A stretch of 64,000 bases of DNA from Bilabrum cf. latius (taxonomy: Eukaryota), in the NCBI GenBank assembly GCA_965178125.1, contig OZ237753.1, forward strand, positions 248,001 through 312,000. Reading direction: 5' to 3'. Each line of letters starts with the position of its first letter. The first letter of the stretch is position 1. Positions 1-64,000 of this stretch are shown here, in pieces. The translations under genes and the position numbers were made by a program. The notes below the pieces were generated by a model. It ran no database searches. It worked only from the letters and a program-made list of their open reading frames with translations, and was not told the origin of the DNA.

Positions 1-1
1 G

Positions 2-3000
2 CCGCCACCGCCGCCCCCTTCCCAGCTCGACCTCGAGCGCTCCTTCCACCAGTTTTTTATCCAGGAACGGTCGCGAACCTTCATTGGCAGGGAGGCACTT
101 TTGGATCGGCTGGAACGACACGCGAACGGGGACGCGTCTGGCGAGTCGCTGCCCCTTGTGGTGTCCGGGGTGCCAGGCAGCGGCAAGACGAGCCTAGTGT
201 GTCACTTCGCCAAGCGGTACCAGACGGAGCACCCGACGTGCTTCACACTGATGCACGTCGTGAGTGCATCGCCTACTAGCACCGACATCCGCGAGACGCT
301 GGTCAGGCTCTGCAAGGAACTAGCCCTGCATTTCCAGGAGCTCAACTTTGACGCGGAGGACGAGGAGGCGGAATACGCTGACGTTCGAGAACGTTTCACC
401 GTCCTACTCGCGGAGGCCGGCCAGCAAGCCATCAGGCAGAACTCGCACGTGCTACTGGTAATGGACGCAATCAACCAGCTGAACCCATTCCACAACAGCT
501 ACACAGGGGACTGGTTGCCGGCCTATTCACCTGCTGGCGTGCGCACGATCGTCAGCACAACCCCTGAGGCAGCCATCCTGCAGCACCTGATGCGCCGAGA
601 TCCGCCCCCTCCACAGGTGGAGGTGCCTGCTCTGTCGGTGGAAGAACGCAAAGAAATCGTGGTCAAGTACCTCGCGGTGTTCCGAAAGAGGCTGCTGGCC
701 CAGCAGCTAGACCTAATCATGAAGAAGCGCGACAGTCACAAGCCGCTATACCTGATGACGGTGTCGGAGGAGCTCCGGCTCCAGGCGCAGTACGGGGCCG
801 ATGGGTCCGGTGTAGATGACACTATCCGGCAGTTTCCCGGAAACATCCCCGAGCTTATGAGCGTGGTGCTGGAGCGGGTGGAGCGTGATCTCTCCCAGTG
901 GGCGAGGAGCCTGGATCCAGGCATGCTGGAAGGGTTCGATGCCAGTGCGCGGTCCACGGATGAAGACGTCAAAGCGGAGGCAGAGGCGGAGGTAGAGGGC
1001 AGGAAAGAGGACGATGAGGAGGATGACGAAGACAGCAGCAAGGATAGTGAGGATGAGGGTAAGGAGGCACCAGCTGCTGATGCTAGCGGCGAAGGGCCGG
1101 CCTCTGGCGCCGGCGCAGATGCAGCCACGGACAAGTCGGCATCCCTGGCAACCGTCGCCGCCCGAGTGGGCAAGCACATCGTCAGCGAGGCCCTCTGTTT
1201 GCTCGAGTGCAGCAGGCACGGCCTCCGCGAGTACGAGCTTCTCGAGCTGCTTGCTCCCAAGGGGAGGGAGAGGCTGCCGCCCGTGGTGTGGGCTAGGCTG
1301 TACCGCTCCCTTGAGATCTACCTGCGTCCTGTTGGCGAGGAGGACCAGGGCGGCACCATTGGGTTCTTCCATCTGCAGCTGCCTTTTGCCATTCGAAGGC
1401 GATACTTAGAAGGGGCTACTAGCAAGGAGGCCGCCGTGTGCACGAGGCTGGCTGACTACTTCCAGCGCAAGGCAGATCCCACCGATGACGGCCGCTGGCT
1501 GGGCAACTCCAAGAGGTATGTCAGCGATCTCGTCTTCTACCAGCTGACTTCCCACGATCTTGGCAGGCTCAAGAGCACGCTGGGAGACATTCTGTTCATC
1601 GAGAGAACCGCACAGATGGGTGCCGGTATGATGGAGCGGCTTCTTCGGGACTATAACGAGGTGCAAGAGGTCATTCGAACGCTGCCATACGCGGTGCTCA
1701 AGAGGGCGCTCAGGAACCTCCCGGCGAAGGAGGGCAGCCGGGCGGCCCAGCTCCAGTGGATTGGTGAATAGGGCGTCTTCGTCGCGGCCAACCACTCCAT
1801 CTTCACCGCTGAGCCCCAGCTTACGTTTCAGTCGGCTATCAACTCGCCAACCGCAAGCTATCCTCACAAGGCAGCCGAGGGCCTGCTGAGCGACTAGACT
1901 AGGGCCATTCAGGCGGCTATGGATGTGCGCGAGCGAGACATTGAGAGTACCGCCGCCAAGCTGCTTGAGCCAGCTACCCTGGACCGCCTCGCGATCCTTG
2001 CCAACCGACAGCTGCAGGAACAGCGCGAGGCGCGCGCGGCATCAAAGTCCTCGGGCAGAAGAGGCGTGGCCTTGTCCTCAAGATCGGGCCCACTGCGGAG
2101 GTCTCTAGCGCCTGCTTCTTCCTTTTCGCAAAGGACCCGCAGCGGTAGTCCCTCCAGGCTGCCAAGGGGCACACCGTCCCAGTACGGCAGGAGGCAGATG
2201 CTGGCTGCGGGAGCCAAGGAAGCTGCAAGCAGGTTGAAGCGGTCTGGTACAAGCGTGCCTTCGAATGGCAGCGGTCGGGGCATGGGATCGCAACTGAGGA
2301 GCTTTAGCGGAGGCAGTCGCAACTCGAGGGGTATTGCTGGGGGTTCGATGCTGACCGCTCTCCCTGCAGTCTCTGAAGGCGGGGGCGGAGATGATCGACC
2401 CGTGGACGAGCCCGTGGACCCTGTGATTCGTGAGATGCTTCGCAGGGAAATAGTCAGGCGCAGGGACTGGGACCTGGCCCGAGTGACCCGGTCAATGCGC
2501 GCCGAGCGAGTGCCCCGGCGGTTCTTCCAGTGGCTCAACAAGCCGCAGCGCTCCAGGATCGTTGCCGATTTCGCAGGACTATCCTCCGAGGTGACCTGCC
2601 TAGCCGTGCCTCCGGACGAGTCTGCCAATTCGGTGGCAGTGGCGTTCAAGGACGGCAACATCCAGCAGGTCGACTCGAGCACCGGGGAGATGGTGAAGGA
2701 ACTGGTGGTAGGTGGGCACACAGACGCGGTGCGAACCCTGCAGTACAGCGGCGACTCTATCCGCCTAGTGAGCGGCGGTGACGACCACAAGCTGGTTGTC
2801 TGGGACGTGTCGTCCGGCGTCAGGCTCGACGAGCTCGTGGGTCACGAGGGCGGCGTGACTGCCGCGGTGTGGATCGAGAACTACGGCAGGAAGGGCGCGC
2901 ACGACGACTCGTTCAGCGATATCCGAGACGCCGAAAAAGACGAAAAATCGGGACGGGGCTCCAGGGGAGGAAAAGGTAGCCGCACTGGTACTTCTGCCGT

Positions 3001-6000
3001 ATCTGCGGGAGGAATTGGCACACGGGAGCGGAGGCAACGGAGCACGAAAGGAAGCCGGCACGGCGGCTCTTCTCGGCGGAGGCACAGAATCAGACGCGGT
3101 GCCCGCTCGCTGCTGACCGCTTCTCTCGATGGCGGGCTCATTCTGTGGAGAGAAAAGACATCGCACGGTGCGAGTGGCACGCAGGAGACGACCTACGAGA
3201 GCTCTCCGCAGAAGGACTGGATGCCCTCGCCTGCCATGAGCCTGGCTTTCTCCGAGGTCACTGGCATTGCCGCGGCCGGGCACGCCGACGGATCGGTCCA
3301 GGTGTGGGATGCGAGAGTGCCTGCCCTTGGGCTGATCGATATGGCGACGATTCAGGCGCATCGATTCACGAGTGTCAGCGCGATATCCTTTTCTCCAGAT
3401 GGCAGGCGGATGCTAACCGCCACGATGGACTGCGAGCTGAAGGTGTGGCGGCGGCGCACAAGAGGAGGTGAGGTCGTGTGGGAGGAGAACGCGGCTCGTG
3501 GGGGCTCTTCCAACGCAGGTGGTGGACACAGCGCCTCCATCACAACCGCGTGCTTTTCTCAGGATGGGCACAGGTTCCTCACTGCCGGTCTCGACAAGAA
3601 GGTGATCCTGTGGGACTCGGAGTCGGCACAAGAGCTGACGCAGTTTTCGGGACACTCGGATGCGGTGTACTGCGCAGCCTTCATGTATACGGAGCATGCG
3701 GGTGCGGGGAACGACAAGCAGGGGTCGCGGAGGGAGTCGATCGTGAGCGGGTCCTACGACAAGACCATCAAAGTGTGGGATGCGAGCGCGTCTGAACGAG
3801 AGCTTGAATCAAATGCAGTTATTCGCGTGGTGGGCGAGTCGCAGTTCGGGGATGCCGGCAGGTATTCTGCGCTAGTCGGTGGCCCGCTCAGCCGGGACTC
3901 GGACCACTCAAGATACACAGGCCCTGACAGCGGGGCGGGATCACGGCCTCGGAGAGGCCGGAGATTCAGTTTTTCCGGGCACGCGATCGTGCCAAAGCCC
4001 GGAACCGCATCGTCTGCGGGTGGATCCTCCCCCGGCCAGGCCTCCGGCGACGGTAGCGAGGGGTCTTCCACCTCGGCCGGTAGGGGCCTGATGGGCCGCG
4101 TGATGTCTCGCGTGCAGCAAAGCGCTGCTGCAGGGCGCGTCGGTGGCGCATCTGCTCTTCGCAATGTTGGAAAGTCATCGCGGTCGCTGGCGGCGCAGTA
4201 CGCGCACACCTTTGACCAGGGGTCAGGTAGCTCTGGCCGCCGATCCAAGGGTCCCGTAGGCTCTCACAGCGACAGAGTTACGGCATCGACAGTATCTGAG
4301 GACGGCAGCGTCGCAGTTACTGGATCGGCAGACTGTGAGATAAAGGTGTGGAACCTGCGCGACGGCAGCGAAGCCTGCGTGCTGGTCGGGCACGAGGCCC
4401 CCATATCGGCTTTAACCATGTCGATGACCAAGTCCATGCTCGCGTCTGGGGACGAAGACGGCGTCGTGAATCTGTGGGACGGGAAGTCCTTTGAGCACCT
4501 GATGACGCTGAATGCGTGGTACAAGCTGAACGTGACATGCCTCGCATTTGCGGAGGTGACTGTGATGGACCGGGAGGCCGGCCGTGCAGGTCGCAAGGAC
4601 TTGCTTATCGCCGCGTGCGCAGACGGCAGGTGCAAGGCCTGGGACACGTATACCGGTGCGGAGCACGAGACACCGATCCCGCACGTCTTTGACGGGCCGA
4701 TCGTAGCTATGCGATACCTGGTGGCAGGCTCTGCTGCTCTCCCTGAGACAGCCATGCCAGCGCCTGTCAACTCTGGAATCCTGGAAAGGTCTGTGCTCCC
4801 CACCATCGAGCAGCTCGATGCCAGCGGAATCGGTTCCGCGATTGGGATTGACCCGGCTGACAGCAACGGACCCAGCTCTGTTGGAAACCTGTCTGCGCGC
4901 AGTCGCAATAGCGACCCCCCCACTTCGGCCCGAAGCTCCGCTTCTGGTGCGCAGCCTACCCCTCGCACTGGCGTGTGGGCCTCGATCGGATCTGCCGCTA
5001 ACACGCCGTTTGCGGCTCTTGTCGTGGCTGCTCGCAAGGAGAAGCAAAGGCAGAAACGGCTTCAGGAGAGGGAGCGGGAACGCGCTAACAGCCCGGCGCA
5101 GCAGGCGCACAGGTCGCCCCGTGTGTGGGAAATGTCGGGCCAGAAGCTCAGCAAGGCCATCAAGAACCTCCTGCAGAACCAATTCGTCGAAGACTCAGAT
5201 GGGCTCCTTGGGTCTCTCACTGCCGACAGCGCGCTGGCACAGGCTCTGGCCGAGGAGGGCGTGCTGGCTGTGTCGAGCATCACCAGCATTGAGATCGACC
5301 CAGACCTGGCGGCCGAGCTGGAACGAGGGGAGGTGCAGGGTGGCATTAGGGCCTGGGTCTCCGAAGGTGCCGGCGTGAAGCAGCTGGGCATTGTGGCTGG
5401 TAGTCGGTCGGGCGCCCACCACCAGGGCAGCGGGCAGCTCGCCCTGCAGAACGGTCAGGAGGGCATTGGGGGCGCCCTTGTTCCGGCGGGACCTGACGAC
5501 GAGTCGCAAGCAGCTGCCGCGAAGCGTGCAGAGGCCGCCGGAAAATCTGCTCGCGAGCGCGTCCTCAAAGCCCACGAGGGCAAGCTTACGATCCACATTG
5601 GCAAGGCTGAGAAGCCTTCGAAACAAGGGTCATCCAGCAGCAAGACAAGCGATGGGGCTGGTTCCAGCAGGCGCGGCAGGCGTCGCGGCGGCCTGCCGCC
5701 TTCCATGGCCGGAATGAACGCTTCGTCGCAGTCGATTGCGGGTGGTGCTGCTGCGGGTGGTCGCGCTCGCAGCGGCAGCTCAAGCAAGGGCGGGGATAGG
5801 CACGGGAACGTTCTCGATCGAATGGTATCCTTTGACACGTCGGCAGTGGGGAGCCGCAGAGCCAGCGAGGCTATCGCGCGCAGGCAGAGCTCCATTGTGG
5901 ACCCCACGCAAGCCAAGCGCGTTGCTGCCCACGATGAAGACGAGTGCAGCTTCACGTACGGCACCCTAGATCCGAAGGCGACCGTTGCTGGCATCACGCC

Positions 6001-9000
6001 GATGCACACGCGGGACCGGCTTGCTCTGGTCGGTTCCGATGGCTCGTTTCGCCTGCTTGACCTCAACACGATGGAGATGAGGCACGAGGACAAGTGCCCC
6101 TCCAAGAGCGAGGGCCCGGTGACACACGTGCCGGGCATGGGTGCTGGCGCAAGAGAGGGTCGGTCGCTGTCATTGGCAGCCGCAAGCATCAGCCATGACG
6201 GATCCAGGATTGCCGTTGCTCCCGAGTCCGTCATGGCTGACGCGCCTCTAAGCGTCGGCCCGCTCGCCTCGCTCTACCGCCTGTAGGAAGCCGACGTGGT
6301 TGGCCCGCTGCCAACACGGGTTGGTGATCCTGGTGATGACAAGCAGAGGGGTGTGTCCGCTGCCAGGAAGCAGAGGCACAAGCAGGCTGAGGCTCAGAGG
6401 AGGGCAGCAGCGAGGAGGCAGCGCAAACTGGAGCGGGATGTGGCTCGGCAGCAGGAGCGGATTAGGCGGAAACGAAGGAAGCGGGCGGAGCTTTTGGCGA
6501 AAATCAAGGCGGAGAGAGCCTTGGAGAAGCAGAAGAGGAAGGAAGAGGGCGGCGAGGACGAAGACGAGGATGAAGAGGAAGACGACGACGATCTCATCGC
6601 ATAGTTCGAGATGGACGCGGAGGACGAGGGCGAGGAGAAATCCGGAAGCGCGAGCGAGCACGATTCCGAGTCCTCTGCGGATGAGGAGGAGGACCAGAAG
6701 GACGCCGAAGCAAATGACGCCGAACAGCTGGACGATGAGGCCCGCAAGAGAGTCAGGCACGTGCAAGCAGTCGACTTCGCGCTGGATGGGTCACTGTGTG
6801 CCGTGGGATGCCGAGAGAGGCAAATGGTTGTGCTTGACCCGGCTCGCCCAGAACGTGGCCCATTGGGCCTCTTTATGGCCATGGGTGAAGTGACTACCGT
6901 GTCCATGGGAGAGGGGGTGAGGCCGTGGCACGGCACGGACGACATGTACAGCGAGGAGGCCAGGCTTACCAACCGGCTGTGGGACCTTGTTGGTGATCCT
7001 GAGGTGGCCGTGGGGGCGGGTGATGAAACGGAAGGGGGCGGGCTGGAAGGTGGCACAGCCGGCGATTCTCTGGATATGGACGACCTGGATGTGCACGCTG
7101 GCTTCTCCGGCGATCTGGGTCTGGACTCGAAGGCCAGCTCGAGGAGCGGCCGCCGCGATGTTTCGCCCAAATCGGGCAGGTACCGAGGAGGCAGCGGATC
7201 TCCGAAGAAACCAACGACCGCTTCTAGACCCGGTAGGCGATCTCCAAGGAGCAGGCCTGGGTCCCGCGCGTCCGATAAATCGGCATCTTCGGCCGAGGGA
7301 TCGCAGGGCGGAGGCACAACCCCACGAGCTGACCCCATCCCTGAATCGTTGCGGACTGCAGCGAAGCGGCTGCTGCAGCGCGCACCCGATGGGCGCAAGA
7401 CGATGCGACGGCGCGTTGGCGACGGGATTGGCGGGGTGGGGGTCGTGGTTGTGGGCGATGCGACAGGAGCCGTGTTTGTTCTGAAGCTGCAAGACGTGCT
7501 GCGCACTGCAGAAGCTGAACGGCACCAGCAGCGGCTGTAGCAGGTCAAGAAGGAGCTTGAAGCGCTAGAGAAAAAGAAGAGGGAACAAGAAGAATACGCG
7601 AGAGAGGAGGAGAGGCAGAGGGAGGAGGCCGAATAGCTGCGGATCGAGCGGCGCAAGACGGTCCCAATGCGACTGTTCGAGTTCGGGAACGGTCGCAGGG
7701 CGGTGTCGGCAGAGCCCGACAAGCTACTGACGTCCGACACGAAGGATGGCAGGCGGCTTGTGAGGGAGATCCTGGCGACGCTTGGCCTTGACATTGGACT
7801 CGTCAGAGACGCCCGCGCGACCGAGCTCAGGGCTGCGTGCCCCTTTCACCACCGCAGGCCGCAGCCAGTTCTCACCTTCGGTTAGGCAGTCAAATTGAGA
7901 AGACCGATGACACCGCTGACACCCCGAAGAGATGGACGGACCCAAGTAAGGCTGCCGTCCGTGCCCAGCTTCAGGCCCGGTCTCGAGCCGGGCGCTAGCT
8001 TCATGGCTATGGTCCGCCAGTCGAGTCGCCCTCACATGCAGGCCGGGGGCACAGCAGCCAGCCAGGGCAGGAGGCACACGGCCATGGTCGTCCGCGCAGG
8101 ATCAGAGCGGCGCATCAGCAGTGCCAGAAGCGCAAGACCGGAACAAGCCATGGTGGCGGCAGTGGGCGGAAGCTCTCGCAAGCTCGACATCGATGGCAGC
8201 GCCGCCCACCGCCCGCGGTCCGCAGCAGCATCCAGAAGCTCCCCGAAGTCAAGTGCTAGGCAGGATGGTGCATCGGGAGGAGGCAAGCCACCGACGCACC
8301 GCGACAGACCCACGTCAGCGCGGTCCATCTCTTCCATCCGCAGCCTGGACCTCGACGGCGCCTCTCCAGCGGATATTCGCGCCATGTCGGCAGGCCGGCG
8401 GCGTAGCGAGGCTGCTGGCGGGAAGAAGGGTGGCTCGCAGGACGATCTGACCGAGAAAGATGCAGCGAAGAGGGCGGCAGCTCAGCTTGCTATTCCCGAA
8501 GGCGTCAATCCAGAAGAGCAGCTGCCGCCCCAGGAGGAGGCTCTGCTCGGCGTGGATCCCGATGATTCCGCGCTGCTGACCGATGCCTTTGGGGTGGCTG
8601 ACCGAGACAGGGGCAGGGCGCTCGTGAAGCGCCTCCGGCTTGCCACGAAGCTGATGATGAAGATGTCTCCGCGCAGCTCCACTGGTTCGGGAGCCGGCGG
8701 TGGAAAGGCTGCTTCGGATGCCTCGGTATCGCAGGCGGTGCAGCCTGCCGGGCGGCGTTCTCCCAAGGTTACCGGCGGGTTGTCCTCTGGCTCTTCGAAG
8801 CGGGCTGGGACGGCAGCTGGCGGTCGCTCTGGTACCGCTGATTTATCGTCAAAGGCAGGCAAGGAGCAGTCGTCAAAGGCAGCGAAAGAATCCAAGGACA
8901 CTGACCCAACAGAAGAGGAGAAGGCAGCCCTGGGCGACTTGGATCTCGACGAGGAGATCGACGTGGCGCGGGCGAGATCGAGGTACTTTTGCAGGCCCCG

Positions 9001-10057
9001 CGCACTGTTCTGCGTGTTTGGAGGCGCGTCTGGGCTGCACGATCTGCTGGTGCCTGGCTTGCGAAGCCTGATTAAGAAGGGTGTGGTGACGACAGCCGTG
9101 ATGATGGGCGGCGTGATGCTGACTGGGGGAACTAAGGCTGGCGTGATGGACATGGTGGGCGCAGCGCTGGAGCGAACGGAGGAAGGCCCGCTTCGCGTGA
9201 TCGGGGTGTGTCCGAAAGGCGTGATTTAGCCCCCAAAGATCATATTGCCGGATGGAACCGAAGTGAAGGACGAGGACGATGGCACTGGGACAGGGAAGAA
9301 TAACACCGTCAAGTCGTTCCTGGCGGATTTGGAGCCGCATCACACGAACTTCCTGCTGATTCCGAGCGATGAATGGGGCGGTGAGACCACTAGCATGTAC
9401 GCCGTCATCCAGGTGCTTCGGCTGCATCTTCCGAGCGTTGCTGTGCTTGCAAACGGTGGTGGCATCGCGCAGGTTGAGATCCAGAAAGCGGTCGAAGTGG
9501 GCATGTCAGTCGTGGTGATCGACGGGAGCGGCAGGCTCGCTGACAAAATCGCCAAGTACATCAAGATGAGGGAAGAGTACTACGATAAAGCCATGGGAAG
9601 GGTGCAGAGGAGGGATAGCCGCCGCAGCTTTTCTTCCGCTGCGAGCAGTGGCAGCTCCACCCACCCTTCTGGAGCAGCAGCCGGGACTGGGAAACCGGCC
9701 CTGGACCCGCTTCCTGAGGGTGAGACAGCAGCTTCGGCCTCGCCACGTGACGATGCGGGTGGGGCTGGGGAGCCGCCTGTCTCCTCCCCACAGCATGTGA
9801 CGAAATGGTCGGCCGCCATGGCTGGCGTGTCGGACCCTGGCCTGACGTTCATTCTGGACCACGGGGACATTTTCCTCTTCCCGGTTCACGAATCGCCTGC
9901 AGCGCTGCAGGACTTGCTGTACCAGCTAGTGGTCCGCGACAGGAAGATTCGCCTGCGCCGCTCGTCCAGAGTTGGAAGGCACCCGGAGTCTGATTCGGAC
10001 GACGACGGCAGCGACGGAGCAGCGAGCATGGTTTCGGAGACGTTCGTGGACCTGTGA
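2..10057 (+). CDS. 5'-truncated STAND/NACHT NTPase-WD40-coiled coil-SLOG (LSDAT/TRPM-type) protein, >3,350 aa, read through 8 in-frame TAG codons
   Basis: ORFs 101, 1919, 6296, 6611, 7667, 7895 and 9245 share one frame and are joined only by TAG (1769, 1895, 6284, 6602, 7538, 7634, 7883, 9227); ends TGA 10055-10057. FIGRE, Walker A GVPGSGKT and Walker B LLVMDAINQL (TEP1/NWD-like NACHT); GH...WD repeats; SLOG motifs TGGTKAGVM, LEPHHTNFLL, VIDGSGRLAD. No intron is required. Confidence 0.85.
8990..9560 (+). other. SLOG (LSDAT-like) domain within gene 1
   Basis: LFCVFGGASGL...GGVMLTGGTKAGVMDMVG...VIGVCPKG...DLEPHHTNFLLIPSDEWGGET...VLANGG...VVVIDGSGRLADKIA matches TRPM-type SLOG motifs; the TAG at 9227 lies inside the domain. 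Confidence 0.8.
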
Positions 10058-10291
10058 ATCGGCAAAATCTTCAAATATAGCCTTGCTTTTGAATTATGGG
10101 AGGGTTTTGTTCATTGGAATTTCTTTGATCCCAATTGCGCAGATCCGGCGACGCAGCATCCGGAATGATCTCGCGACCTCGTCTTGCGACCAGTCTGGAT
10201 CAGCCACGCGCAGTCTGCACGCGCCGATTCGATTCGCGCACATCTCTGCCCTATTCTTCCAAATCGTCGCCATAGAACTAGGACAGACACT

Positions 10292-13200
10292 ATGGTTACA
10301 AGTAAATCTTGGACGTCTCGGGTAGGAAAGGCGCTGAGGGACGCCCTGAGCGTACTCTCGCGGGATGCTCCTGTCGAAGGAGCAACGACGTTCCTTCTAG
10401 GGGCATTCTTCACTTTATGCCAGCTTCTAGCGGTTCCTTTTGGGCTTCAGTCATTCCATGGATCCCATGCTATACAGACATTTGAACCGTAAGCTTCTAC
10501 ATTGCATTTGGAAACCAGATCCCGGCAGCGTCAGCACTCTTGCGCTCACGACTCAACATCAGCCCAGCCTTCTTCGGCATATAACACCTATCCAGCGCAT
10601 ACCTTCGCCTGCTGCATACTATAATACTATACGATGATCTTACATCTCGCAGGCTTTTCGAATGGCTTTCGCTGGATCGTGTAGATTAGCTGCTTGGCGA
10701 GCAGGCGTTCTCGCGTGCGCTAGCTGTGGTTGCAGTTTGGGTTTCTCTCTACGTTTTCAGCTACGTTGTCGTCATCCTACAGTTCATGTGGGAACTACCA
10801 CAATCCCCCCTGTTCTTGAGGGCCCTCCGGCTGGTTGGATCCTTGAACTCGACAGTAAGTGCTTGCCCGGTTTGTGCACGTGTCCAACGAACGCATGGCA
10901 TAGCTACCTTCGCCTAAAGAACCAGTCGCCTCCTATCTTTGCCGCAGGTACTCTTTTTACCCGTGTCGGCTCTCCTGCTGCGCTCCATTCGGTGCGGGAA
11001 CTCAGATGAAGGCTCCTGGATGGGCTCCTCCTCGATGGCATGCGGCGGGGGCTCCCACATCACGCTGGTTGTGTTCAACTTCACCCTGCTGGCCATTTTC
11101 TGCGCCATTTCGCTGGTAGTAGCCACTACCGGCGTTGATCGTTCCCCTGTCTCCGCGTCGTGGCAGGCGCGCGTGAACGGGAGGCTGGACGTGGCCGTGC
11201 TCGCAGCCAAGCTGGCCCTCGCCGTGCTCGCCAACGCGCTGTCTTCGCCTGCCTTTGACGCGTCATGGATCGCCGTGCTGGCAACTCTTGGTATTGCGCT
11301 GTCGTGCATGAGTGCCATCTACGTGTATCAGCCGTACGTGCACGCTGAGGCCAATGCGGTTGTGTGTGCTCAATTCGCTGCCTTCGCGTTTGCGACCAGC
11401 TGCGCAGCAGTTGCGCAGGCTGGGGGTTCCCAACAGGACTGGTCAGCAATGACGATCGTTGGCACATGCTTGGCTGCCATACTTGGCTATGTATTAAGCA
11501 CGCAGCGCCACGGTTCAATCTGCTCGTCACCACTGAAAGACCTGTCAGCGATGCACGAGCTGCACATGTGGAGCAGGCACCAGATGCAGATCGCGGCGGG
11601 AATCAGACAGGGTCCCCCATCAACAGCGGGGGGTATCGACTACAGCTCTGAATCTAACGACGTGGCTGATTCACGAGCGACCGATGCACTCGTCACACCT
11701 ACGAACCCCACGACCCGACGGTCGCTTCTAGGGGCTGGCGGCGCGAGCCCTCAAAGCGGTTTCCGGTCCCGGCTGCGGCCTTCTCTTCATCCTCGACTGT
11801 TCGCTCTACACCTGGCCAGGCATGGGTACCGCCTGTTGCAAGAGAGATTCCCGCGGTCACCGACTGCGCTGATCATGTGCTCCATGTTTCACGCCCAGTG
11901 CCAGCCAAGCTTCCGGGCCATGGAGGCGCAGCTGCTGTGCATTGCACTGCAGCAGCAGCCTCCGGTGGACCAGGAGTTTTACATCCGCCAGCGAGTGGCA
12001 GTGTTGAGAGAGAGCATCTCGAGCAGGTCAGGTAGGCAGGCTACCGTAGGGCCCAGTGGATCTGCTACGGGCAGCGCGGGAGGGCCAGCTGTCAATCCCG
12101 GATCCAGTGGCCGGCTGAGCTCCATCGATCGGATCTTGGTGGAGCAGAAATAGCGCGAGATAGCGACGCTACAGATCGAGACCAAGCGCGCCGCACTTCA
12201 GCTCTGGGACGTTGTATAGGACAGGTGCCCCGACCTGGCTCGCCTTCTGCATTCCAGCGTGGAGCTTAACGGAGTCAGCTCCAGACTGCGGTGCCTGTAC
12301 GAAGAAATGATCATATTGCTGCCGTCTAGTGCCACCATGCTGCGGCAGTACGCCGCTTACCTCCAGGAGTCGGGCGGGGAGGGCGCCCAGCGCATCCAGG
12401 AGCTGCTCACGAAGGCAGACAGACTTGAAGAGACCAATTCGAGGAGGAACAAGCGCGTGGAGCGAGCATTCGTGTTCGGCAAAGAGCTGAGTGAGTCCAT
12501 GCAGACCGTGGCGGATGATTCCACGGCAGTAGCCACACTGGCTGGTGGCGTTCATTCCATGGGCACGATCACGAGCGTGTCGCCATCGCTGTGCTCCATG
12601 CTAGGCGTGCAGGCGCATGGGGTGATTGGCCAGAGCTCCGGCATGCTCTTCCCTCCGCCGATGCAGGATGTGCCTGGTGGTGCACTGGCAGAACTCATGA
12701 AATCGTACAACTCAGGGTTTGCAGAACGAGCGCTATGCACCCTGGGCGGGAGCGATGGAGTGCGGGCAAGTCCGGGCAGCAGCCATGCCGTGAACGTAGA
12801 AGGCGCAAGTGGGAGCCAGATGAGCGATAGTTCTGTCCCGTTCCGCATGCTTCAGTCACGAATGCACGGACTGGAACCTCGGCTGGCGTTGGTAGAGCAT
12901 TCAAACGGGGGCGTGCTTCCTGTTCGGATGCAGGTAAGTGAGGCGCCGCCCACTCGCGCAACCGCCGAGCCTCGATTTACCCTGGTGCTGGAGCGCTGTC
13001 CTACGATGGAGAGTTTCTTGATCGCAGATCTGGCGGAGTATCGACTGCTATCGGGGTCATCGTCGGCGCTGGCACTGCTTGGTGTGTCCGCGCCGCAGCT
13101 CAAGGGCACGTCGGTGCTTCTACAGAGCTGCTTGACTAGCCCACGAGGAGCCAAGGCAAGAAAACCCAAGTCGAACAATCGCGTGCTAATGTCAGGCTCG

Positions 13201-16200
13201 TCAAGAGGCTCGGCCGACACCGGAAAGTCGTAGCCGAATGCCCCAAAACGAGATGCATCGAAAAAGTCCCGGAGTCGCCAAGCTACGATACGACTGACCG
13301 TGCAGCAGCTAGCGCATGCAATAGAATCCGCAGCGGGTCAACCAGTCCATGGTATAGACGACGCAGAGCCTATCGCGGACCTCAGCGATGGCCAGCACAC
13401 AGCAAGAGGCCCAGCACGGCCTAGATAGGAGGTCGTCCCACCTGTCTAGCAACAGGACGACGACCCTCAAGAAGGCGATGCCAAGGCCATTTCAAGCAAG
13501 TTCCCTATGGTTCGTGGTTCCACCTTGAAGCGAATCGCTACATTTTTGACCATGGATTCTCATGCTGACCGCCATTCCACGGTAGAGGTTCCTGCAATTC
13601 CCATCGCAGAGCTTGTGGGAGCCTGCGGGATCGTAGAGGTGCGCAGCGAGGACGGACTCGTGCCATGCCTAGCTCGCGTGCAGGAAGCGAAATGGCACAA
13701 GACCCGCTTCATCGTTGTGGGTTTAACACAACTACCACGTGATGATGCACTGGTGACTGAGCAAGCTCCTGTGCCTGTTGGTGGTCACAGGCGTGGGCTG
13801 CTTAGCGCCCGATCGGCTTCCACGAGCTCATCCAGCGGCAGCGAGCACTCCAGCTCGAGCTTCGATTCGATTCGTGCTGCGCTGGAAGAAGACGCGCACG
13901 ATCACCGCGAGAGAGAGCAGCGGCGTGTGCCTTTTGCTTCAAGCAGTGGCGTGCTGACTGTTGCCGGTCGAGACTCTAGCCATCGGTAGCTGCGCGCCAA
14001 TGCCAAATCGGCGGGCTCGTGCTCCTCTGCTACGGACGAGGTCTAGCCGATGCAATCGGAATCTTCGACGCACCCAGTACTCGTAGAGGCACGATCAAAG
14101 GTGTCTGATCAAAAGATGACCGAAGATAAGACTGCGTTGGCAAAGAAACGGCGATCGAGTCGCATCCACCCCATCCCAGGTCAGCTCGGTATGGCCGACG
14201 CGGAGTCAGTGCAGGGTTCCGCCACGACTGGAAAGCTGTCAGAGTCCAACCCATAGCAGCTGTTGCCATCAGCAGATCATCATGATTTCAGCTTGCCCGG
14301 AATCAGCTCTTTCAACCCACAGGCTAGTGGTGGGCTCAGTGGTGCCCGAACGGGCAGAGTGTCAGTCAACACCTCCAAACCGGATGCTGCATCAAGGTCC
14401 CTGTCCAAAGGAGTTACCTTTGAGATGCAAAAGGAAGGTCCGCGCAGCGTGGCGGGTAGCATGGCCGGAAGCATGGCTTCTGCTATGTCAGTGCACTCGA
14501 TGGCGAGAATCCTGGGCGAATCGATCAGGGAGCAGGAAGGCACCGAGCCTGAGGTACGGACCGTGCGCCTGGTAATGGTCCTGCTCGCGGTCAGCGTGGC
14601 CATGATGGCGGCAGCCGCGAGTGTAGTGGTTGAGCTGGGATCCACAGAGCTGCGCCAGCTCAGCGCGCTGACTTTAGCTGCAGGAGAGCGCAGCGTGCTC
14701 TTCGAAGCATGTACCGCCTGGGTGGAGAGCATCGTCATCGTGAACGCGCACGATCAGCTCAACATGACGCTACCCGAGGCAGAGCACATGTTTGGGACTG
14801 TGTCAGAGATGCAAGATTTTCTGCAGCGCGATGCCGAGCGGTTTTAGAACCTGCACGAGCAGCTGTACTCTGACCTGACGGCCGGTGCGAAGGAGCCTCA
14901 CAAGTGGGCGGCGAGCGTGCCGCATCCGTATTTCGAGCTGCGCATGAGCAGCGTAAATGCTAGGGACATGGCAGTTTTTGGTGAGTCTGTTGTTGACATC
15001 TTTGAGCTTCGGCTTGACCGCGGAGAAATTCCCCGGCCGAATCCTGAGGATCTGCCGCCACTTCCAGAAGGGATACCGATGGGCGATGCCAGCGGCTACG
15101 CCTCTGCATTTAGGGAAGCCCAAGCTGTGGCCGCAGCAAGCAACGCAATCGAACTTCTGGACATGCCCCTGACTGAAATGGCGGAGTAGATGGCGGCCTA
15201 GTTTCGACGCATCGCCAGGGCGCCCTCGCAGTCGCTGAGGCGAACGGATCAAGAGGTGGAGAGTCTTCTGAACAACGAAGACTCTGTGGCGGATGCCCTG
15301 CATGGATCTACGCTGCTCTACAAGAAAGCGTTCCTGGATCGATTCGAAGTTCTGCAAGAGCGCATCCTGTACGCCGGCATCGCGTACGTTTCTCTTGCTG
15401 TTGTGGTCACGAGCCTGGTGTTGACTCGGGCGGTAGTGTCCATCGGAAACAGGACGCGGCAGCTGCTGACAGTCGTCACATTCGTGCCGCGCAAGGTAGC
15501 TGCACTGGTCCGAACGAGGGCCCAGCGTGATCTCGACTTGCTGCTTGCCCAGTCGCAAGAAGACGATGATGAGGTTGAGGCTGGATCGTTCGTGTTGCAG
15601 AGCGACTACAACAAGGAAAGCAATGGAGACAATGCCGTGGCCAACACATCGCAAGTATCTGATGGCGACGATTCAGATGAACACTTGCTTCGCGACAAAG
15701 CAAGCGGCAAGCATGACGCTGCGTGGGACCACGTCCGTGCTACCATCAGCGAGGGTCCCACAAGCATCGCAAGCAGGATAGCACGCGAGGGGCGGCGCGT
15801 GCTCAATCTCGTGGCGCACAACCGACGTACGTGGAAGCGGGAGCGCATGGATACAACCCGCTTCGAGTGCAGCAGCATCGCCATGCTGCTAAGCCCAATC
15901 CTAGTCGTAGCGTTTTGGATGGTTTTTCTGGTGGTGTACCAGCTGTCTGTTAACGAGCATGCGAGGGAGGGCACTGTGCGTGTGTCTATAGAGGAGGATG
16001 CGCAGCGCACGCTGGTTGACTATACGATTGACGTGGCGCACCTGAGTGCCCTCAGTGGGGACAGGGAGGCGACTGCTGAGGAGACTCTCGAATCGGAGGC
16101 GCACCTTCTGGGTCTGCTGAACCTAGCTGTGTTCGGCGGTGAGAACGATGCTGTCGAGGGCGAGAGTGTGGATCGCCTCAAACCTGGCACTATCGAGCAG

Positions 16201-16899
16201 TTGATCATGCTTAAGGACGCGTGTCTCCCGCTCCGAGGTCCAGCGGGTGAACTCAGGGGCGTGGTTGGATCCAGCAACGCAACCGATGACGAGATTGCCC
16301 AAGTCCTTCAACGCTGCGAATCCGTCAGTGACGGAATCCTGGACGAGGGGGCGTATGGCGCGATCGTGTCGCTGGTTGCAAAGGGTAGAAAACTCGAATT
16401 CGACCGCGAGATACCAGATCCTGGGCATCCCCTTTTCCAGCCGGACCGCCGCAAGCTCCACCGGGATATGCTGCAGCTAGAGCGGCCGTTCCTGAGGATG
16501 GCCCTGTCGGGCATGGGCAAGGCCGTGGAAGAGGCGGTGGCTTCCAGCATTGATACGGGTCGACTAGTGCAGATCATCTTCAGCGCGATCTTTGCTTGTG
16601 GGTTCGGCACCTTTGTAGTCTGCGCGCAGGGCGCGATTCAGGCCCAGTTAGTTGGGCCGCTGCAGTCCGCCAGAGCCCTGCTAGCTGCGCTGCCGGCAGA
16701 GGTGATCAGTAGCGTCCCGCCGCTGCGAGCAGTAGTGAAGACGGTGGTGACAGAGGTATAGCTGAGCAGCAAAGGGCGCGACGCATCGGCCTTTTCTGGC
16801 CAGATCAGTGATATCGTGCGAAGGGCAGAACAGGGAGCCGGGAATCAGAGCTCAAGTGCTCCTAAAAGCACGTACTAGATCGAAGGTGAAAAAGTATGA
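10292..16899 (+). CDS. TmcB/TmcC-like multi-pass membrane protein with a PAS-like domain, ~2,116 aa, 2 introns, about 14 in-frame TAG
   Basis: ATG 10292; exons 10292-10488, 10653-10854, 10948-16899 (spliced length divisible by 3). N-terminal hydrophobic helices with QPY...N motif, QLW...PDL helical segment, PAS-like GTITSVSPSLCSMLG...VIGQ...LFPPP, and two C-terminal TM-ectodomain-TM modules ending FVPRKV and ALPAEVI. Ends TGA TGA. Confidence 0.7.
10489..10652 (+). other. spliceosomal intron (164 nt), gene 2
   Basis: GTAAGC...TCTCGCAG; removal restores the frame (FEP|LFEWL). Confidence 0.75.
10855..10947 (+). other. spliceosomal intron (93 nt), gene 2
   Basis: GTAAGT...GCCGCAG; contains an in-frame TAA; joins LNST|VLFLP. 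Confidence 0.8.
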
Positions 16900-17650
16900 T
16901 GAAGCTGACACGTGGGATGGCACTTTATTCGAACAGCGGGCTATCGAGAGTCGAGGGAGGGCCCAGAGTTGGTTGCGACCGCATTTTGCGACCAGTTCAA
17001 GGCGGTTACAACCGATCCAGTCTCGCAGAACCGCACGAACACCGTTGCGATTCTATTGTAAATCCTCCGGGACGTTGAAATTATCCAGGGTCTCTTAGTG
17101 AGATACTGTATTGCACATGCGATTTCCGGTTGATTGGGGTCTAAATTGTCGGCTACTCGATATAAAACCATGCAAACAGGTGTATCGCCGCACACGGAAG
17201 GTCTGTGCCAGCAGCTGCTATCGAAGCTAATTTCTGATATTTAATGACGCAGTTTTAAGTCTTTACATATCTATTCTCTGGAATAGCGGCTGGCCTTCTA
17301 AATCTGTCGTAGCTTGAGGCAGTCTAGTGCAGGTGTGAGATGTTGCAATTGTTCGCGAGGCAGGTTGCGCCAACCTTTGGCACACCACTGTCTCTTCGGT
17401 CGATAGTGGTCCCAATTAAAGTATAAATCGATTAACGTATCATGTAGCAAGCAATTTGGGGATTGAAAGCCAGCCTAAGACGTCGAGCTGCGATAGAAGA
17501 TTCGCTGAAACATTCCTTCTGTGCCACTTCACCAGGCCTATGCATATCCCCTGGTCGCCTGTCTCAACACCCAATTTGTGTCATTGCTATGCATGTGAGA
17601 TTCTACGCAGTCTCCCTGCCTTTCGCAGCCGAAACCCGCGATTGCTTGAA

Positions 17651-20600
17651 ATGTGGCACCACGTCACGGCAGCCGTTTGCTTGGTTGCAATCCTCTCAGC
17701 CCATCGAGCCAGTGCTGCAATCGGAATCGACGGATCGCTTCCCGCCGATGGGGCTAGTTCGATTGCTTTATCGCTGTCAACGGTCGAGATCCACTTTGAT
17801 ACTGCAATAAAGGCTCGGCCAGGACACTCTGTTTTCATCGCCCGCCGATCGGACGGCGTGGCTGTAGCCGAGTTTGACGCTGGCATTGCAACCATCGACG
17901 ACCGAGCTGGTACGCCTGATAGCGTCCTCCAGTTCAATCTGCGGGTCGGTGAGGAGCTAATCGCCCCTCTCGACCCCGAGACCGAGTACGCCATCACGGC
18001 CGAGGCAGGTGTGGCAGAGGACGCCACCGACTCGACCTCGCTGTCCCCTGCCATCGTGCTGGGTGGCAGCTCGTCTCCAACATTTACTACAACTAAGCTT
18101 CCCGGCTGTGCCAACTGGCTCTCGGCTGTGGATGCCATCTCATCCGGAACTTACGAGCCCTGGATGTCCAACACCGCCCATTGCGACTTTGTGTCGCCCA
18201 CGGGAGCCATGACTCTGGTGGGGTACGCCACTGCGTCCACCACGCAGTCCTCGGCTCTGCTTCCCGGTAACCTCAACGTGGAAGACCAGGCATCCGGCAC
18301 CTCTGTGTTCAACGCGAGCATGAGGAGCGGCGGTGCCACGCTGGAGGCCGATGAGGGGCTGGCGCGCGGTGCCATCGGGCTCATGGTGTCGGGGCGAAGC
18401 GGCAAGTCCTCGGCCGGGCTGAGGGGGTCAAGCACATACGATCACGCTTACCTGATCCAGTACCCCTCCCGGGCGGTGGGCGCAGATGGTCCATCACTGG
18501 TGCGCGGGTCCAGTGCCTCCACCAGCCAGGCCTGCACCAACTTCGACTGGGCCACCGTGTCGTGCATGTCCACGGGGGCAGACTCGGACGCCTGCGTGAA
18601 CAACGTCCTGCCGCCTCGCATGCAGGTGGAGGGCAGCACCATGACGGTGCAGGGGGGTGACGGGTACGGAGCAGTAGCTCGTGTATCGTCCACCACCGCA
18701 CTCTGCGACTGGACGCCTGATTCCAACGGAGTGGCCGCCATCTACGCAGGAGCCGACTCGGGCGCTGTGAGCGCCCTCTACCGGGTGCCGGGTGGCACCA
18801 CTTACGGCCGGGCATTCGGCTCTGTGGCCGTGTGGACAGCAGGGGAGGCCCCCATGCAGTCTTGCCGCGCGCACCTCGATGCAGCCACGGGAGATCAGAT
18901 GATTGCATGGTACCTGCTTCCCGGCGGAGGCGCGCCCCGGCCCAACGGCGACGTGCGTGACTACTCCGGTCGTGGCTTCGACTTGCCCGCCACCAGCGAG
19001 TACAAGTTCAGCGCCTCCGATGGCGGGTTTCTATTCAAGTCCGCTACCACCACTGAAGAGGCCGGCGCGGCGCAGGCAGGCAGCAGTGACACCCCAGTCC
19101 CTGTAGAAGGCGACCAGGCCTTTTCGTTCTGCGCGTGGTTTCGGTACGACGGACACCAGGGCGGCACCCAGTGGCCCTCGTCCCTGTCCTATGCGCCCAT
19201 CCTGGGGCTGCGCGCCTACAGCGGCATTCAGACGAACCAAGGCCTTGTCTTCGGCGCGTTCAAGGGCGGCCGGCTCGGCGTGGATTTCCGCGGGACCCGC
19301 GTGCTGTCCAAGGACGCCGGCACCGTGGGGGAGTGGACCCACGTGTGCGTGACCAGGACTCCCTCAAGCAAGAAGCTCGAGAGCACCACCATCTACATCA
19401 ACGGAGCCAAGGCAGTGGCTCAGCTCGACACGGACGCCGCCATCCGCGGGCAGCCGTCTGCCAACGCGCCCCCCTCCATCAAGGCAGCTCCCCTGCAGCT
19501 GGGTATCCACCAGGACCCGGCTAGCGGCAACGAGCACGTGTGGAACGGCAGGCTGTACGACGTACGGTTCTACTCACGGACCCTATCCATGCGTGACGTG
19601 GTTGCAGTGCACGGTGCTGCAGGCGGGGGCCCCTCACTGATCGGCCTTGAGGTCAGCGCGCTGTCAAAGGCAGCCGCTGATTGGGACTTTGACGGGGGCT
19701 CTTCCCTGGACGAGGAGGGTGCCAGCACTGCGTCTGCTGCTGCCACCCGCAGGAGTGCCGCTCTGGTGAGTTCGATGAACCGCGTGGGAGGCAGTACTGC
19801 CTCGGCCACTGGCTTCTAGTGCTCGCTGCAGGGAACTGCTCGAGTCAGCGGCGGATCTCTTGTGCTGGACGGGGCTGGGCATGCGGACTGCGGTGCCCTC
19901 ACTGACGACTTGATTTCGTTCACCATCGAAGCCTGGGTCTCGGCTGCCGATGACCACTCATCCAACGGTGGAGGTGCCGTAATCTCGCTGGCCGAAACCA
20001 AAGACTCCACAGGTGCATTCGACGCCATCACTTTTGGAGAGCTCTACCGCGGGGAGTGGCTGGACTCGTCGGAGAGCCGCAGCCGCACAAGTTCGTCCTA
20101 GCGCACACCCCAGGAAGAGGACTCGTTCGGTGGCAGCCGCCGCATTCACCTTGTGCTCACGGTGGATGGATCCACAAGGACTCGCACGCTCTACAAGGAC
20201 GGATACGTCCTGCGCAGCCGCACCACTTCCTCCGTGCATACCCACAGCAGGTCCACGCACCGTGTCCTGATCGGGTGCAGGAACCCCTCCTGCACGGACA
20301 GCGGCCGCAGGTTCCGCGGTGCCGTGCATCAGGCTCGCGTGTACTCCGGATCCATGTCTGCCTCTGAGGTGATCGCACTGCACCGTCTCGGAGCTGCTGC
20401 CAACGCCCCTGGATTCGCCGTGGGTGGCGAGCTTGGCCTGCTGAGTGGGCCCCGGCTGCTCTCCCTGGCAGGAGACCGGTCCATGGACGCAAAGGGCGGG
20501 TGGCGCGCTGAGTGTGACATGGACACTGATGATGGCGGCTGGACCCGGTTCTGGTGGTACCACGGACACACGCGGTCTTCGTTCCCATCCGGCGAGAACG

Positions 20601-23600
20601 ACGTGCTAGCTGATGAATTCGGCGATTGTGACCCTGACTCTGACTACTGCTTCGCCAAGATGCCCTCCTTCCTAAAGGAGGAGTCCACGCAGCTCATGGC
20701 TCGTGACAGCAAGGGCACCACGTACATCTGGACCTTTGACCCGAACAATGACGTGGCCCATCGCGCCTGGCTTGCGTTCAGCAAGGGCGAGGAGACTCTC
20801 TACGACGTGCTCGAGGACAACTCTGGCCTGGCCTCCGGGCACGCAGACAAGCACGTGTGGCAGCCAGTTGTGGTTGCTCAAGGCGGTTTCCACGGCCGAG
20901 ACTAGTCACTGTTCATGTACAGGCAATAGAACGGCATCAAGTCGATCATGCTGGATGACGACGGGTGCTCCTGCTACTCCACGCTTGAGATGGGTCACCC
21001 TATGTGCGGCAACTCATGGGACTCTCAGTTCGCTTCTGGTGATACAGGTGCTGATGCCATCAACGATGATGGATGCAACGGACCCCAGGAAGGTGTTGGT
21101 CTCGAGCTGTTCTTCCGCGAGACGCGCACCGGGGCCACCATGCCCACGGTCCGAACCGAGTCTGCTAGCATCGTCACTTCTGCAGCTGCCCCTGCAGTTC
21201 GCGTTAAGGTTGTGCGGACTGCTGCTGGTGGCGCGATCACGAAGCGCTCACGGTCTACTGGCAGTGGATCGGCTGCTCCTGAGATCGTGGTCGGGTTTCA
21301 CACAGTGGCAGGCAGTGCCGAAGCTGGCACCCATTTTCTGGCAGCCAGCGGCGAGATCTCGTGGGCGCACGGCGACACGAGCCCCAAGTACATCACGGTC
21401 CCGCTGCAGTCCTCCGGGGCCCAGGCTATCACGGATGACAAGCACTTCACCGTCACGCTGCAGGCACCACGCGGGGCCCGCTTCCCCGCGCCCCATCCGC
21501 GTGCTTCCATGCGCGTTGACAGCGACGCCTTCCGCTCGGTGCGTCAGACTCGTGTCACCCTGCAGCCCATCGTGGGGGCTGGGGGAACTGCGGGCCCGCT
21601 TCGTCTCCAGAGCGTGGGTGAGGGCCAGCTGCATCAGGATGAGCTGAGGCCACAGGTGGACTTCACTCTGCCCGCTGCCATGCAGGCTGGCAACATAGCC
21701 CGTGGGCAGCCGGTGTTCACGTCAGGCTTCCGCCCCAGCAACCGTACCAGGTCGCAGAGCGAGCAGTCTCTCGTGGATGGCAGGTACGGAGACCTCGATG
21801 CATTCGTGCCCGCTGCTGACATGTTCAAGTCTCGCGCCCAGTCCAGGGACTACTACTATGCCGCTGTGGTGCTGCCTGATGGCGGCAAGCGGGTCCGTAT
21901 GGTGGCCTTCGGGCGCGACAACACCGGCGTGTTCGCTGACCGGCTGACGGGCAACATCACGCTGGAGTACACCCGCGTGATGAACCCTTCTGCGACTACC
22001 ATGGACACCTCGTGGGTCGAGATCGACACGATCCAGCCAACCTCGCCCCTGAGGCACCTGTACGCCCTCAACACCCCGACCTTCGCCACAGCCCTGAGGC
22101 TCAAGCTTGCCAACAGTACCAAGGGAACGCTGGTGATCGATGAGTTTGAGGTGTATGCTGACACCGGGTCCGCAGACACGACTTCTGACCTAGAGGCCTC
22201 TTACGACTTTACGGCGGACCAGATCGCCACCAACCTGGGTCAGGTGACGGTGGCTGATCTCTCCGGAAACGACCGCACCGCTGAAGTGGAAGGTACGGTG
22301 CAGTTCCCTGCAACCGCCTTCCAGATCCCCTACGCTAGCCTTCGTGGATCAGGTGGATACCTGCGCATCCCTGGCCTGCGTGGAGCTAATTTCTCGAGGA
22401 CCGGCCTGACCGTCAGCATGCTGGCTCGCAGGGCGCCCACGGATGCCGCGCGGTAGAGCAGCACGGCCTCGTTGTTCAGCACTGGATACGCTTAGGATAG
22501 CCAGGCATTCGATTTAAGGTACCTGCAGAGCCCAGCTGCGCTCAGTGGAACTCCTGTCATCCCTCTCACCCGTGAGGTGGCACAGACTGGATTCTCGGCT
22601 CTACCTGCCTCTCAGGCCATGCTGCTACCAGATGACTCCACGGATACTGAAGACTACGCTTCCCCCGGGGTGTCAGTGGTCGGACAGGTCGAGGATGCAC
22701 CCGCTTGGGTGATGTTGACTGCCGTGTACGACCGTGGCACCAATCGTACCTAGCTGTATGTTAACGGACAGCAGGCTGCCGATGTTGCTGTGAATGGCCT
22801 GCCCCAGGTCAGCATCGGGAGCGATGTCACCATTGGCGCGGCTTTGGCTGGTCCTGGAACCGCAGCTGGCGGTGGTCGGGCCGCAGTCCCCGGTGGTTTC
22901 CAAGGCGATGTTGGCCGTGTTCGCGTGTTCAGCCGAGCCCTGACCCCAGATGAGGCGGAGCTCTTGTACGACGAAGTCTCGGATGAAATGGCCACGGATG
23001 CGTATGCCCTGTGGTGGCGCACCCAGGAGCAGAGCGGCAGCTTGCTGCTGGATGCTTCCGGGCACAGCAACTCTGGCAGCGTTGGAGGTGGCGTGTGGAA
23101 GGATGGAGCTCTGCACTTTAGTGGATCATCGGGCAGCACTGGCGACGGCGTGAGGTCCCTGAGCGACTCTGGACTCGTGGGCGATGCCTCCTTCACGATG
23201 TCTGCTTGGGTGTTCTACGACGGCGACTTCATCCCGTCTGGTGTGAGTCACATCATGGGTACAGACCTGTCTGGCGGTGCCTCGGCAACTGCCAGTGACT
23301 ACGCCACGCAGGGTACTGGCGTGGCTCTGTCCTTGCGCAGCGGCGTTTTGTCGCTCGAGTATGGACAGGATGTGCGCGTGCAGGGTACCAGCGCACTGGC
23401 GCCTAGGCGGTGGTACCACGTGGCTGTGGTTCGCCGATCGCAATCGAAGAAGGACGTAGGAACTCATCTCTTCATCAACGGCGAGGAAATCAGCACGCAG
23501 CTTCGGAAGCCTACCACAACCTCCGCTGAAGATGCCCAGAATGCTCCTGCCATCGCGGCCGCCCCAATCAGCGTGGGGCGTCTGGGTTCCGGCCGTAGGT

Positions 23601-26600
23601 GGGCTGGTTTCATAGTGGATGTACGCGTGGTCGCAGAGGCTCTGCGCGGCAGTCGACTGGTTCGGCTGTACAACAACGGCTTATTCGTCCGCTGGCCGCT
23701 GCGGGAAGGCAGCGGTACTCAGATCGGCAGTGCTGACGCGATGGACGAGATGGATGCTTCTACTGACATCGAAGTATCCCAGGAGGTTGGGCGCGGCGGT
23801 CAGCTGATCGGAACCACCAGCAGCAGCATGGCCTGGAACAGGGGACTGCTGCAACTAGGCAACTAGCCCGGCGATGCGGCCAGGTCACAGGCAGCAGTTC
23901 CTCTACTTGGGGATGCTGGCTTCACCATGATGGCGTGGGTGTATGCGAGCACGCCAGCCTCCAGCGGCGGCTGGGCGGGTGGGTCCGTACCAGGCGTAGG
24001 CTCTGTAGCCTCGGATGCCATTGAAAACACAATTGTGGAGGTAGTCGGTGTGAACTCTACCGGAAGCAGCGGTGGGCTGGCTGGTAGCGGTGAAGGCGCT
24101 GTCCTTGGCGTGGATGGGGCTGGCAGAATTGCGATCGATCTCGGTGGGTCTCTGCGCGTCCGATCCGCACCTTCTGTCGTGCCTCTTCAGCGGTACGTCC
24201 ATATCGCGGTAGTTAAGGCGCCAGGAATCGTGAGCACGTCATCCGTGAAGCTTTTCGTCGACGGCAGCCAAGTGGCCACCACCGACGTACGAGTCGTTTC
24301 AATTGTGCAACAGAGCTCCGTCTCAACAACCGCTCTGGTGTCGGAGACTTTCACCGGATCAATTAGGCCTAGCTTTCGCTCCGGCACGTTCGTTGTGGGT
24401 GCCGTGTCAGGTCCCTCTGCTCAAGGCCGTGCACAGCTGGTTGGCTTCGTGGACGACGCCCGCATGTACCTTCGTGAGGTCAGCAACAGTGACATTACCA
24501 GGATCTATGACGATTCGCGCAGATCGCACGTCCTGGATTACTCCTTAAAGTTTGACGGGCGCGGTGAGCACGCGCAATGGCAGTCGCCGTTCTTCTTCGG
24601 ACCCAGCACAGGAAGCAGCTCCAATGTTGGCATGACGATCGAGGCGTGGGTGTTCCCGTACAACAGTGCCAGGGAGGGCCAGGTGATCTTCGAGACTAAC
24701 GATGGTCCTGGGTCCAACGACATGCAGCTGAGAATCGGTGCATCAGCTCCGTACAGCTTCGAGTTCCACGTTCAGAGCAGCTCAACCGCGACCAGGGAAG
24801 TGGTGCGCTCCTCGACCTCTGCGGCTGCCATGAGGTGGACTCATGTTGCGGTTACGCTATCTACCGATGGTTCCGGTTCGACTGCCACCACGACAATGCA
24901 GCTGTTCCTGGACGGCACCTTGTCTGGCTCGCAAGTGCTGACAGGTGAGGCCCCCACGGCGCGGCAGCGGGCCAACATGCTGGTCGGCCGTGGAATGAGC
25001 GAGCCTGACGACGAGACGTGGTATGGGTTCATCGATGAGCTCAAGCTGTGGAGCGTGAAGCGGACTCCGGAGCAGATCCAATCTTCCATGAACGGCAGAG
25101 AGCTGCAATCTGCATCGGCAACAGCTTCCCAGGCTATGGGTCTCGAGGCTTTCTTGCCCATCGACATTTCCTCCGCTAGTCCCCACCACGATGATGTGCT
25201 TGCCGACTTGACAACGCTGCAAGATGCTTCAGTCCGTGGCCGCTCCTTCGTTCTGTCTCGCGATTGCGAGATCGACGGGTGCGTCGTGCTCAACCCCAGG
25301 TAGCTGATCAAAACAACGTGCGGCAACGGATTCAGGGACTCCGATGAGCAGTGTGACGATGGCAATCAGATCGCAGGTGACGGTTGCTCGGCAGGGTGCT
25401 CGATCGAGACCGGCTTCGTCTGCCGCCGCGTGGCCCAGACAGGCGCTGATCAGTGCTTTGAGGGCAAGTTACTGTTTGAAGAGAGCTTCGAGGGCACAGA
25501 TGCGATCAATGCCTGGAGCAGGGTCTCCAGCCAGCTGCAGGGGGCGGCCGTCAGCACGTCCTACGCCTCAATGGGCGCCAGCTCATTGCAGCTCCGTGCT
25601 GCCGAATCTGCCACTGGAACCGCCACGGTAGTGACTTCTGCAGCCAGGCGCGTGTCTGGTCTCTCTGGAATGGCGGCCTACCCGGACTTCCTGTCATTCC
25701 GGTACTACGTCCACAACTCGGGATCGGAGAATATCGTCTCTAGCGTGCCTGTCATGGTGCAGGTATTCGATGCCACGGGGCTGTCCAGCTCGCAGTCGCT
25801 GCCAACTCCCACGTCTTGCATCAACTCTGGCTGCTCCTCAGCTAAGTATGTGATGGTGTGCATCGACCCCCAGGGCTCCACCGGCTTTGGCGTGTAGCAC
25901 TGCGACATTGTGATCCGCTCTCGAGCTGACGGCGCCTTCCCGCCCGGGTTTGGCGCTAGCGGTACCGCCAGCTTCTTCTACGCTAACATTGACCTCACGC
26001 ACACTTTCCGAGCCAAGTACCAGAGCGACGCAGACTTTTCGCTGCCAACTCAGGTTGAGATCCGGATGATGGCACTGGCTGACAACGGCAACGCCGAGTC
26101 CTATGTGGACGAAATCCGCTTGCAGGAGCTGCGAGGCGCCGAGGCGTTGGCCAGGGTGTGTCCCCCCGCCAAGATCGTGACTATGCCCAAGTGGAGCGCA
26201 GAGATGGAGGATGGCTACTGGACCATGGAAAGGACTTATAACTACCAACTTGGCGCGGTGCAGCTTTCCGACCACCCCACCAATGCCATCACGTACAGCA
26301 TGTGGGTACGCAACCTGAGATATAGCGAAATGTCCACTTATTCCATGAAAACCCTCGTCCATTATCGAACTGACAGCTGGCTCAACACGTTTCGGCTAAC
26401 AACGGTAAGCAATAATGGTCTGATTTACCCAAGCTGTATCGCCGCCACTGTCTGTCCAGTTGTTCGCAAGCCTCGCGTCTACTTGCATGCTTGCTTTATT
26501 TGACTCGCAGAGTGGCTACAACTACTACGCCTTCATCCGAAATGGTGGCTTCAGCCCCCGCTCGATGAATCACATGAACAAAGGACAGCGGTGGGAGCAT

Positions 26601-29600
26601 GTCGTCATGTCATATACAACCGATTCAAGCAAACAAGTGTCTGGGTGCACCAGCGGCAGTGCGTACATGTTTGTGCAAGGCGAGCTTGAGGGGGTGTGGT
26701 GCAACAACTACGGCAACCTGCGCGCCGATGGCTGGCTGGGTATTGGGAGCTACATCAGCTCCATCTCAAACAACTGGCCTCGCGCAACCATTCGATAGAA
26801 CTGGGACGGCGATCTGTCACATTTCAGCATCCTGAGCCACGCCATCACGAACGCTGACGACGCCCGCGAGCTCATGCATGCCCAGATGTACGTGGACATG
26901 CACGAGTCTCTCAAGGGACACGTGTATGGCTTCTGGTCTGGGCGTTCTGAGCATGATATCACTGGCAACTAGGCTGGCCAAGGCGACGTTACGTGGTTTG
27001 ATGAGACGGGCAACCACAACTTTGACATGATGGGCACGCACCTTCGAGGCCTCGAGGTGCCTGTCTTCGTGAACGAGCGCGATCACAAGGGGGGCGGCCT
27101 CAGGCATGCACCCTCAAATGATTTTTGGGGAGGATCTCTGTCCACGCTCAAGAACCCGAGGCCCACCTCCCGCGTGTCTCGCCTTCGCCATGCCCGTCAC
27201 TGGGGTGGCCGCTGCCAGATCTTTTCTTCATCGACCACCGACGCGAGCAGCCCGAAAACCTGGTTCCCTACTCAGACGTACACCGTGGTTGTGTGGCTGC
27301 GTGCGCAGCAATAGACTTTGAACAATGGGTATCCTGTGCATCTATCCAGCAGCTCCAGCTGGCAGGAGTTCGCCTTGTACTAGTAGAACACATACACAAG
27401 TAAGTTTGACAGCAGCTGAAGCTTTACAGCCAGTTATAGTGTTGTTTAAGTGTAGGCCCAACATCAAACCGTTTTCATCTCGCAGTGAGGCACGTTGTTA
27501 GAGGCTCGCAATACAACGGCCCCTTCAGCAACTGGGGCTCGTACGCTAGGACTGGGTCAAAGTGGACGCAATTCATTCTCTCCTATGAAGCCTCCAAGTG
27601 AGTAGTAGCAACAATTTTTACAAATACTATCTTTTAAGTGCGCACGCCTACTATCTCTCGTTACATTGCGTCAAATGCATGCTACCGCAGTTGCGGCAAC
27701 CTCCGAACGTGGCAGAACGGTGCAGGTGGGGAGTACTTCGGCACCAGCCACCCGTACAGCTCCGACACCAACAGTCGTCAGTGCACAAATCGAGGCGACT
27801 TGGGCCATGCCACTGCATCCGGAGATGTTCACTGGGCCATCGGTGGCTACATCCACAGCCGCGGTTCTACTTCTCAGAGCTCTAGCAGTGCATTCTACGG
27901 CCAAATTGGCCCGGTGACAGTGTACGAGAAGGCCATCCTGACCACCTTCGAAGCCGAGATGATCTACCGAAACCCGACCAACCTGCTGGATGGTGACCTT
28001 GTAGCGCAGTGGTCGTCCAGCTACCGGATCACTAACAGTGACTGGAAGTCTCGAAGGGCGGATCTTCAGTATGCTGACTTCGGAGGGATTGATCTAAGCT
28101 GCGGGCACAACACGCAGCCGTATATGGTTCAACCCAATGGTCTAGAACGTCCATCGCTGCTGAATTCCTCCTACATTCCGTTCGTTGATTTCACTGGGTA
28201 CGAGATGAACAGCGCCGCTCGATTCAGAGGCGCTCATGCTCGCATCGTCGATTTCGGCGACATGCCAGAGGAGGCCTTCAGCGTCAGCGTGCTGGTTCGG
28301 GTGGATCCCACGCACATGGAGGAGGATTGTATCTTCTCGTACTTCTCTTCGTCGGTCAGGCAGTTCTCGCTGTGCTTCCCCGCTGACACCTCGTCGTCTG
28401 ATCCAGTCCGACTGTCGCAGAACATGAAGGGGCAGATCGGCTCTACCAGCTTCGACTTCCCCGACTCTCCAGCAGGTCATGTGGCCACCGGAGAGTGGGT
28501 CCACGTGGTGATGTCATGGGCCTCCAGCGATGGTATCCCTAGGCTCTGGATCAACGGCGAGCAGCAGACTCACAGCACTCCGATCCTGAGGGGCTCCGAT
28601 ATGGACTCTGGCGGTTGTCTCATGCTGGGCCGCAAGGCAACCACGGCTGCTTGCGGTGTGTCATCCTCGGATGACGACTCATTCGAGGGTCATGCCGCCC
28701 AGTTCTCCCTCTTCGACCACGGCCTGTCGGCCTCTGAGGTGGACGCGCTGTACCTGGCATCGCCCTCTGGACTCGAGGAAGGTCTCGTCCTGGCATGGTT
28801 GAATGCAGTGCCAGGCCCCGACCCAGAGATGGATGCTGATGACCTCATGAACCGGGACGAGTGGAAGCTCGGCAGGGGTCGGGAGTCCGTGAACACTCAC
28901 TGGAGGGATGTTCTCCGCAGGAACCACGGCGAGTTCGTCGGCACCACGAGCCAGGACTTCATGCCGCACTGGGTGCACCCTTCCAACGTCATGGCCGGCT
29001 CCTTCGAGGGCTACTACGCTTACTATGCTCACGGCTCCTCCTACTTCCAGTGAGTCGCAGCTTGTACTAGTGCGCATTTAAAGAAGGCATCACATGGCAC
29101 TCATAAGTATTCCCACAAGCAGTTTCTCTCTTTACCGCAGGCGCCAGTGGACCAAGTACTGGCTGGATGGTCACGCGGAGTTCTATGGCAACTCGTACGG
29201 CACGTCCCAAACCAATATCCAATCGTATCACAACGCCAGAAAAAGCGTTCGTATGTACAACCGAAACAGTTACTGGAGCTATTCTACTTCTTCAACAAGT
29301 GGTTCCGGGTCTACATTCTACACTCCTGTTCGGAATGTGATTAGCAACCTTCCTGACGGTACTCTTGCGTCCATGCATGGAGCCTACTGGGGTGAGACGG
29401 GCTACTTTCTGCCCAGATCAATCTTGTTATTGCCTTTCATTGGTTTCGTCTTTGGTTTTTGACTATTCTTGTTTGCAGGCCCGTACTGGCAGCCTCGCAC
29501 TGGCCTGTATGCCCACGTGTACGAAGCTGCCGACATGCTCGGCTGCAACAATTCGTACCCTCAGGCTTCGGGTACGACCACGTAGGGCTGGGGATACTTG

Positions 29601-32600
29601 TGCCTTGGAATCCGGGGCACTGGGTCCAATCCAGGCCAAATGATCATCAATGCCGCAGAGTACCACTTCCATGAAAGTACCTACAGCGCCGGCACTTTTA
29701 CCCCCATCCGCTCTTCCATCATCGTCGGGGAATCCAACGGGGTTGTCGAAACATCCGCAAGAAATTACAATTTCACCGATGCATCGCCTGGCCAGCCCGG
29801 CATCAACATCGTTGTCTACGATGAGATAAAGGGTATGGTCCGTCGTATGGCTGTGTTTGATATGTCGTCTCACGGTGCAAATGGACCGGACGGTTTGATC
29901 GGTCTGCTGCGCGAGATCGAGACCAATGTGACACGGCCTGAGACCCCCACGGAATCACCTGACGATCTCCTGGTGTACGTGTCGGCAATGCCCCCAGTGC
30001 GTGGGTACAACAGCACCGCAGCCATGTGGTTCAAGCGAGTCCTCGGGCACTCGCTGCCCTCTGGTCCCATCAAGGCGATCAGCTTCATCGCATCCCCTGG
30101 CCCTGATGCCTCCAACTTTACGATGGGGGTCTCTCAGACTGAGTACGGCCCATCCACCGTGCGCCGAGACGGTTTGTGCTCGAAGCAGACCTACGAGCTC
30201 CCGGCCAACATGCGCGTGCAGGGAGCTCCCATCGGATTCCCTGTTTCTTTCGGAACGACGTCAGGCAGGACTGACGCTCAAATCGTGCGAGTAAGTGAGT
30301 CTGCATGTGGCATGGTGTACGACGGATCCAGTGCCGTTGATGGTGGCGCATTCAACGTCACGAAGCACAACGGAGTGCCAGTTATTGCTGAGCCCGGTGC
30401 CATCGGTACGAGCGGGTGCAGAGTGCACAAACTGTGGCTACGGAGTCCGTCTAGTCCCCCGAGGTACGATTCCGGATGGGTCTCAGTGCAAGCCGAGCAC
30501 AATACGCTTTCGCAAGTGGACCTGAGCCACGAGACTGGCGTGCAGTCGTTCGCTAACCATGAGCTGTATGGCGAGGTTAAGATTCTGAGCGGCAACAACG
30601 CTGACTTTGTAGCTCCCATGATTTACATGATGCCTTTCAACGATTATTTCAATGAGCAATTCGGCGGGGTTGCAGCCATGTTCAACTCGACTGAAGTGTC
30701 GATTATGGCATTCCGAGCCCAGCGATACTCCAACTAGAACCGCCGGTATGGGTTCTATAACCCATTTGATCAGAGTGGGACGACGTTCCAGGCAGACCGG
30801 AGCGTAGAAGGCCGCGTTCGCATTTTCGACGACCTGTCTGCCCCCGACTACGACAGCGGCTGGTTCCAGATCCGGTCCCAGGCAGGCACAGATTCCTACT
30901 ATCAGATGTCGCACGGCTTGAGCAAGACTCCGGCAAAAGTGCGTGTACTGACTCAGATGGGAGAAACAAGCTCGTGTTTCCGTGGCTGGCATCAGTATGC
31001 GCTTCCAAGCGGGCTGGTCAATGATTATTTACTATATGAGCATTCTTCGACCGTGTACACCTACGATGATTCTGACGTCCACTTGCTTGGCCCTGATGCC
31101 CAGACCTACTGGTCTTATGGTCGCGTTGTGGGCAAGGGCACAGGATGGGGCGTGGGTAGTTCCTGCATGCAACAATCTGGGCTGGCCAGGGTCCAAGCCT
31201 GGGCAGAGGATGCAGTGGCTCCCGACTTCGAGACGGACTGGTTTGAGATGCAGTCCGGTACTGGATGCTCAACATCTCTGCGAAGTCGCAACGTGCAGGA
31301 GGTGGCGCATGGGCTTGGGCAGCGCCCCGACTACGTGGAGGTGTGGGTGCGGGTACCTGAGAGCACGCCCACCTACGGCGGTCTCATGTTTAAGGCAACA
31401 GGCGCTGTTAGCGCGCATAGCTTACACTCCTCTGGCACGCTGACTGCATGGTCGAGCACCGTGGTGCGCGTCTGGATGTCCTGCCAGTACTAGCGAGGCA
31501 TTTACCTGACTGGTTTCGGTGGCGAGCGTATCCAGCTGCAGAACTCTATTACCAAGGTCGATGTTAAGGTCCGTGCGTGGGTGAATTACCCTGGCGGAAC
31601 CGGTGCTGGTGTCAGTGGGGTGACTGTGAACATCAACGCTGCCAACAGACCGCCTGTCTTGCAAGACCTTGTCGTGGACGTGCCTGAAACGGCAGAGAGT
31701 GGGGAGGATCTAGGAGCCCTGTCGGCCACTGATCCTGATGGCACTTCTCAGTTCACCTACGCGATTGGCACTGGAGATTCGCTCGGCCTCTGGAACGTTG
31801 GGCAGACTTCTGGTGTGCTGTAGGTCAAGGAGTCGCAGTCGCTGTCTACCAATGACGGTCAAATTCGCCGATTCGTTGCGACAGTATCGGATGGTGCGCA
31901 GTCAGACTCTGCCACCGTTACGGTGCGTCTGGAAGACGCCAATCGTCCGCCCGTGGTGTTCAGCGCCGAGATGGAGGTGCCCGAGAAGAGCCCCTCTGGG
32001 ACCCTGGTGTCTGGGAGTCTGCGGGCCGTGGATCCCGATCGTGGCGACTCAATCCTGTACTCTATCGTCAGCGGAAACATTGGAAATACGTTCCGTATTG
32101 CTGGTTGCGGTGGCGAGCTGCGAGTGGGCGATTCCTCCCTTCTGGACGTGGACCTGTACGAGGAGTTCCTGCTGGAGATCCTGGTGCAGGATGATGGGGT
32201 ACCTGCTTTGAATTCGACTGCGTTCGCTCGTATTCGTATCCTGGACGTCAATGAGCCTCCAATTTGCGATCAGCTGTCTCGAAACGTGAGCGAGACTGCA
32301 GCCGTGGGTATCGCTGTGGGCTTGCCACTGGATGCCTACGAGCCCGAAGGCCAGGATCTTCTGTGGGAATTGACGTACGGCAATGACGATGGAACCTTCG
32401 AGATCGATCGTTTTACCGGACAGGTGTCCATGAAGCGATTTGGAGTGCTTGATTTTGAGACAGCTCGCGAGCGCGTGATCGGCTATGTGGCTACTGACGT
32501 GGGAGCGCCCCCGCTGTCCTGCCAGGGCCAGCTCAGGATTGATGTCCTGAATGCGAACGATGCGCCTGTTGTGGCCATCAACCCTACCCTGAACGTACTG

Positions 32601-35600
32601 GAGAACCAAGAGTCTGGTCGGGAGATCGGCCGTTTCTCGCTTGTTGACCAGGACGTGTCCGCCGGTGATGTAGTGACCATCACGATCACTCCAGGCACTG
32701 AAGGATACGATGAGGTCTCAATCCTCCATGACCCCCAGTCGCAGCAGGCTGTGGTGAGGGCCCGCGGTGTGGCCAACCTCGACTACGAAAAGAAGCCAAT
32801 CTTGAACGTGCAGTTCCGTGCCACGGATGCAGGCGGGCCCACTGGGGCCTAGACCACTCCCCAGGTGGTTACCGGTACTCTTCGTATCCTTCTGATCGAC
32901 GGCAATGATCCCCCTGTATTCCTCACGCCAAACACCACTCGTTTTATTGTTGGGGAGAACGCCGCACCAGGTACTTCGCTACAAGGCCCCTACATCCGTG
33001 CTTCCGACCCGGAGGGCAACGACTTTGAGTTTCAGGTCGTGCAGTACGACGGTGTCACGCAGCAGTACTTCGTGGAGGACGAGGCCAGATAGACCTGCGA
33101 AGACGCTGATACAGATGCTGCTCTAAGCGGTGACTCTAGCTCAGACACGAACTCCACTGAGATTGTGACTTTGTGCCGCGATGACAGGCCCAAGACAGCC
33201 TTCGCCATCGACCCTCTCCTGGGCAACCTCACCGTGCGGGACTCTTCTTCTCTGGACTACGAGACTAAAGACACTGAGATTGTTTACGTGCGAGTGCGAG
33301 ATCGCTTGTCGTCTACAATCCAAGCGTTTGACGTGCTGCTGACCGACATGGGCGACCCACCCACGATCGACTGCAACTTTGACCCCGAGATCCACAGCGG
33401 AATCCCAGAGCAAGTCACTGGACTGCAGCTGGATGCCTCACAGCAGGCAGTCATTGACCACATGATGAACTCGTCCAGTCTAACTATACCCGTCTGCGGG
33501 TACAGAGATGTGCTCGAGAACGCAGACACTGGGGATGCCATCGGCGCTGCACTTGAGGCTAGCGACCAAGATGGTGACACTGTCACCTTCGCGGTCATTC
33601 CCATCACTAACGCTTCTTCCCCGAGCTTCGGGTCTGCTTCAGGCATGATGCAGGTAGACGGTGGCACGGGCCAGCTGTCTATATCCACGTCTCGCCCTCT
33701 GGATTTTGAGACGAGCCAGCTCCTTGTGTTCGTTGTGGCTGCACGGGATACCTCCACTGGTAAGTTGTGGGGAAAGCCCACTGCCATCGCAATAAGGGTG
33801 GTTAACATTAATGAGGCGCCTGAATTCAGCGGATTGGAAACGTCCGGCGGTAACGATGGCTTCATCGTCCGCTATGTGGGCTTCAACACCCCCGCTGACC
33901 AAGACATCGGGGATCCGATTGTGGCCACTGACCCAGAAGGATAGACCGTGTCCTTCTCGAAGGATGGAGGCGACAGCGGCAACAACTTCAAGGTCGACAG
34001 CACCACCGGTCAGATCCGCAGCAACAACTTGGTAGTTGTCGGTGTCGGTTCGTCCATCGATGTCAGTATCAGGGCAACGGACTCCAGCGGCAACCGCGAA
34101 TCCCAGGCCGTACGTATCGTAGTGGTAGAGCAGAACAATGCCCCTACGGTTACAACTGGACAATCGTTCAACGTAGATGAGCACACGGCCGCAGGTTCAT
34201 CGTTTGGTACCGCAGTAGAGGCCAACGATCCTGATACTGAGCAGAGGCTGCGCTACAGCGTCACCGAAGTCAGTCCTTCTGATCCTGGAACTGGCTTATT
34301 TACGATCAATCCCGACACTGGTATCTTGCAGATCCGCTCAGACGCCAACCCCCTGTTGCTGAACTACGAAACGGGCCCAACGACATACCAGCTAACCGTT
34401 CGGGCTACCGACAATGATCCTGCAGCCAAGCTCTCGGATGAGGCCACCGTAACTGTGACGGTGGAGAACATCAACGAGCGCCCGAGGTGTGTCTTTTACA
34501 GTACGCAAAACGTGGCGTTTCGCTTGCAGCAGGAGTGGGTTCAGGAGGAGCAGGCGAAGGGCGTGGTGGTGGATCTTAACAGCTTACCATCCTACAACCA
34601 AAGCGACATGCTTACCCTGATCGACCCTGTGCCACTGTCAGAGCTTGCGCCTGAGAACCAGACGGCGGGCGTGCTTCGATGCACGGATGAAGACGGTGAC
34701 GACGTGACCATCTCACTGGCTGCCACTGGCAGCAGCGACTCAATGTTCGACCTGAGGCCGTATGGCAACTCGTCGCACAGTTTCTTCACCAGTGGTGCGG
34801 AGGTGAGGCAGGTGCTTCGGGTGCGAGACCCAAGCGGGCTTGACTTCGAAAGCCTGCCTGACTATGACACGACACTGTCCACTGCAGATCCGCGTTGGCC
34901 GACTGAGCCTGTATCCAGGGCACACAAGATCACCTTGAATGTGGAGGACGCTTCAGGCTCTGGTATCTTCGTGGTGGACCTGCCTCTGAGGGACGCCAAC
35001 GAGCGTCCCACTGTGACCGCTAGCTTGAACATCGTGCCCGAGGATGCCCCTGTCGGCACGGTGGTTGGTAGCGTGGTTGTGGTTGATCCTGACACGGGCG
35101 ACAGCCATGAGGTTGCTGCATCTGTGCCGAACTACGACCAGCTGTTCTCGTTCAACACTGAGACCTAGGAGATCGTTCTAGAGGGTGAGCTGGACTACGA
35201 GCGTGAGCAGTTCTACAGCCTGTCTGTGACCGCTACTGACTCGGGCGGTCTGATTGGCCAGACTACGGTGAGCATGGGTGTCACGAACGTCAATGACATC
35301 ACCATCGATGACGTACAGGGCGAGTTGCCGCTGAGCACGGACGGTTCATCAGCAATCGAGGTCGTCGGCACCAATCTGGGCTATTTCAACACGTCCAAGA
35401 ACCCGGACATCACTGTAACATTCGGACCTATTGGCGACGTCGAGCGGTTCCAGGCGCGTGACTGCACCGTCGCCACGGTCAACACTATGATCCGCTGCGC
35501 TTCCACCGACGAAGGCTTCGGGGCCAATTTGAGGGTGCGAGTTCAGGTGGGCGAGCACGTGAGAATCTCGGGGGCTGACGTCACGGTGAGCTTTGCGCCG

Positions 35601-38600
35601 CCTGTGCTGAGCTCGACCGTGATGACCTCAGACCTCCCTGGCAGTGGTGGAGGAACTTTCACGATCCGCGGCACGGGTTTCGGGCCGGTGGGTTCCGTCG
35701 GTCCCAACAACGCGCGCTCGGCTCTGCAGGTGGTGTACGCCCCTAGCTGGGACACGAGTGGCTACACGTACACTGGCCGCGGCTGCACGGTGACTGTGGC
35801 CCACACTGAGGCAGAGTGCACCACTGGCGAGGGCTTCGGAGCGTCAAACTGGGTGATCCTTCAAGTGGCGGATGCAAGTGTGGAGGAGAGCCGCCGCAGC
35901 ACCGATTCGCAGACACTCCGGTCAACGACCCTGGATGACGCCATCAGATTCGCTGCCCCCGTGGTGACCGACTTGCAGACCCCGTCCCAGACCGGGGGGC
36001 AGCTGAGCACGGCCGGCCGGCAGCTCATCTCGATCCAGGGCATGAATCTCGGCCGATTCAAGGCATTCGGAGATGAGACGGCCCAGTCCCAGCAGCCTGG
36101 TCTCTTCCCTGCAGCTGGGTCTGGGGACTGTCCTCGCGGGTGGTCTGCATGCTCACATGTGTACTCGCAGGGTGTGGCCAGCGCGCTAGGCTCCACTGCT
36201 GGCGTGTATCCGATCGAGTCCGATTCAATGGTACCGCGGCTATCGGCCGCTACTCCTCCTGGCACAACGGCAGATGGTGCGGTGGGTCAGCCAACCCACC
36301 CTGGAATTCTATCAGTGACCTACGGATACCTGCCGAACGGGACCACCCTCGCCGAGGCCGAGTCCATGATCTCGCAGTACAACGCCGACCGACGGTCGGG
36401 CGTGGACTCTTCTACTGCCGCAAAGATGACCGATATCTTGCCTCCCAGCCTCAGTGCCCCGCTTTCCCGGTTTAGGCCCACCTGCCTCGTCCTGGTTGCC
36501 CACACCATGCTGTAGTGTGAAACTGTGCCCGGGTACGGTGCGGGCGTAGTGTTTGTCGTGCGTGTGGGAGGCTTGATTTCATTGGTGCAGGAGGAGTCGC
36601 CGTTCACGAGCTATATCACCCCGAGTGTATCCGGCGTCAGTGGCGACGGCGCATTCAATGCTTCGACCCGCGGGTCGCAGCTGGTACTGATATCCGGTGC
36701 GCAACTGGGATCGCGCGACCTGCAGCCCGTGACCAGGGTCCGTTATGGCCCCTACGACCCGTCGAACTCGCCCGCCATGAGTCGCACGGAGGGCCTCAGC
36801 CTTGAATTCATCGCCGTGGATTGTGAGGTGGGCGCGGACCAGCAACAGATCCGATGCCTGACTGCACCTGGTGCAGGCCGCGGCCACTGGTGGCAGGTGC
36901 GAGTGGGCAACCAGTGGAGCCCCGTATTTGATGCGGCTTCTTCGTATGCCGCGCCGAGCATCATCGGGTTTGAGGGCGACGGTGCCCGTGATGCCTCCAC
37001 CCGCGGTGGGCAAGTGGTCACGGTGATGGGCGCCAACCTGGGTCCCACCACTGCTGACATCGACCGCGTGTACTACAAGGCTGTGAGCACTGTCGGGCCG
37101 GACGTGGCCCAAGGCAACGATACTGAGGGTGATGAGGGCGACGAGACTCCGTCGGAAGACCTCTCTCCCGCTGAACGACTGGCTCTGGTGGAGTTCGAAG
37201 CGGTCGGGTGCCAAATGACCAAGGCCCACGAAGAGCTCAGGTGCGTGACGGCCCCGGGTGTCGGTCGTACCCTCGAGTGGACCGTGATCGTGCGTGAGCA
37301 GAAGAACGAAGACCCTGTGACAAGCTACCACCCCCCGACGGTGCGGGCAGCAACGTCCACGGCAGGAGACCAGCAGCAGGCTGGCATGGGCTGGCTCCAA
37401 GCCGAATCGTATGCCGCCGAGGTCCGCGCTCTGGACTTGTTGCTCACGGGATGCAGCGCATCACCTGTGTCTTCAAGCAACAGTTCATCAACAACTGAGT
37501 CTAGTGAGAGCGTGGTTGCAGGGGGGTCTAATTAGCCCGCTTCGGTGCTGCGTGCCCAACTCATGAGCTCGGACGGTGGCCAGAGCGTCGTGGTTGATGG
37601 CCAGCACTTCGGTCCTGCGACCACCCCTGGTCCCTTCCTGGAGGCTGTGTACTACGGCGCGAGTGGGTCTGAGTATGCTGCCGCTGATTGCACCCTGGTG
37701 GACCACAACCAGATCACTTGCTAGACGGTCCCGGGCATCTCGCCCATGTCCGCCGATGGCGGTGCCAACTGGCGTGTGTCCATCGCTGGGCGCATTTCCT
37801 CTCCGTCGTTGCTCACCGCTGCGTACGCACCCCCCGCGGTGCGCAGCGTGCATCCCAGGCTGCTGCCCACTCGTGGTGGGCAGGTGGTGACGATCGTCTC
37901 GACCGATCTGGCCCTGTTAGACTCGGACTCTGACGTGGCATTCGCATTCTCCCTACCGTCTGGGGCTGCTGTGGAGGTGCAGCCCCTTGCGCCTGCGGCT
38001 CTGGCTGCCTACCCGACTGTGAGTGCTCCCACTTCGCAGCAGCTGGCTAACTGGGGATACCCTGGATATGGGGAGCCCGTGGCTGCCGGTGCTGGTCTTC
38101 GATATCCTTTGATCAACGAAGATGTGGCACGTCAGGCGCTGGTGGCCCAGCTCAGCAGCGCTGGGTCCACCCTGTCTTGCGACGCAGGTGCCATCGGGGC
38201 TGTGGCTACCTCGCTGCACGTGCTGTTTGCGATCTCGCCTGAGGGTGCCGGTGCCAATGTTCCAGTGTCGGCTCAGGTGACGTCAACCGCTGGATCTGGT
38301 CGTGGTGCTGCCGCACTCGGGGTGCAGTCCCTGTCCGCTTCTGCCAGCTTCGAATCACCTGCCATCCGTGCCCTCAACCCTCGGCCCGATGCTGAACTCC
38401 CTGGGTTCACGCGACTCGATATCGTGGGCAGCAACTTCTGCGGTGCGCAGCGGACTGTCGACAACCCGACCGGGTGCGGTCGACTGTATGTGTCCAGCAA
38501 TGTGGGCATCGCTGAGTCTGACTTCGGTCCCGAGCACGAGGTCACGGCGATCGTGTGGGGTCATGACGCTGTGGTGGCCCGCACGCCGCACACACAGGGC

Positions 38601-41600
38601 GCCATCATGATCGTCGCTGGCGGGCAGTCCTCCGGCAAGGTTACCTTCACCGAAATTGCGCCAGTGTTCGGCCGCAACGGCCAGCAGTCGTTCGAAGGCC
38701 AGGAGTTCAGCCCGGCTGGTGGCGACGAGATCACGGTGGAGGCGTGCAACTTGAGGGATGGAGAAACCTCTGTGCTCGTGGGTGACACGGAGGCTACCTG
38801 CGGCAGCGTCTCGGTCATCTTCACTCCTACTAATAGCAACAACTCCGCGTGTGCCCAGCCCACCCACGCCATCACGTGCACCACGCCTCCTGGTGTCGGT
38901 GCCGAAGTGCCGGTGGTGATCAAGGTCGGTGCCCTCACTTCTGAGAGCATTATCACGCCAGGCACCGGTGGAAATTCTTCCAGGCGATTGTCAGCAGAGG
39001 TGAGTGCGTCCGTTACTCACGGCAGGCAGCTGTCTGCCCGTCGTGGGCGACGTCTGGCAATTTCGTGCGCGGACAGCGGTGCTCCATGCCTCACGTACGC
39101 GGCTCCGATCGTCCAAGAGGTGCTGTTTGCCCCTGAAGATACCAGCAATCCAGGCACGTATCTCGACTACCAGCGCGTGGACCGCGTAGTCGGTGGCACT
39201 GACATGGAGCTGGTCGTGCCGACGAGGCCTGGCATGGTCCGCATCGTGGGCATGAACTTTGGTCCCCGTGGCTCCATTGAGTTGGAGCCCCCCACGTCTG
39301 GCCCTTCTTTTGCAGCCGCCGTCCTGCCGCCCAACGTTGATACTCCCACGTGGTCCAACACGATGGTGACGTTCCGCAAGCACGGTGGAGAGGGCAGGGG
39401 ATTCCAGTTCAGGCTGTTCCAGGGACAGCCCAACACTGGCGATGACGTATACGGGGTGTAGGAACCCAGCTCGCCAGGACGAATCGACTTCCACCACAAC
39501 GCACCCGTCATTGGAGTTGCAAACCCCGCTCGCGTACCGACAACAGGCGGGTCCATTGTTCTGGCAGGTGACCACTTCGGTCGCTTCTAGCCTGGTACCG
39601 CTCTGCCCAGCGTGACTGTGTCTTGGCCTGGGGCGGCCACCGCGCAAACCTGCATGGTAACAGCGCCACTCTTGACTGAGGACTCTCACAGCGTCATACG
39701 ATGCGACGTGCCCGAAGGCCAGGGTGCTGACGTGGTGGTGACTGTGACTGTGGGTGGTATTGCGACCTCGTCGGCGCCAGGGGCTGCGTTCCGGTACAAC
39801 TTCCCCTTCCCGCGCGTGCTGTCACCCCCCACTGCCTCCACAGAGGGCGGCGAGAAGATCATTCTGCTTGGTGACGACTTCGGCATCTCGGGTGCCACTG
39901 TGGTGTTCTAGCGGCGGCAGTCGCCTGGTGCTCCGTTGGAGCAGCTAATCGTACCAACAATGAACGTGTCAGCCCACAACCATTCAACTATCGTGTTTGA
40001 TGTTCCAGAGGGGCAGGGGCTCGGTTGGAGCGTCGGTGTTCGCGTGGGAGATCAGTTCTCGCTGGACGATGCTGCACAACAGACCAGCCCACTTCTATTC
40101 GACTACGCCCCGCCTCGCGTGTTTGGGGTGCGTCCTGGCTCCGGCCGCACGATCGGTGGTTACGATCTTATCATTGAGGGATCCAGCTTTGGCGTCTCTG
40201 GCGCGCGTGCGCTGGTCGGGGGGCGGTCATGCGAGCTGCTGCCTCTGGGCGGTTCCCAGGCAGCAGCTGATGCCATCGCGAGCTCCGGTGGCGGTGGATT
40301 GCCGCCTGCAGCGATCCCTGGGCACTCACACACTCGTCTGGTGTGCTCAGCCCCGGCTGGCATGTTCCCGAACCAATCCGTGGTGGTCATTGCTGCCGAT
40401 GGCAGGTCCAGCTCTGCCGGGACTGTGTTCTTCCACTACGACCCGCCGGTCACGACTGGCGTATTCCCGAACCCGCCCGACGCCGAGGGTGAGGAGATCT
40501 CGCTGCTGGGCATCAACTTTGGCGTGACTGAGACGCCCGTCAGCATCAACGTGGGCGGGCTTGAGTGCGAAGACGCCGAGTGGCAGGCCGATGACGAGCT
40601 GACCTGCTCGCTGCCGAGGCACCGCGCGGGCTACAAGAACCTGACCGTGACTGTGGCAGGCCAGACGAGTCACTTCGAAGAGCGCGACTACCGCATCCGG
40701 CTGCAGCTCATGTGCGCCAAGGACTACTATGGACAGGACGGAGAGTACTGTCTACAGTGCCCCGATGGAGCCGAGTGCCCCGGTCGCCTTAACGACCCGT
40801 ACGCAATCGAGGGTTGGTACCAGCTGACGCATCAGAACGGCTTCTACGCACCAGATGAGGCTAATCCTGAGAACGAGGTCTGGACGTGGCAGCCTAGTGG
40901 TCGTTGCCATCCCGAGAGGCGACTTACTCGCACGAACTGCTCAGAGTTCGTCGCCTGCCAGCCTGCCGAGGCTTGTCTGGGCAACAACGTGTGTGCTGAT
41001 GGGTACGAGGGTGTGCGCTGCGCCTCTTGCGCTGATGGCACTCACTATCGCATCAACGGACTCTGCGAGGAGTGCCCTGACAACCCGTGGTTGCTGTTCC
41101 TTGCCCTGATCGCTGCCGCATGCGTGGCTGGTGGCGCTGCGTACGTGCTCAACTCCAAGAACGTGAACCTTGCGTTCATCAGCGTGAGTATTCTGTATTT
41201 CTGACCTGCATGCTGCATCCCAATTACATTTTCATACCAGTGTTTCCTATTTCATGTTTCTCTCTGGTGCCCTTCTCCGCTCGCAGATTGGAATCGACTA
41301 CTTCCAGGTGCTCGCTATCTTCGCATCGGCTCGTATTGCGTGGCCGAAGCTGATCCGACAGATGTTCCAGATCATGTCCGCCTTCAACCTCAACATCGAG
41401 CTAACGGCTCCAGAGTGCGTGGTGCCGTCGCTCGCGTACCAGGGCAAGTGGTTCGCGTTCATGGTGCTGCCGCTGCTGGTGGCAACCTTTTTTGGCATTC
41501 TTCACGTAGCTAAGCTCGCTTACAAGCGTTGCGTGCTTGGTCACACGAGCAACCTGAACGGGCACCTGCCGCAACTTATTTCCGTGTTGCTAGTGTTCGG

Positions 41601-43423
41601 ATACGTGGCGTGTGAGTTATCTCTCTATGGGTTCTTGCTTCTTACTGTCCTAGTATAGTTGTGCCCGTTTCAAACTTGCTACACTATTCGTCTCAATCGC
41701 CCACTTTTCCCTTTGTTTGTTCCTTGCAGACCTGATGTTGTCTCGCTTTACGCTCGACGTGTTCAACTGCCAGCGCATCGTGGGCGAGGATGGCAGCAAC
41801 CCCGACACGGCCAGGTACATGGGTGGCCAGACCGACATCGAGTGCTACGAGACCGGTGGGACGCATCTCACCCTTCTACCTTTTGCCATCATAGCACTGG
41901 CCGTGTACATCATCGCGTTCCCTGCATTTATCGGATACCTGCTGTGGAGCAACAAGGACATGGTCAAGCGCGACCAGCTGTCCCGCGCTCGCGACGAGCC
42001 CGAGACCAGGGAGCGTCTTGGTAACGATGGGTATGAGTTCCGCAAGAAGTTCTCGCGCATGTACCAGTTCTTCAAACCTGGCAAGTGGTACTGGATACTG
42101 GTGCTTTTCGCCCGCAAGTTCGCGCTGGCGCTGACTAGCCTCATGTTCGCCACGGTCCCGTCCTACCAGCTGGCCATGAGTCTGCTCGTGCTGTTCATCG
42201 GGTACACGCTGCAGACCAAGCACGAGCCCTACATGTCGCCCAGCGACCACAAGCTGGTGCTGGAGGAGCATGCCATGAAGGCACGCTACTCTGACGTGCA
42301 TGCAAAGATCGAGGCCCAGCACCGAAGCCAGATGCGCCGTAACCACGTTCGTTCTGCGCCGGCGGGCGGAAACGGCTGGTCCGCTGCATAGGCCCAGAAG
42401 CAGGCCAGTACCATGATTTCCTCTGCCAGTCTGTACTTCCTGTCGTACAATGGCCTGGAGAGCACGCTGCTGTTCTGCGCCGTGCTGCTGTGCCTGTCTG
42501 GCCTCATGTTCGAGAGCGACCGTTTCGCTTCATCGGGTCAGAACTCCGTGGAGCGTGATACGCTCACGTACCTTGCGCTGCTGATCATCTTCAGCTCGAT
42601 CGTCTACTGGCTTTCGGTAGTGTTCATTGAGATCTTCATCGTATTCCAGCCCGAAGCGGCCGCCAGCTGCTTCGGCGAGACGGAGGAGCAAAAGAAGCGC
42701 CGGGAGGAGAAGACCATGGCTGGTGTGAAGCAGGGCAAGACCGCTCGCAAAGCAGGCGTCACCAAGGATGGGGACTTCCAGATGGGTGCGGGTACTGCTG
42801 CTGGATTTGCACCCGAGTCAGGCAGAGACGGCGACGCTGATGCCCAGACCCAGTTCCACAACAACCCGCTCATGGCAAAGATGAGCATGCGAAGCGTCAA
42901 TGTGCCTGACCTGGATCCCAGCACTACCCGAAGCGTCGGGGGCTTGACACTCACTGACATTGTGCGCGGAGACAAACCACCTGCCCCTGAGCAGTGGGCC
43001 AGTGTGTAGAGCCTCGTGCAGGGCATTTTGAACGACAATGACGCCCTGCGCGCCGACCGTCTTGAAGCTGCCTTGACAGAGGAGCAGGCCAAGGTGCTAA
43101 GTGAAGGACGGGTCAAGGGGTCAAAGGGAGCCAGGCGAAAGTCTGGGATGACGTTCGCCCCGCAACGCACCAACATCGGTGCTGAAGGTGCTGCAGCCGT
43201 TGGAAGCGGCAGCGGGGCAAAGATGACAAACCCCCTTGCAGCTGCCCGTGGTAGTACAGCAGGGTCCACCACCTCCTCGACGTTCGGGCGAGCGCAAGGC
43301 CTGCGAGGGCTGCGGAAGGACCAGAAGTCGTCGATGGCTGCACGCAGAGCAGCAGCCAGTGCTGCGGCTAAGGTTGGGGCTGCGAAGTCAGCTCCCACAA
43401 CGCCAACTGGCGTTGAGCAGTGA
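17651..43423 (+). CDS. Giant cell-surface protein (~8,360 aa): signal peptide, Ig-like, fibrinogen-like, multiple LamG/pentraxin, Calx-beta, discoidin-like, Cys-rich repeat, ILEI-like, ~10 cadherin, IPT/TIG repeats, Cys-rich region, ~8-9 TM module, cytoplasmic tail
   Basis: ATG 17651 with signal-like MWHHVTAAVCLVAILSAHRASA. The frame is continuous through about 30 TAG and 7 GT-AG introns (spliced length 25,089 nt, divisible by 3); ends TGA TAA. LamG W.HV....LY.NG/F.G.ID motifs; cadherin PE, A.D.D, LDFE and D.N..P motifs; IPT C.T.PG.G motifs. Confidence 0.85.
26405..26510 (+). other. intron (106 nt), gene 3
   Basis: GTAAGC...CTCGCAG; accounts for the frame change between ORFs 25910 and 26460. 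Confidence 0.8.
27400..27485 (+). other. intron (86 nt), gene 3
   Basis: GTAAGT...TCTCGCAG, phase 1, AT-rich. Confidence 0.75.
27598..27690 (+). other. intron (93 nt), gene 3
   Basis: GTGAGT...ACCGCAG, phase 2; joins EASN|CGNLRTW. Confidence 0.75.
29050..29140 (+). other. intron (91 nt), gene 3
   Basis: GTGAGT...ACCGCAG; explains the apparent TGA stop at 29051. Confidence 0.8.
29392..29478 (+). other. intron (87 nt), gene 3
   Basis: GTGAGA...TTTGCAG, T-rich, contains an in-frame TGA. Confidence 0.75.
31643..35300 (+). repeat. about 10 tandem cadherin repeats (protein level)
   Basis: Linkers ANRPP, DANRPP, DVNEPP, NANDAP, DGNDPP, DMGDPP, NINEAP, EQNNAP, NINERP, DANERP, NVND, plus A.D.D and LD(F/Y)E motifs. 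Confidence 0.85.
35300..40680 (+). repeat. tandem IPT/TIG-like repeats (protein level)
   Basis: Recurrent ST.GG...I.G.N(F/L)G...C.V....I.C.T.PG.G...V.VG.Q...Y.PP units. Confidence 0.75.
41184..41286 (+). other. intron (103 nt), gene 3
   Basis: GTGAGT...CTCGCAG; joins AFIS|IGIDYFQV. Confidence 0.85.
41612..41729 (+). other. intron (118 nt), gene 3
   Basis: GTGAGT...CCTTGCAG; joins FGYVAY|LMLSRFTLDVFNC. Confidence 0.8.
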
Positions 43424-43884
43424 TAAGTTATACCGTTATGTGTATTGTGTTGCCTTTGTGTTGCAAATGAACGCTTTGCCGCATGTCGCACTAGAACCTC
43501 TGGCAGGATTCCTGGAGCAACACGCTGCTTACTGCAGTTCAGCATCGTAATTCGCGGTTCGACTCCGATCGCTGCATGTGTGGTGTGGCTGGCCCTTGAC
43601 TACTAGTTGATGGCCGGTCCTGCAGAACACAGCGGCATCGGTGCGCGTCGAGCCGCGCACGTTGCGTGCTCACAAGGCTACGGCAATACTATGAACTTGG
43701 TATCTTGATTGTTTATGTTTTGAAAGTTGTTATTCGATTAATTGATCAATACAACGATTAGTGAATGGAACACACTAAGTAGGATTGCTAGGCTTGCGAG
43801 GGGTACAGCAGGGTCCACTACCGCAACGTACATCTTCCGGCCCGCAACATCACTCCCCCTGCCCCCGCGTGCTGCCTGCGAATT

Positions 43885-46800
43885 TCAGTTGCCCTACCCG
43901 TCTTCACTCCTTGCATCAACATCCTGGTCCTGATCTGCTTCAGTATCATCAGAATAGTCGTCGGCACGCATGGCCTGCGGGTCAGCGTACCCAGCCTAGT
44001 CTCCGTTCGTCCAAGATGCATGGGAGGCAACCGGACTACGAGGCGCAAATTGTCCAAAATCCGGGGCCACAGCCCCTGCATGACTACCAGCGCCACTGAA
44101 AGCACCACGTGGGTCGGGCATGCTCACGTTGCCGTAATATTGAGGATGTTGTGCCGCCGTTCCGGCCTCTTCAGTGCCTCGCTTGATCGACCCCAAAATA
44201 ATTTGACCCAAGGAGCGCGCGAAGCTCTGAAGCTATTTCTCAGCATCCTCAGAGACACTGCGTATCAGGCTGCGGACGCCGTCAAGCTTTCGGCCAGCCT
44301 CTGCGGCCGCAGCTGCCTGCCGGAAAGGCTCGGCTTGTGAAGCCACACTCACTTCCCTTTGCTCCTGATGCGCCTACCGCTCTCGTAGGCTACCAAGCAT
44401 GCTGTCTCCAAGACATTCGATGAGATCTAGATCTTCTCTGTGAAGCCTTTGGCCCCATCGCTTCTGTGAAATGCCCTGAAGAGCTTCAACGGCCAAATGA
44501 CACAGGTTCGAGCTGGCGAAAATCACTACCCACGCCCGCGCTACCACACTTGTACTTTTCCACAGCCGGGCAATCGAATTCAAGCAGCAGGCCACGGTCT
44601 GCACGTCGGAATCAGACGGCCTACCGCCACTTGAACTCAAGCCAGCCGTCGCTGCGCGCAAATGGCCTACCAACTGCACATCCAAGTTCTTCGGCATGAC
44701 GGGCTTTCTTGCCGGTACCTCCTAACCCTAGCCCTTACCCTTGGCATACTAGACCGGTATTGGTGCCGGAGCGTAGCCTGGGCTGAGCCAGCGAAGCAGA
44801 CGATCCTGAGAAGCGCAGACCAGCGCCTTGCGATCTACGGCATGGATGCCCAGGTCCAGGTCGCCAGGTTTAGCGGACGGAGAGACGGCGGAAGCATCTG
44901 CAATAGCTTTGGCCGACGATCCGCCCGCCGAGTATTCGCTGGAAGCGACAAAGGAAGTACCAGGAGCCAGCGCGCTGACCGCAAACTATGACCGGACCGC
45001 TGCAGCTGCCGCTCCTTGCTTGCGCAACGCGACCGTAGCTTGGCGATCAGCAACGGACTTGGCTCCCGACACAGCGCTACTCTGCGGTTTCTGGGCCATG
45101 GCGGCTCTCAGAAGTGCAGGGTAGTCAATGGAAGGCTCCCTAGAATCAACAGCGCGCAGACCATTGCCACTATGGTTTGCTGCAAGCTTAAATCTCAGCG
45201 TAGCTTCCTATGGCAGGTCATCAGCGAGCTGCAAGAGCGGCCTTCGCTGACCATCCGAGCTTTGGTCGAATCCGAAAGCCTTGGCGAGTCGAAGTGCAGC
45301 GAACCCGTCTGGCTGCGCCGCAAATACTGCGCTGTAATCCAAAACAAATTGCCGGTCTTTGTTGCAACCGCCCTTCATTGCATTGAGTGCCCTGGCGATT
45401 CGTACCGAGGTGGCAGGGCGGGCCCAGGTGGTCGCCGATGTCAGCATCAGGAAGTCACGCGGGGAACAGAGCGGTCCTGTGTCTGGCAAACCTGACGTAG
45501 CAAGCAATGGACTCTGAACTACACAGAGCGCAAGCAATGGCGAGTGCATAGCCTGGCGACGGTCTTCAAATGGACGCAATGGGCACGGAGCTGGGCCAGA
45601 CTTGTTGGCTCCGCGAGCCAAGAAACCTACCAACTGCACATGCAGCTATTGAAGCTTTTCAGTAGTTTTACGGTTGCCGGCTAACTGCAAGGAAATCTTC
45701 GACAGTTCCCCGTACGCGCGCTCCGCAGCTTCGAGGTGCGCCAGGTATTTGACTTGCGCCATCAGCTTCGTACACGGACCTTTTTCTGTGGCACCCAGCG
45801 CACGTAAGATATCCTGGCCAACCTCTGTGGCCGATCTTTGGCTTGAACCAGACCTGTTGATGATTTTGAGAATGACCTGAGCTGGTCCGTTACCGACTTG
45901 CTACTCTGCCGCTCCAAAGCTTTGACAGAGCAAGCAGTAGACGGCATCTTCGAAGGCACTCTGAAGAGCCGATAGGATCTCCTTCTTCGTCTCCAGCATC
46001 CACGGCGCAACAACCCTCCGCGCCTTCACGGCGCGGCCGTTGGAAGAAATGCGTCGGGAAGCTCGTTGTTGGGAGGCAACGCTGGCAAATCCACAGAACG
46101 CAGCAAGCGAAGGCGCCACGCGCTCTACAGGAGAATCTGCAGATGAATACGTTTCTCCAGAGCATTCGATTCCTGCAGACCTTAGTAGGCGAACTGCTTC
46201 GGCTGCAATTCCACCTGCCGCAACTTTGTTAAGGCTCGAAGCCTCAGATTCGAGCAGTGCGGGGTCATGGGTATCAAGCCACCACTGATCTAGTCCAACA
46301 GCCGGAGGTTCTGGTGCCTAGCGGCTCGCTGCTGCGCCTGATGCAGCACTAGAACTAGCTGCAAGATTCCGCTCGCTGGGATCATTCTCGGGCTCTACAT
46401 CTTCGATGGTCGCATCATCAGAACCTGATTCTGGTGAGTCACTCAGCGATCCACTGGGTTCGTCAGCAACAGCTTGAACTCCCGGAGCTTCCTGGGGAGC
46501 TTCAGATTCGCCGTCGTTCGATTGGACGCCTGGTCTCAGAGTGCTCGATTTGGCACCGATAGCACTTTCAGGCAGTGACGCTGGCCCAATGCCGACGGAG
46601 CCCGGCATGCGCCCTGAAAGCAGTCCGACATGTAGCAGCGTCGTAAGCGGTTCATATGGCAGTTCAACGAGGGTGTTGTTGTGGTACCATGCATTCTGAT
46701 CGAACAACACCTGAGGCAGCAGCCCTAGGAAAGGAGTGTCTGGTGCCTGCTGAGGAAAACCGTTCCAGTCGTGCGTAAAAAATGCAGATCCTCCCTTGTA

Positions 46801-49800
46801 AGCGTCAAACTCTAGGAGAGCATGCAGCGCGACCAGAGGCATGTCAGCTGCAGTTGCAATCCTCCGCCATACTGGACCGCATCGGTAAGCCATGGTAGCA
46901 ATATCGGGTAAGTTCTTGAATACGCTGGGAGAAGTGACAGTCTGCCGCACCATCAGTACTGTTGAGGACACGTGCAGGCAAACACCTCTTGCAGCAACCA
47001 TCGCGCGCCCTGTCGTGCTAACTTCAGATGTTGCCATGCTCCCATCAGCCAATGTGTGGAGTAGTCCTCTTGCATGCGCAAGCCTTGCGGGATTAGCACT
47101 TGCTGGAAACTGACCATCTGCTATCATTCCTTTGGCCTCGTTGGTGAATTGGTTGAACAGCAAGTCACTGTCCGACATGCAGTCCTCTGGTAGCAACTCA
47201 GGTACCCCGTCGTCCGTGGGAAGGAGGCTGGACGCTGCGGCACCACAGGATCGCCCCGCTATCTAGTCGAGGAGAACACACGCAATAAACGGGCCTTTAC
47301 GCTTGTAATACAGAGCAGAGGCTTGGTCAAACCGGATAGATGTCTAGGAGCTAATCTGGTGGGCGCTTAACCCAATGAGAAGACTCGCCAAGGGAGACGC
47401 AGTAGTGCAGGCATTCAGAAGGGAACTGGCTCTGAATGGAGGGCTTGGGATACCCGTTCGGCCGGCAGCTGCGCCATCTGTCTACTTCGTAAGATATTTC
47501 GGGATCTGCTTCCAGTATGACTCTAATGCCGCGCCCAAGCTATCCTCGCCACGACACAACAGCGATTTAGAGTCATCTGCTCTCGAAATGTTGACTACGA
47601 CTACTTGTGCATCTGAGTCGCTGTCCGAAAAATCGATGCCCCCAGCACTTGCGCCTGCAGCCTATTCTGCAATGTCATCATCATCGCCATCCTGAGGTGG
47701 TTCATTACGCTCAATGAATTGCTTGCCAGCAGCCTCGCACCTGCGAAGCTCCTTGGCGTTGAAATCCTCAAAGAGTTTCAAGATGCTCGACTCGGTCACA
47801 GACTGAAAAAATCTGCAGCTCAAGATCTCGGCACATTCCTCGAATGGCACACCAATCTGCCGCAAAACCGAGCAAGCCGCAAACAGCCACTACTTACCCG
47901 ATCTAGGCATCCCAACTCGGTTGTAGTCCACGAGATGTAGCGAGGACATCGTGGACCCACGCAGGATCTGAGCACAGAAGTGCGCGTGGGCAACTTGCAG
48001 CAGCCCGCTTAGGCGACGGTCTAGCTGGATGACATCTGACGCACCATGTTCGATTTGCTGTACGGCCTATGACATGACTAGCGAGGCAACTCGGAGCAAT
48101 GACGGGAACTCAAGGTTTGTAATGACGTGCGTCCTATGCAGCTGTGCGGTTGCGCGGGCGACAGCAGCGGCGACATCGGTTGGTGCCATCGGCAAGACAG
48201 CCTACAGCACAGTGGAACCGGTGTCCTGAGAGGCTGACACAGATCCAGATGATGCTGCCCTGCGCACCTGTGGGGCAGATGTTGACTTTCTGCGGCGTTT
48301 GGAAGGCGGCGACAATGATGACTCCTGGGCCTCGGCTGAGCCCAATGGATCTGCGGGTGACTCCGCGGGCTCTTCCGCAGCGCTCCCAGCCTAAGCACTG
48401 ACGGATTGCAGGTAAGCTGCCGCTTCATCCCTGTCCATCCGATCATAAAGCAGCATCAAAGCGCTGCCGAGCCTGGGTAGCACCTTATTTCCGCTATAGT
48501 ACGTGCCTCCCTTGGAATCTTCCTGCACAACATCCCAACTCACCTCCTCGACCTTGTCATCGTCAAACCTGATCCACCTTCCGGCCTCGCCGTGTGTCCC
48601 TTCTGGAAACACAACGGAAGAGCCCAGCGGGAGCCTCTACCGTCTTGCAGCGGCATCCTCGGGTCGTTCACGAACGTAGCTGTAGTAGTGTCCGGAATTG
48701 GCAGTGCCTTTGTGAATGACGATACCGTGCAGTCGGAACACGCAGTCCAGGCGATCAAGCTTGGCAGCTTCCTAAGCGAACTCATCTAGCTCCACGTCCG
48801 CACCCTTGCCACGGAGGGCACTGGTCTTGCGCTCCTCCTCGAGCGTTCCAGAAAGCGTGTACGGCCACATGTCAAGCACCTCTGGAAAGGATACGGCGTC
48901 GTACTTCTTGTACCTCTAAAATGTCTCGTAGTTCAAACCGAACCGGTTCATGTGCAGGCAGAGCACACGGGGTAGCTTTGCAAACGTCTGGCGGCGTTCT
49001 GAGTCGACCTTCTTGCCTGCATACTTGTCACACGCGTAGGCATTGTCATCGACTAGCTGGTCAGGTTCGATGGACTTCACGAGAGCCTGCTCTACAGACG
49101 TCACGTTGTCGATGGTCAGTGAAACGGCAAAAAACTGCTCACCGCGCGACTTGTAGTGGGGATACTCAGGATCGATCCCCTTGATCTCCACGCAGTGCTA
49201 ACCCTCCATGATGCCGGATAGTAGGTTCTTGCCGGTGTGAACCGGACCGCTTGCAGCGGCTCCAGCCCCTGACGCGGGACCACGGATCTTCTCATTGACG
49301 CGCAAAGGCCGGTCCAACATTCGATCTTGGGACGCGTGTGTTGCAGCGCCGCTACCTTGGACCAGATCGGCCAGGCAAGTGACCTCATCGGGAAACGCCT
49401 CCCCGAGCCTGTCAGCAAGCCTCACAAGCAGCTCGTTTGCGTCATTTTGATCCTGAATGGGATGGTCCAGGAAGAACCACCCGCGGGGAACGTCTCGACA
49501 AGATTGAGCGAACGAATGAGAATCAAGAGCAGAAAGCGGTGCAGAGCATAGCATGGCTTGTAATTTCTAATACTCCCATCGCAGCCGCATCAGTTGAGCA
49601 GGAAACTTGTGTCGCTATAATACCGCCTGCGGAAGAGGCGCCGCTCGCATAGAACCATGGCGAATGATGGGAATCATAAACAGCTGCTGCAGCACGCTTA
49701 ACAAGTAGCAGTGCATTCCTGGATTAATCAAGCCAGCATACTCCGCCGTGCCGCGCCCATGCACACAACTCGGCGGAATGTCGATGGTAGGCTGGCCAAC

Positions 49801-52800
49801 GATCGACCGGACAACCGCAGGATGTGGGTGCTCCAGAGCCAGGAATCTACCGTGCCGTGCACCAGCTGCACGTCTCTCTGATGCTTCCAAAGGGGCAATA
49901 ATCGCCTTAACGTTGACCTCATAAAGCTGGCTTGCGATTTTCCTGATTTGCTCCGTGTCGACTGACGGACTTGCAGCAGCCGCTGCGACGCCCAAACCGC
50001 TCGTGTCTAAGATGTCATTTCCTGCCTTTGCAGCGGAAGACGACGACGACGATGATGATGATGATGATGATGATGAGCTTGCCTACAAAGAAGGGCCAGA
50101 CCCAGCACTTGCGGAGGCCTGGATGGAAACGGATGCTGCGGCAGACTGAAGCTCATTCGTTCGGACCGCAGATTGATGTGCTTGCGTTACGCACTCCTGC
50201 CAACATGTCTTCAGCTGCTGCCGCACTGTGTCAACTTCTCTGCAGCGCGCATATCGCCTGTCGGGCCGAACAAGGTTGTAGTCATTCTGTTTGAGCTGGT
50301 TTGCAGTGGCGTACTGCCTCTGTTGTTCCAAGGCGACAAGAGCAGACAAGGGCAGCGCTCTGCTAAGGTTGGACACAGAGCTGTACGGTAGGCTTGTTGA
50401 CGCCAGTACCCCCCCTGGACTCAACCCGGCATCAGAGGCTACTCCTTCGGCTGACAGTTCCAAAGCAAGCGCGTGATTGGGTCGGCGCAACAGCTACTGG
50501 ATCGATACACCGGCCACATCAGCAGATGTCTGCACGGACTCAAAGTGTTCCGCAAGAACTGCTCGCACTACATTGATCCGGGCAGAAAATCCGACACTAT
50601 CGTCACCGATTGGCTAAAGGATACCAGGGATTAAGTCCAACCACGACGAGTCGGGCGCAAAATCCTGCACCTCATCCAGGGCGTCCTGCAGAAATGTGGA
50701 GATTGCGATTGCAGCGTTCAATCGGAGACGCCATGGCAGCTGATCCAATGCCAAGAGCTTCGTTGACAAGCTCAAACACTTCATGAGGGTTTCACCGGCA
50801 AGCTGCCCCGCACTGTGCACGCGCATGGCATTGGTACCAACGATGCACTTGCGAACCAGCACATCAAACAGCTGCTCAACATGCTCGGGCGACGCTTCGA
50901 CGATAGTGGCAGGCAACACCTTTTCCATCAGGTCCAGTACTCTCAGAACTAGCTCGGCAATGGCAGTAGGGAGAGTGACAGAGGCGATGACTGTCGTTTG
51001 GCCAGATTCTTGGCCTCCCATGAATGCCTCTGGCGTAGCCTCAGGCAGGTGGAGCCCCATCTGATTGGACCACGCAGTGCGCATGGCTCGCGCAGCCGCA
51101 GCGGTGCTTTCGTCAACAATACCGATGATCGATGGGGCGTCATTGAATGGAATAGAGAATGCGTTCTGCTATGATCTCGAAGATGGTGGGTCCGCGGAAG
51201 CAGTCGGGTCGTCGGCGGGGGCACTTGCCTGTTCGCACACTGAATCATCACCATTAGTACCGACAACGTCTAGCTCGGAAAGGCTTGCAACAAGCTCAAA
51301 AGTGGCTGACAGGAAGTCAAGACAAGTCTTGGCATATACCCTTGCGCTTTCAGGGTCAGCACGACCTGCGCCTTGTATGATCAATGAAACAAAGCTGGAG
51401 CTCAGCACGGGCAGATCGCCAAGAGACAAAATGCGAGCGTGTCGAGCCTTCTACAGGAGCTGGCGCGATGTCGCGGCAAACTTGCCGACGTATCTTGCAA
51501 AAATACCAGAAGATGACTTGAAGATGCTCTGCAACGATTCGGGGCTCGAGTTCCCGAGCCGCATTAGAACATCCGGAAGGACCTTTGGTGCGACCGCGAG
51601 TTCGGGTGCCAGGCCAGACAGACCTTCTTGATTGGCTCCAGAGTGGACTGCCTGGGCAGCAGTGACCGTGCTACCACAAATACGGCATGCATCTTCGACC
51701 TCGTCGCTGGAGAAAGTGCTGGTGACTGACGAAGCCGGCAAGAACTTGGTCTACAGCTGCGTTAGATGCAACACCACCTAGCTCGCCGAATTTGCGATCG
51801 CATCCTCGAGGCAGCACAGCCTCTGTGCGTCCTACTGCTACATGAGAGATAGCACAGTAGACTCTTCGCATGTGGATTGTTTCGCCCGCAAGCGCTTTGC
51901 ACCTGGCCTTGCTTTCTCCTCAGACCCATCACTGGCTACTCCATTCGGGTTGGTTCCTCGTGCCACTGCTAAGAGTGCTTTCCATGCCGTTTTAGTCAAG
52001 CGTCTTACTCTTTCATCGCCCAAAATGGCAAAAATAGCAGCTTTGTGCACGTCCGCATTCCAGCAGATGGGCTCCTCCGGCTCAGCCGAATCGAGTTTTT
52101 GGGTCGAGTCCTGACCAGCACCGCTGCTCGCATCTCTAGTCGAACGGACTTCAACATCTTCCTTTTCAGCTCCCTCCTTCGATGGCTTTGAATCACAAAG
52201 GCCACGAATTACTTCAAGGATGGCAGTGGGCAAGCCTTCGGACTTTGTGAGGCCCCCATACAGCAACGCACAGGGATCGTCGGCTTCACCGGGCGAAATC
52301 AGCAGGGAGTCAATCTCGCCGTTGCTCAGCCCGCTGGCCGCATCCACGCTGTTCACACAAATGAATCGAAGCAAGCAAGACAGGGCCGCTTGAATGTTGG
52401 ACAGATGCGACGCTAGCTGCCTTGATCCAAATCTCATCTCGCCTATTTGCGAATCAATCGACGTCTGGATCTTATCCAACGTTCCATTTCCTACAAGCTT
52501 GCACCGCAACATTAACGGAGTGACTCTCCCGAATGCGCCATGTGTTTCAACATGGCTATGTGCTAGGAACGAAGACAACTGATTTAGCAGCAACGTGAGC
52601 TTGAAGTTTGATCGTGCTGGAAGTGACAACACCAAAGCTTTCCCGCGGTGCCTAGCCAAGTCGTGCATCAGCTCATGCACCTTGCTAGCTATGGCTACAC
52701 CGTCTTTTGATTCGCCCACTGACCCATCGTCCTCCATTTTGGCACTTGCAGAAGACGCAGCGCTACTGCTACTGCTGCTGGATGCAGACACTGCTTCGCT

Positions 52801-55800
52801 AGGGGAAGATAGCGGAGGCATGGCGTTGCCGCCCCGCCTGCGCCTGCCCGGTGTTGTTGAGGTGGGAGCCAGAAAGTTCTCTTCTGTCATGGCAGCGAAC
52901 GTTTGGATGGAATCACTAGGTGGCAACAGTCCAAGGTGGGAATCAAGCGCGTGGCTGGCAGCTGCAAATGATGTCAAACCTGACACGCGCCCAAGCGCCA
53001 CCGCGACGCCATCAAGCCCGTCAGCGTACTCCCTTAGCAATCCACAGTGACCCATGCGGCAGAAGTACGGGTGAGAAAGCGGGTCTGGTCCGCCCTCTAT
53101 GTTGGTACCCTCCTCATCTGCAGCGTCACAATCATCCATCGCCACAGAGGATGCAAGCTTGTCAGCTTCACCAGACTCAGACTTGGAGTCCAAGGAATGG
53201 GTCTCTTCGAAGCAGATTGGGCGACATTCGAAAAACTAGCTACCAAAGCCTTGCAGGTACGCCAGGCCTTCAATCATTTTCCTATGGGGATTGCTAGCTT
53301 CGTCTGAGGCACTTACATCGGACTGCGCTAAAGTGCAACATAGCTCGTGCATGTCCTTGCTTAGACTTAGGAGACCAACCGGTACAGGCACTTTCCCCAT
53401 AGGAGCCTTTCCTTTGACTGTACTGGCACGGGTTGGCTGCTTGCCGTCCCACTCCACGCTAAAGATGGCCCATGGAGATGCTTGCTGCTGCATAAGGCCG
53501 AGCTCAATGGAAGAGAAAGTGGGATTGTGCTGGAGTGAGCTGTGCCCAAGCATGCCACCAGCAATGCGAAGAGCATGCGAGGTGGACTCGCACTGCAGCT
53601 ACTGAAAGCCAGCCAAAAGAGGCTACAGATCTGTACTGAAGCACAGTTTGTCGTATTCATCGTGCCACAGCTGCACCATTCTCGGCTGAACGACGTATCC
53701 CATGTGTAAATTGCTCGTCACTCCCTCTTGAACAAGCAAGTTCCGCGGCCTAACACGCATAAGAAGCTTGCCCGAGCGATGCATCCCGGCGGTAGCCGTG
53801 CTTGAAACGGCGCAGCCCATGATTGCATCCCCCCATTGAGAGCCCGGCGTCGAGTTCAGCAGCAAGGGGCACAAAACTTGGCCAATAGTTTGATCATCAA
53901 GCTCGATATCCTCCCCTTTATGAAACTTGCGGACTTGCTCGGCACGACGCTTACACAGCTCTGACAGATAATCTAAGTCGTTCTCAACAGCCTTCACAAG
54001 CTTCTTGATCCAAACAACCGCAACCAGAAGGTCGTTGCCAGGTTCACTCTACATTGCGTGTTGCAGGGTCGTGTCATACCGAATGGGCGTGCCGCTTAAG
54101 AAGGTTAACTATTTCTGGCCCTACTTCTAAGGAACGTCTCGCGGATCGCTCGTGTACACGTGCACTGAAGGACTCGTCCCAGACATCTCCAACGACCGTG
54201 AATCGTCGTTTAGCTGTACAGAGACAATCGGCGGCAGGGCGTACTTCCTGCAGATAGCCGAGCAAACGTCCCCCACGGTGGTCTCTGGTCCGACCCCAGG
54301 CATCATAAAAGTGCCATCAGGCTACTCATGGAAGAATTTGCAAATTGCGTCTAGTCTCTTGGCTCGCTGTCTGATCAAGGCGACAGCAGTCTTGGCAGAT
54401 GCGGCCAGGACCAGACCACACATCTTCTCCACTTTCTCCAATGCCGCAATGCTGGCCTCGACATCCTGAAACGGCTTCTCCGGGCATCCGGCCACGAACT
54501 TGTGGCGGCCGACCAGTGTCGCTGGTACCAAAGAAAAAAATACATTTCGCAAATTGCTGCTCGCACCAGAACCCAGAGTTGACATGCCCGTCGCGATAGA
54601 CCTCCGAAGAGGCACAGGACAAGAGCCACGAATGGATGCGATTGCAAACGAAGTTCTTGACTGTGGCTGCAGCCTGCTGGAAAGCAGCTGCCTGGTCTTT
54701 TCTGCAAATTCTCCTTCGTTCGCTTTGGTCATGGATAAGGTGGTTTGTAAAGCACGCCGATCCTGGTCTCCAATACCGATCAAGCCCCTGGAGGCATTCA
54801 AATAGCTGCCACCGCCTGCAAGCGAGGCAATTAAGCGGTCCCCGGAGCAAAACATTGGCGACTTGTTGTAACTTCGATTGAGGCAGCGGAAAGCATCGCG
54901 GCGCGATAGTGCAATTTGAATGCCATCACTGGTGTCTGACGAGCCGTATAGCGTGTCTCCAAGCCAGCAATCGCGGGAGAGCTCCTGATCCAGCACCTAA
55001 TAATTCCTACCTGAAGCCTAGCGCCACTTCAAGCTAGACCCGTTCCATGACGTGACGCATGCGTCTTCGCCTTGGTTGAGCACCTCGCAAGCCCCGTGCT
55101 CATCGATCTCTTGCAGGCCAGCTAGTCGTGTCTGCAGCAGTAGCACTCGCAATAGGGTGAGAAGACGATGCAAAGACTCCTCCGCGCAGAAGGCCTACTA
55201 GGCCATTGTAGCCCTGCCGGCCGAAACTAAAACCCTCTCGGCATTCTCTCGAACTCGCCCTGCCGAAGATGCCTCGGAACTATCGGCCGAAGATGAGGAC
55301 TAGCCTACCTCATCGCATGTCTCCAAGAAAGCCGTGAGAGCTTGTCTGGGAACTCGAACGCTCGCAGACCCACAGCCCATCGACGGTGAGGAGGATCGGC
55401 AGCTCTGCAATAGACTATCGTGAACTTGGCCAGTCGGGACAGTGACGGGTCCGAAAATCGAGGGCTCAAATCCGCCCCCTACATGCTGAACGTGGGCTGC
55501 TACACTTTGAGGCGCATCATCACCGCCAGCTGATGCGGCTGCAGCTGCAACCAGGGCCGAATGCATATCAATTGGACCAGATCGCACACCATCCAGACTG
55601 TCTGTGCAATCATTGATAAGAGCAACGCAGATACGGATGAGGGCTCGCCTGGTGGCCGTCACGATTGGGCCATCGGAAGCCAGCCTCGGGAGCAAAGACA
55701 AAAAAGAAACGCAATCATCAGCGACGGCTCGACTTTGCGCTGTCAACAGGCACTACAAATGGAGACCAGTACCGGCAAGATCCAGCGGGCTGTACACCGG

Positions 55801-58800
55801 GCTTGTGGCATCGCTGTAGGCTGGGTTACCTATTGTCACTCTGTGAAGCGGATCGTGGTGGTCACAGGCTGAGGCACTTCGTCTCACGACGAATTTCCCA
55901 GGGCCACTCATTAAAGCGCCCTCAATGCTGGACTTGGCATACTTGGATACGCAAGAGAGAACGTTGGCGCTGCCTCTAGCGCACAGGCTTCGCCGCATTC
56001 CCATAAGGACCAAGCTAGAGAGCATGATGTCCTCTGACTGTCCATTGATGCTATCAAAGACGTTGCTGAGGCCCGATGCCGACGTCTTGATATCTCCAGG
56101 CTTGCTTGACGTCGATACTGTTTGGAGCACATCTGACTATCCAGGGATGCTCTGCATGTGCGGACCGATAGCACGAACGAGTGCCAGCTGGCTTCGTGTC
56201 ATTTTGGCTGGGTTGTCGGTACAGCCGGCCAAAACCGACGTGGCCAAGCGAATTGCGGCAGTAGAGCTTGTGCGAATTCTCTGCGGTGATGCAGCTATCG
56301 AGGCATTGTACAGCAGAGCTCCATTTCTTGAGGGGAGCGGCAAAATGCTGGCGCAAAAGTAGGCCAGAGCGTCATTACAAGCAGAGACCGACTGAGGTTG
56401 CTAGCGGATAACACCGTCCATACCCCGCGTAATCCTATCAATATCACTGCTGTCGATCCTAGCGATACCATCGGCGCGAGAGGTGCTGCAGAGAGCTGCG
56501 ATTGCTCTCACTACGACAGCAAAGGGTAGCCTCTCCGGCGGTCTGTCATCGAAGAGGCTCGGGCTTGCAGGTGACTGCACGCCAGTCTCTAAACGAGCCG
56601 ATTTGGCTGCCCTTTCTTCCTATTGGAGCGAAGACGCCTGGCGAGCAGATGGTCTCCTCTTCCGTTTTTTTGCTAGGGTGACAGACTCTGAATGGTCAGA
56701 AGACTCGCCTGACTCGGGCGAGGCTTTGGAGTTGGCTGCTAGGGCACTGCTCGCTGAGGCGCTGCTGGCTGCCGACGAAGATTGCTGAGGCGAGGTCTTC
56801 GTTGTCTTGCATTCTGTCTCGTCAGATGGAAGGTCATCACCCGCATCAATGTCCCACCATCGCAAGATAGCATGCACGAACACCTGGTCAGATGACCACC
56901 AAAGAGTATCACCGCCTTCGATGGTGGGGTCATAAATGGTAGCCCCTTGTGCGTCATTCGCTGCTAGCATTTCACTGCAGCGCTGCCCATCCCCTACGCG
57001 GCCACAAAGGCCAATCGAGATGCCTGGATGTGACTCGTCAGACGCAATTGATCGCGCGATCTTGGAAATGAGTGGTGGCCACTGCTGCGGCAGCTTGCAT
57101 TTCTTCCTCGAGTCACGTCCATCTTTCCCATGAGTTGGCAACCGGCAGAGCAGAACCGCAGCTGCAAGCGCTCGGCGAGCGTCCTACTTCAAGAGAACGG
57201 CCAAGCACGACCTGTACACTGACACGTTAATTCTCGCCGCGTTCGCAATGGACAAACCGCCGATCGTAATCATGAAATCGCAGAGAAATGAAGCAACTTG
57301 CTCTGCGGAATGGCTCAGCTCCTTAGAATCGTCTCCTTGCCCCGCCAGCGCTCGACGCAGTGCCTGCATCGGAGTAGCCAGCCGATGATCGAGCTCGTCG
57401 TGAATTCTGTGAATCGCAAAAGCAGATTCGTTGGCTCGGCCACATTTTGGCGAAAAGGGCCAGGCCGTGGCATCACACGTGGGGTATGGTAGCCTGAACT
57501 GGTCTGAAGCCGCCATTCCTGGCTTGGTTGCAGAGGATGACGTCGATCGGAGCCGCTAGTCATCGTCCTGGGCGACTTCAGCCAAAAACTTTGCGTCCGA
57601 CCACCACCTACTGCGCATGTAGACCTCAGCCCTCCCTGTGGACAGATGGGTGCCGTGGGATCCCCTCTGCAATGACTGCCCGAACCATCCTGATGACGCT
57701 GAATCAACGGCAGCCCCCATTCCTTCGTAGTCACTGCGCTGCTGTGCCGAATGGGGTCCCCAGTGCCTCCCAATTATGCCTTCGACCGGTATGCAGCCTT
57801 GTATCTCTTCTGCTTCTACATCGTCGTCATACGGCGTGCTGGCCGTGACCAATGGCAAACCTTGCTTGGTGGCAGAAACGCTAGCGATTCCAGCGCCAAG
57901 AACGTCACGCAGATCCAGGGCTGGAGGCGGCACATGGCGGAAATACAGGAATTGCAGCATCATCACTGATGCACTCGCAACGGTGGTCCGACACCCAACC
58001 AGCCTGTCACTAGCTTGCAGACCTGTCAGCAAATTCCGTAGCAGAGAACTGATCGCCGTCGGAAACTTCTCTCCTACGTTGCGCTCAGGCATGCGGCAGC
58101 CGCCGGCAAAAATAACACCTGACGCCTTGGCCTGCTCTTCGAGGTCTCTGCGTTCCTTGCTGTCCTCGTCGTACTCATGAAGGCTGACGTACAGCCCGGG
58201 GGGGCAGGAGGCGGAATCATCCGCCCCAGCGCCTGAAGCAGCACCGCGACTGCTTGCCATAGCGGTCTCGCCATGGCTGCTCTTGCTGTCGGAACGCGCA
58301 GTGTTGGAGTATTCGACAGCCAGCCTCAAATCTGCTTCAAACCGAGGCAGCCTGAGCAAGCGTCTAACCTAGTCAGCCTCGCCGTACTCCAAGTAGCAAT
58401 CGGCCAGTAAGGCTATCAAAAACTGCAACATAGAGTATGGCTCGGGTAAATCATACATGCCGTGCAAATAGGCCGCATCTACGAACTCGTCGGCAGCAAA
58501 TGGGCCCAGATACGTCTCAGCTTCACCTAGGTCCGCTGCACCAGAAGCAGCCCCCGAGGGATAGGCTGCGGCGGGTGCACTGACTGCTTCATGCGATTGG
58601 AAGGAGCCATCAAGTGCACCAAGCTCCTTCATAGCACCCTTCACCGCTTCCTAAGCAGCTCTTTGCACTGCACCGATACCCCTCAAGTCTGCATCAGTAG
58701 GGGCCGCTGGCAGCTTCGAGGCGGTCGCCGGTGGCAGCGATTCACCTCCCATAGGCACTTGCGAATCTTCCACAGCCATGCCATCGAACAGCTCCCCCAA

Positions 58801-60575
58801 AGCATCTCCCTGTGTAGCCTCTGAATCACCCTGCTGCGATTCTTCGAGATCCAGACCCCCACCAGTCTCGGACGCACGTTTGGGACCGGCAGATGACTTG
58901 GGAAGTCCACCCGATGATGCAGATGCTACTGCGCCGCCTCTAGCACCAGAGCTCGTAGCACTAGCACCTTCGTCTTCAAGAGGACCCGTGGGGCTTTCCA
59001 TGGCTAGTTTGAGGTATCTGCGGGCCTCAAGTCTGAGTGGTTGCATGTATTGTAGGTAGACGTCATGATTCAGGCCGCTCTGAATGACGTGGTTGGCACC
59101 CTGTAATGCAGCTGCCATGGCAGCGGAACTCAAGTTTTCATCGCCTTTGATCGCCGCCATGACAATTCTGGCCGCAATCGTGACATCCCAGAGGCCAAGT
59201 TCCACGAGAAGGGACAGGAAATCCAAGCATCGTTTCAAGACCTCCGTGTGCATCCTGTCCCCGAATACTCTTCTCAGCTAGCGCCTCTGCTCAAAGAGAA
59301 GCTTTCGGAACGTAACATTCTTGAGCCATAGGGTCGTTCTTTTGTTGGAGTTGTTGCGACAGTGCGTTGCGAGGTCCTTCAGCTCCTTCACGGAATCCAT
59401 CCTGCGCTTCAGGATTGGCGTCTGCGTACCCTGCAGAGCGATCGATAGCCGCATCAGGTATATCTGCCTCGAGAGCATGGTGGCGTCTAATACAGGCTTT
59501 GAAAACTTTTCAATGATATTGTAGGCATAATTCATGCTGTCTATCGACGTGTCTCTTTGCTCCTGCGTAAGCCAAGAAAAGGGAGCAGACAGCTTTCAGG
59601 CACGGCATGCAACAGCACAACATGCATACTGCTTGAGCTGCGACCGCATCACATATATCATAATTCTGCATGCTCACCTTGACAGACAGCCTGCCAACCC
59701 GTTCAACCATCGCCGCGATGGCGGCTGCCTGGGCCTCGGCCATGCCCTCTGGCGGATCGTAGCGGCACTGGTCAAACATATTGCGCACAACTTGGCAAGT
59801 AGATAGCATTCCTACCCATTTCCTGACGGTTGCGATGGCGGTGCCGTCCTCGCACTCTGCTATACGCCGCGCAACGACGCCAGCGAGGCGCTGGTGGAGC
59901 CGTGTCCGATGCAGCTGTTCGAGAATTGGACGTAGACTCTGCGCCGTGAGCTCCTCAGACCTTGGCCGAATGCCTCTGAAATACTAATGCATGTCTGGGT
60001 CAATCGGGCCAAGCGATGGCCCAGCGACGCCTTTTGCATCCGGAACTCGAACGAAGAGGGCGAATCTGAGGGTCTAGTTGAAGTGATCGAGCTCCGCTGC
60101 AGAGTGTTCACCAGACTCTATCTATGCTAGCACATAGTCGGCAGTCTGGAGGCAGCAGCACACCTATCTCAGTCCAGGAAAGTGGTCTGGTGACGGCTGA
60201 CGGCGCTCACTTAGTTGCCTGTCGACAAGCATGAACTTGCGGTACAACAGCTTTGCCATCGCATTGCCGTGCTGCAAGAGAAAATTCTTAAGCTGCTCGT
60301 CTGGAATTTGGTCACTTTGGCTGCGCAATGAAGGCGAAGGAAGAAGGGAGCATGAAGAGGATAGGCGTGGAAGGCGAAGGCCAAGCTCAGGATAATCTCA
60401 TCTTGCCTCACCCATGGCTGTTTTCATATAGATAAGAACAGAGCTTATCAGGATATTCATTTCGCTGCATTTGCTGCGAAGCTTCAAGGATGATTGGATG
60501 CATTGATACACCAGGAGCACCGCTAGTGGTCCCTGCTGCCTCAGCTGGTCGACTAGCCTGCGACTGCGATGCCAT
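43885..60575 (-). CDS. Giant ubiquitin-specific protease (USP9/USP24/USP34-like, peptidase C19), ~5,450 aa, 3 introns, more than 40 in-frame TAG
   Basis: Single minus-strand frame from 59562 to TGA at 43885-43887, broken only by TAG wherever I traced it. Cys box GLINPGMHCYLLSVLQQLF (Cys 49708-49710), QDQNDANE, LPRVLCLHMNRF, FPEVLDMWPY, His box GIVIHKGTANSGHYYSY (His 48688-48690), WIRFDD. The putative ATG 60575 and the 5' exons are less certain. Confidence 0.8.
50039..50076. repeat. (GAC)n(GAT)n trinucleotide tract encoding poly-Ser in the minus-strand USP gene
   Basis: Reads TCA/TCG codons in the USP frame. Confidence 0.8.
59563..59677 (-). other. intron (115 nt), USP gene
   Basis: GTGAGC...TTACGCAG; joins RLSVK|EQRDTS. 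Confidence 0.8.
60097..60210 (-). other. intron (114 nt), USP gene
   Basis: GTGAGC...CTCTGCAG, phase 1, keeps the frame open. Confidence 0.65.
60321..60411 (-). other. intron (91 nt), USP gene
   Basis: GTGAGG...pyrimidine tract...TTGCGCAG, phase 2. Confidence 0.65.
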
Positions 60576-60810
60576 CCTCCCAAAGATAAAATTAGCAGAC
60601 TTGCTTGGACTTCTTGCAAATCAAGAAATAATTCGTGCAACTCCCGGCAATGTGTATTAATTCCCCCTCTCTTCAAATGTCCCTTGCGGAACCAAAGCAT
60701 GGCGCCGCGCACTGCCAGGGGCAGTCCGCCGTTGCGGGCAAAGTGGCCCGCCGCGGGGCGAATTACACGCTTTATCAAAATTAGATTGGTTCAAAATTGC
60801 CAGTTACTAA

Positions 60811-63800
60811 TCAACACCACATCTGCCATCCGTCATACATCGTGCACAGCCTCCGAGGGTCCTGAGCCTGCTTAATAAGCGCGTCGACCTGCCGCTCCAC
60901 CGGAAGAGCAACACCTGGAGTGACTTCCTACCCAGACAGCTTGTCGCTCACCCTCGCAATGGCACCCTCCACGGTCTGCCGCACCGTCTCGTTGTGCCTC
61001 ATGAGCCCACCTGGCGGCCGGCTCGTGCCACTCTCCCCGAGAACCTCAACGTCGCTATCCTCAAACAAATCGTCCACTCCTGCATCGGAACCCGCCGCAC
61101 CAGCTTCTTTCGTGCCACTAGTAGCACCTTTTCCCTTGGATGCGCCACTTTGAGCGGGGAGCTGGTCTTCTGCAGAGGGACCCTCTTCAACCGACGAAGA
61201 AGAAGACGAAACGGCTTTGTGGGCCAGCTTCTCCACGACACTCTGCCACTTCGCGAGGGGGTCAGCAAGGAACGTTCGTAGCAAGGAGAGAACCATGGAG
61301 CGCCGTTCTCGCAGGCACTCCATCGAGCTCTCCATGGAGGCCCTGAACGTCCCCTCAACGCCCCGCACGCCCATGCAGCTCACAACCTCGCGGGTCAATC
61401 GGAACGGAACCCACTCCGGGCAGGTCTGCAGCTTGGCTTGCTCAAAGCAAATGCCGAAATCAATGTGAACGACCTCGTGCCTATTGATGTCAAGCCGCAT
61501 GTTGCCACCGTGCCGATCCCCCAGCCCAGTCACGTGGCCCAACGCACTGCTAGTGGCTGCAGACTTGGCATACATGGCGCGGGCAAGCCGCTCGTCTCTC
61601 GCCCCTGGGAACCGAATGCTGGCCACGTGCTGCAACACGGGCTGATGCATCGCCATGGCTACGAGTAGTGCTTCAAGCTCAGTGAGGGTGGGAACTCCAG
61701 AAGCGTTTGTCGGCCGTCCAGCACCATCGCCGGCTGCGGCCACAATGCCCTCGGCTGCCGTGGCCGCTTGCAGATCAGCTCGGTGCCTTCCAAACCACCG
61801 TCTAATCTCATGAATACTGGCTTCGTTGGGTCTGTATAGCTTCTAGAGGGGGGGGATGCCGGCAGGGCCGTTGCCATCGATGATGAGGTTCTGGTGAGCT
61901 GCAAGGCTGGACACGTACTCCAGCATCCCTGTCTTTCGACTGAGCGGCATGATCTGGTGCTCTCTCATTCTGAGTCCTTTGGCCTTGGCGTGCGGGTCTG
62001 CTGCCAGCAGAACATTAAAGATGCGAAGCAACCTTGACACCATTTGGTCCTGTCGCATGTCTTCGTTCGGGCCTTTGTGCACCGCGCGATGCTTCATGCC
62101 ATCGGTGCCGAACAGTGTTACGGTCCTCGGGCGTGAAGCGCCGCTCCCTTCAATCTTCACTTTCGCAATCATCTGAATAACTCCAATCCTCGGCCGGATT
62201 TCCAGTAGATCGCTTGGAGCGCCGTCAGCGGTGCCACCAAAGGAGACTCGACAGTCGAAGCCTTCCCGTTCGGCTACGGCTACAGCGGCTGAATTGTCGC
62301 TGGGCCAACCACTGGTCACGTACCCGGCACTCTCGATTCCAATACCAGCCCCTGTGCTTGGATCTGCAGAGCGGCTGTCTCTGCTGTGCTCATCGACAGC
62401 GGTCAAGAAGCTGCTGAGCGCCACTGAGTTCACCCCGTCAGCATCCATCTCTGCAGTCGCAGTGAACACGGGCAGATGCCTCAGCAGGTCTCTGCCTCGC
62501 AATTCTTCCATCAGTACGAAAACAGATCGCATGCCGCCCGAGGAGAGCCCAGCGCTGGCGCGAGTCGGCTTCCGGCCAGAGCGCGACGACTGCCCTTTGC
62601 CAGTGCCACGCGGGTCAATTGCATTCGTAAAGTCGCCCCCGTCAACGTCACAGAGGACCTCTTGCTTGGATAAATCTAGCATCGAGCTCCGGGGATCGAT
62701 CTTTTTCTGGTCGCGCAGAGCGATGGCAATCGACGCTGCCCAGCCAAGTCTAGCAACTGCAATGCCACGTGTGACGGATGCTGACCCGCGGCTTGCACCA
62801 GTAATGATGTCCCGACTTCTTCTTTCCGCAACAAGCATGTCTGACGTCACATCACTCTCCTTCATCCCTGCTGTTGCGAACGCGTGCTACAGAAGTGCCG
62901 GCAACGTGCCGTACGTCCTTCGCACCAACATCTTCGTCAGAAGCCCGGGGATAAGCCGCTGGATAAACTCGCTCCTCTGCCGGTCCATCGCGGCAAGCTG
63001 TTCTGCTGGCAGGGGCACGTACTTATCGGAGGCTGCGTCGGCAAAGAGCCTCACAGCTATCTAGTTCGCTGCCGGCAGCATGATGCGTACCGGCAAATGC
63101 CGCAGCGCAGACGCGGCTTCTTTCGCGACGCCAGCGTAGCCTCCAAGCTCAAACACAATCTGCAAGAGACAGAAGAGGCTACCGAGCTCTACAGCCGCCA
63201 CTGGGGCCCCCTCCATAGCACGGACATGTTCCGAAGACAGAAGCGGAGTCGATCCTGCCATGCTGGAGCTTGGCTGATTATCTGCCAAGTGAGCGGAATG
63301 CCGAGGTTGCAGGGGCAAGACACTCGGAGTCTACAAGGCAAGAAAGCGCCCGTAGCTACTCACAGCAATTAAGGCTGCCTCCTTGTGCTATCGCATCAGT
63401 CCGCCTAGCCTGGTGCTGAACTGGGTGACGAGAGTTCTCAAGTTGCCCATGGACCGGTAGACGTCGTTGTAGTGCATGTCAGGCATGACCTGCTAGAGCC
63501 TCTCGACCATCGCGTCTCTCGACTATTTCCATGCCACTTGTGCCTCGTCTATGAGCTGGTTGAGACTCTTGTCCGAACCCCTTTGCCTGTTGCGCTGCTC
63601 CAGCAAAGCTTTCTTTCTCAAGTTCAGGTCATCGAACTCCCTTTTCATTGTATACAGGTTGTTCCGCAGCAACGTATCGTGCACAGAACGCTATTTCTCG
63701 TACAATTGGTGCTACCCTTGGAAAGACGAACTAGCGAATACAGACTCAATCCTAATTCGACATGCGTCTGCGAATTGTGCGGCGTGCAAGTGCCCCACGG

Positions 63801-63999
63801 CCTGCATCGCACGCCACCAACCGGCTTCTGCAGCCATGCTGGCACTCTCCCTCGATTGGCTGCAGGGTGTTGACTCCGCAGGAGTGTCCTGCCTTACCTT
63901 GCCCAAAGCACGCAGAGCTCTGGTTGCAGCCGACAGAAGCTCGCGCGCCTCATCTGCAACGGATTGCCCTGCATCGCCTATGCTAGTAGCACCATGACC
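60811..63999 (-). CDS. ATM: PIKK kinase, ATM/Tel1-like (end of FAT, kinase, FATC); 5' part lies outside the window; 10 in-frame TAG
   Basis: KGPNEDMRQD, GLGDRHGGN, VHIDFGICFEQAK, PEWVPFRLTRE, MGVRGVEGTFR; FATC VERQVDALIKQAQDPRRLCTMYDGWQMWC then TGA at 60811-60813. PIKK membership is firm; the ATM subfamily call is less so. Confidence 0.75.
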
Positions 64000-64000
64000 C

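What the first reader, a model, noticed from the sequence alone, without database searches (positions are those of the whole stretch)
1..64000. Non-standard nuclear genetic code: UAG read as a sense codon (most likely Gln)
Seen: in all five genes, on both strands, roughly 100 in-frame breaks (manual count) are TAG, with no frameshift; domains continue across them and every gene ends at TGA. Known: UAG-only reassignment is rare in nuclear genomes (UAG=Gln in the fornicate Iotanema spirale and some ciliates, UAG=Leu in a rhizarian; NCBI table 15 encodes UAG=Gln). Inference: the high GC and ~90-160 nt introns do not look ciliate-like, so this may be an independent and possibly undescribed reassignment in another protist lineage.
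Basis: partly seen in the sequence, partly recalled or inferred. Interest (0 to 1): 0.95.

Follow-up and report, generated by a model that had tools for sequence, protein, structure and literature searches.

The report
UAG is a sense codon here
In this GC-rich protist nuclear DNA the stop codon UAG occurs about 120 times inside five very large, expressed genes and most likely codes for glutamine, a rare kind of genetic-code change in an organism that is still unidentified.

Summary
Nine ORF blocks that make up five genes on both strands hold 120 in-frame TAG among 19,934 codons, with no in-frame TAA or TGA. All five genes end in TGA. Giant ORFs of 5,236, 3,913, 3,351 and 3,027 codons appear only when TAG is read as sense. 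Reading TGA or TAA as sense does not open them, and shuffled sequence does not give them. Pfam domains run across TAG sites. Spliced, transcript-like contigs match the DNA exactly over 60 of the 61 TAGs in USP exons 2-3, so editing and splicing do not explain them. TAA is not a synonym: none seen where 23-126 would be expected. Glutamine is the best-supported meaning but rests on few sites. Unnamed relatives 81-93% identical give Q in four of five comparisons and E in one. One conserved USP site is Q in remote homologues. One conserved ATM site is H. A substitution-matrix score gives Q 19.8 bits, E 9.2 and H 3.2. No genome was held, so tRNA, eRF1 and lineage are untested. The best named homologues are only 33-36% identical (Cafeteria, Capsaspora). 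The kind is known (Iotanema type); the host lineage may be new.

The parts
2..10057 (+). Gene 1 (5' end cut by the window): AAA_16/NACHT-like ATPase, WD40 propellers, C-terminal LSDAT/SLOG domain. 3,351 codons, 8 in-frame TAG, ends in TGA.
10939..16899 (+). Gene 2: multi-pass membrane protein with a TmcB-type TPR region. 1,986 codons, 13 in-frame TAG, the last 7 codons before the stop. Ends in TGA followed by a second TGA.
17456..43423 (+). Gene 3: one giant multi-exon gene with a signal-peptide-like start (read by eye from the translation, not tested), Laminin_G_3/pentraxin repeats, cadherin repeats, IPT/TIG repeats and a C-terminal membrane region. About 31 in-frame TAG. Ends in TGA followed by TAA. 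The junction near 27400-27640 is unresolved.
41184..41286 (+). Intron of gene 3, 103 nt, GTGAGT...CGCAG, seen as a joint in spliced contigs of runs X6 and X7.
41612..41729 (+). Intron of gene 3, 118 nt, GTGAGT...TGCAG, seen as a joint in contigs of runs X4 and X7. The spliced frame stays open to the TGA at 43421-43423.
29050..29140 (+). Predicted intron of gene 3, 91 nt, GTGAGT...CGCAG. The apparent stop at 29051-29053 is part of its donor site. With a second predicted intron at 29392-29478 (87 nt) the frame runs on without a stop. Not covered by the laid reads.
43885..60690 (-). Gene 4: giant ubiquitin-specific protease of about 5,500 codons in three exons (about 60412-60690, 59678-60320, 43885-59562). 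61 in-frame TAG in exons 2-3, the last 3 codons before the TGA stop.
59563..59677 (-). Intron of gene 4, 115 nt, GTGAGC...CGCAG on the minus strand, seen as a joint in contigs of X4 and X7. The DNA run X1 reads straight through it.
60321..60411 (-). Intron of gene 4, 91 nt, GTGAGG...CGCAG on the minus strand, seen as a joint in contigs of X4 and X7.
60811..63999 (-). Gene 5 (5' end cut by the window): ATM/Tel1-like PIKK with PI3_PI4 kinase and FATC domains. 1,062 codons, 10 in-frame TAG, ends in TGA.
63691..63714 (-). Two TAG codons (ATM residues 96 and 103; 63712-63714 and 63691-63693). Two unnamed relatives 87.5% identical both carry Q at both sites, within a run of 64 aligned residues that has one other difference.
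60976..60978 (-). CAG (Gln, ATM residue 1008) at the place where the ORF of a 93%-identical relative (P0008, on a 3,404-nt contig) stops.
52111..52113 (-). CAG (Gln, USP residue 2475) at the place where the ORF of an 81%-identical relative (P0189, on a 9,081-nt contig) stops.
49567..49569 (-). TAG at USP residue 3323. Q stands here in 4 of 5 remote homologues and in human USP47.
61843..61845 (-). TAG at ATM residue 719. 64 of 70 aligned remote homologues have His here. This counts against a simple match to Gln.
58369..58371 (-). TAG at USP residue 389. The 81%-identical relative P0158 has Glu here, in a stretch with several other substitutions.

Best explanation
The organism has reassigned UAG, and only UAG, from stop to sense in its nuclear code, most likely to glutamine. 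UGA ends all five genes seen. UAA never occurs in frame, so it is still a stop or is unassigned.

Shown: UAG is read through as a normal codon, about 120 times in five expressed genes, and it is present in the mRNA.

Inferred from a few comparisons: the residue inserted is Gln.

Inferred from what is known of other such codes, and not tested here: decoding by a cognate tRNA-Gln with anticodon CUA, one base away from tRNA-Gln(CUG), which pairs with UAG but not UAA, together with an eRF1 that no longer recognises UAG.

At least one related species (the 81-93% identical fragments) appears to share the code.
For: Only TAG interrupts the frames: 120 TAG, 0 TAA, 0 TGA in 19,934 codons.

Only TAG=sense opens ORFs of 1,062-5,236 codons.

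Pfam domains span TAG sites.

Contigs of runs X4, X6 and X7 carry four GT..AG joints, while the DNA run X1 reads through those introns. X4 records 13 and 14 match the window with 0 other letters and 0 gaps over 43736-50027, 50085-59561 and 59677-60320. That covers 60 of the 61 TAGs of USP exons 2-3.

Sixty-one TAGs in one reading frame need near-complete decoding. This is my inference.

TAG lies 3 and 7 codons before the real TGA stops of two genes.

TAA is not sense: 0 seen, 23-126 expected from the A/G ratios of 13 other codon pairs, and 38 expected from CAA/CAG.

Evidence for Gln:
- P0011 and P0188 have Q at ATM 96 and 103.
- The ORFs of relatives P0008 and P0189, on contigs far longer than the ORFs, stop where the window has CAG.
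- Two relatives' ORFs stop exactly at window TAGs, ATM 159 and USP 660.
- USP 3323 is Q in 4 of 5 remote homologues and in USP47.
- The matrix score gives Q 19.8 bits, E 9.2, H 3.2 and every other residue below 0.
- The base after TAG has the same distribution as the base after CAG.
Against: The amino acid rests on few sites.

One of the five close comparisons gives E (USP 389). The 58%-identical relative also gives E (ATM 1024).

ATM 719 is H in 64 of 70 remote homologues.

Using only the three direct sites, Q leads E by just 3.5 bits.

The stop codons that end the relatives' ORFs were not seen as DNA. That they are TAG is assumed.

The likelihood test on neighbouring residues ranks L, R and K at or above Q, so it is inconclusive.

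One TAG sits where cadherin repeats usually have Gly (my reading of the repeats; one search aligned that site with Q and A).

No tRNA, eRF1 or peptide evidence exists.

Only five stop codons were seen, so use of UAG or UAA as a terminator elsewhere is not excluded.

The tool labels the RNA nature of X4, X6 and X7 as a guess. I infer it from the joints.
Confidence: 0.8

Rival explanations
1. UAG is a sense codon but codes for another amino acid. Glutamate is the main candidate, as in peritrich ciliates and an oligohymenophorean. Leucine (as in the rhizarian exLh), histidine or serine are remote ones.
For: E stands at window TAG sites in two relatives, USP 389 and ATM 1024. H stands at ATM 719 in 64 of 70 remote homologues. 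The neighbouring-residue profile of TAG resembles that of L, R and K as much as that of Q. UAG=Leu, Glu and Ser codes exist (passages read in PMC11687900).
Against: Under E, four of the five comparisons with the 81-93% identical relative would be mismatches, and all four would be to Q. Two of them fall in a run of 64 aligned residues with a single other difference. Matrix scores: Q 19.8, E 9.2, H 3.2 bits; L is not among the eight best-scoring residues. USP 3323 is a conserved Q.
Confidence: 0.12
2. UAG and UAA are both reassigned to Gln, the common UAR=Gln code of many ciliates, hexamitin diplomonads, some ulvophytes, oxymonads and Amoeboaphelidium. On this view TAA is merely rare here because the genome is GC-rich.
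For: UAG and UAA nearly always change together (PMC5304391 and PMC11687900, passages). GC3 is 0.57-0.72.
Against: There are 0 in-frame TAA in 19,934 codons. From CAA/CAG = 0.31 about 38 are expected, and the lowest estimate from 13 codon pairs is 23, which gives a Poisson probability near 1e-10. Off-frame TAA occurs about 64 times per frame. Gene 3 has TAA directly after its TGA stop.
Confidence: 0.03
3. UAG has a dual, context-dependent meaning: sense inside genes and stop near the 3' end, as in Condylostoma or, for UAA, Blastocrithidia.
For: Only five gene ends were seen, so termination at UAG elsewhere cannot be excluded.
Against: TAG lies 3 codons (USP) and 7 codons (gene 2) before the real TGA stops and the frame runs on to TGA. 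None of the 5 genes ends in TAG.
Confidence: 0.04
4. The TAGs are not translated as such. They could be pseudogene lesions, assembly errors, sites of U-to-C RNA editing, or sites removed by splicing.
For: None found.
Against: About 120 lesions, all of one kind, with no frameshift and no TAA or TGA. The same letters stand in contigs of four runs from three studies. Spliced contigs carry the TAGs unchanged, with 0 other letters over 16 kb. Two TAG positions are shared with a relative.
Confidence: 0.01

Closest known systems
Iotanema spirale (Fornicata) nuclear code: UAG = Gln, UAA and UGA = stop (Panek et al. 2017, PMC5304391; passages read)
   Same: Only UAG is reassigned, the likely meaning is Gln, and UAA is not used as sense. 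UAG is a minority Gln codon: about 8% there, and 13% here if TAG is Gln (120 of 893).
   Different: Iotanema ends genes mainly in UAA (104 of 119) and less often in UGA (15). Here 5 of 5 genes end in TGA. The window is GC-rich, with giant, intron-poor genes of metazoan-like adhesion domains. Its best named homologues are Cafeteria and Capsaspora, not metamonads. Common descent is very unlikely.
UAG-only reassignments in ciliates: Protocruzia tuzeti and two phyllopharyngean lineages (UAG = Gln), others UAG = Leu (McGowan et al. 2024, PMC11687900; Discussion passages read)
   Same: UAG is decoupled from UAA, and Gln is one of the meanings.
   Different: The window lies on a DNA contig of at least 34 kb. 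It has 59% GC, GT..AG introns of about 100 nt and genes of 6-26 kb. I recall this as unlike ciliate macronuclear DNA; I did not test it.
UAR = Gln code (NCBI table 6): many ciliates, hexamitins, some ulvophytes, Streblomastix, Amoeboaphelidium protococcarum
   Same: Stop-to-Gln reassignment that includes UAG, with UGA kept as stop.
   Different: TAA is not sense here (0 against at least 23 expected).

Amoeboaphelidium was considered as the source because ATM's best hits are opisthokonts. Its annotated proteins are in NCBI (accessions listed in PMC10459994), yet no NCBI protein closer than 33-36% identity was found for USP or ATM. This argument is indirect. The two primary aphelid papers were not seen.
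Rhizaria sp. exLh (UAG = Leu) and Scotinosphaera (UAG = Ser)
   Same: UAG-only reassignment in non-ciliate protists.
   Different: Relatives and conserved sites give Q, E or H here, never L or S. L and S are not among the eight best-scoring residues in the matrix test.

Membership tests
UAG-only stop-to-Gln nuclear code (Iotanema type; the obsolete NCBI table 15) | In-frame UAG inside conserved, expressed nuclear genes, without frameshifts | tested here: met
   120 TAG in 19,934 codons. Domains span them. Spliced contigs keep them.
UAG-only stop-to-Gln nuclear code (Iotanema type; the obsolete NCBI table 15) | UAG positions correspond to Gln in homologues | tested here: inconclusive
   Close relatives give Q in 4 of 5 comparisons and E in 1. 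A 58%-identical relative gives E. Of the conserved remote sites, one is Q and one is H. Score: Q 19.8 bits against E 9.2. This favours Gln, but the number of sites is small.
UAG-only stop-to-Gln nuclear code (Iotanema type; the obsolete NCBI table 15) | UAA is not used as a sense codon | tested here: met
   0 in-frame TAA against 23-126 expected. This covers the window only.
UAG-only stop-to-Gln nuclear code (Iotanema type; the obsolete NCBI table 15) | Genes end in UGA and/or UAA, never UAG | tested here: met
   5 of 5 genes end in TGA. With five genes, use of UAA as a stop was not observed.
UAG-only stop-to-Gln nuclear code (Iotanema type; the obsolete NCBI table 15) | A tRNA-Gln with anticodon CUA | not testable with these tools
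   No tRNA in the window. No genome is held.
UAG-only stop-to-Gln nuclear code (Iotanema type; the obsolete NCBI table 15) | eRF1 N-domain changes (GTS, NIKS, YxCxxxF, position 69) | not testable with these tools
   eRF1 is not in the window and no genome is held.
UAR = Gln code (NCBI table 6) | UAA used as a Gln codon alongside UAG | tested here: not met
   0 TAA in frame; 38 expected from CAA/CAG.
Context-dependent stop/sense codes (Condylostoma, Blastocrithidia) | The reassigned codon also ends genes, and is depleted just upstream of true stops | tested here: not met
   No gene ends in TAG. TAG lies 3 and 7 codons before TGA stops. Only five genes were seen.
UAG = Leu code (Rhizaria sp. exLh, some phyllopharyngeans) | UAG positions correspond to Leu in homologues | tested here: not met
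   No Leu at any of the six sites compared with close relatives. At the variable site ATM 1024, 12 of 130 remote homologues have L. L is not among the eight best-scoring residues.

The most novel reading that the evidence does not exclude
This is an independent UAG-to-Gln reassignment in a eukaryotic lineage where no nuclear code change has been reported. The owner would be a GC-rich, gene-dense heterotroph whose nearest named homologues are a bicosoecid stramenopile (USP) and unicellular holozoans (ATM). The code would be shared by at least two related species known only as unnamed assembly fragments, with UGA as the working stop. It would be one more case showing that UAG and UAA can be decoupled outside ciliates, and the first in a high-GC genome, where AT-driven 'codon capture' of UAR does not apply.
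Probability: 0.4. Interest if true: 0.8.

Novelty: new member of a known kind. Interest (0 to 1): 0.62.

Why it matters
Nuclear stop-codon reassignments outside ciliates are few. Cases where UAG changes meaning while UAA does not are fewer still. In the passages I read, the non-ciliate cases listed were Iotanema, an uncultured rhizarian and Scotinosphaera.

A further case in a GC-rich genome with UGA as its stop would test ideas about how such codes arise. It bears on mutation pressure against tRNA and eRF1 changes, and on why UAG can be separated from UAA.

There is a practical side as well. Standard-code gene callers shred this organism's genes. The public collections hold its relatives only as ORF fragments of 104-360 aa cut at TAG. 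Any annotation, phylogenomic matrix or metagenome binning that includes it will be wrong unless TAG is read as sense.

Tried and rejected
- **Whole genome.** None is held, so I could not scan for tRNA(CUA), find eRF1 or place the organism by rRNA.
- **Sequencing runs.** No RNA holder was listed. I took three runs to be RNA only because their contigs are spliced.
- **Gene 2 protein search.** No homologue at E <= 0.001 among 7,999 candidates.
- **Exact look-ups of standard-code window ORFs.** 1 of 10 was in the collection, and it stood alone in its cluster. This gave no new relatives.
- **Scans for close relatives with the ATM C-terminus.** Metagenome contigs gave one locus at 31% identity (L001). 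Prokaryote genome contigs gave none. Viral contigs gave none.
- **Internal repeats (cadherin, TIG, LamG) as a guide to the residue at TAG.** 13 sites aligned, with R 6, S 3, T 3, A 3, Q 2 and five other residues once each. Uninformative (one search failed because BLAST culled the internal hits).
- **Neighbouring-residue statistics.** Q is the most enriched neighbour of TAG (1.47x), but the likelihood test ranks L, R, K and Q together. Inconclusive.
- **Remote-homologue columns.** Only 2 of 10 ATM sites and 10 of 57 USP sites were aligned at all, and most are variable.
- **Amoeboaphelidium as the source.** Considered, and judged unlikely on indirect grounds.
- **Amoebophrya ex Karlodinium and Iotanema as the source.** Rejected: no in-frame TGA here, GC-rich, and TGA rather than UAA ends the genes.
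- **Rfam.** No match in the window.
- It failed on a frame slip of mine. I redid it with correct coordinates.
- **Supplementary files of papers.** Closed, and I did not ask for them. The eRF1 alignments and codon tables of PMC5304391 could bear on the comparison.
Full report
**What is there.** The window is eukaryotic nuclear DNA with 58.7% GC. About 95% of it is coding under the model below.

Under the standard code the longest stop-to-stop frame is 1,462 codons. Reading TAG as sense gives frames of 5,236, 3,913, 3,351, 3,027, 1,993 and 1,062 codons. Reading TGA or TAA as sense changes nothing, and three shuffles read with TAG as sense give at most 400 codons.

The frames encode recognisable eukaryotic proteins:
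- an AAA_16/NACHT-like, WD40 and LSDAT protein;
- a membrane protein with a TmcB-type TPR region;
- one giant adhesion-type protein with Laminin_G_3, cadherin and IPT/TIG repeats;
- a USP9X/24/34-like deubiquitinase of about 5,500 residues;
- an ATM/Tel1-like kinase with a FATC end.

**The observation.** In nine ORF blocks totalling 19,934 codons there are 120 in-frame TAG, no TAA and no TGA. After correcting gene models for introns the TAG count is 118-123. Summing the rows, the two other frames of the same ORFs hold about 64 TAA, 136 TAG and over 400 TGA per frame, so only TAG is tolerated in the coding frame. All five genes end in TGA. Gene 2 has TGA-TGA and gene 3 has TGA-TAA. Pfam matches to UCH, PI3_PI4_kinase, LSDAT, Laminin_G_3 and Cadherin run across TAG sites. 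'Roughly 100' is a slight undercount.

**Are the TAGs in the mRNA?** Seven public runs from three studies hold the stretch. I laid four of them on 41000-60999.

Run X1 behaves as DNA. One of its contigs runs unbroken over 50085-60999.

Contigs of X4, X6 and X7 carry four joints with GT..AG ends in the sense of the genes. They skip 103 and 118 nt on the plus strand and 115 and 91 nt on the minus strand. All four introns begin GTGAG and end CAG. The tool labels the RNA nature of these runs as a guess; I infer it from the joints.

X4 records 13 and 14 match the window with 0 other letters and 0 gaps over 43736-50027, 50085-59561 and 59677-60320. This covers 60 of the 61 TAGs of USP exons 2-3. The remaining TAG sits at the edge of a skipped serine-codon repeat. 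Contigs can hide minority variants, so raw reads would be firmer.

**UAG only.** If TAA were synonymous with TAG, the A/G ratios of 13 other codon pairs predict 23-126 in-frame TAA, and CAA/CAG predicts 38. None is present. TAG lies 3 codons before the USP stop and 7 codons before the stop of gene 2. That argues against a position-dependent dual meaning. With only five gene ends, termination at UAG or UAA elsewhere cannot be excluded.

**Which amino acid?** Remote homologues say little.
- Only 2 of 10 ATM sites and 10 of 57 USP sites align at all.
- USP residue 3323 is Q in 4 of 5 homologues and in human USP47.
- ATM residue 719 is H in 64 of 70 homologues.

The useful evidence comes from unnamed ORF fragments of close relatives. 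They turned up in the representative library and the word-index search and in one cluster look-up.
- P0011 and P0188 are 87.5% identical to ATM residues 55-158. They have Q at both window TAGs, 96 and 103, within a run of 64 aligned residues that has one other difference. They end just before window TAG 159.
- P0158 is 81% identical to USP 302-659. It has E at TAG 389, in a stretch with several substitutions, and ends just before TAG 660.
- P0189 (81%) and P0008 (93%) lie on contigs of 9,081 and 3,404 nt. Their ORFs stop where the window has CAG, at USP 2475 and ATM 1008.
- P0009 (58%) has E at TAG 1024.

These fragments are cut as a standard-code gene caller would cut a TAG-containing gene. 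The relative therefore very probably shares the code. The comparisons with it give Q four times and E once.

Summed substitution-matrix scores are Q 19.8 bits, E 9.2 and H 3.2, with every other residue below 0. With the three direct sites alone Q has 8.5 bits and E 5.0. Neighbouring-residue statistics and internal domain repeats were uninformative. I put Gln at about 0.8 and Glu as the main alternative.

**Mechanism.** By analogy with other UAG-only codes (PMC5304391, passages), a tRNA that reads UAG but not UAA must carry anticodon CUA. A tRNA-Gln(CUA) is one base away from tRNA-Gln(CUG), and eRF1 is expected to have lost UAG recognition. None of this could be tested. The window holds no tRNA or other Rfam family, and no genome is held.

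**Whose genome?** This is not resolved.
- The best named USP homologue is from Cafeteria roenbergensis: 33% identity, and 243 bits against 128 for the next hit.
- The best named ATM homologues are Capsaspora (36%), Creolimax, insects and a pedinophyte.
- No annotated protein from any named organism is close.
- Iotanema is excluded by its UAA-dominated stops.
- Amoebophrya ex Karlodinium is excluded by the absence of in-frame TGA here and by GC content.
- The window's DNA contig of at least 34 kb, its GC content and its introns look unlike ciliate macronuclear DNA. That contrast is from recall and was not tested.
- Amoeboaphelidium is reported as UAR=Gln. I saw this only as cited in PMC5304391, PMC6299283 and PMC11687900; the primary papers were not seen. 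It is unlikely to be the source, because its proteins are in NCBI yet none appeared among the hits. That argument is indirect.

**Novelty.** UAG-only reassignment to Gln is a known kind, found in Iotanema, Protocruzia and two phyllopharyngean lineages. Nine full-text searches found no report of such a code in a GC-rich non-ciliate, a stramenopile or a holozoan. The library lacks most subscription journals, and supplements were closed. I file it as a new member of a known kind. It would carry real interest if the lineage proves new.

Noticed in passing
window 41987-42871 (C-terminal membrane exon of gene 3): All four runs hold extra contigs that differ from the window at 7-23 places. Nearly all differences are at third codon positions, and depths are 2-9 times those of the neighbouring DNA. 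This looks like a multi-copy or allelic family of this exon. None of the differences falls on a TAG.
   Followed up: partly
window 43885-60690 against genes 1 and 3: TAG use follows codon GC. TAG is 21% of TAG+CAG+CAA in the USP gene (GC3 0.57) and 20% in ATM (GC3 0.64). It is 6-9% in genes 1 and 3 (GC3 0.69-0.71). CAA rises in parallel. This fits TAG behaving as a low-GC synonymous codon.
   Followed up: partly
window 16897-16902 and 43421-43426: Tandem stops: gene 2 ends TGA-TGA and gene 3 ends TGA-TAA. With only five genes this is no more than a hint that back-up stops are used.
   Followed up: no
window 41968, 43040, 52849, 59685: Contigs of X4 and X6 carry loose ends of 142-255 nt that leave the window sequence at the same four places in both runs. 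These could be alternative exons, paralogues or assembly chimeras.
   Followed up: no
window 2-10057: Unusual architecture: an AAA_16/NACHT-like ATPase, several WD40 propellers, long charged low-complexity linkers and a C-terminal LSDAT/SLOG domain of the TRPM type, all in one protein of over 3,350 residues.
   Followed up: no
window 27381-27386 and 55195-55200: Two pairs of adjacent TAG-TAG codons. In all, 10 of 120 TAGs have another TAG within two codons, where I estimate about 3 by chance. The pair at 27381 lies next to an unresolved exon junction and may be intronic.
   Followed up: partly
window 50028-50084: A run of serine codons in the USP gene (poly-Ser in the protein) was skipped by the read-laying tool as a repeat. 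One TAG (50083-50085) therefore lacks transcript-level confirmation.
   Followed up: no
whole window: Gene density is very high, about 95% coding. There are five genes of 6-26 kb, seven known or predicted introns of 87-118 nt that all begin GT(G/A)AG, and intergenic spacers of about 0.1-0.9 kb.
   Followed up: partly

Follow-up and report, generated by a model that had tools for sequence, protein, structure and literature searches.

In this study we find that the nuclear genetic code of this organism, apparently a bicosoecid stramenopile, is very probably one in which UAG encodes glutamine while UAA and UGA are both stop codons (NCBI translation table 15). The analysis was built around a window of 64,000 nucleotides (G000:C19:248001-312000) in a eukaryotic assembly of 48.6 Mb and 111 contigs, about 1 Mb of which was read directly. 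A preliminary description of the window had proposed that UAG is decoupled from UAA, and our results bear this out, as TAG was found only inside genes and TAA only at their ends.

The five genes of the window (Table 1), of which genes 1 and 5 extend past its edges and have only their 3' parts inside, were modelled with 11 GT-AG introns of 86-164 nt, the exons being deduced from GT-AG sites and reading frame and not from RNA. The frames are backed by Pfam domains (WD40, AAA and SLOG; TmcB; laminin-G, cadherin and TIG; UCH; PI3K and FATC). These spliced models contain 124 TAG, 197 CAA and 608 CAG but no TAA and no TGA in 20,385 sense codons, in agreement with the earlier observation that exonic TAA is lacking although CAA is freely used. 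If TAA were a glutamine codon, about 40 would be expected in the window at the CAA/CAG ratio and about 24 by the harsher TTA/TTG ratio, so that their complete absence lies well outside chance under UAR = Gln (Poisson P ~4e-18 and ~3e-11, respectively). None of the 415 TAA triplets in the window was embedded in coding-like sequence by the both-flank test described below. All five TGA terminators listed in the preliminary description, at 10055, 16897 (TGA TGA), 43421 (TGA TAA), 43885 and 60811, were located as claimed, and the FATC domain of gene 5 stops at its TGA just where human ATM ends. That five genes should all end in TGA is not surprising, since this has a probability of 0.43 at the sampled rate of 44/52. 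A TAA closing the frame 41188-42024 was considered as a gene end and rejected, because gene 3 exits that frame at an intron. As for the proteins themselves, the product of gene 1 has a SLOG domain of the TRPM type at its C-terminus, joined to WD40 repeats and an AAA ATPase, and that of gene 3 is a surface protein whose repeats are of the laminin-G, cadherin and TIG kinds and whose tail crosses the membrane several times.

Table 1. Coordinates of the genes, stop codons and decoding components discussed in the text (window positions unless a contig is named).
Feature	Position	Strand	Details
Gene 1 (3' part), AAA/WD40/SLOG protein	2..10057	+	8 TAG, 0 TAA; stop TGA 10055-10057
Gene 2, TmcB-like, 2,116 aa, 3 exons	10292..16899	+	14 TAG, 0 TAA; stop TGA TGA 16897-16902
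Gene 3, laminin-G/cadherin/TIG membrane protein, 8,362 aa, 8 exons	17651..43423	+	31 TAG, 0 TAA
In-frame TAG (read as Gln), gene 3 last exon	42389..42391	+	
In-frame TAG (read as Gln), gene 3 last exon	43007..43009	+	
Gene 3 tandem stop TGA TAA	43421..43426	+	TGA is the terminator; in-frame TAA is 3' UTR
Gene 4, ubiquitin C-terminal hydrolase, 5,494 aa, 3 exons	43885..60575	-	61 TAG, 0 TAA; stop TGA 43885-43887
Gene 5 (3' part), ATM-like PI3K-family kinase	60811..63999	-	10 TAG, 0 TAA; stop TGA 60811-60813
tRNA(CUA) gene	G000:C23:907607-907679	-	Rfam 69.8 bits, full cloverleaf
eRF1 gene	G000:C35 (L001:1068-2941)		four exons; ends TAA

Conservation in protein alignments argues that UAG encodes glutamine. 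When the dyneins were compared with 120 homologues, the residues opposite 44 TAG codons were Q (0.27), E (0.11) and K (0.08), compared with Q 0.30 for CAG and Q 0.33 for CAA, and this profile is unlike those of GAG, AAG, TAC, TTG and TGG, with TAC giving Y 0.59. Among the 16 dynein columns at least 70% conserved opposite TAG, Q leads in nine and another residue in seven, a spread similar to that of CAA; TAG also fills columns in which Q is present in 109-120 of about 120 homologues, and in the Cafeteria dynein orthologue Q faces 8 of 12 TAGs. Q is likewise the top residue (0.28) for 35 TAG codons of the Rabs, eight TAGs of Rab/Ras-family GTPases occupy the near-invariant, catalytic switch-II Gln, and one TAG of eRF1 falls at a position where 89 of 95 homologues have Q. 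Of all Gln codons, TAG makes up about 13-16% in the sampled long genes and 5% in the dyneins, and PRP8 has three TAGs. Two side observations concern where TAG is used. The switch-II Gln is TAG in 8 of 19 Ras-family genes (L056-L085) against a background of about 13.5%, a pattern spotted post hoc (P = 0.002), and in 33 long frames from seven sampled blocks the TAG share of Gln codons was 25% after a preceding A, 21% after C, 14% after T and 11% after G.

Whether UAA is ever a sense codon was examined on a wider scale. Pfam domains were sought in all six frames across the genome, which gave 228 matches, comprising 65 Ras, 148 kinases (116 scored among 413 candidates) and 15 chaperonins, the Ras tally being checked computationally and the kinases and chaperonins counted by hand. 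Within these matches, spread over many contigs, there were 140 TAG, three TAA and five TGA. Each of the eight TAA and TGA cases was read, and all are at match edges, inside or bordering an intron; a few of the TAGs at match edges may also be intronic. The Dynein_C domain gave 13 TAG and neither TAA nor TGA in 25 matches, and six dynein frames had 45 TAG and no TAA in 19,395 codons, where 4.3 TAA were expected (P = 0.014), a test that is weak by itself because codons ending in A are avoided (the dynein CAA/CAG ratio is about 0.1). In the both-flank test, every triplet in 364 kb was scored for coding-like, stop-free sequence on both sides without presupposing a frame. This test is a strict one that picks up only a minority of the genuine internal codons, and it was trained on sequence lacking TAA; it accepted 68/5,632 TAG and 101/11,200 CAA, and 0/2,515 TAA and 0/9,932 TGA (TAA versus TAG, P = 1e-11). 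In an unselected sample of 394 kb, table 1 left 5 frames of at least 1,000 codons, compared with 40 for table 15 and 44 for table 6. Exonic TAA was found neither in the window genes and dynein frames nor in the Pfam matches and the both-flank test, and a search for internal TAA at Gln columns, the observation that would speak against the preliminary reading, revealed none in exons. Two long repetitive stretches in G000:C6:400001-450000 (L156-L160) have several simultaneously open frames, and one of the stretches is very rich in Gln; they are likely tandem repeats and were excluded from the curated counts.

The codons that end genes were determined in a sample of 52 mapped ends, consisting of 20 Ras-family, nine chaperonin and 16 dynein heavy chain genes, eRF1, PRP8 and the five window genes. 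Forty-four of these end in TGA, eight in TAA and none in TAG, which gives TAA a share of 15% (Wilson 95% interval 8-28%) and TAG, for this sample rather than the whole genome, an upper 95% bound of 7%; 47 ends (39 TGA, 8 TAA) are pinned by homology or motif. Excluded from the tally were eight Ras-family genes that have no prenylation motif (all TGA), L119, which enters an intron and is represented by its last exon L130, and dynein L229, which has no C-terminal match. Among the 28 Ras-family loci read, a cysteine prenylation motif adjoins the stop in 20, the stop being TGA in 16 and TAA in four (CVVS-TAA, CGC-TAA, CC-TAA and CMIL-TAA). All nine chaperonin genes end in TGA; the dynein heavy chains have 13 TGA and three TAA ends, and two dynein paralogues share an identical last four residues followed by TAA in one and TGA in the other. 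The stop of eRF1 is at the same end as in its orthologues. Thirty-three long frames of the unselected sample, with 29 TGA and four TAA ends, agree with this tally. The preliminary description had taken UAA for a rare stop or one nearly unused; as UAA ends 8 of the 52 mapped genes, "rare" stands and "nearly unused" does not. Selenocysteine genes aside, UGA terminates translation and has no sense meaning, with 44 terminal TGAs and with the TGAs inside Pfam matches all intronic, and its dominance probably follows from the GC-rich genome. Within 100 codons of the stop, TAG accounts for 25 of 167 Gln codons, compared with 516 of 3,234 at greater distance (P = 0.83), and this lack of depletion argues against a dual meaning of UAG.

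Several other explanations have to be weighed against these data. One is that UAA and UAG were reassigned together to Gln, as in table 6, and that TAA is scarce merely through third-position GC bias. It draws on the disfavour for A-ending codons, which weakens the dynein test, and on the fact that the five window genes all end in TGA. However, we consider it very unlikely, as the window has no TAA against about 40 expected, the TAA ends of eight genes coincide exactly with the C-terminus that homology or a prenylation motif indicates, reading through TAA barely adds frames of at least 1,000 codons (from 40 to 44 in 394 kb), and no UUA tRNA is present in the 48 Rfam or 39 nuclear pattern matches described below. 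It is hardly credible that UAG stands for another residue or a mixture of residues, such as Tyr through a Tyr-derived tRNA, or Glu or Lys. The acceptor stem of the tRNA(CUA) is indeed Tyr-like, with C1:G72, and E ranks second in the TAG profile, but E holds the same rank for CAG and CAA, Y is not among the top residues facing TAG whereas it is prominent for TAC, and the tRNA(CUA) carries G73 and not the A73 of Tyr. Such a reading is also at odds with TAG at columns where nearly all homologues have Q and at the catalytic Gln of Ras proteins.

The remaining alternative is a dual UAG, read as Gln within genes and as a stop at some ends, with eRF1 competing with the tRNA. The retention of all core eRF1 motifs, the finding of a single tRNA(CUA) gene and the scarcer use of TAG, as for a slow or risky codon, in PRP8 (three TAG) and in the dyneins, where its share of Gln codons is 5%, would all fit this view. 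Yet we think it improbable, because TAG is found at none of the 52 ends and is undepleted ahead of stops, and because genes with up to 61 TAG, as well as eRF1 with its own TAG, would be hard to complete under real competition. Nor do the data resemble a context-dependent code of the Condylostoma or Blastocrithidia type, given that TAG is internal only, TAA is terminal only and TAG shows no depletion.

The code that we favour, with UAG as Gln and UAA and UGA as stops, would require a dedicated tRNA with anticodon CUA, to which GlnRS attaches Gln and which decodes UAG but not UAA, together with an eRF1 whose recognition of a third-position G is lost or weakened. A CUA anticodon is described as decoding UAG and not UAA (PMC5304391). 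The preliminary description had predicted a CUA-only suppressor tRNA, and one nuclear tRNA(CUA) gene is present (Table 1), with no tRNA(UUA) found. The Rfam tRNA search, in which 63 of 780 candidates were scored, gave 48 matches, the nuclear tRNAs among them including one CUA, one Gln UUG and two Gln CUG. A pattern for the UUA anticodon loop had 40 matches versus 72 for its reversed control; ARAGORN identified none of the 39 nuclear matches as a UUA tRNA, and the 40th is a mitochondrial tRNA-Lys. The search for tRNA(UUA) that had been recommended at the outset has thus been run and yielded none in either set, an absence that is not absolute because only 63 of the 780 Rfam candidates were scored. 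Over 73 nt, the tRNA(CUA) is identical to tRNA-Gln(UUG) at 50 positions, to tRNA-Tyr(GUA) at 50 and to tRNA-Gln(CUG) at 48, and by the last of these values the idea of a recent copy of tRNA-Gln(CUG) was rejected. Its D-arm and G73 are like those of Gln(UUG), and its acceptor stem and C1:G72 pair are like those of Tyr, without the Tyr determinant A73; C1:G72 is described as an identity element of eukaryotic tRNA-Tyr and A73 as a Tyr determinant (PMC9976931). GlnRS-family loci were located in the assembly, and we infer from the proteins that the tRNA(CUA) is charged with Gln.

The eRF1 gene carries two in-frame TAGs within its stop-recognition domain, so synthesis of the release factor depends on UAG being read as sense. 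A spliced contig from run X2, a run whose kind was guessed as RNA, spans all four exons with no letter differing, so that neither these TAGs nor the terminal TAA can be put down to introns or to mistakes in the assembly. Both runs used, X1 and X2, are guessed to be RNA; the best-matching runs may be the assembly's own source, and their contigs cannot show transcript ends. In human numbering, aligned by motif to published numbers, the protein retains GTS, E55, NIKS, R65, S70, K109 and YxCxxxF, and its differences include G29A, N30D, I35V, S60V, L69Q, E107Q, N129S and K130H, the Q at position 69 being encoded by TAG. Published work connects L69 and N129 with the reading of a third-position G and describes N30A as having no effect in yeast (PMC4381064). 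L69Q is present in 6 of 95 eRF1 homologues and N129S in eRF1 genes whose own stop codon is TAG; as both changes occur in other eRF1s, no single one is diagnostic. The combination of N129S and L69Q was considered as a signature of the code and rejected after a metagenome search. Of 60 matches, 59 were eRF1/aRF1 genes. In-frame TAG was not convincing in any of the eukaryotic ones, TAG is the stop codon of three, and TAVNIKS is found in one, so the signature fails. In the sister group of this eRF1 (L252, L268), a small sample, recognisable coding frames contain no TAG. The branch leading to our eRF1 and an 88% metagenomic relative is long (0.46), which would fit an altered function, and this eRF1 may plausibly discriminate against UAG.

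The best named matches are to Cafeteria roenbergensis, with 69% for eRF1 and 66% for dynein. In a dynein tree of 24 rows, the gene is sister to Cafeteria plus one further sequence (SH-aLRT 100, quick method), and in an eRF1 tree of 53 rows, a subset of 120 matches, it groups with Cafeteria with support of 98/85. These two gene trees, which are not phylogenomics, suggest that the organism is a bicosoecid stramenopile beside Cafeteria; the recoded genes sit on large contigs, and their lineage placement is consistent. For cox1, none of the 120 matches listed is from a named close relative, and the nearest sequences among them match at 94% and 89%. The code change would have arisen on this lineage after its split from Cafeteria, as far as two gene trees and thin sister-group data can indicate. 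An eRF1 labelled Symbiodinium sp. KB8 (P0010) sits within the Cafeteria-related clade, which suggests a bicosoecid contaminant in that public assembly. The mitochondrial contig (G000:C111, L034-L037) is 38.4 kb long with about 24% GC, and in it UGA is Trp with a tRNA(UCA), and all 21 closed frames of at least 150 codons end in TAA. The assembly also contains two differing 18S genes, one at G000:C95:6099-7900 (L052) and one in a tandem array on G000:C12 (L053), with 1,411 identities in 1,691 aligned columns. The array is probably that of the host, and the gene on C95, a contig of 17.9 kb, looks like that of another eukaryote in the sample, possibly a dinoflagellate-like one.

Codes that split UAG from UAA are rare, and how eRF1 distinguishes the two codons is an open question in the field. 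Table 15 is already known; the apparently novel points are the lineage that uses it, the predominance of UGA among the stops and the fact that a single assembly contains both the tRNA gene and the release-factor gene. With candidate tRNA(CUA), eRF1 and GlnRS-family genes in hand on long contigs, and with the well-studied Cafeteria for contrast, the mechanism becomes directly testable. Among the papers listed for the literature searched, which covers few subscription journals, none was found to report a nuclear codon reassignment for any stramenopile, and none is mentioned in passages of PMC11412368, PMC13768787, PMC8345874 and PMC10553269; if no earlier report exists, nuclear code variation would extend to stramenopiles. 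Annotation of this genome needs table 15, as table 1 keeps only 5 of 40 long frames and table 6 overruns about 15% of gene ends. We speculate, with considerable doubt, that this is the first nuclear code change in stramenopiles and that it followed a different route to the UAG/UAA split, in which an eRF1 with intact GTS would reject UAG through other changes in its N domain, an old Tyr-stemmed tRNA(CUA) would carry Gln, and the lineage may represent a halfway stage from the standard code to UAR = Gln. With UGA ending about 85% of the mapped genes, UAA would be nearly dispensable and such a halfway stage conceivable, unlike in the UAA-rich ciliate cases.

The same code is described in Iotanema spirale of the Fornicata (Panek et al. 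2017, PMC5304391), where UAG is also Gln, UAA and UGA are stops and no UAG ends are reported. The two lineages are unrelated, and stop usage clearly differs, with 104 UAA and 15 UGA (104/119 UAA) in Iotanema compared with 8 UAA and 44 UGA here. The eRF1 of Iotanema has T32G in the GTS motif (PMC5304391), a change described as missing from its standard-code relatives (PMC9161772), whereas GTS is intact in our organism, and its tRNA(CUA) was described as predicted only, whereas the gene was found here. Table 15 is also described for the phyllopharyngean ciliates Hartmannula sinica and Trochilia petrani, likewise with no UAG depletion near gene ends (McGowan et al. 2024, PMC11687900), and Protocruzia tuzeti is cited there for the same code. 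In contrast to the 15% found here, UAA is stated to end 86.9-98.3% of genes in five recoded ciliate genomes, and the same account gives no suppressor tRNA as detected in Hartmannula and Trochilia, unlike our genome with its tRNA(CUA) gene (PMC11687900). The UAG/UAA split is thus shown in a GC-rich, UGA-dominated genome, unlike the published cases with counts. Reassignment of UAG alone, with UAA kept as a stop, is shared with the rhizarian exLh and TARA phyllopharyngean MAGs, in which UAG is described as Leu and tRNA(CUA) genes are noted in two MAGs, and with Scotinosphaera, in which UAG is cited as Ser (PMC11687900), the amino acid being different from ours. In exLh, UAA is given for 56 of 71 stops and eRF1 has L69A, compared with a TAG-encoded Q at this position here. 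Organisms with table 6, such as Tetrahymena, hexamitins and some ulvophytes, resemble ours in having UAG as Gln, a tRNA-Gln(CUA) and UGA as the main stop, but UAA there is a sense codon that needs a tRNA(UUA), whereas here it is a stop. The nearest named relative, Cafeteria roenbergensis/burkhardae, is the sister in both gene trees and shares mitochondrial UGA as Trp, a feature reported for Cafeteria and Cafileria; passages of the Cafeteria genome paper mention a non-standard code for the mitochondrion only, and the Cafeteria eRF1 has the usual GNGTS, TASNIKS and L69, in contrast to the L69Q of the present organism.
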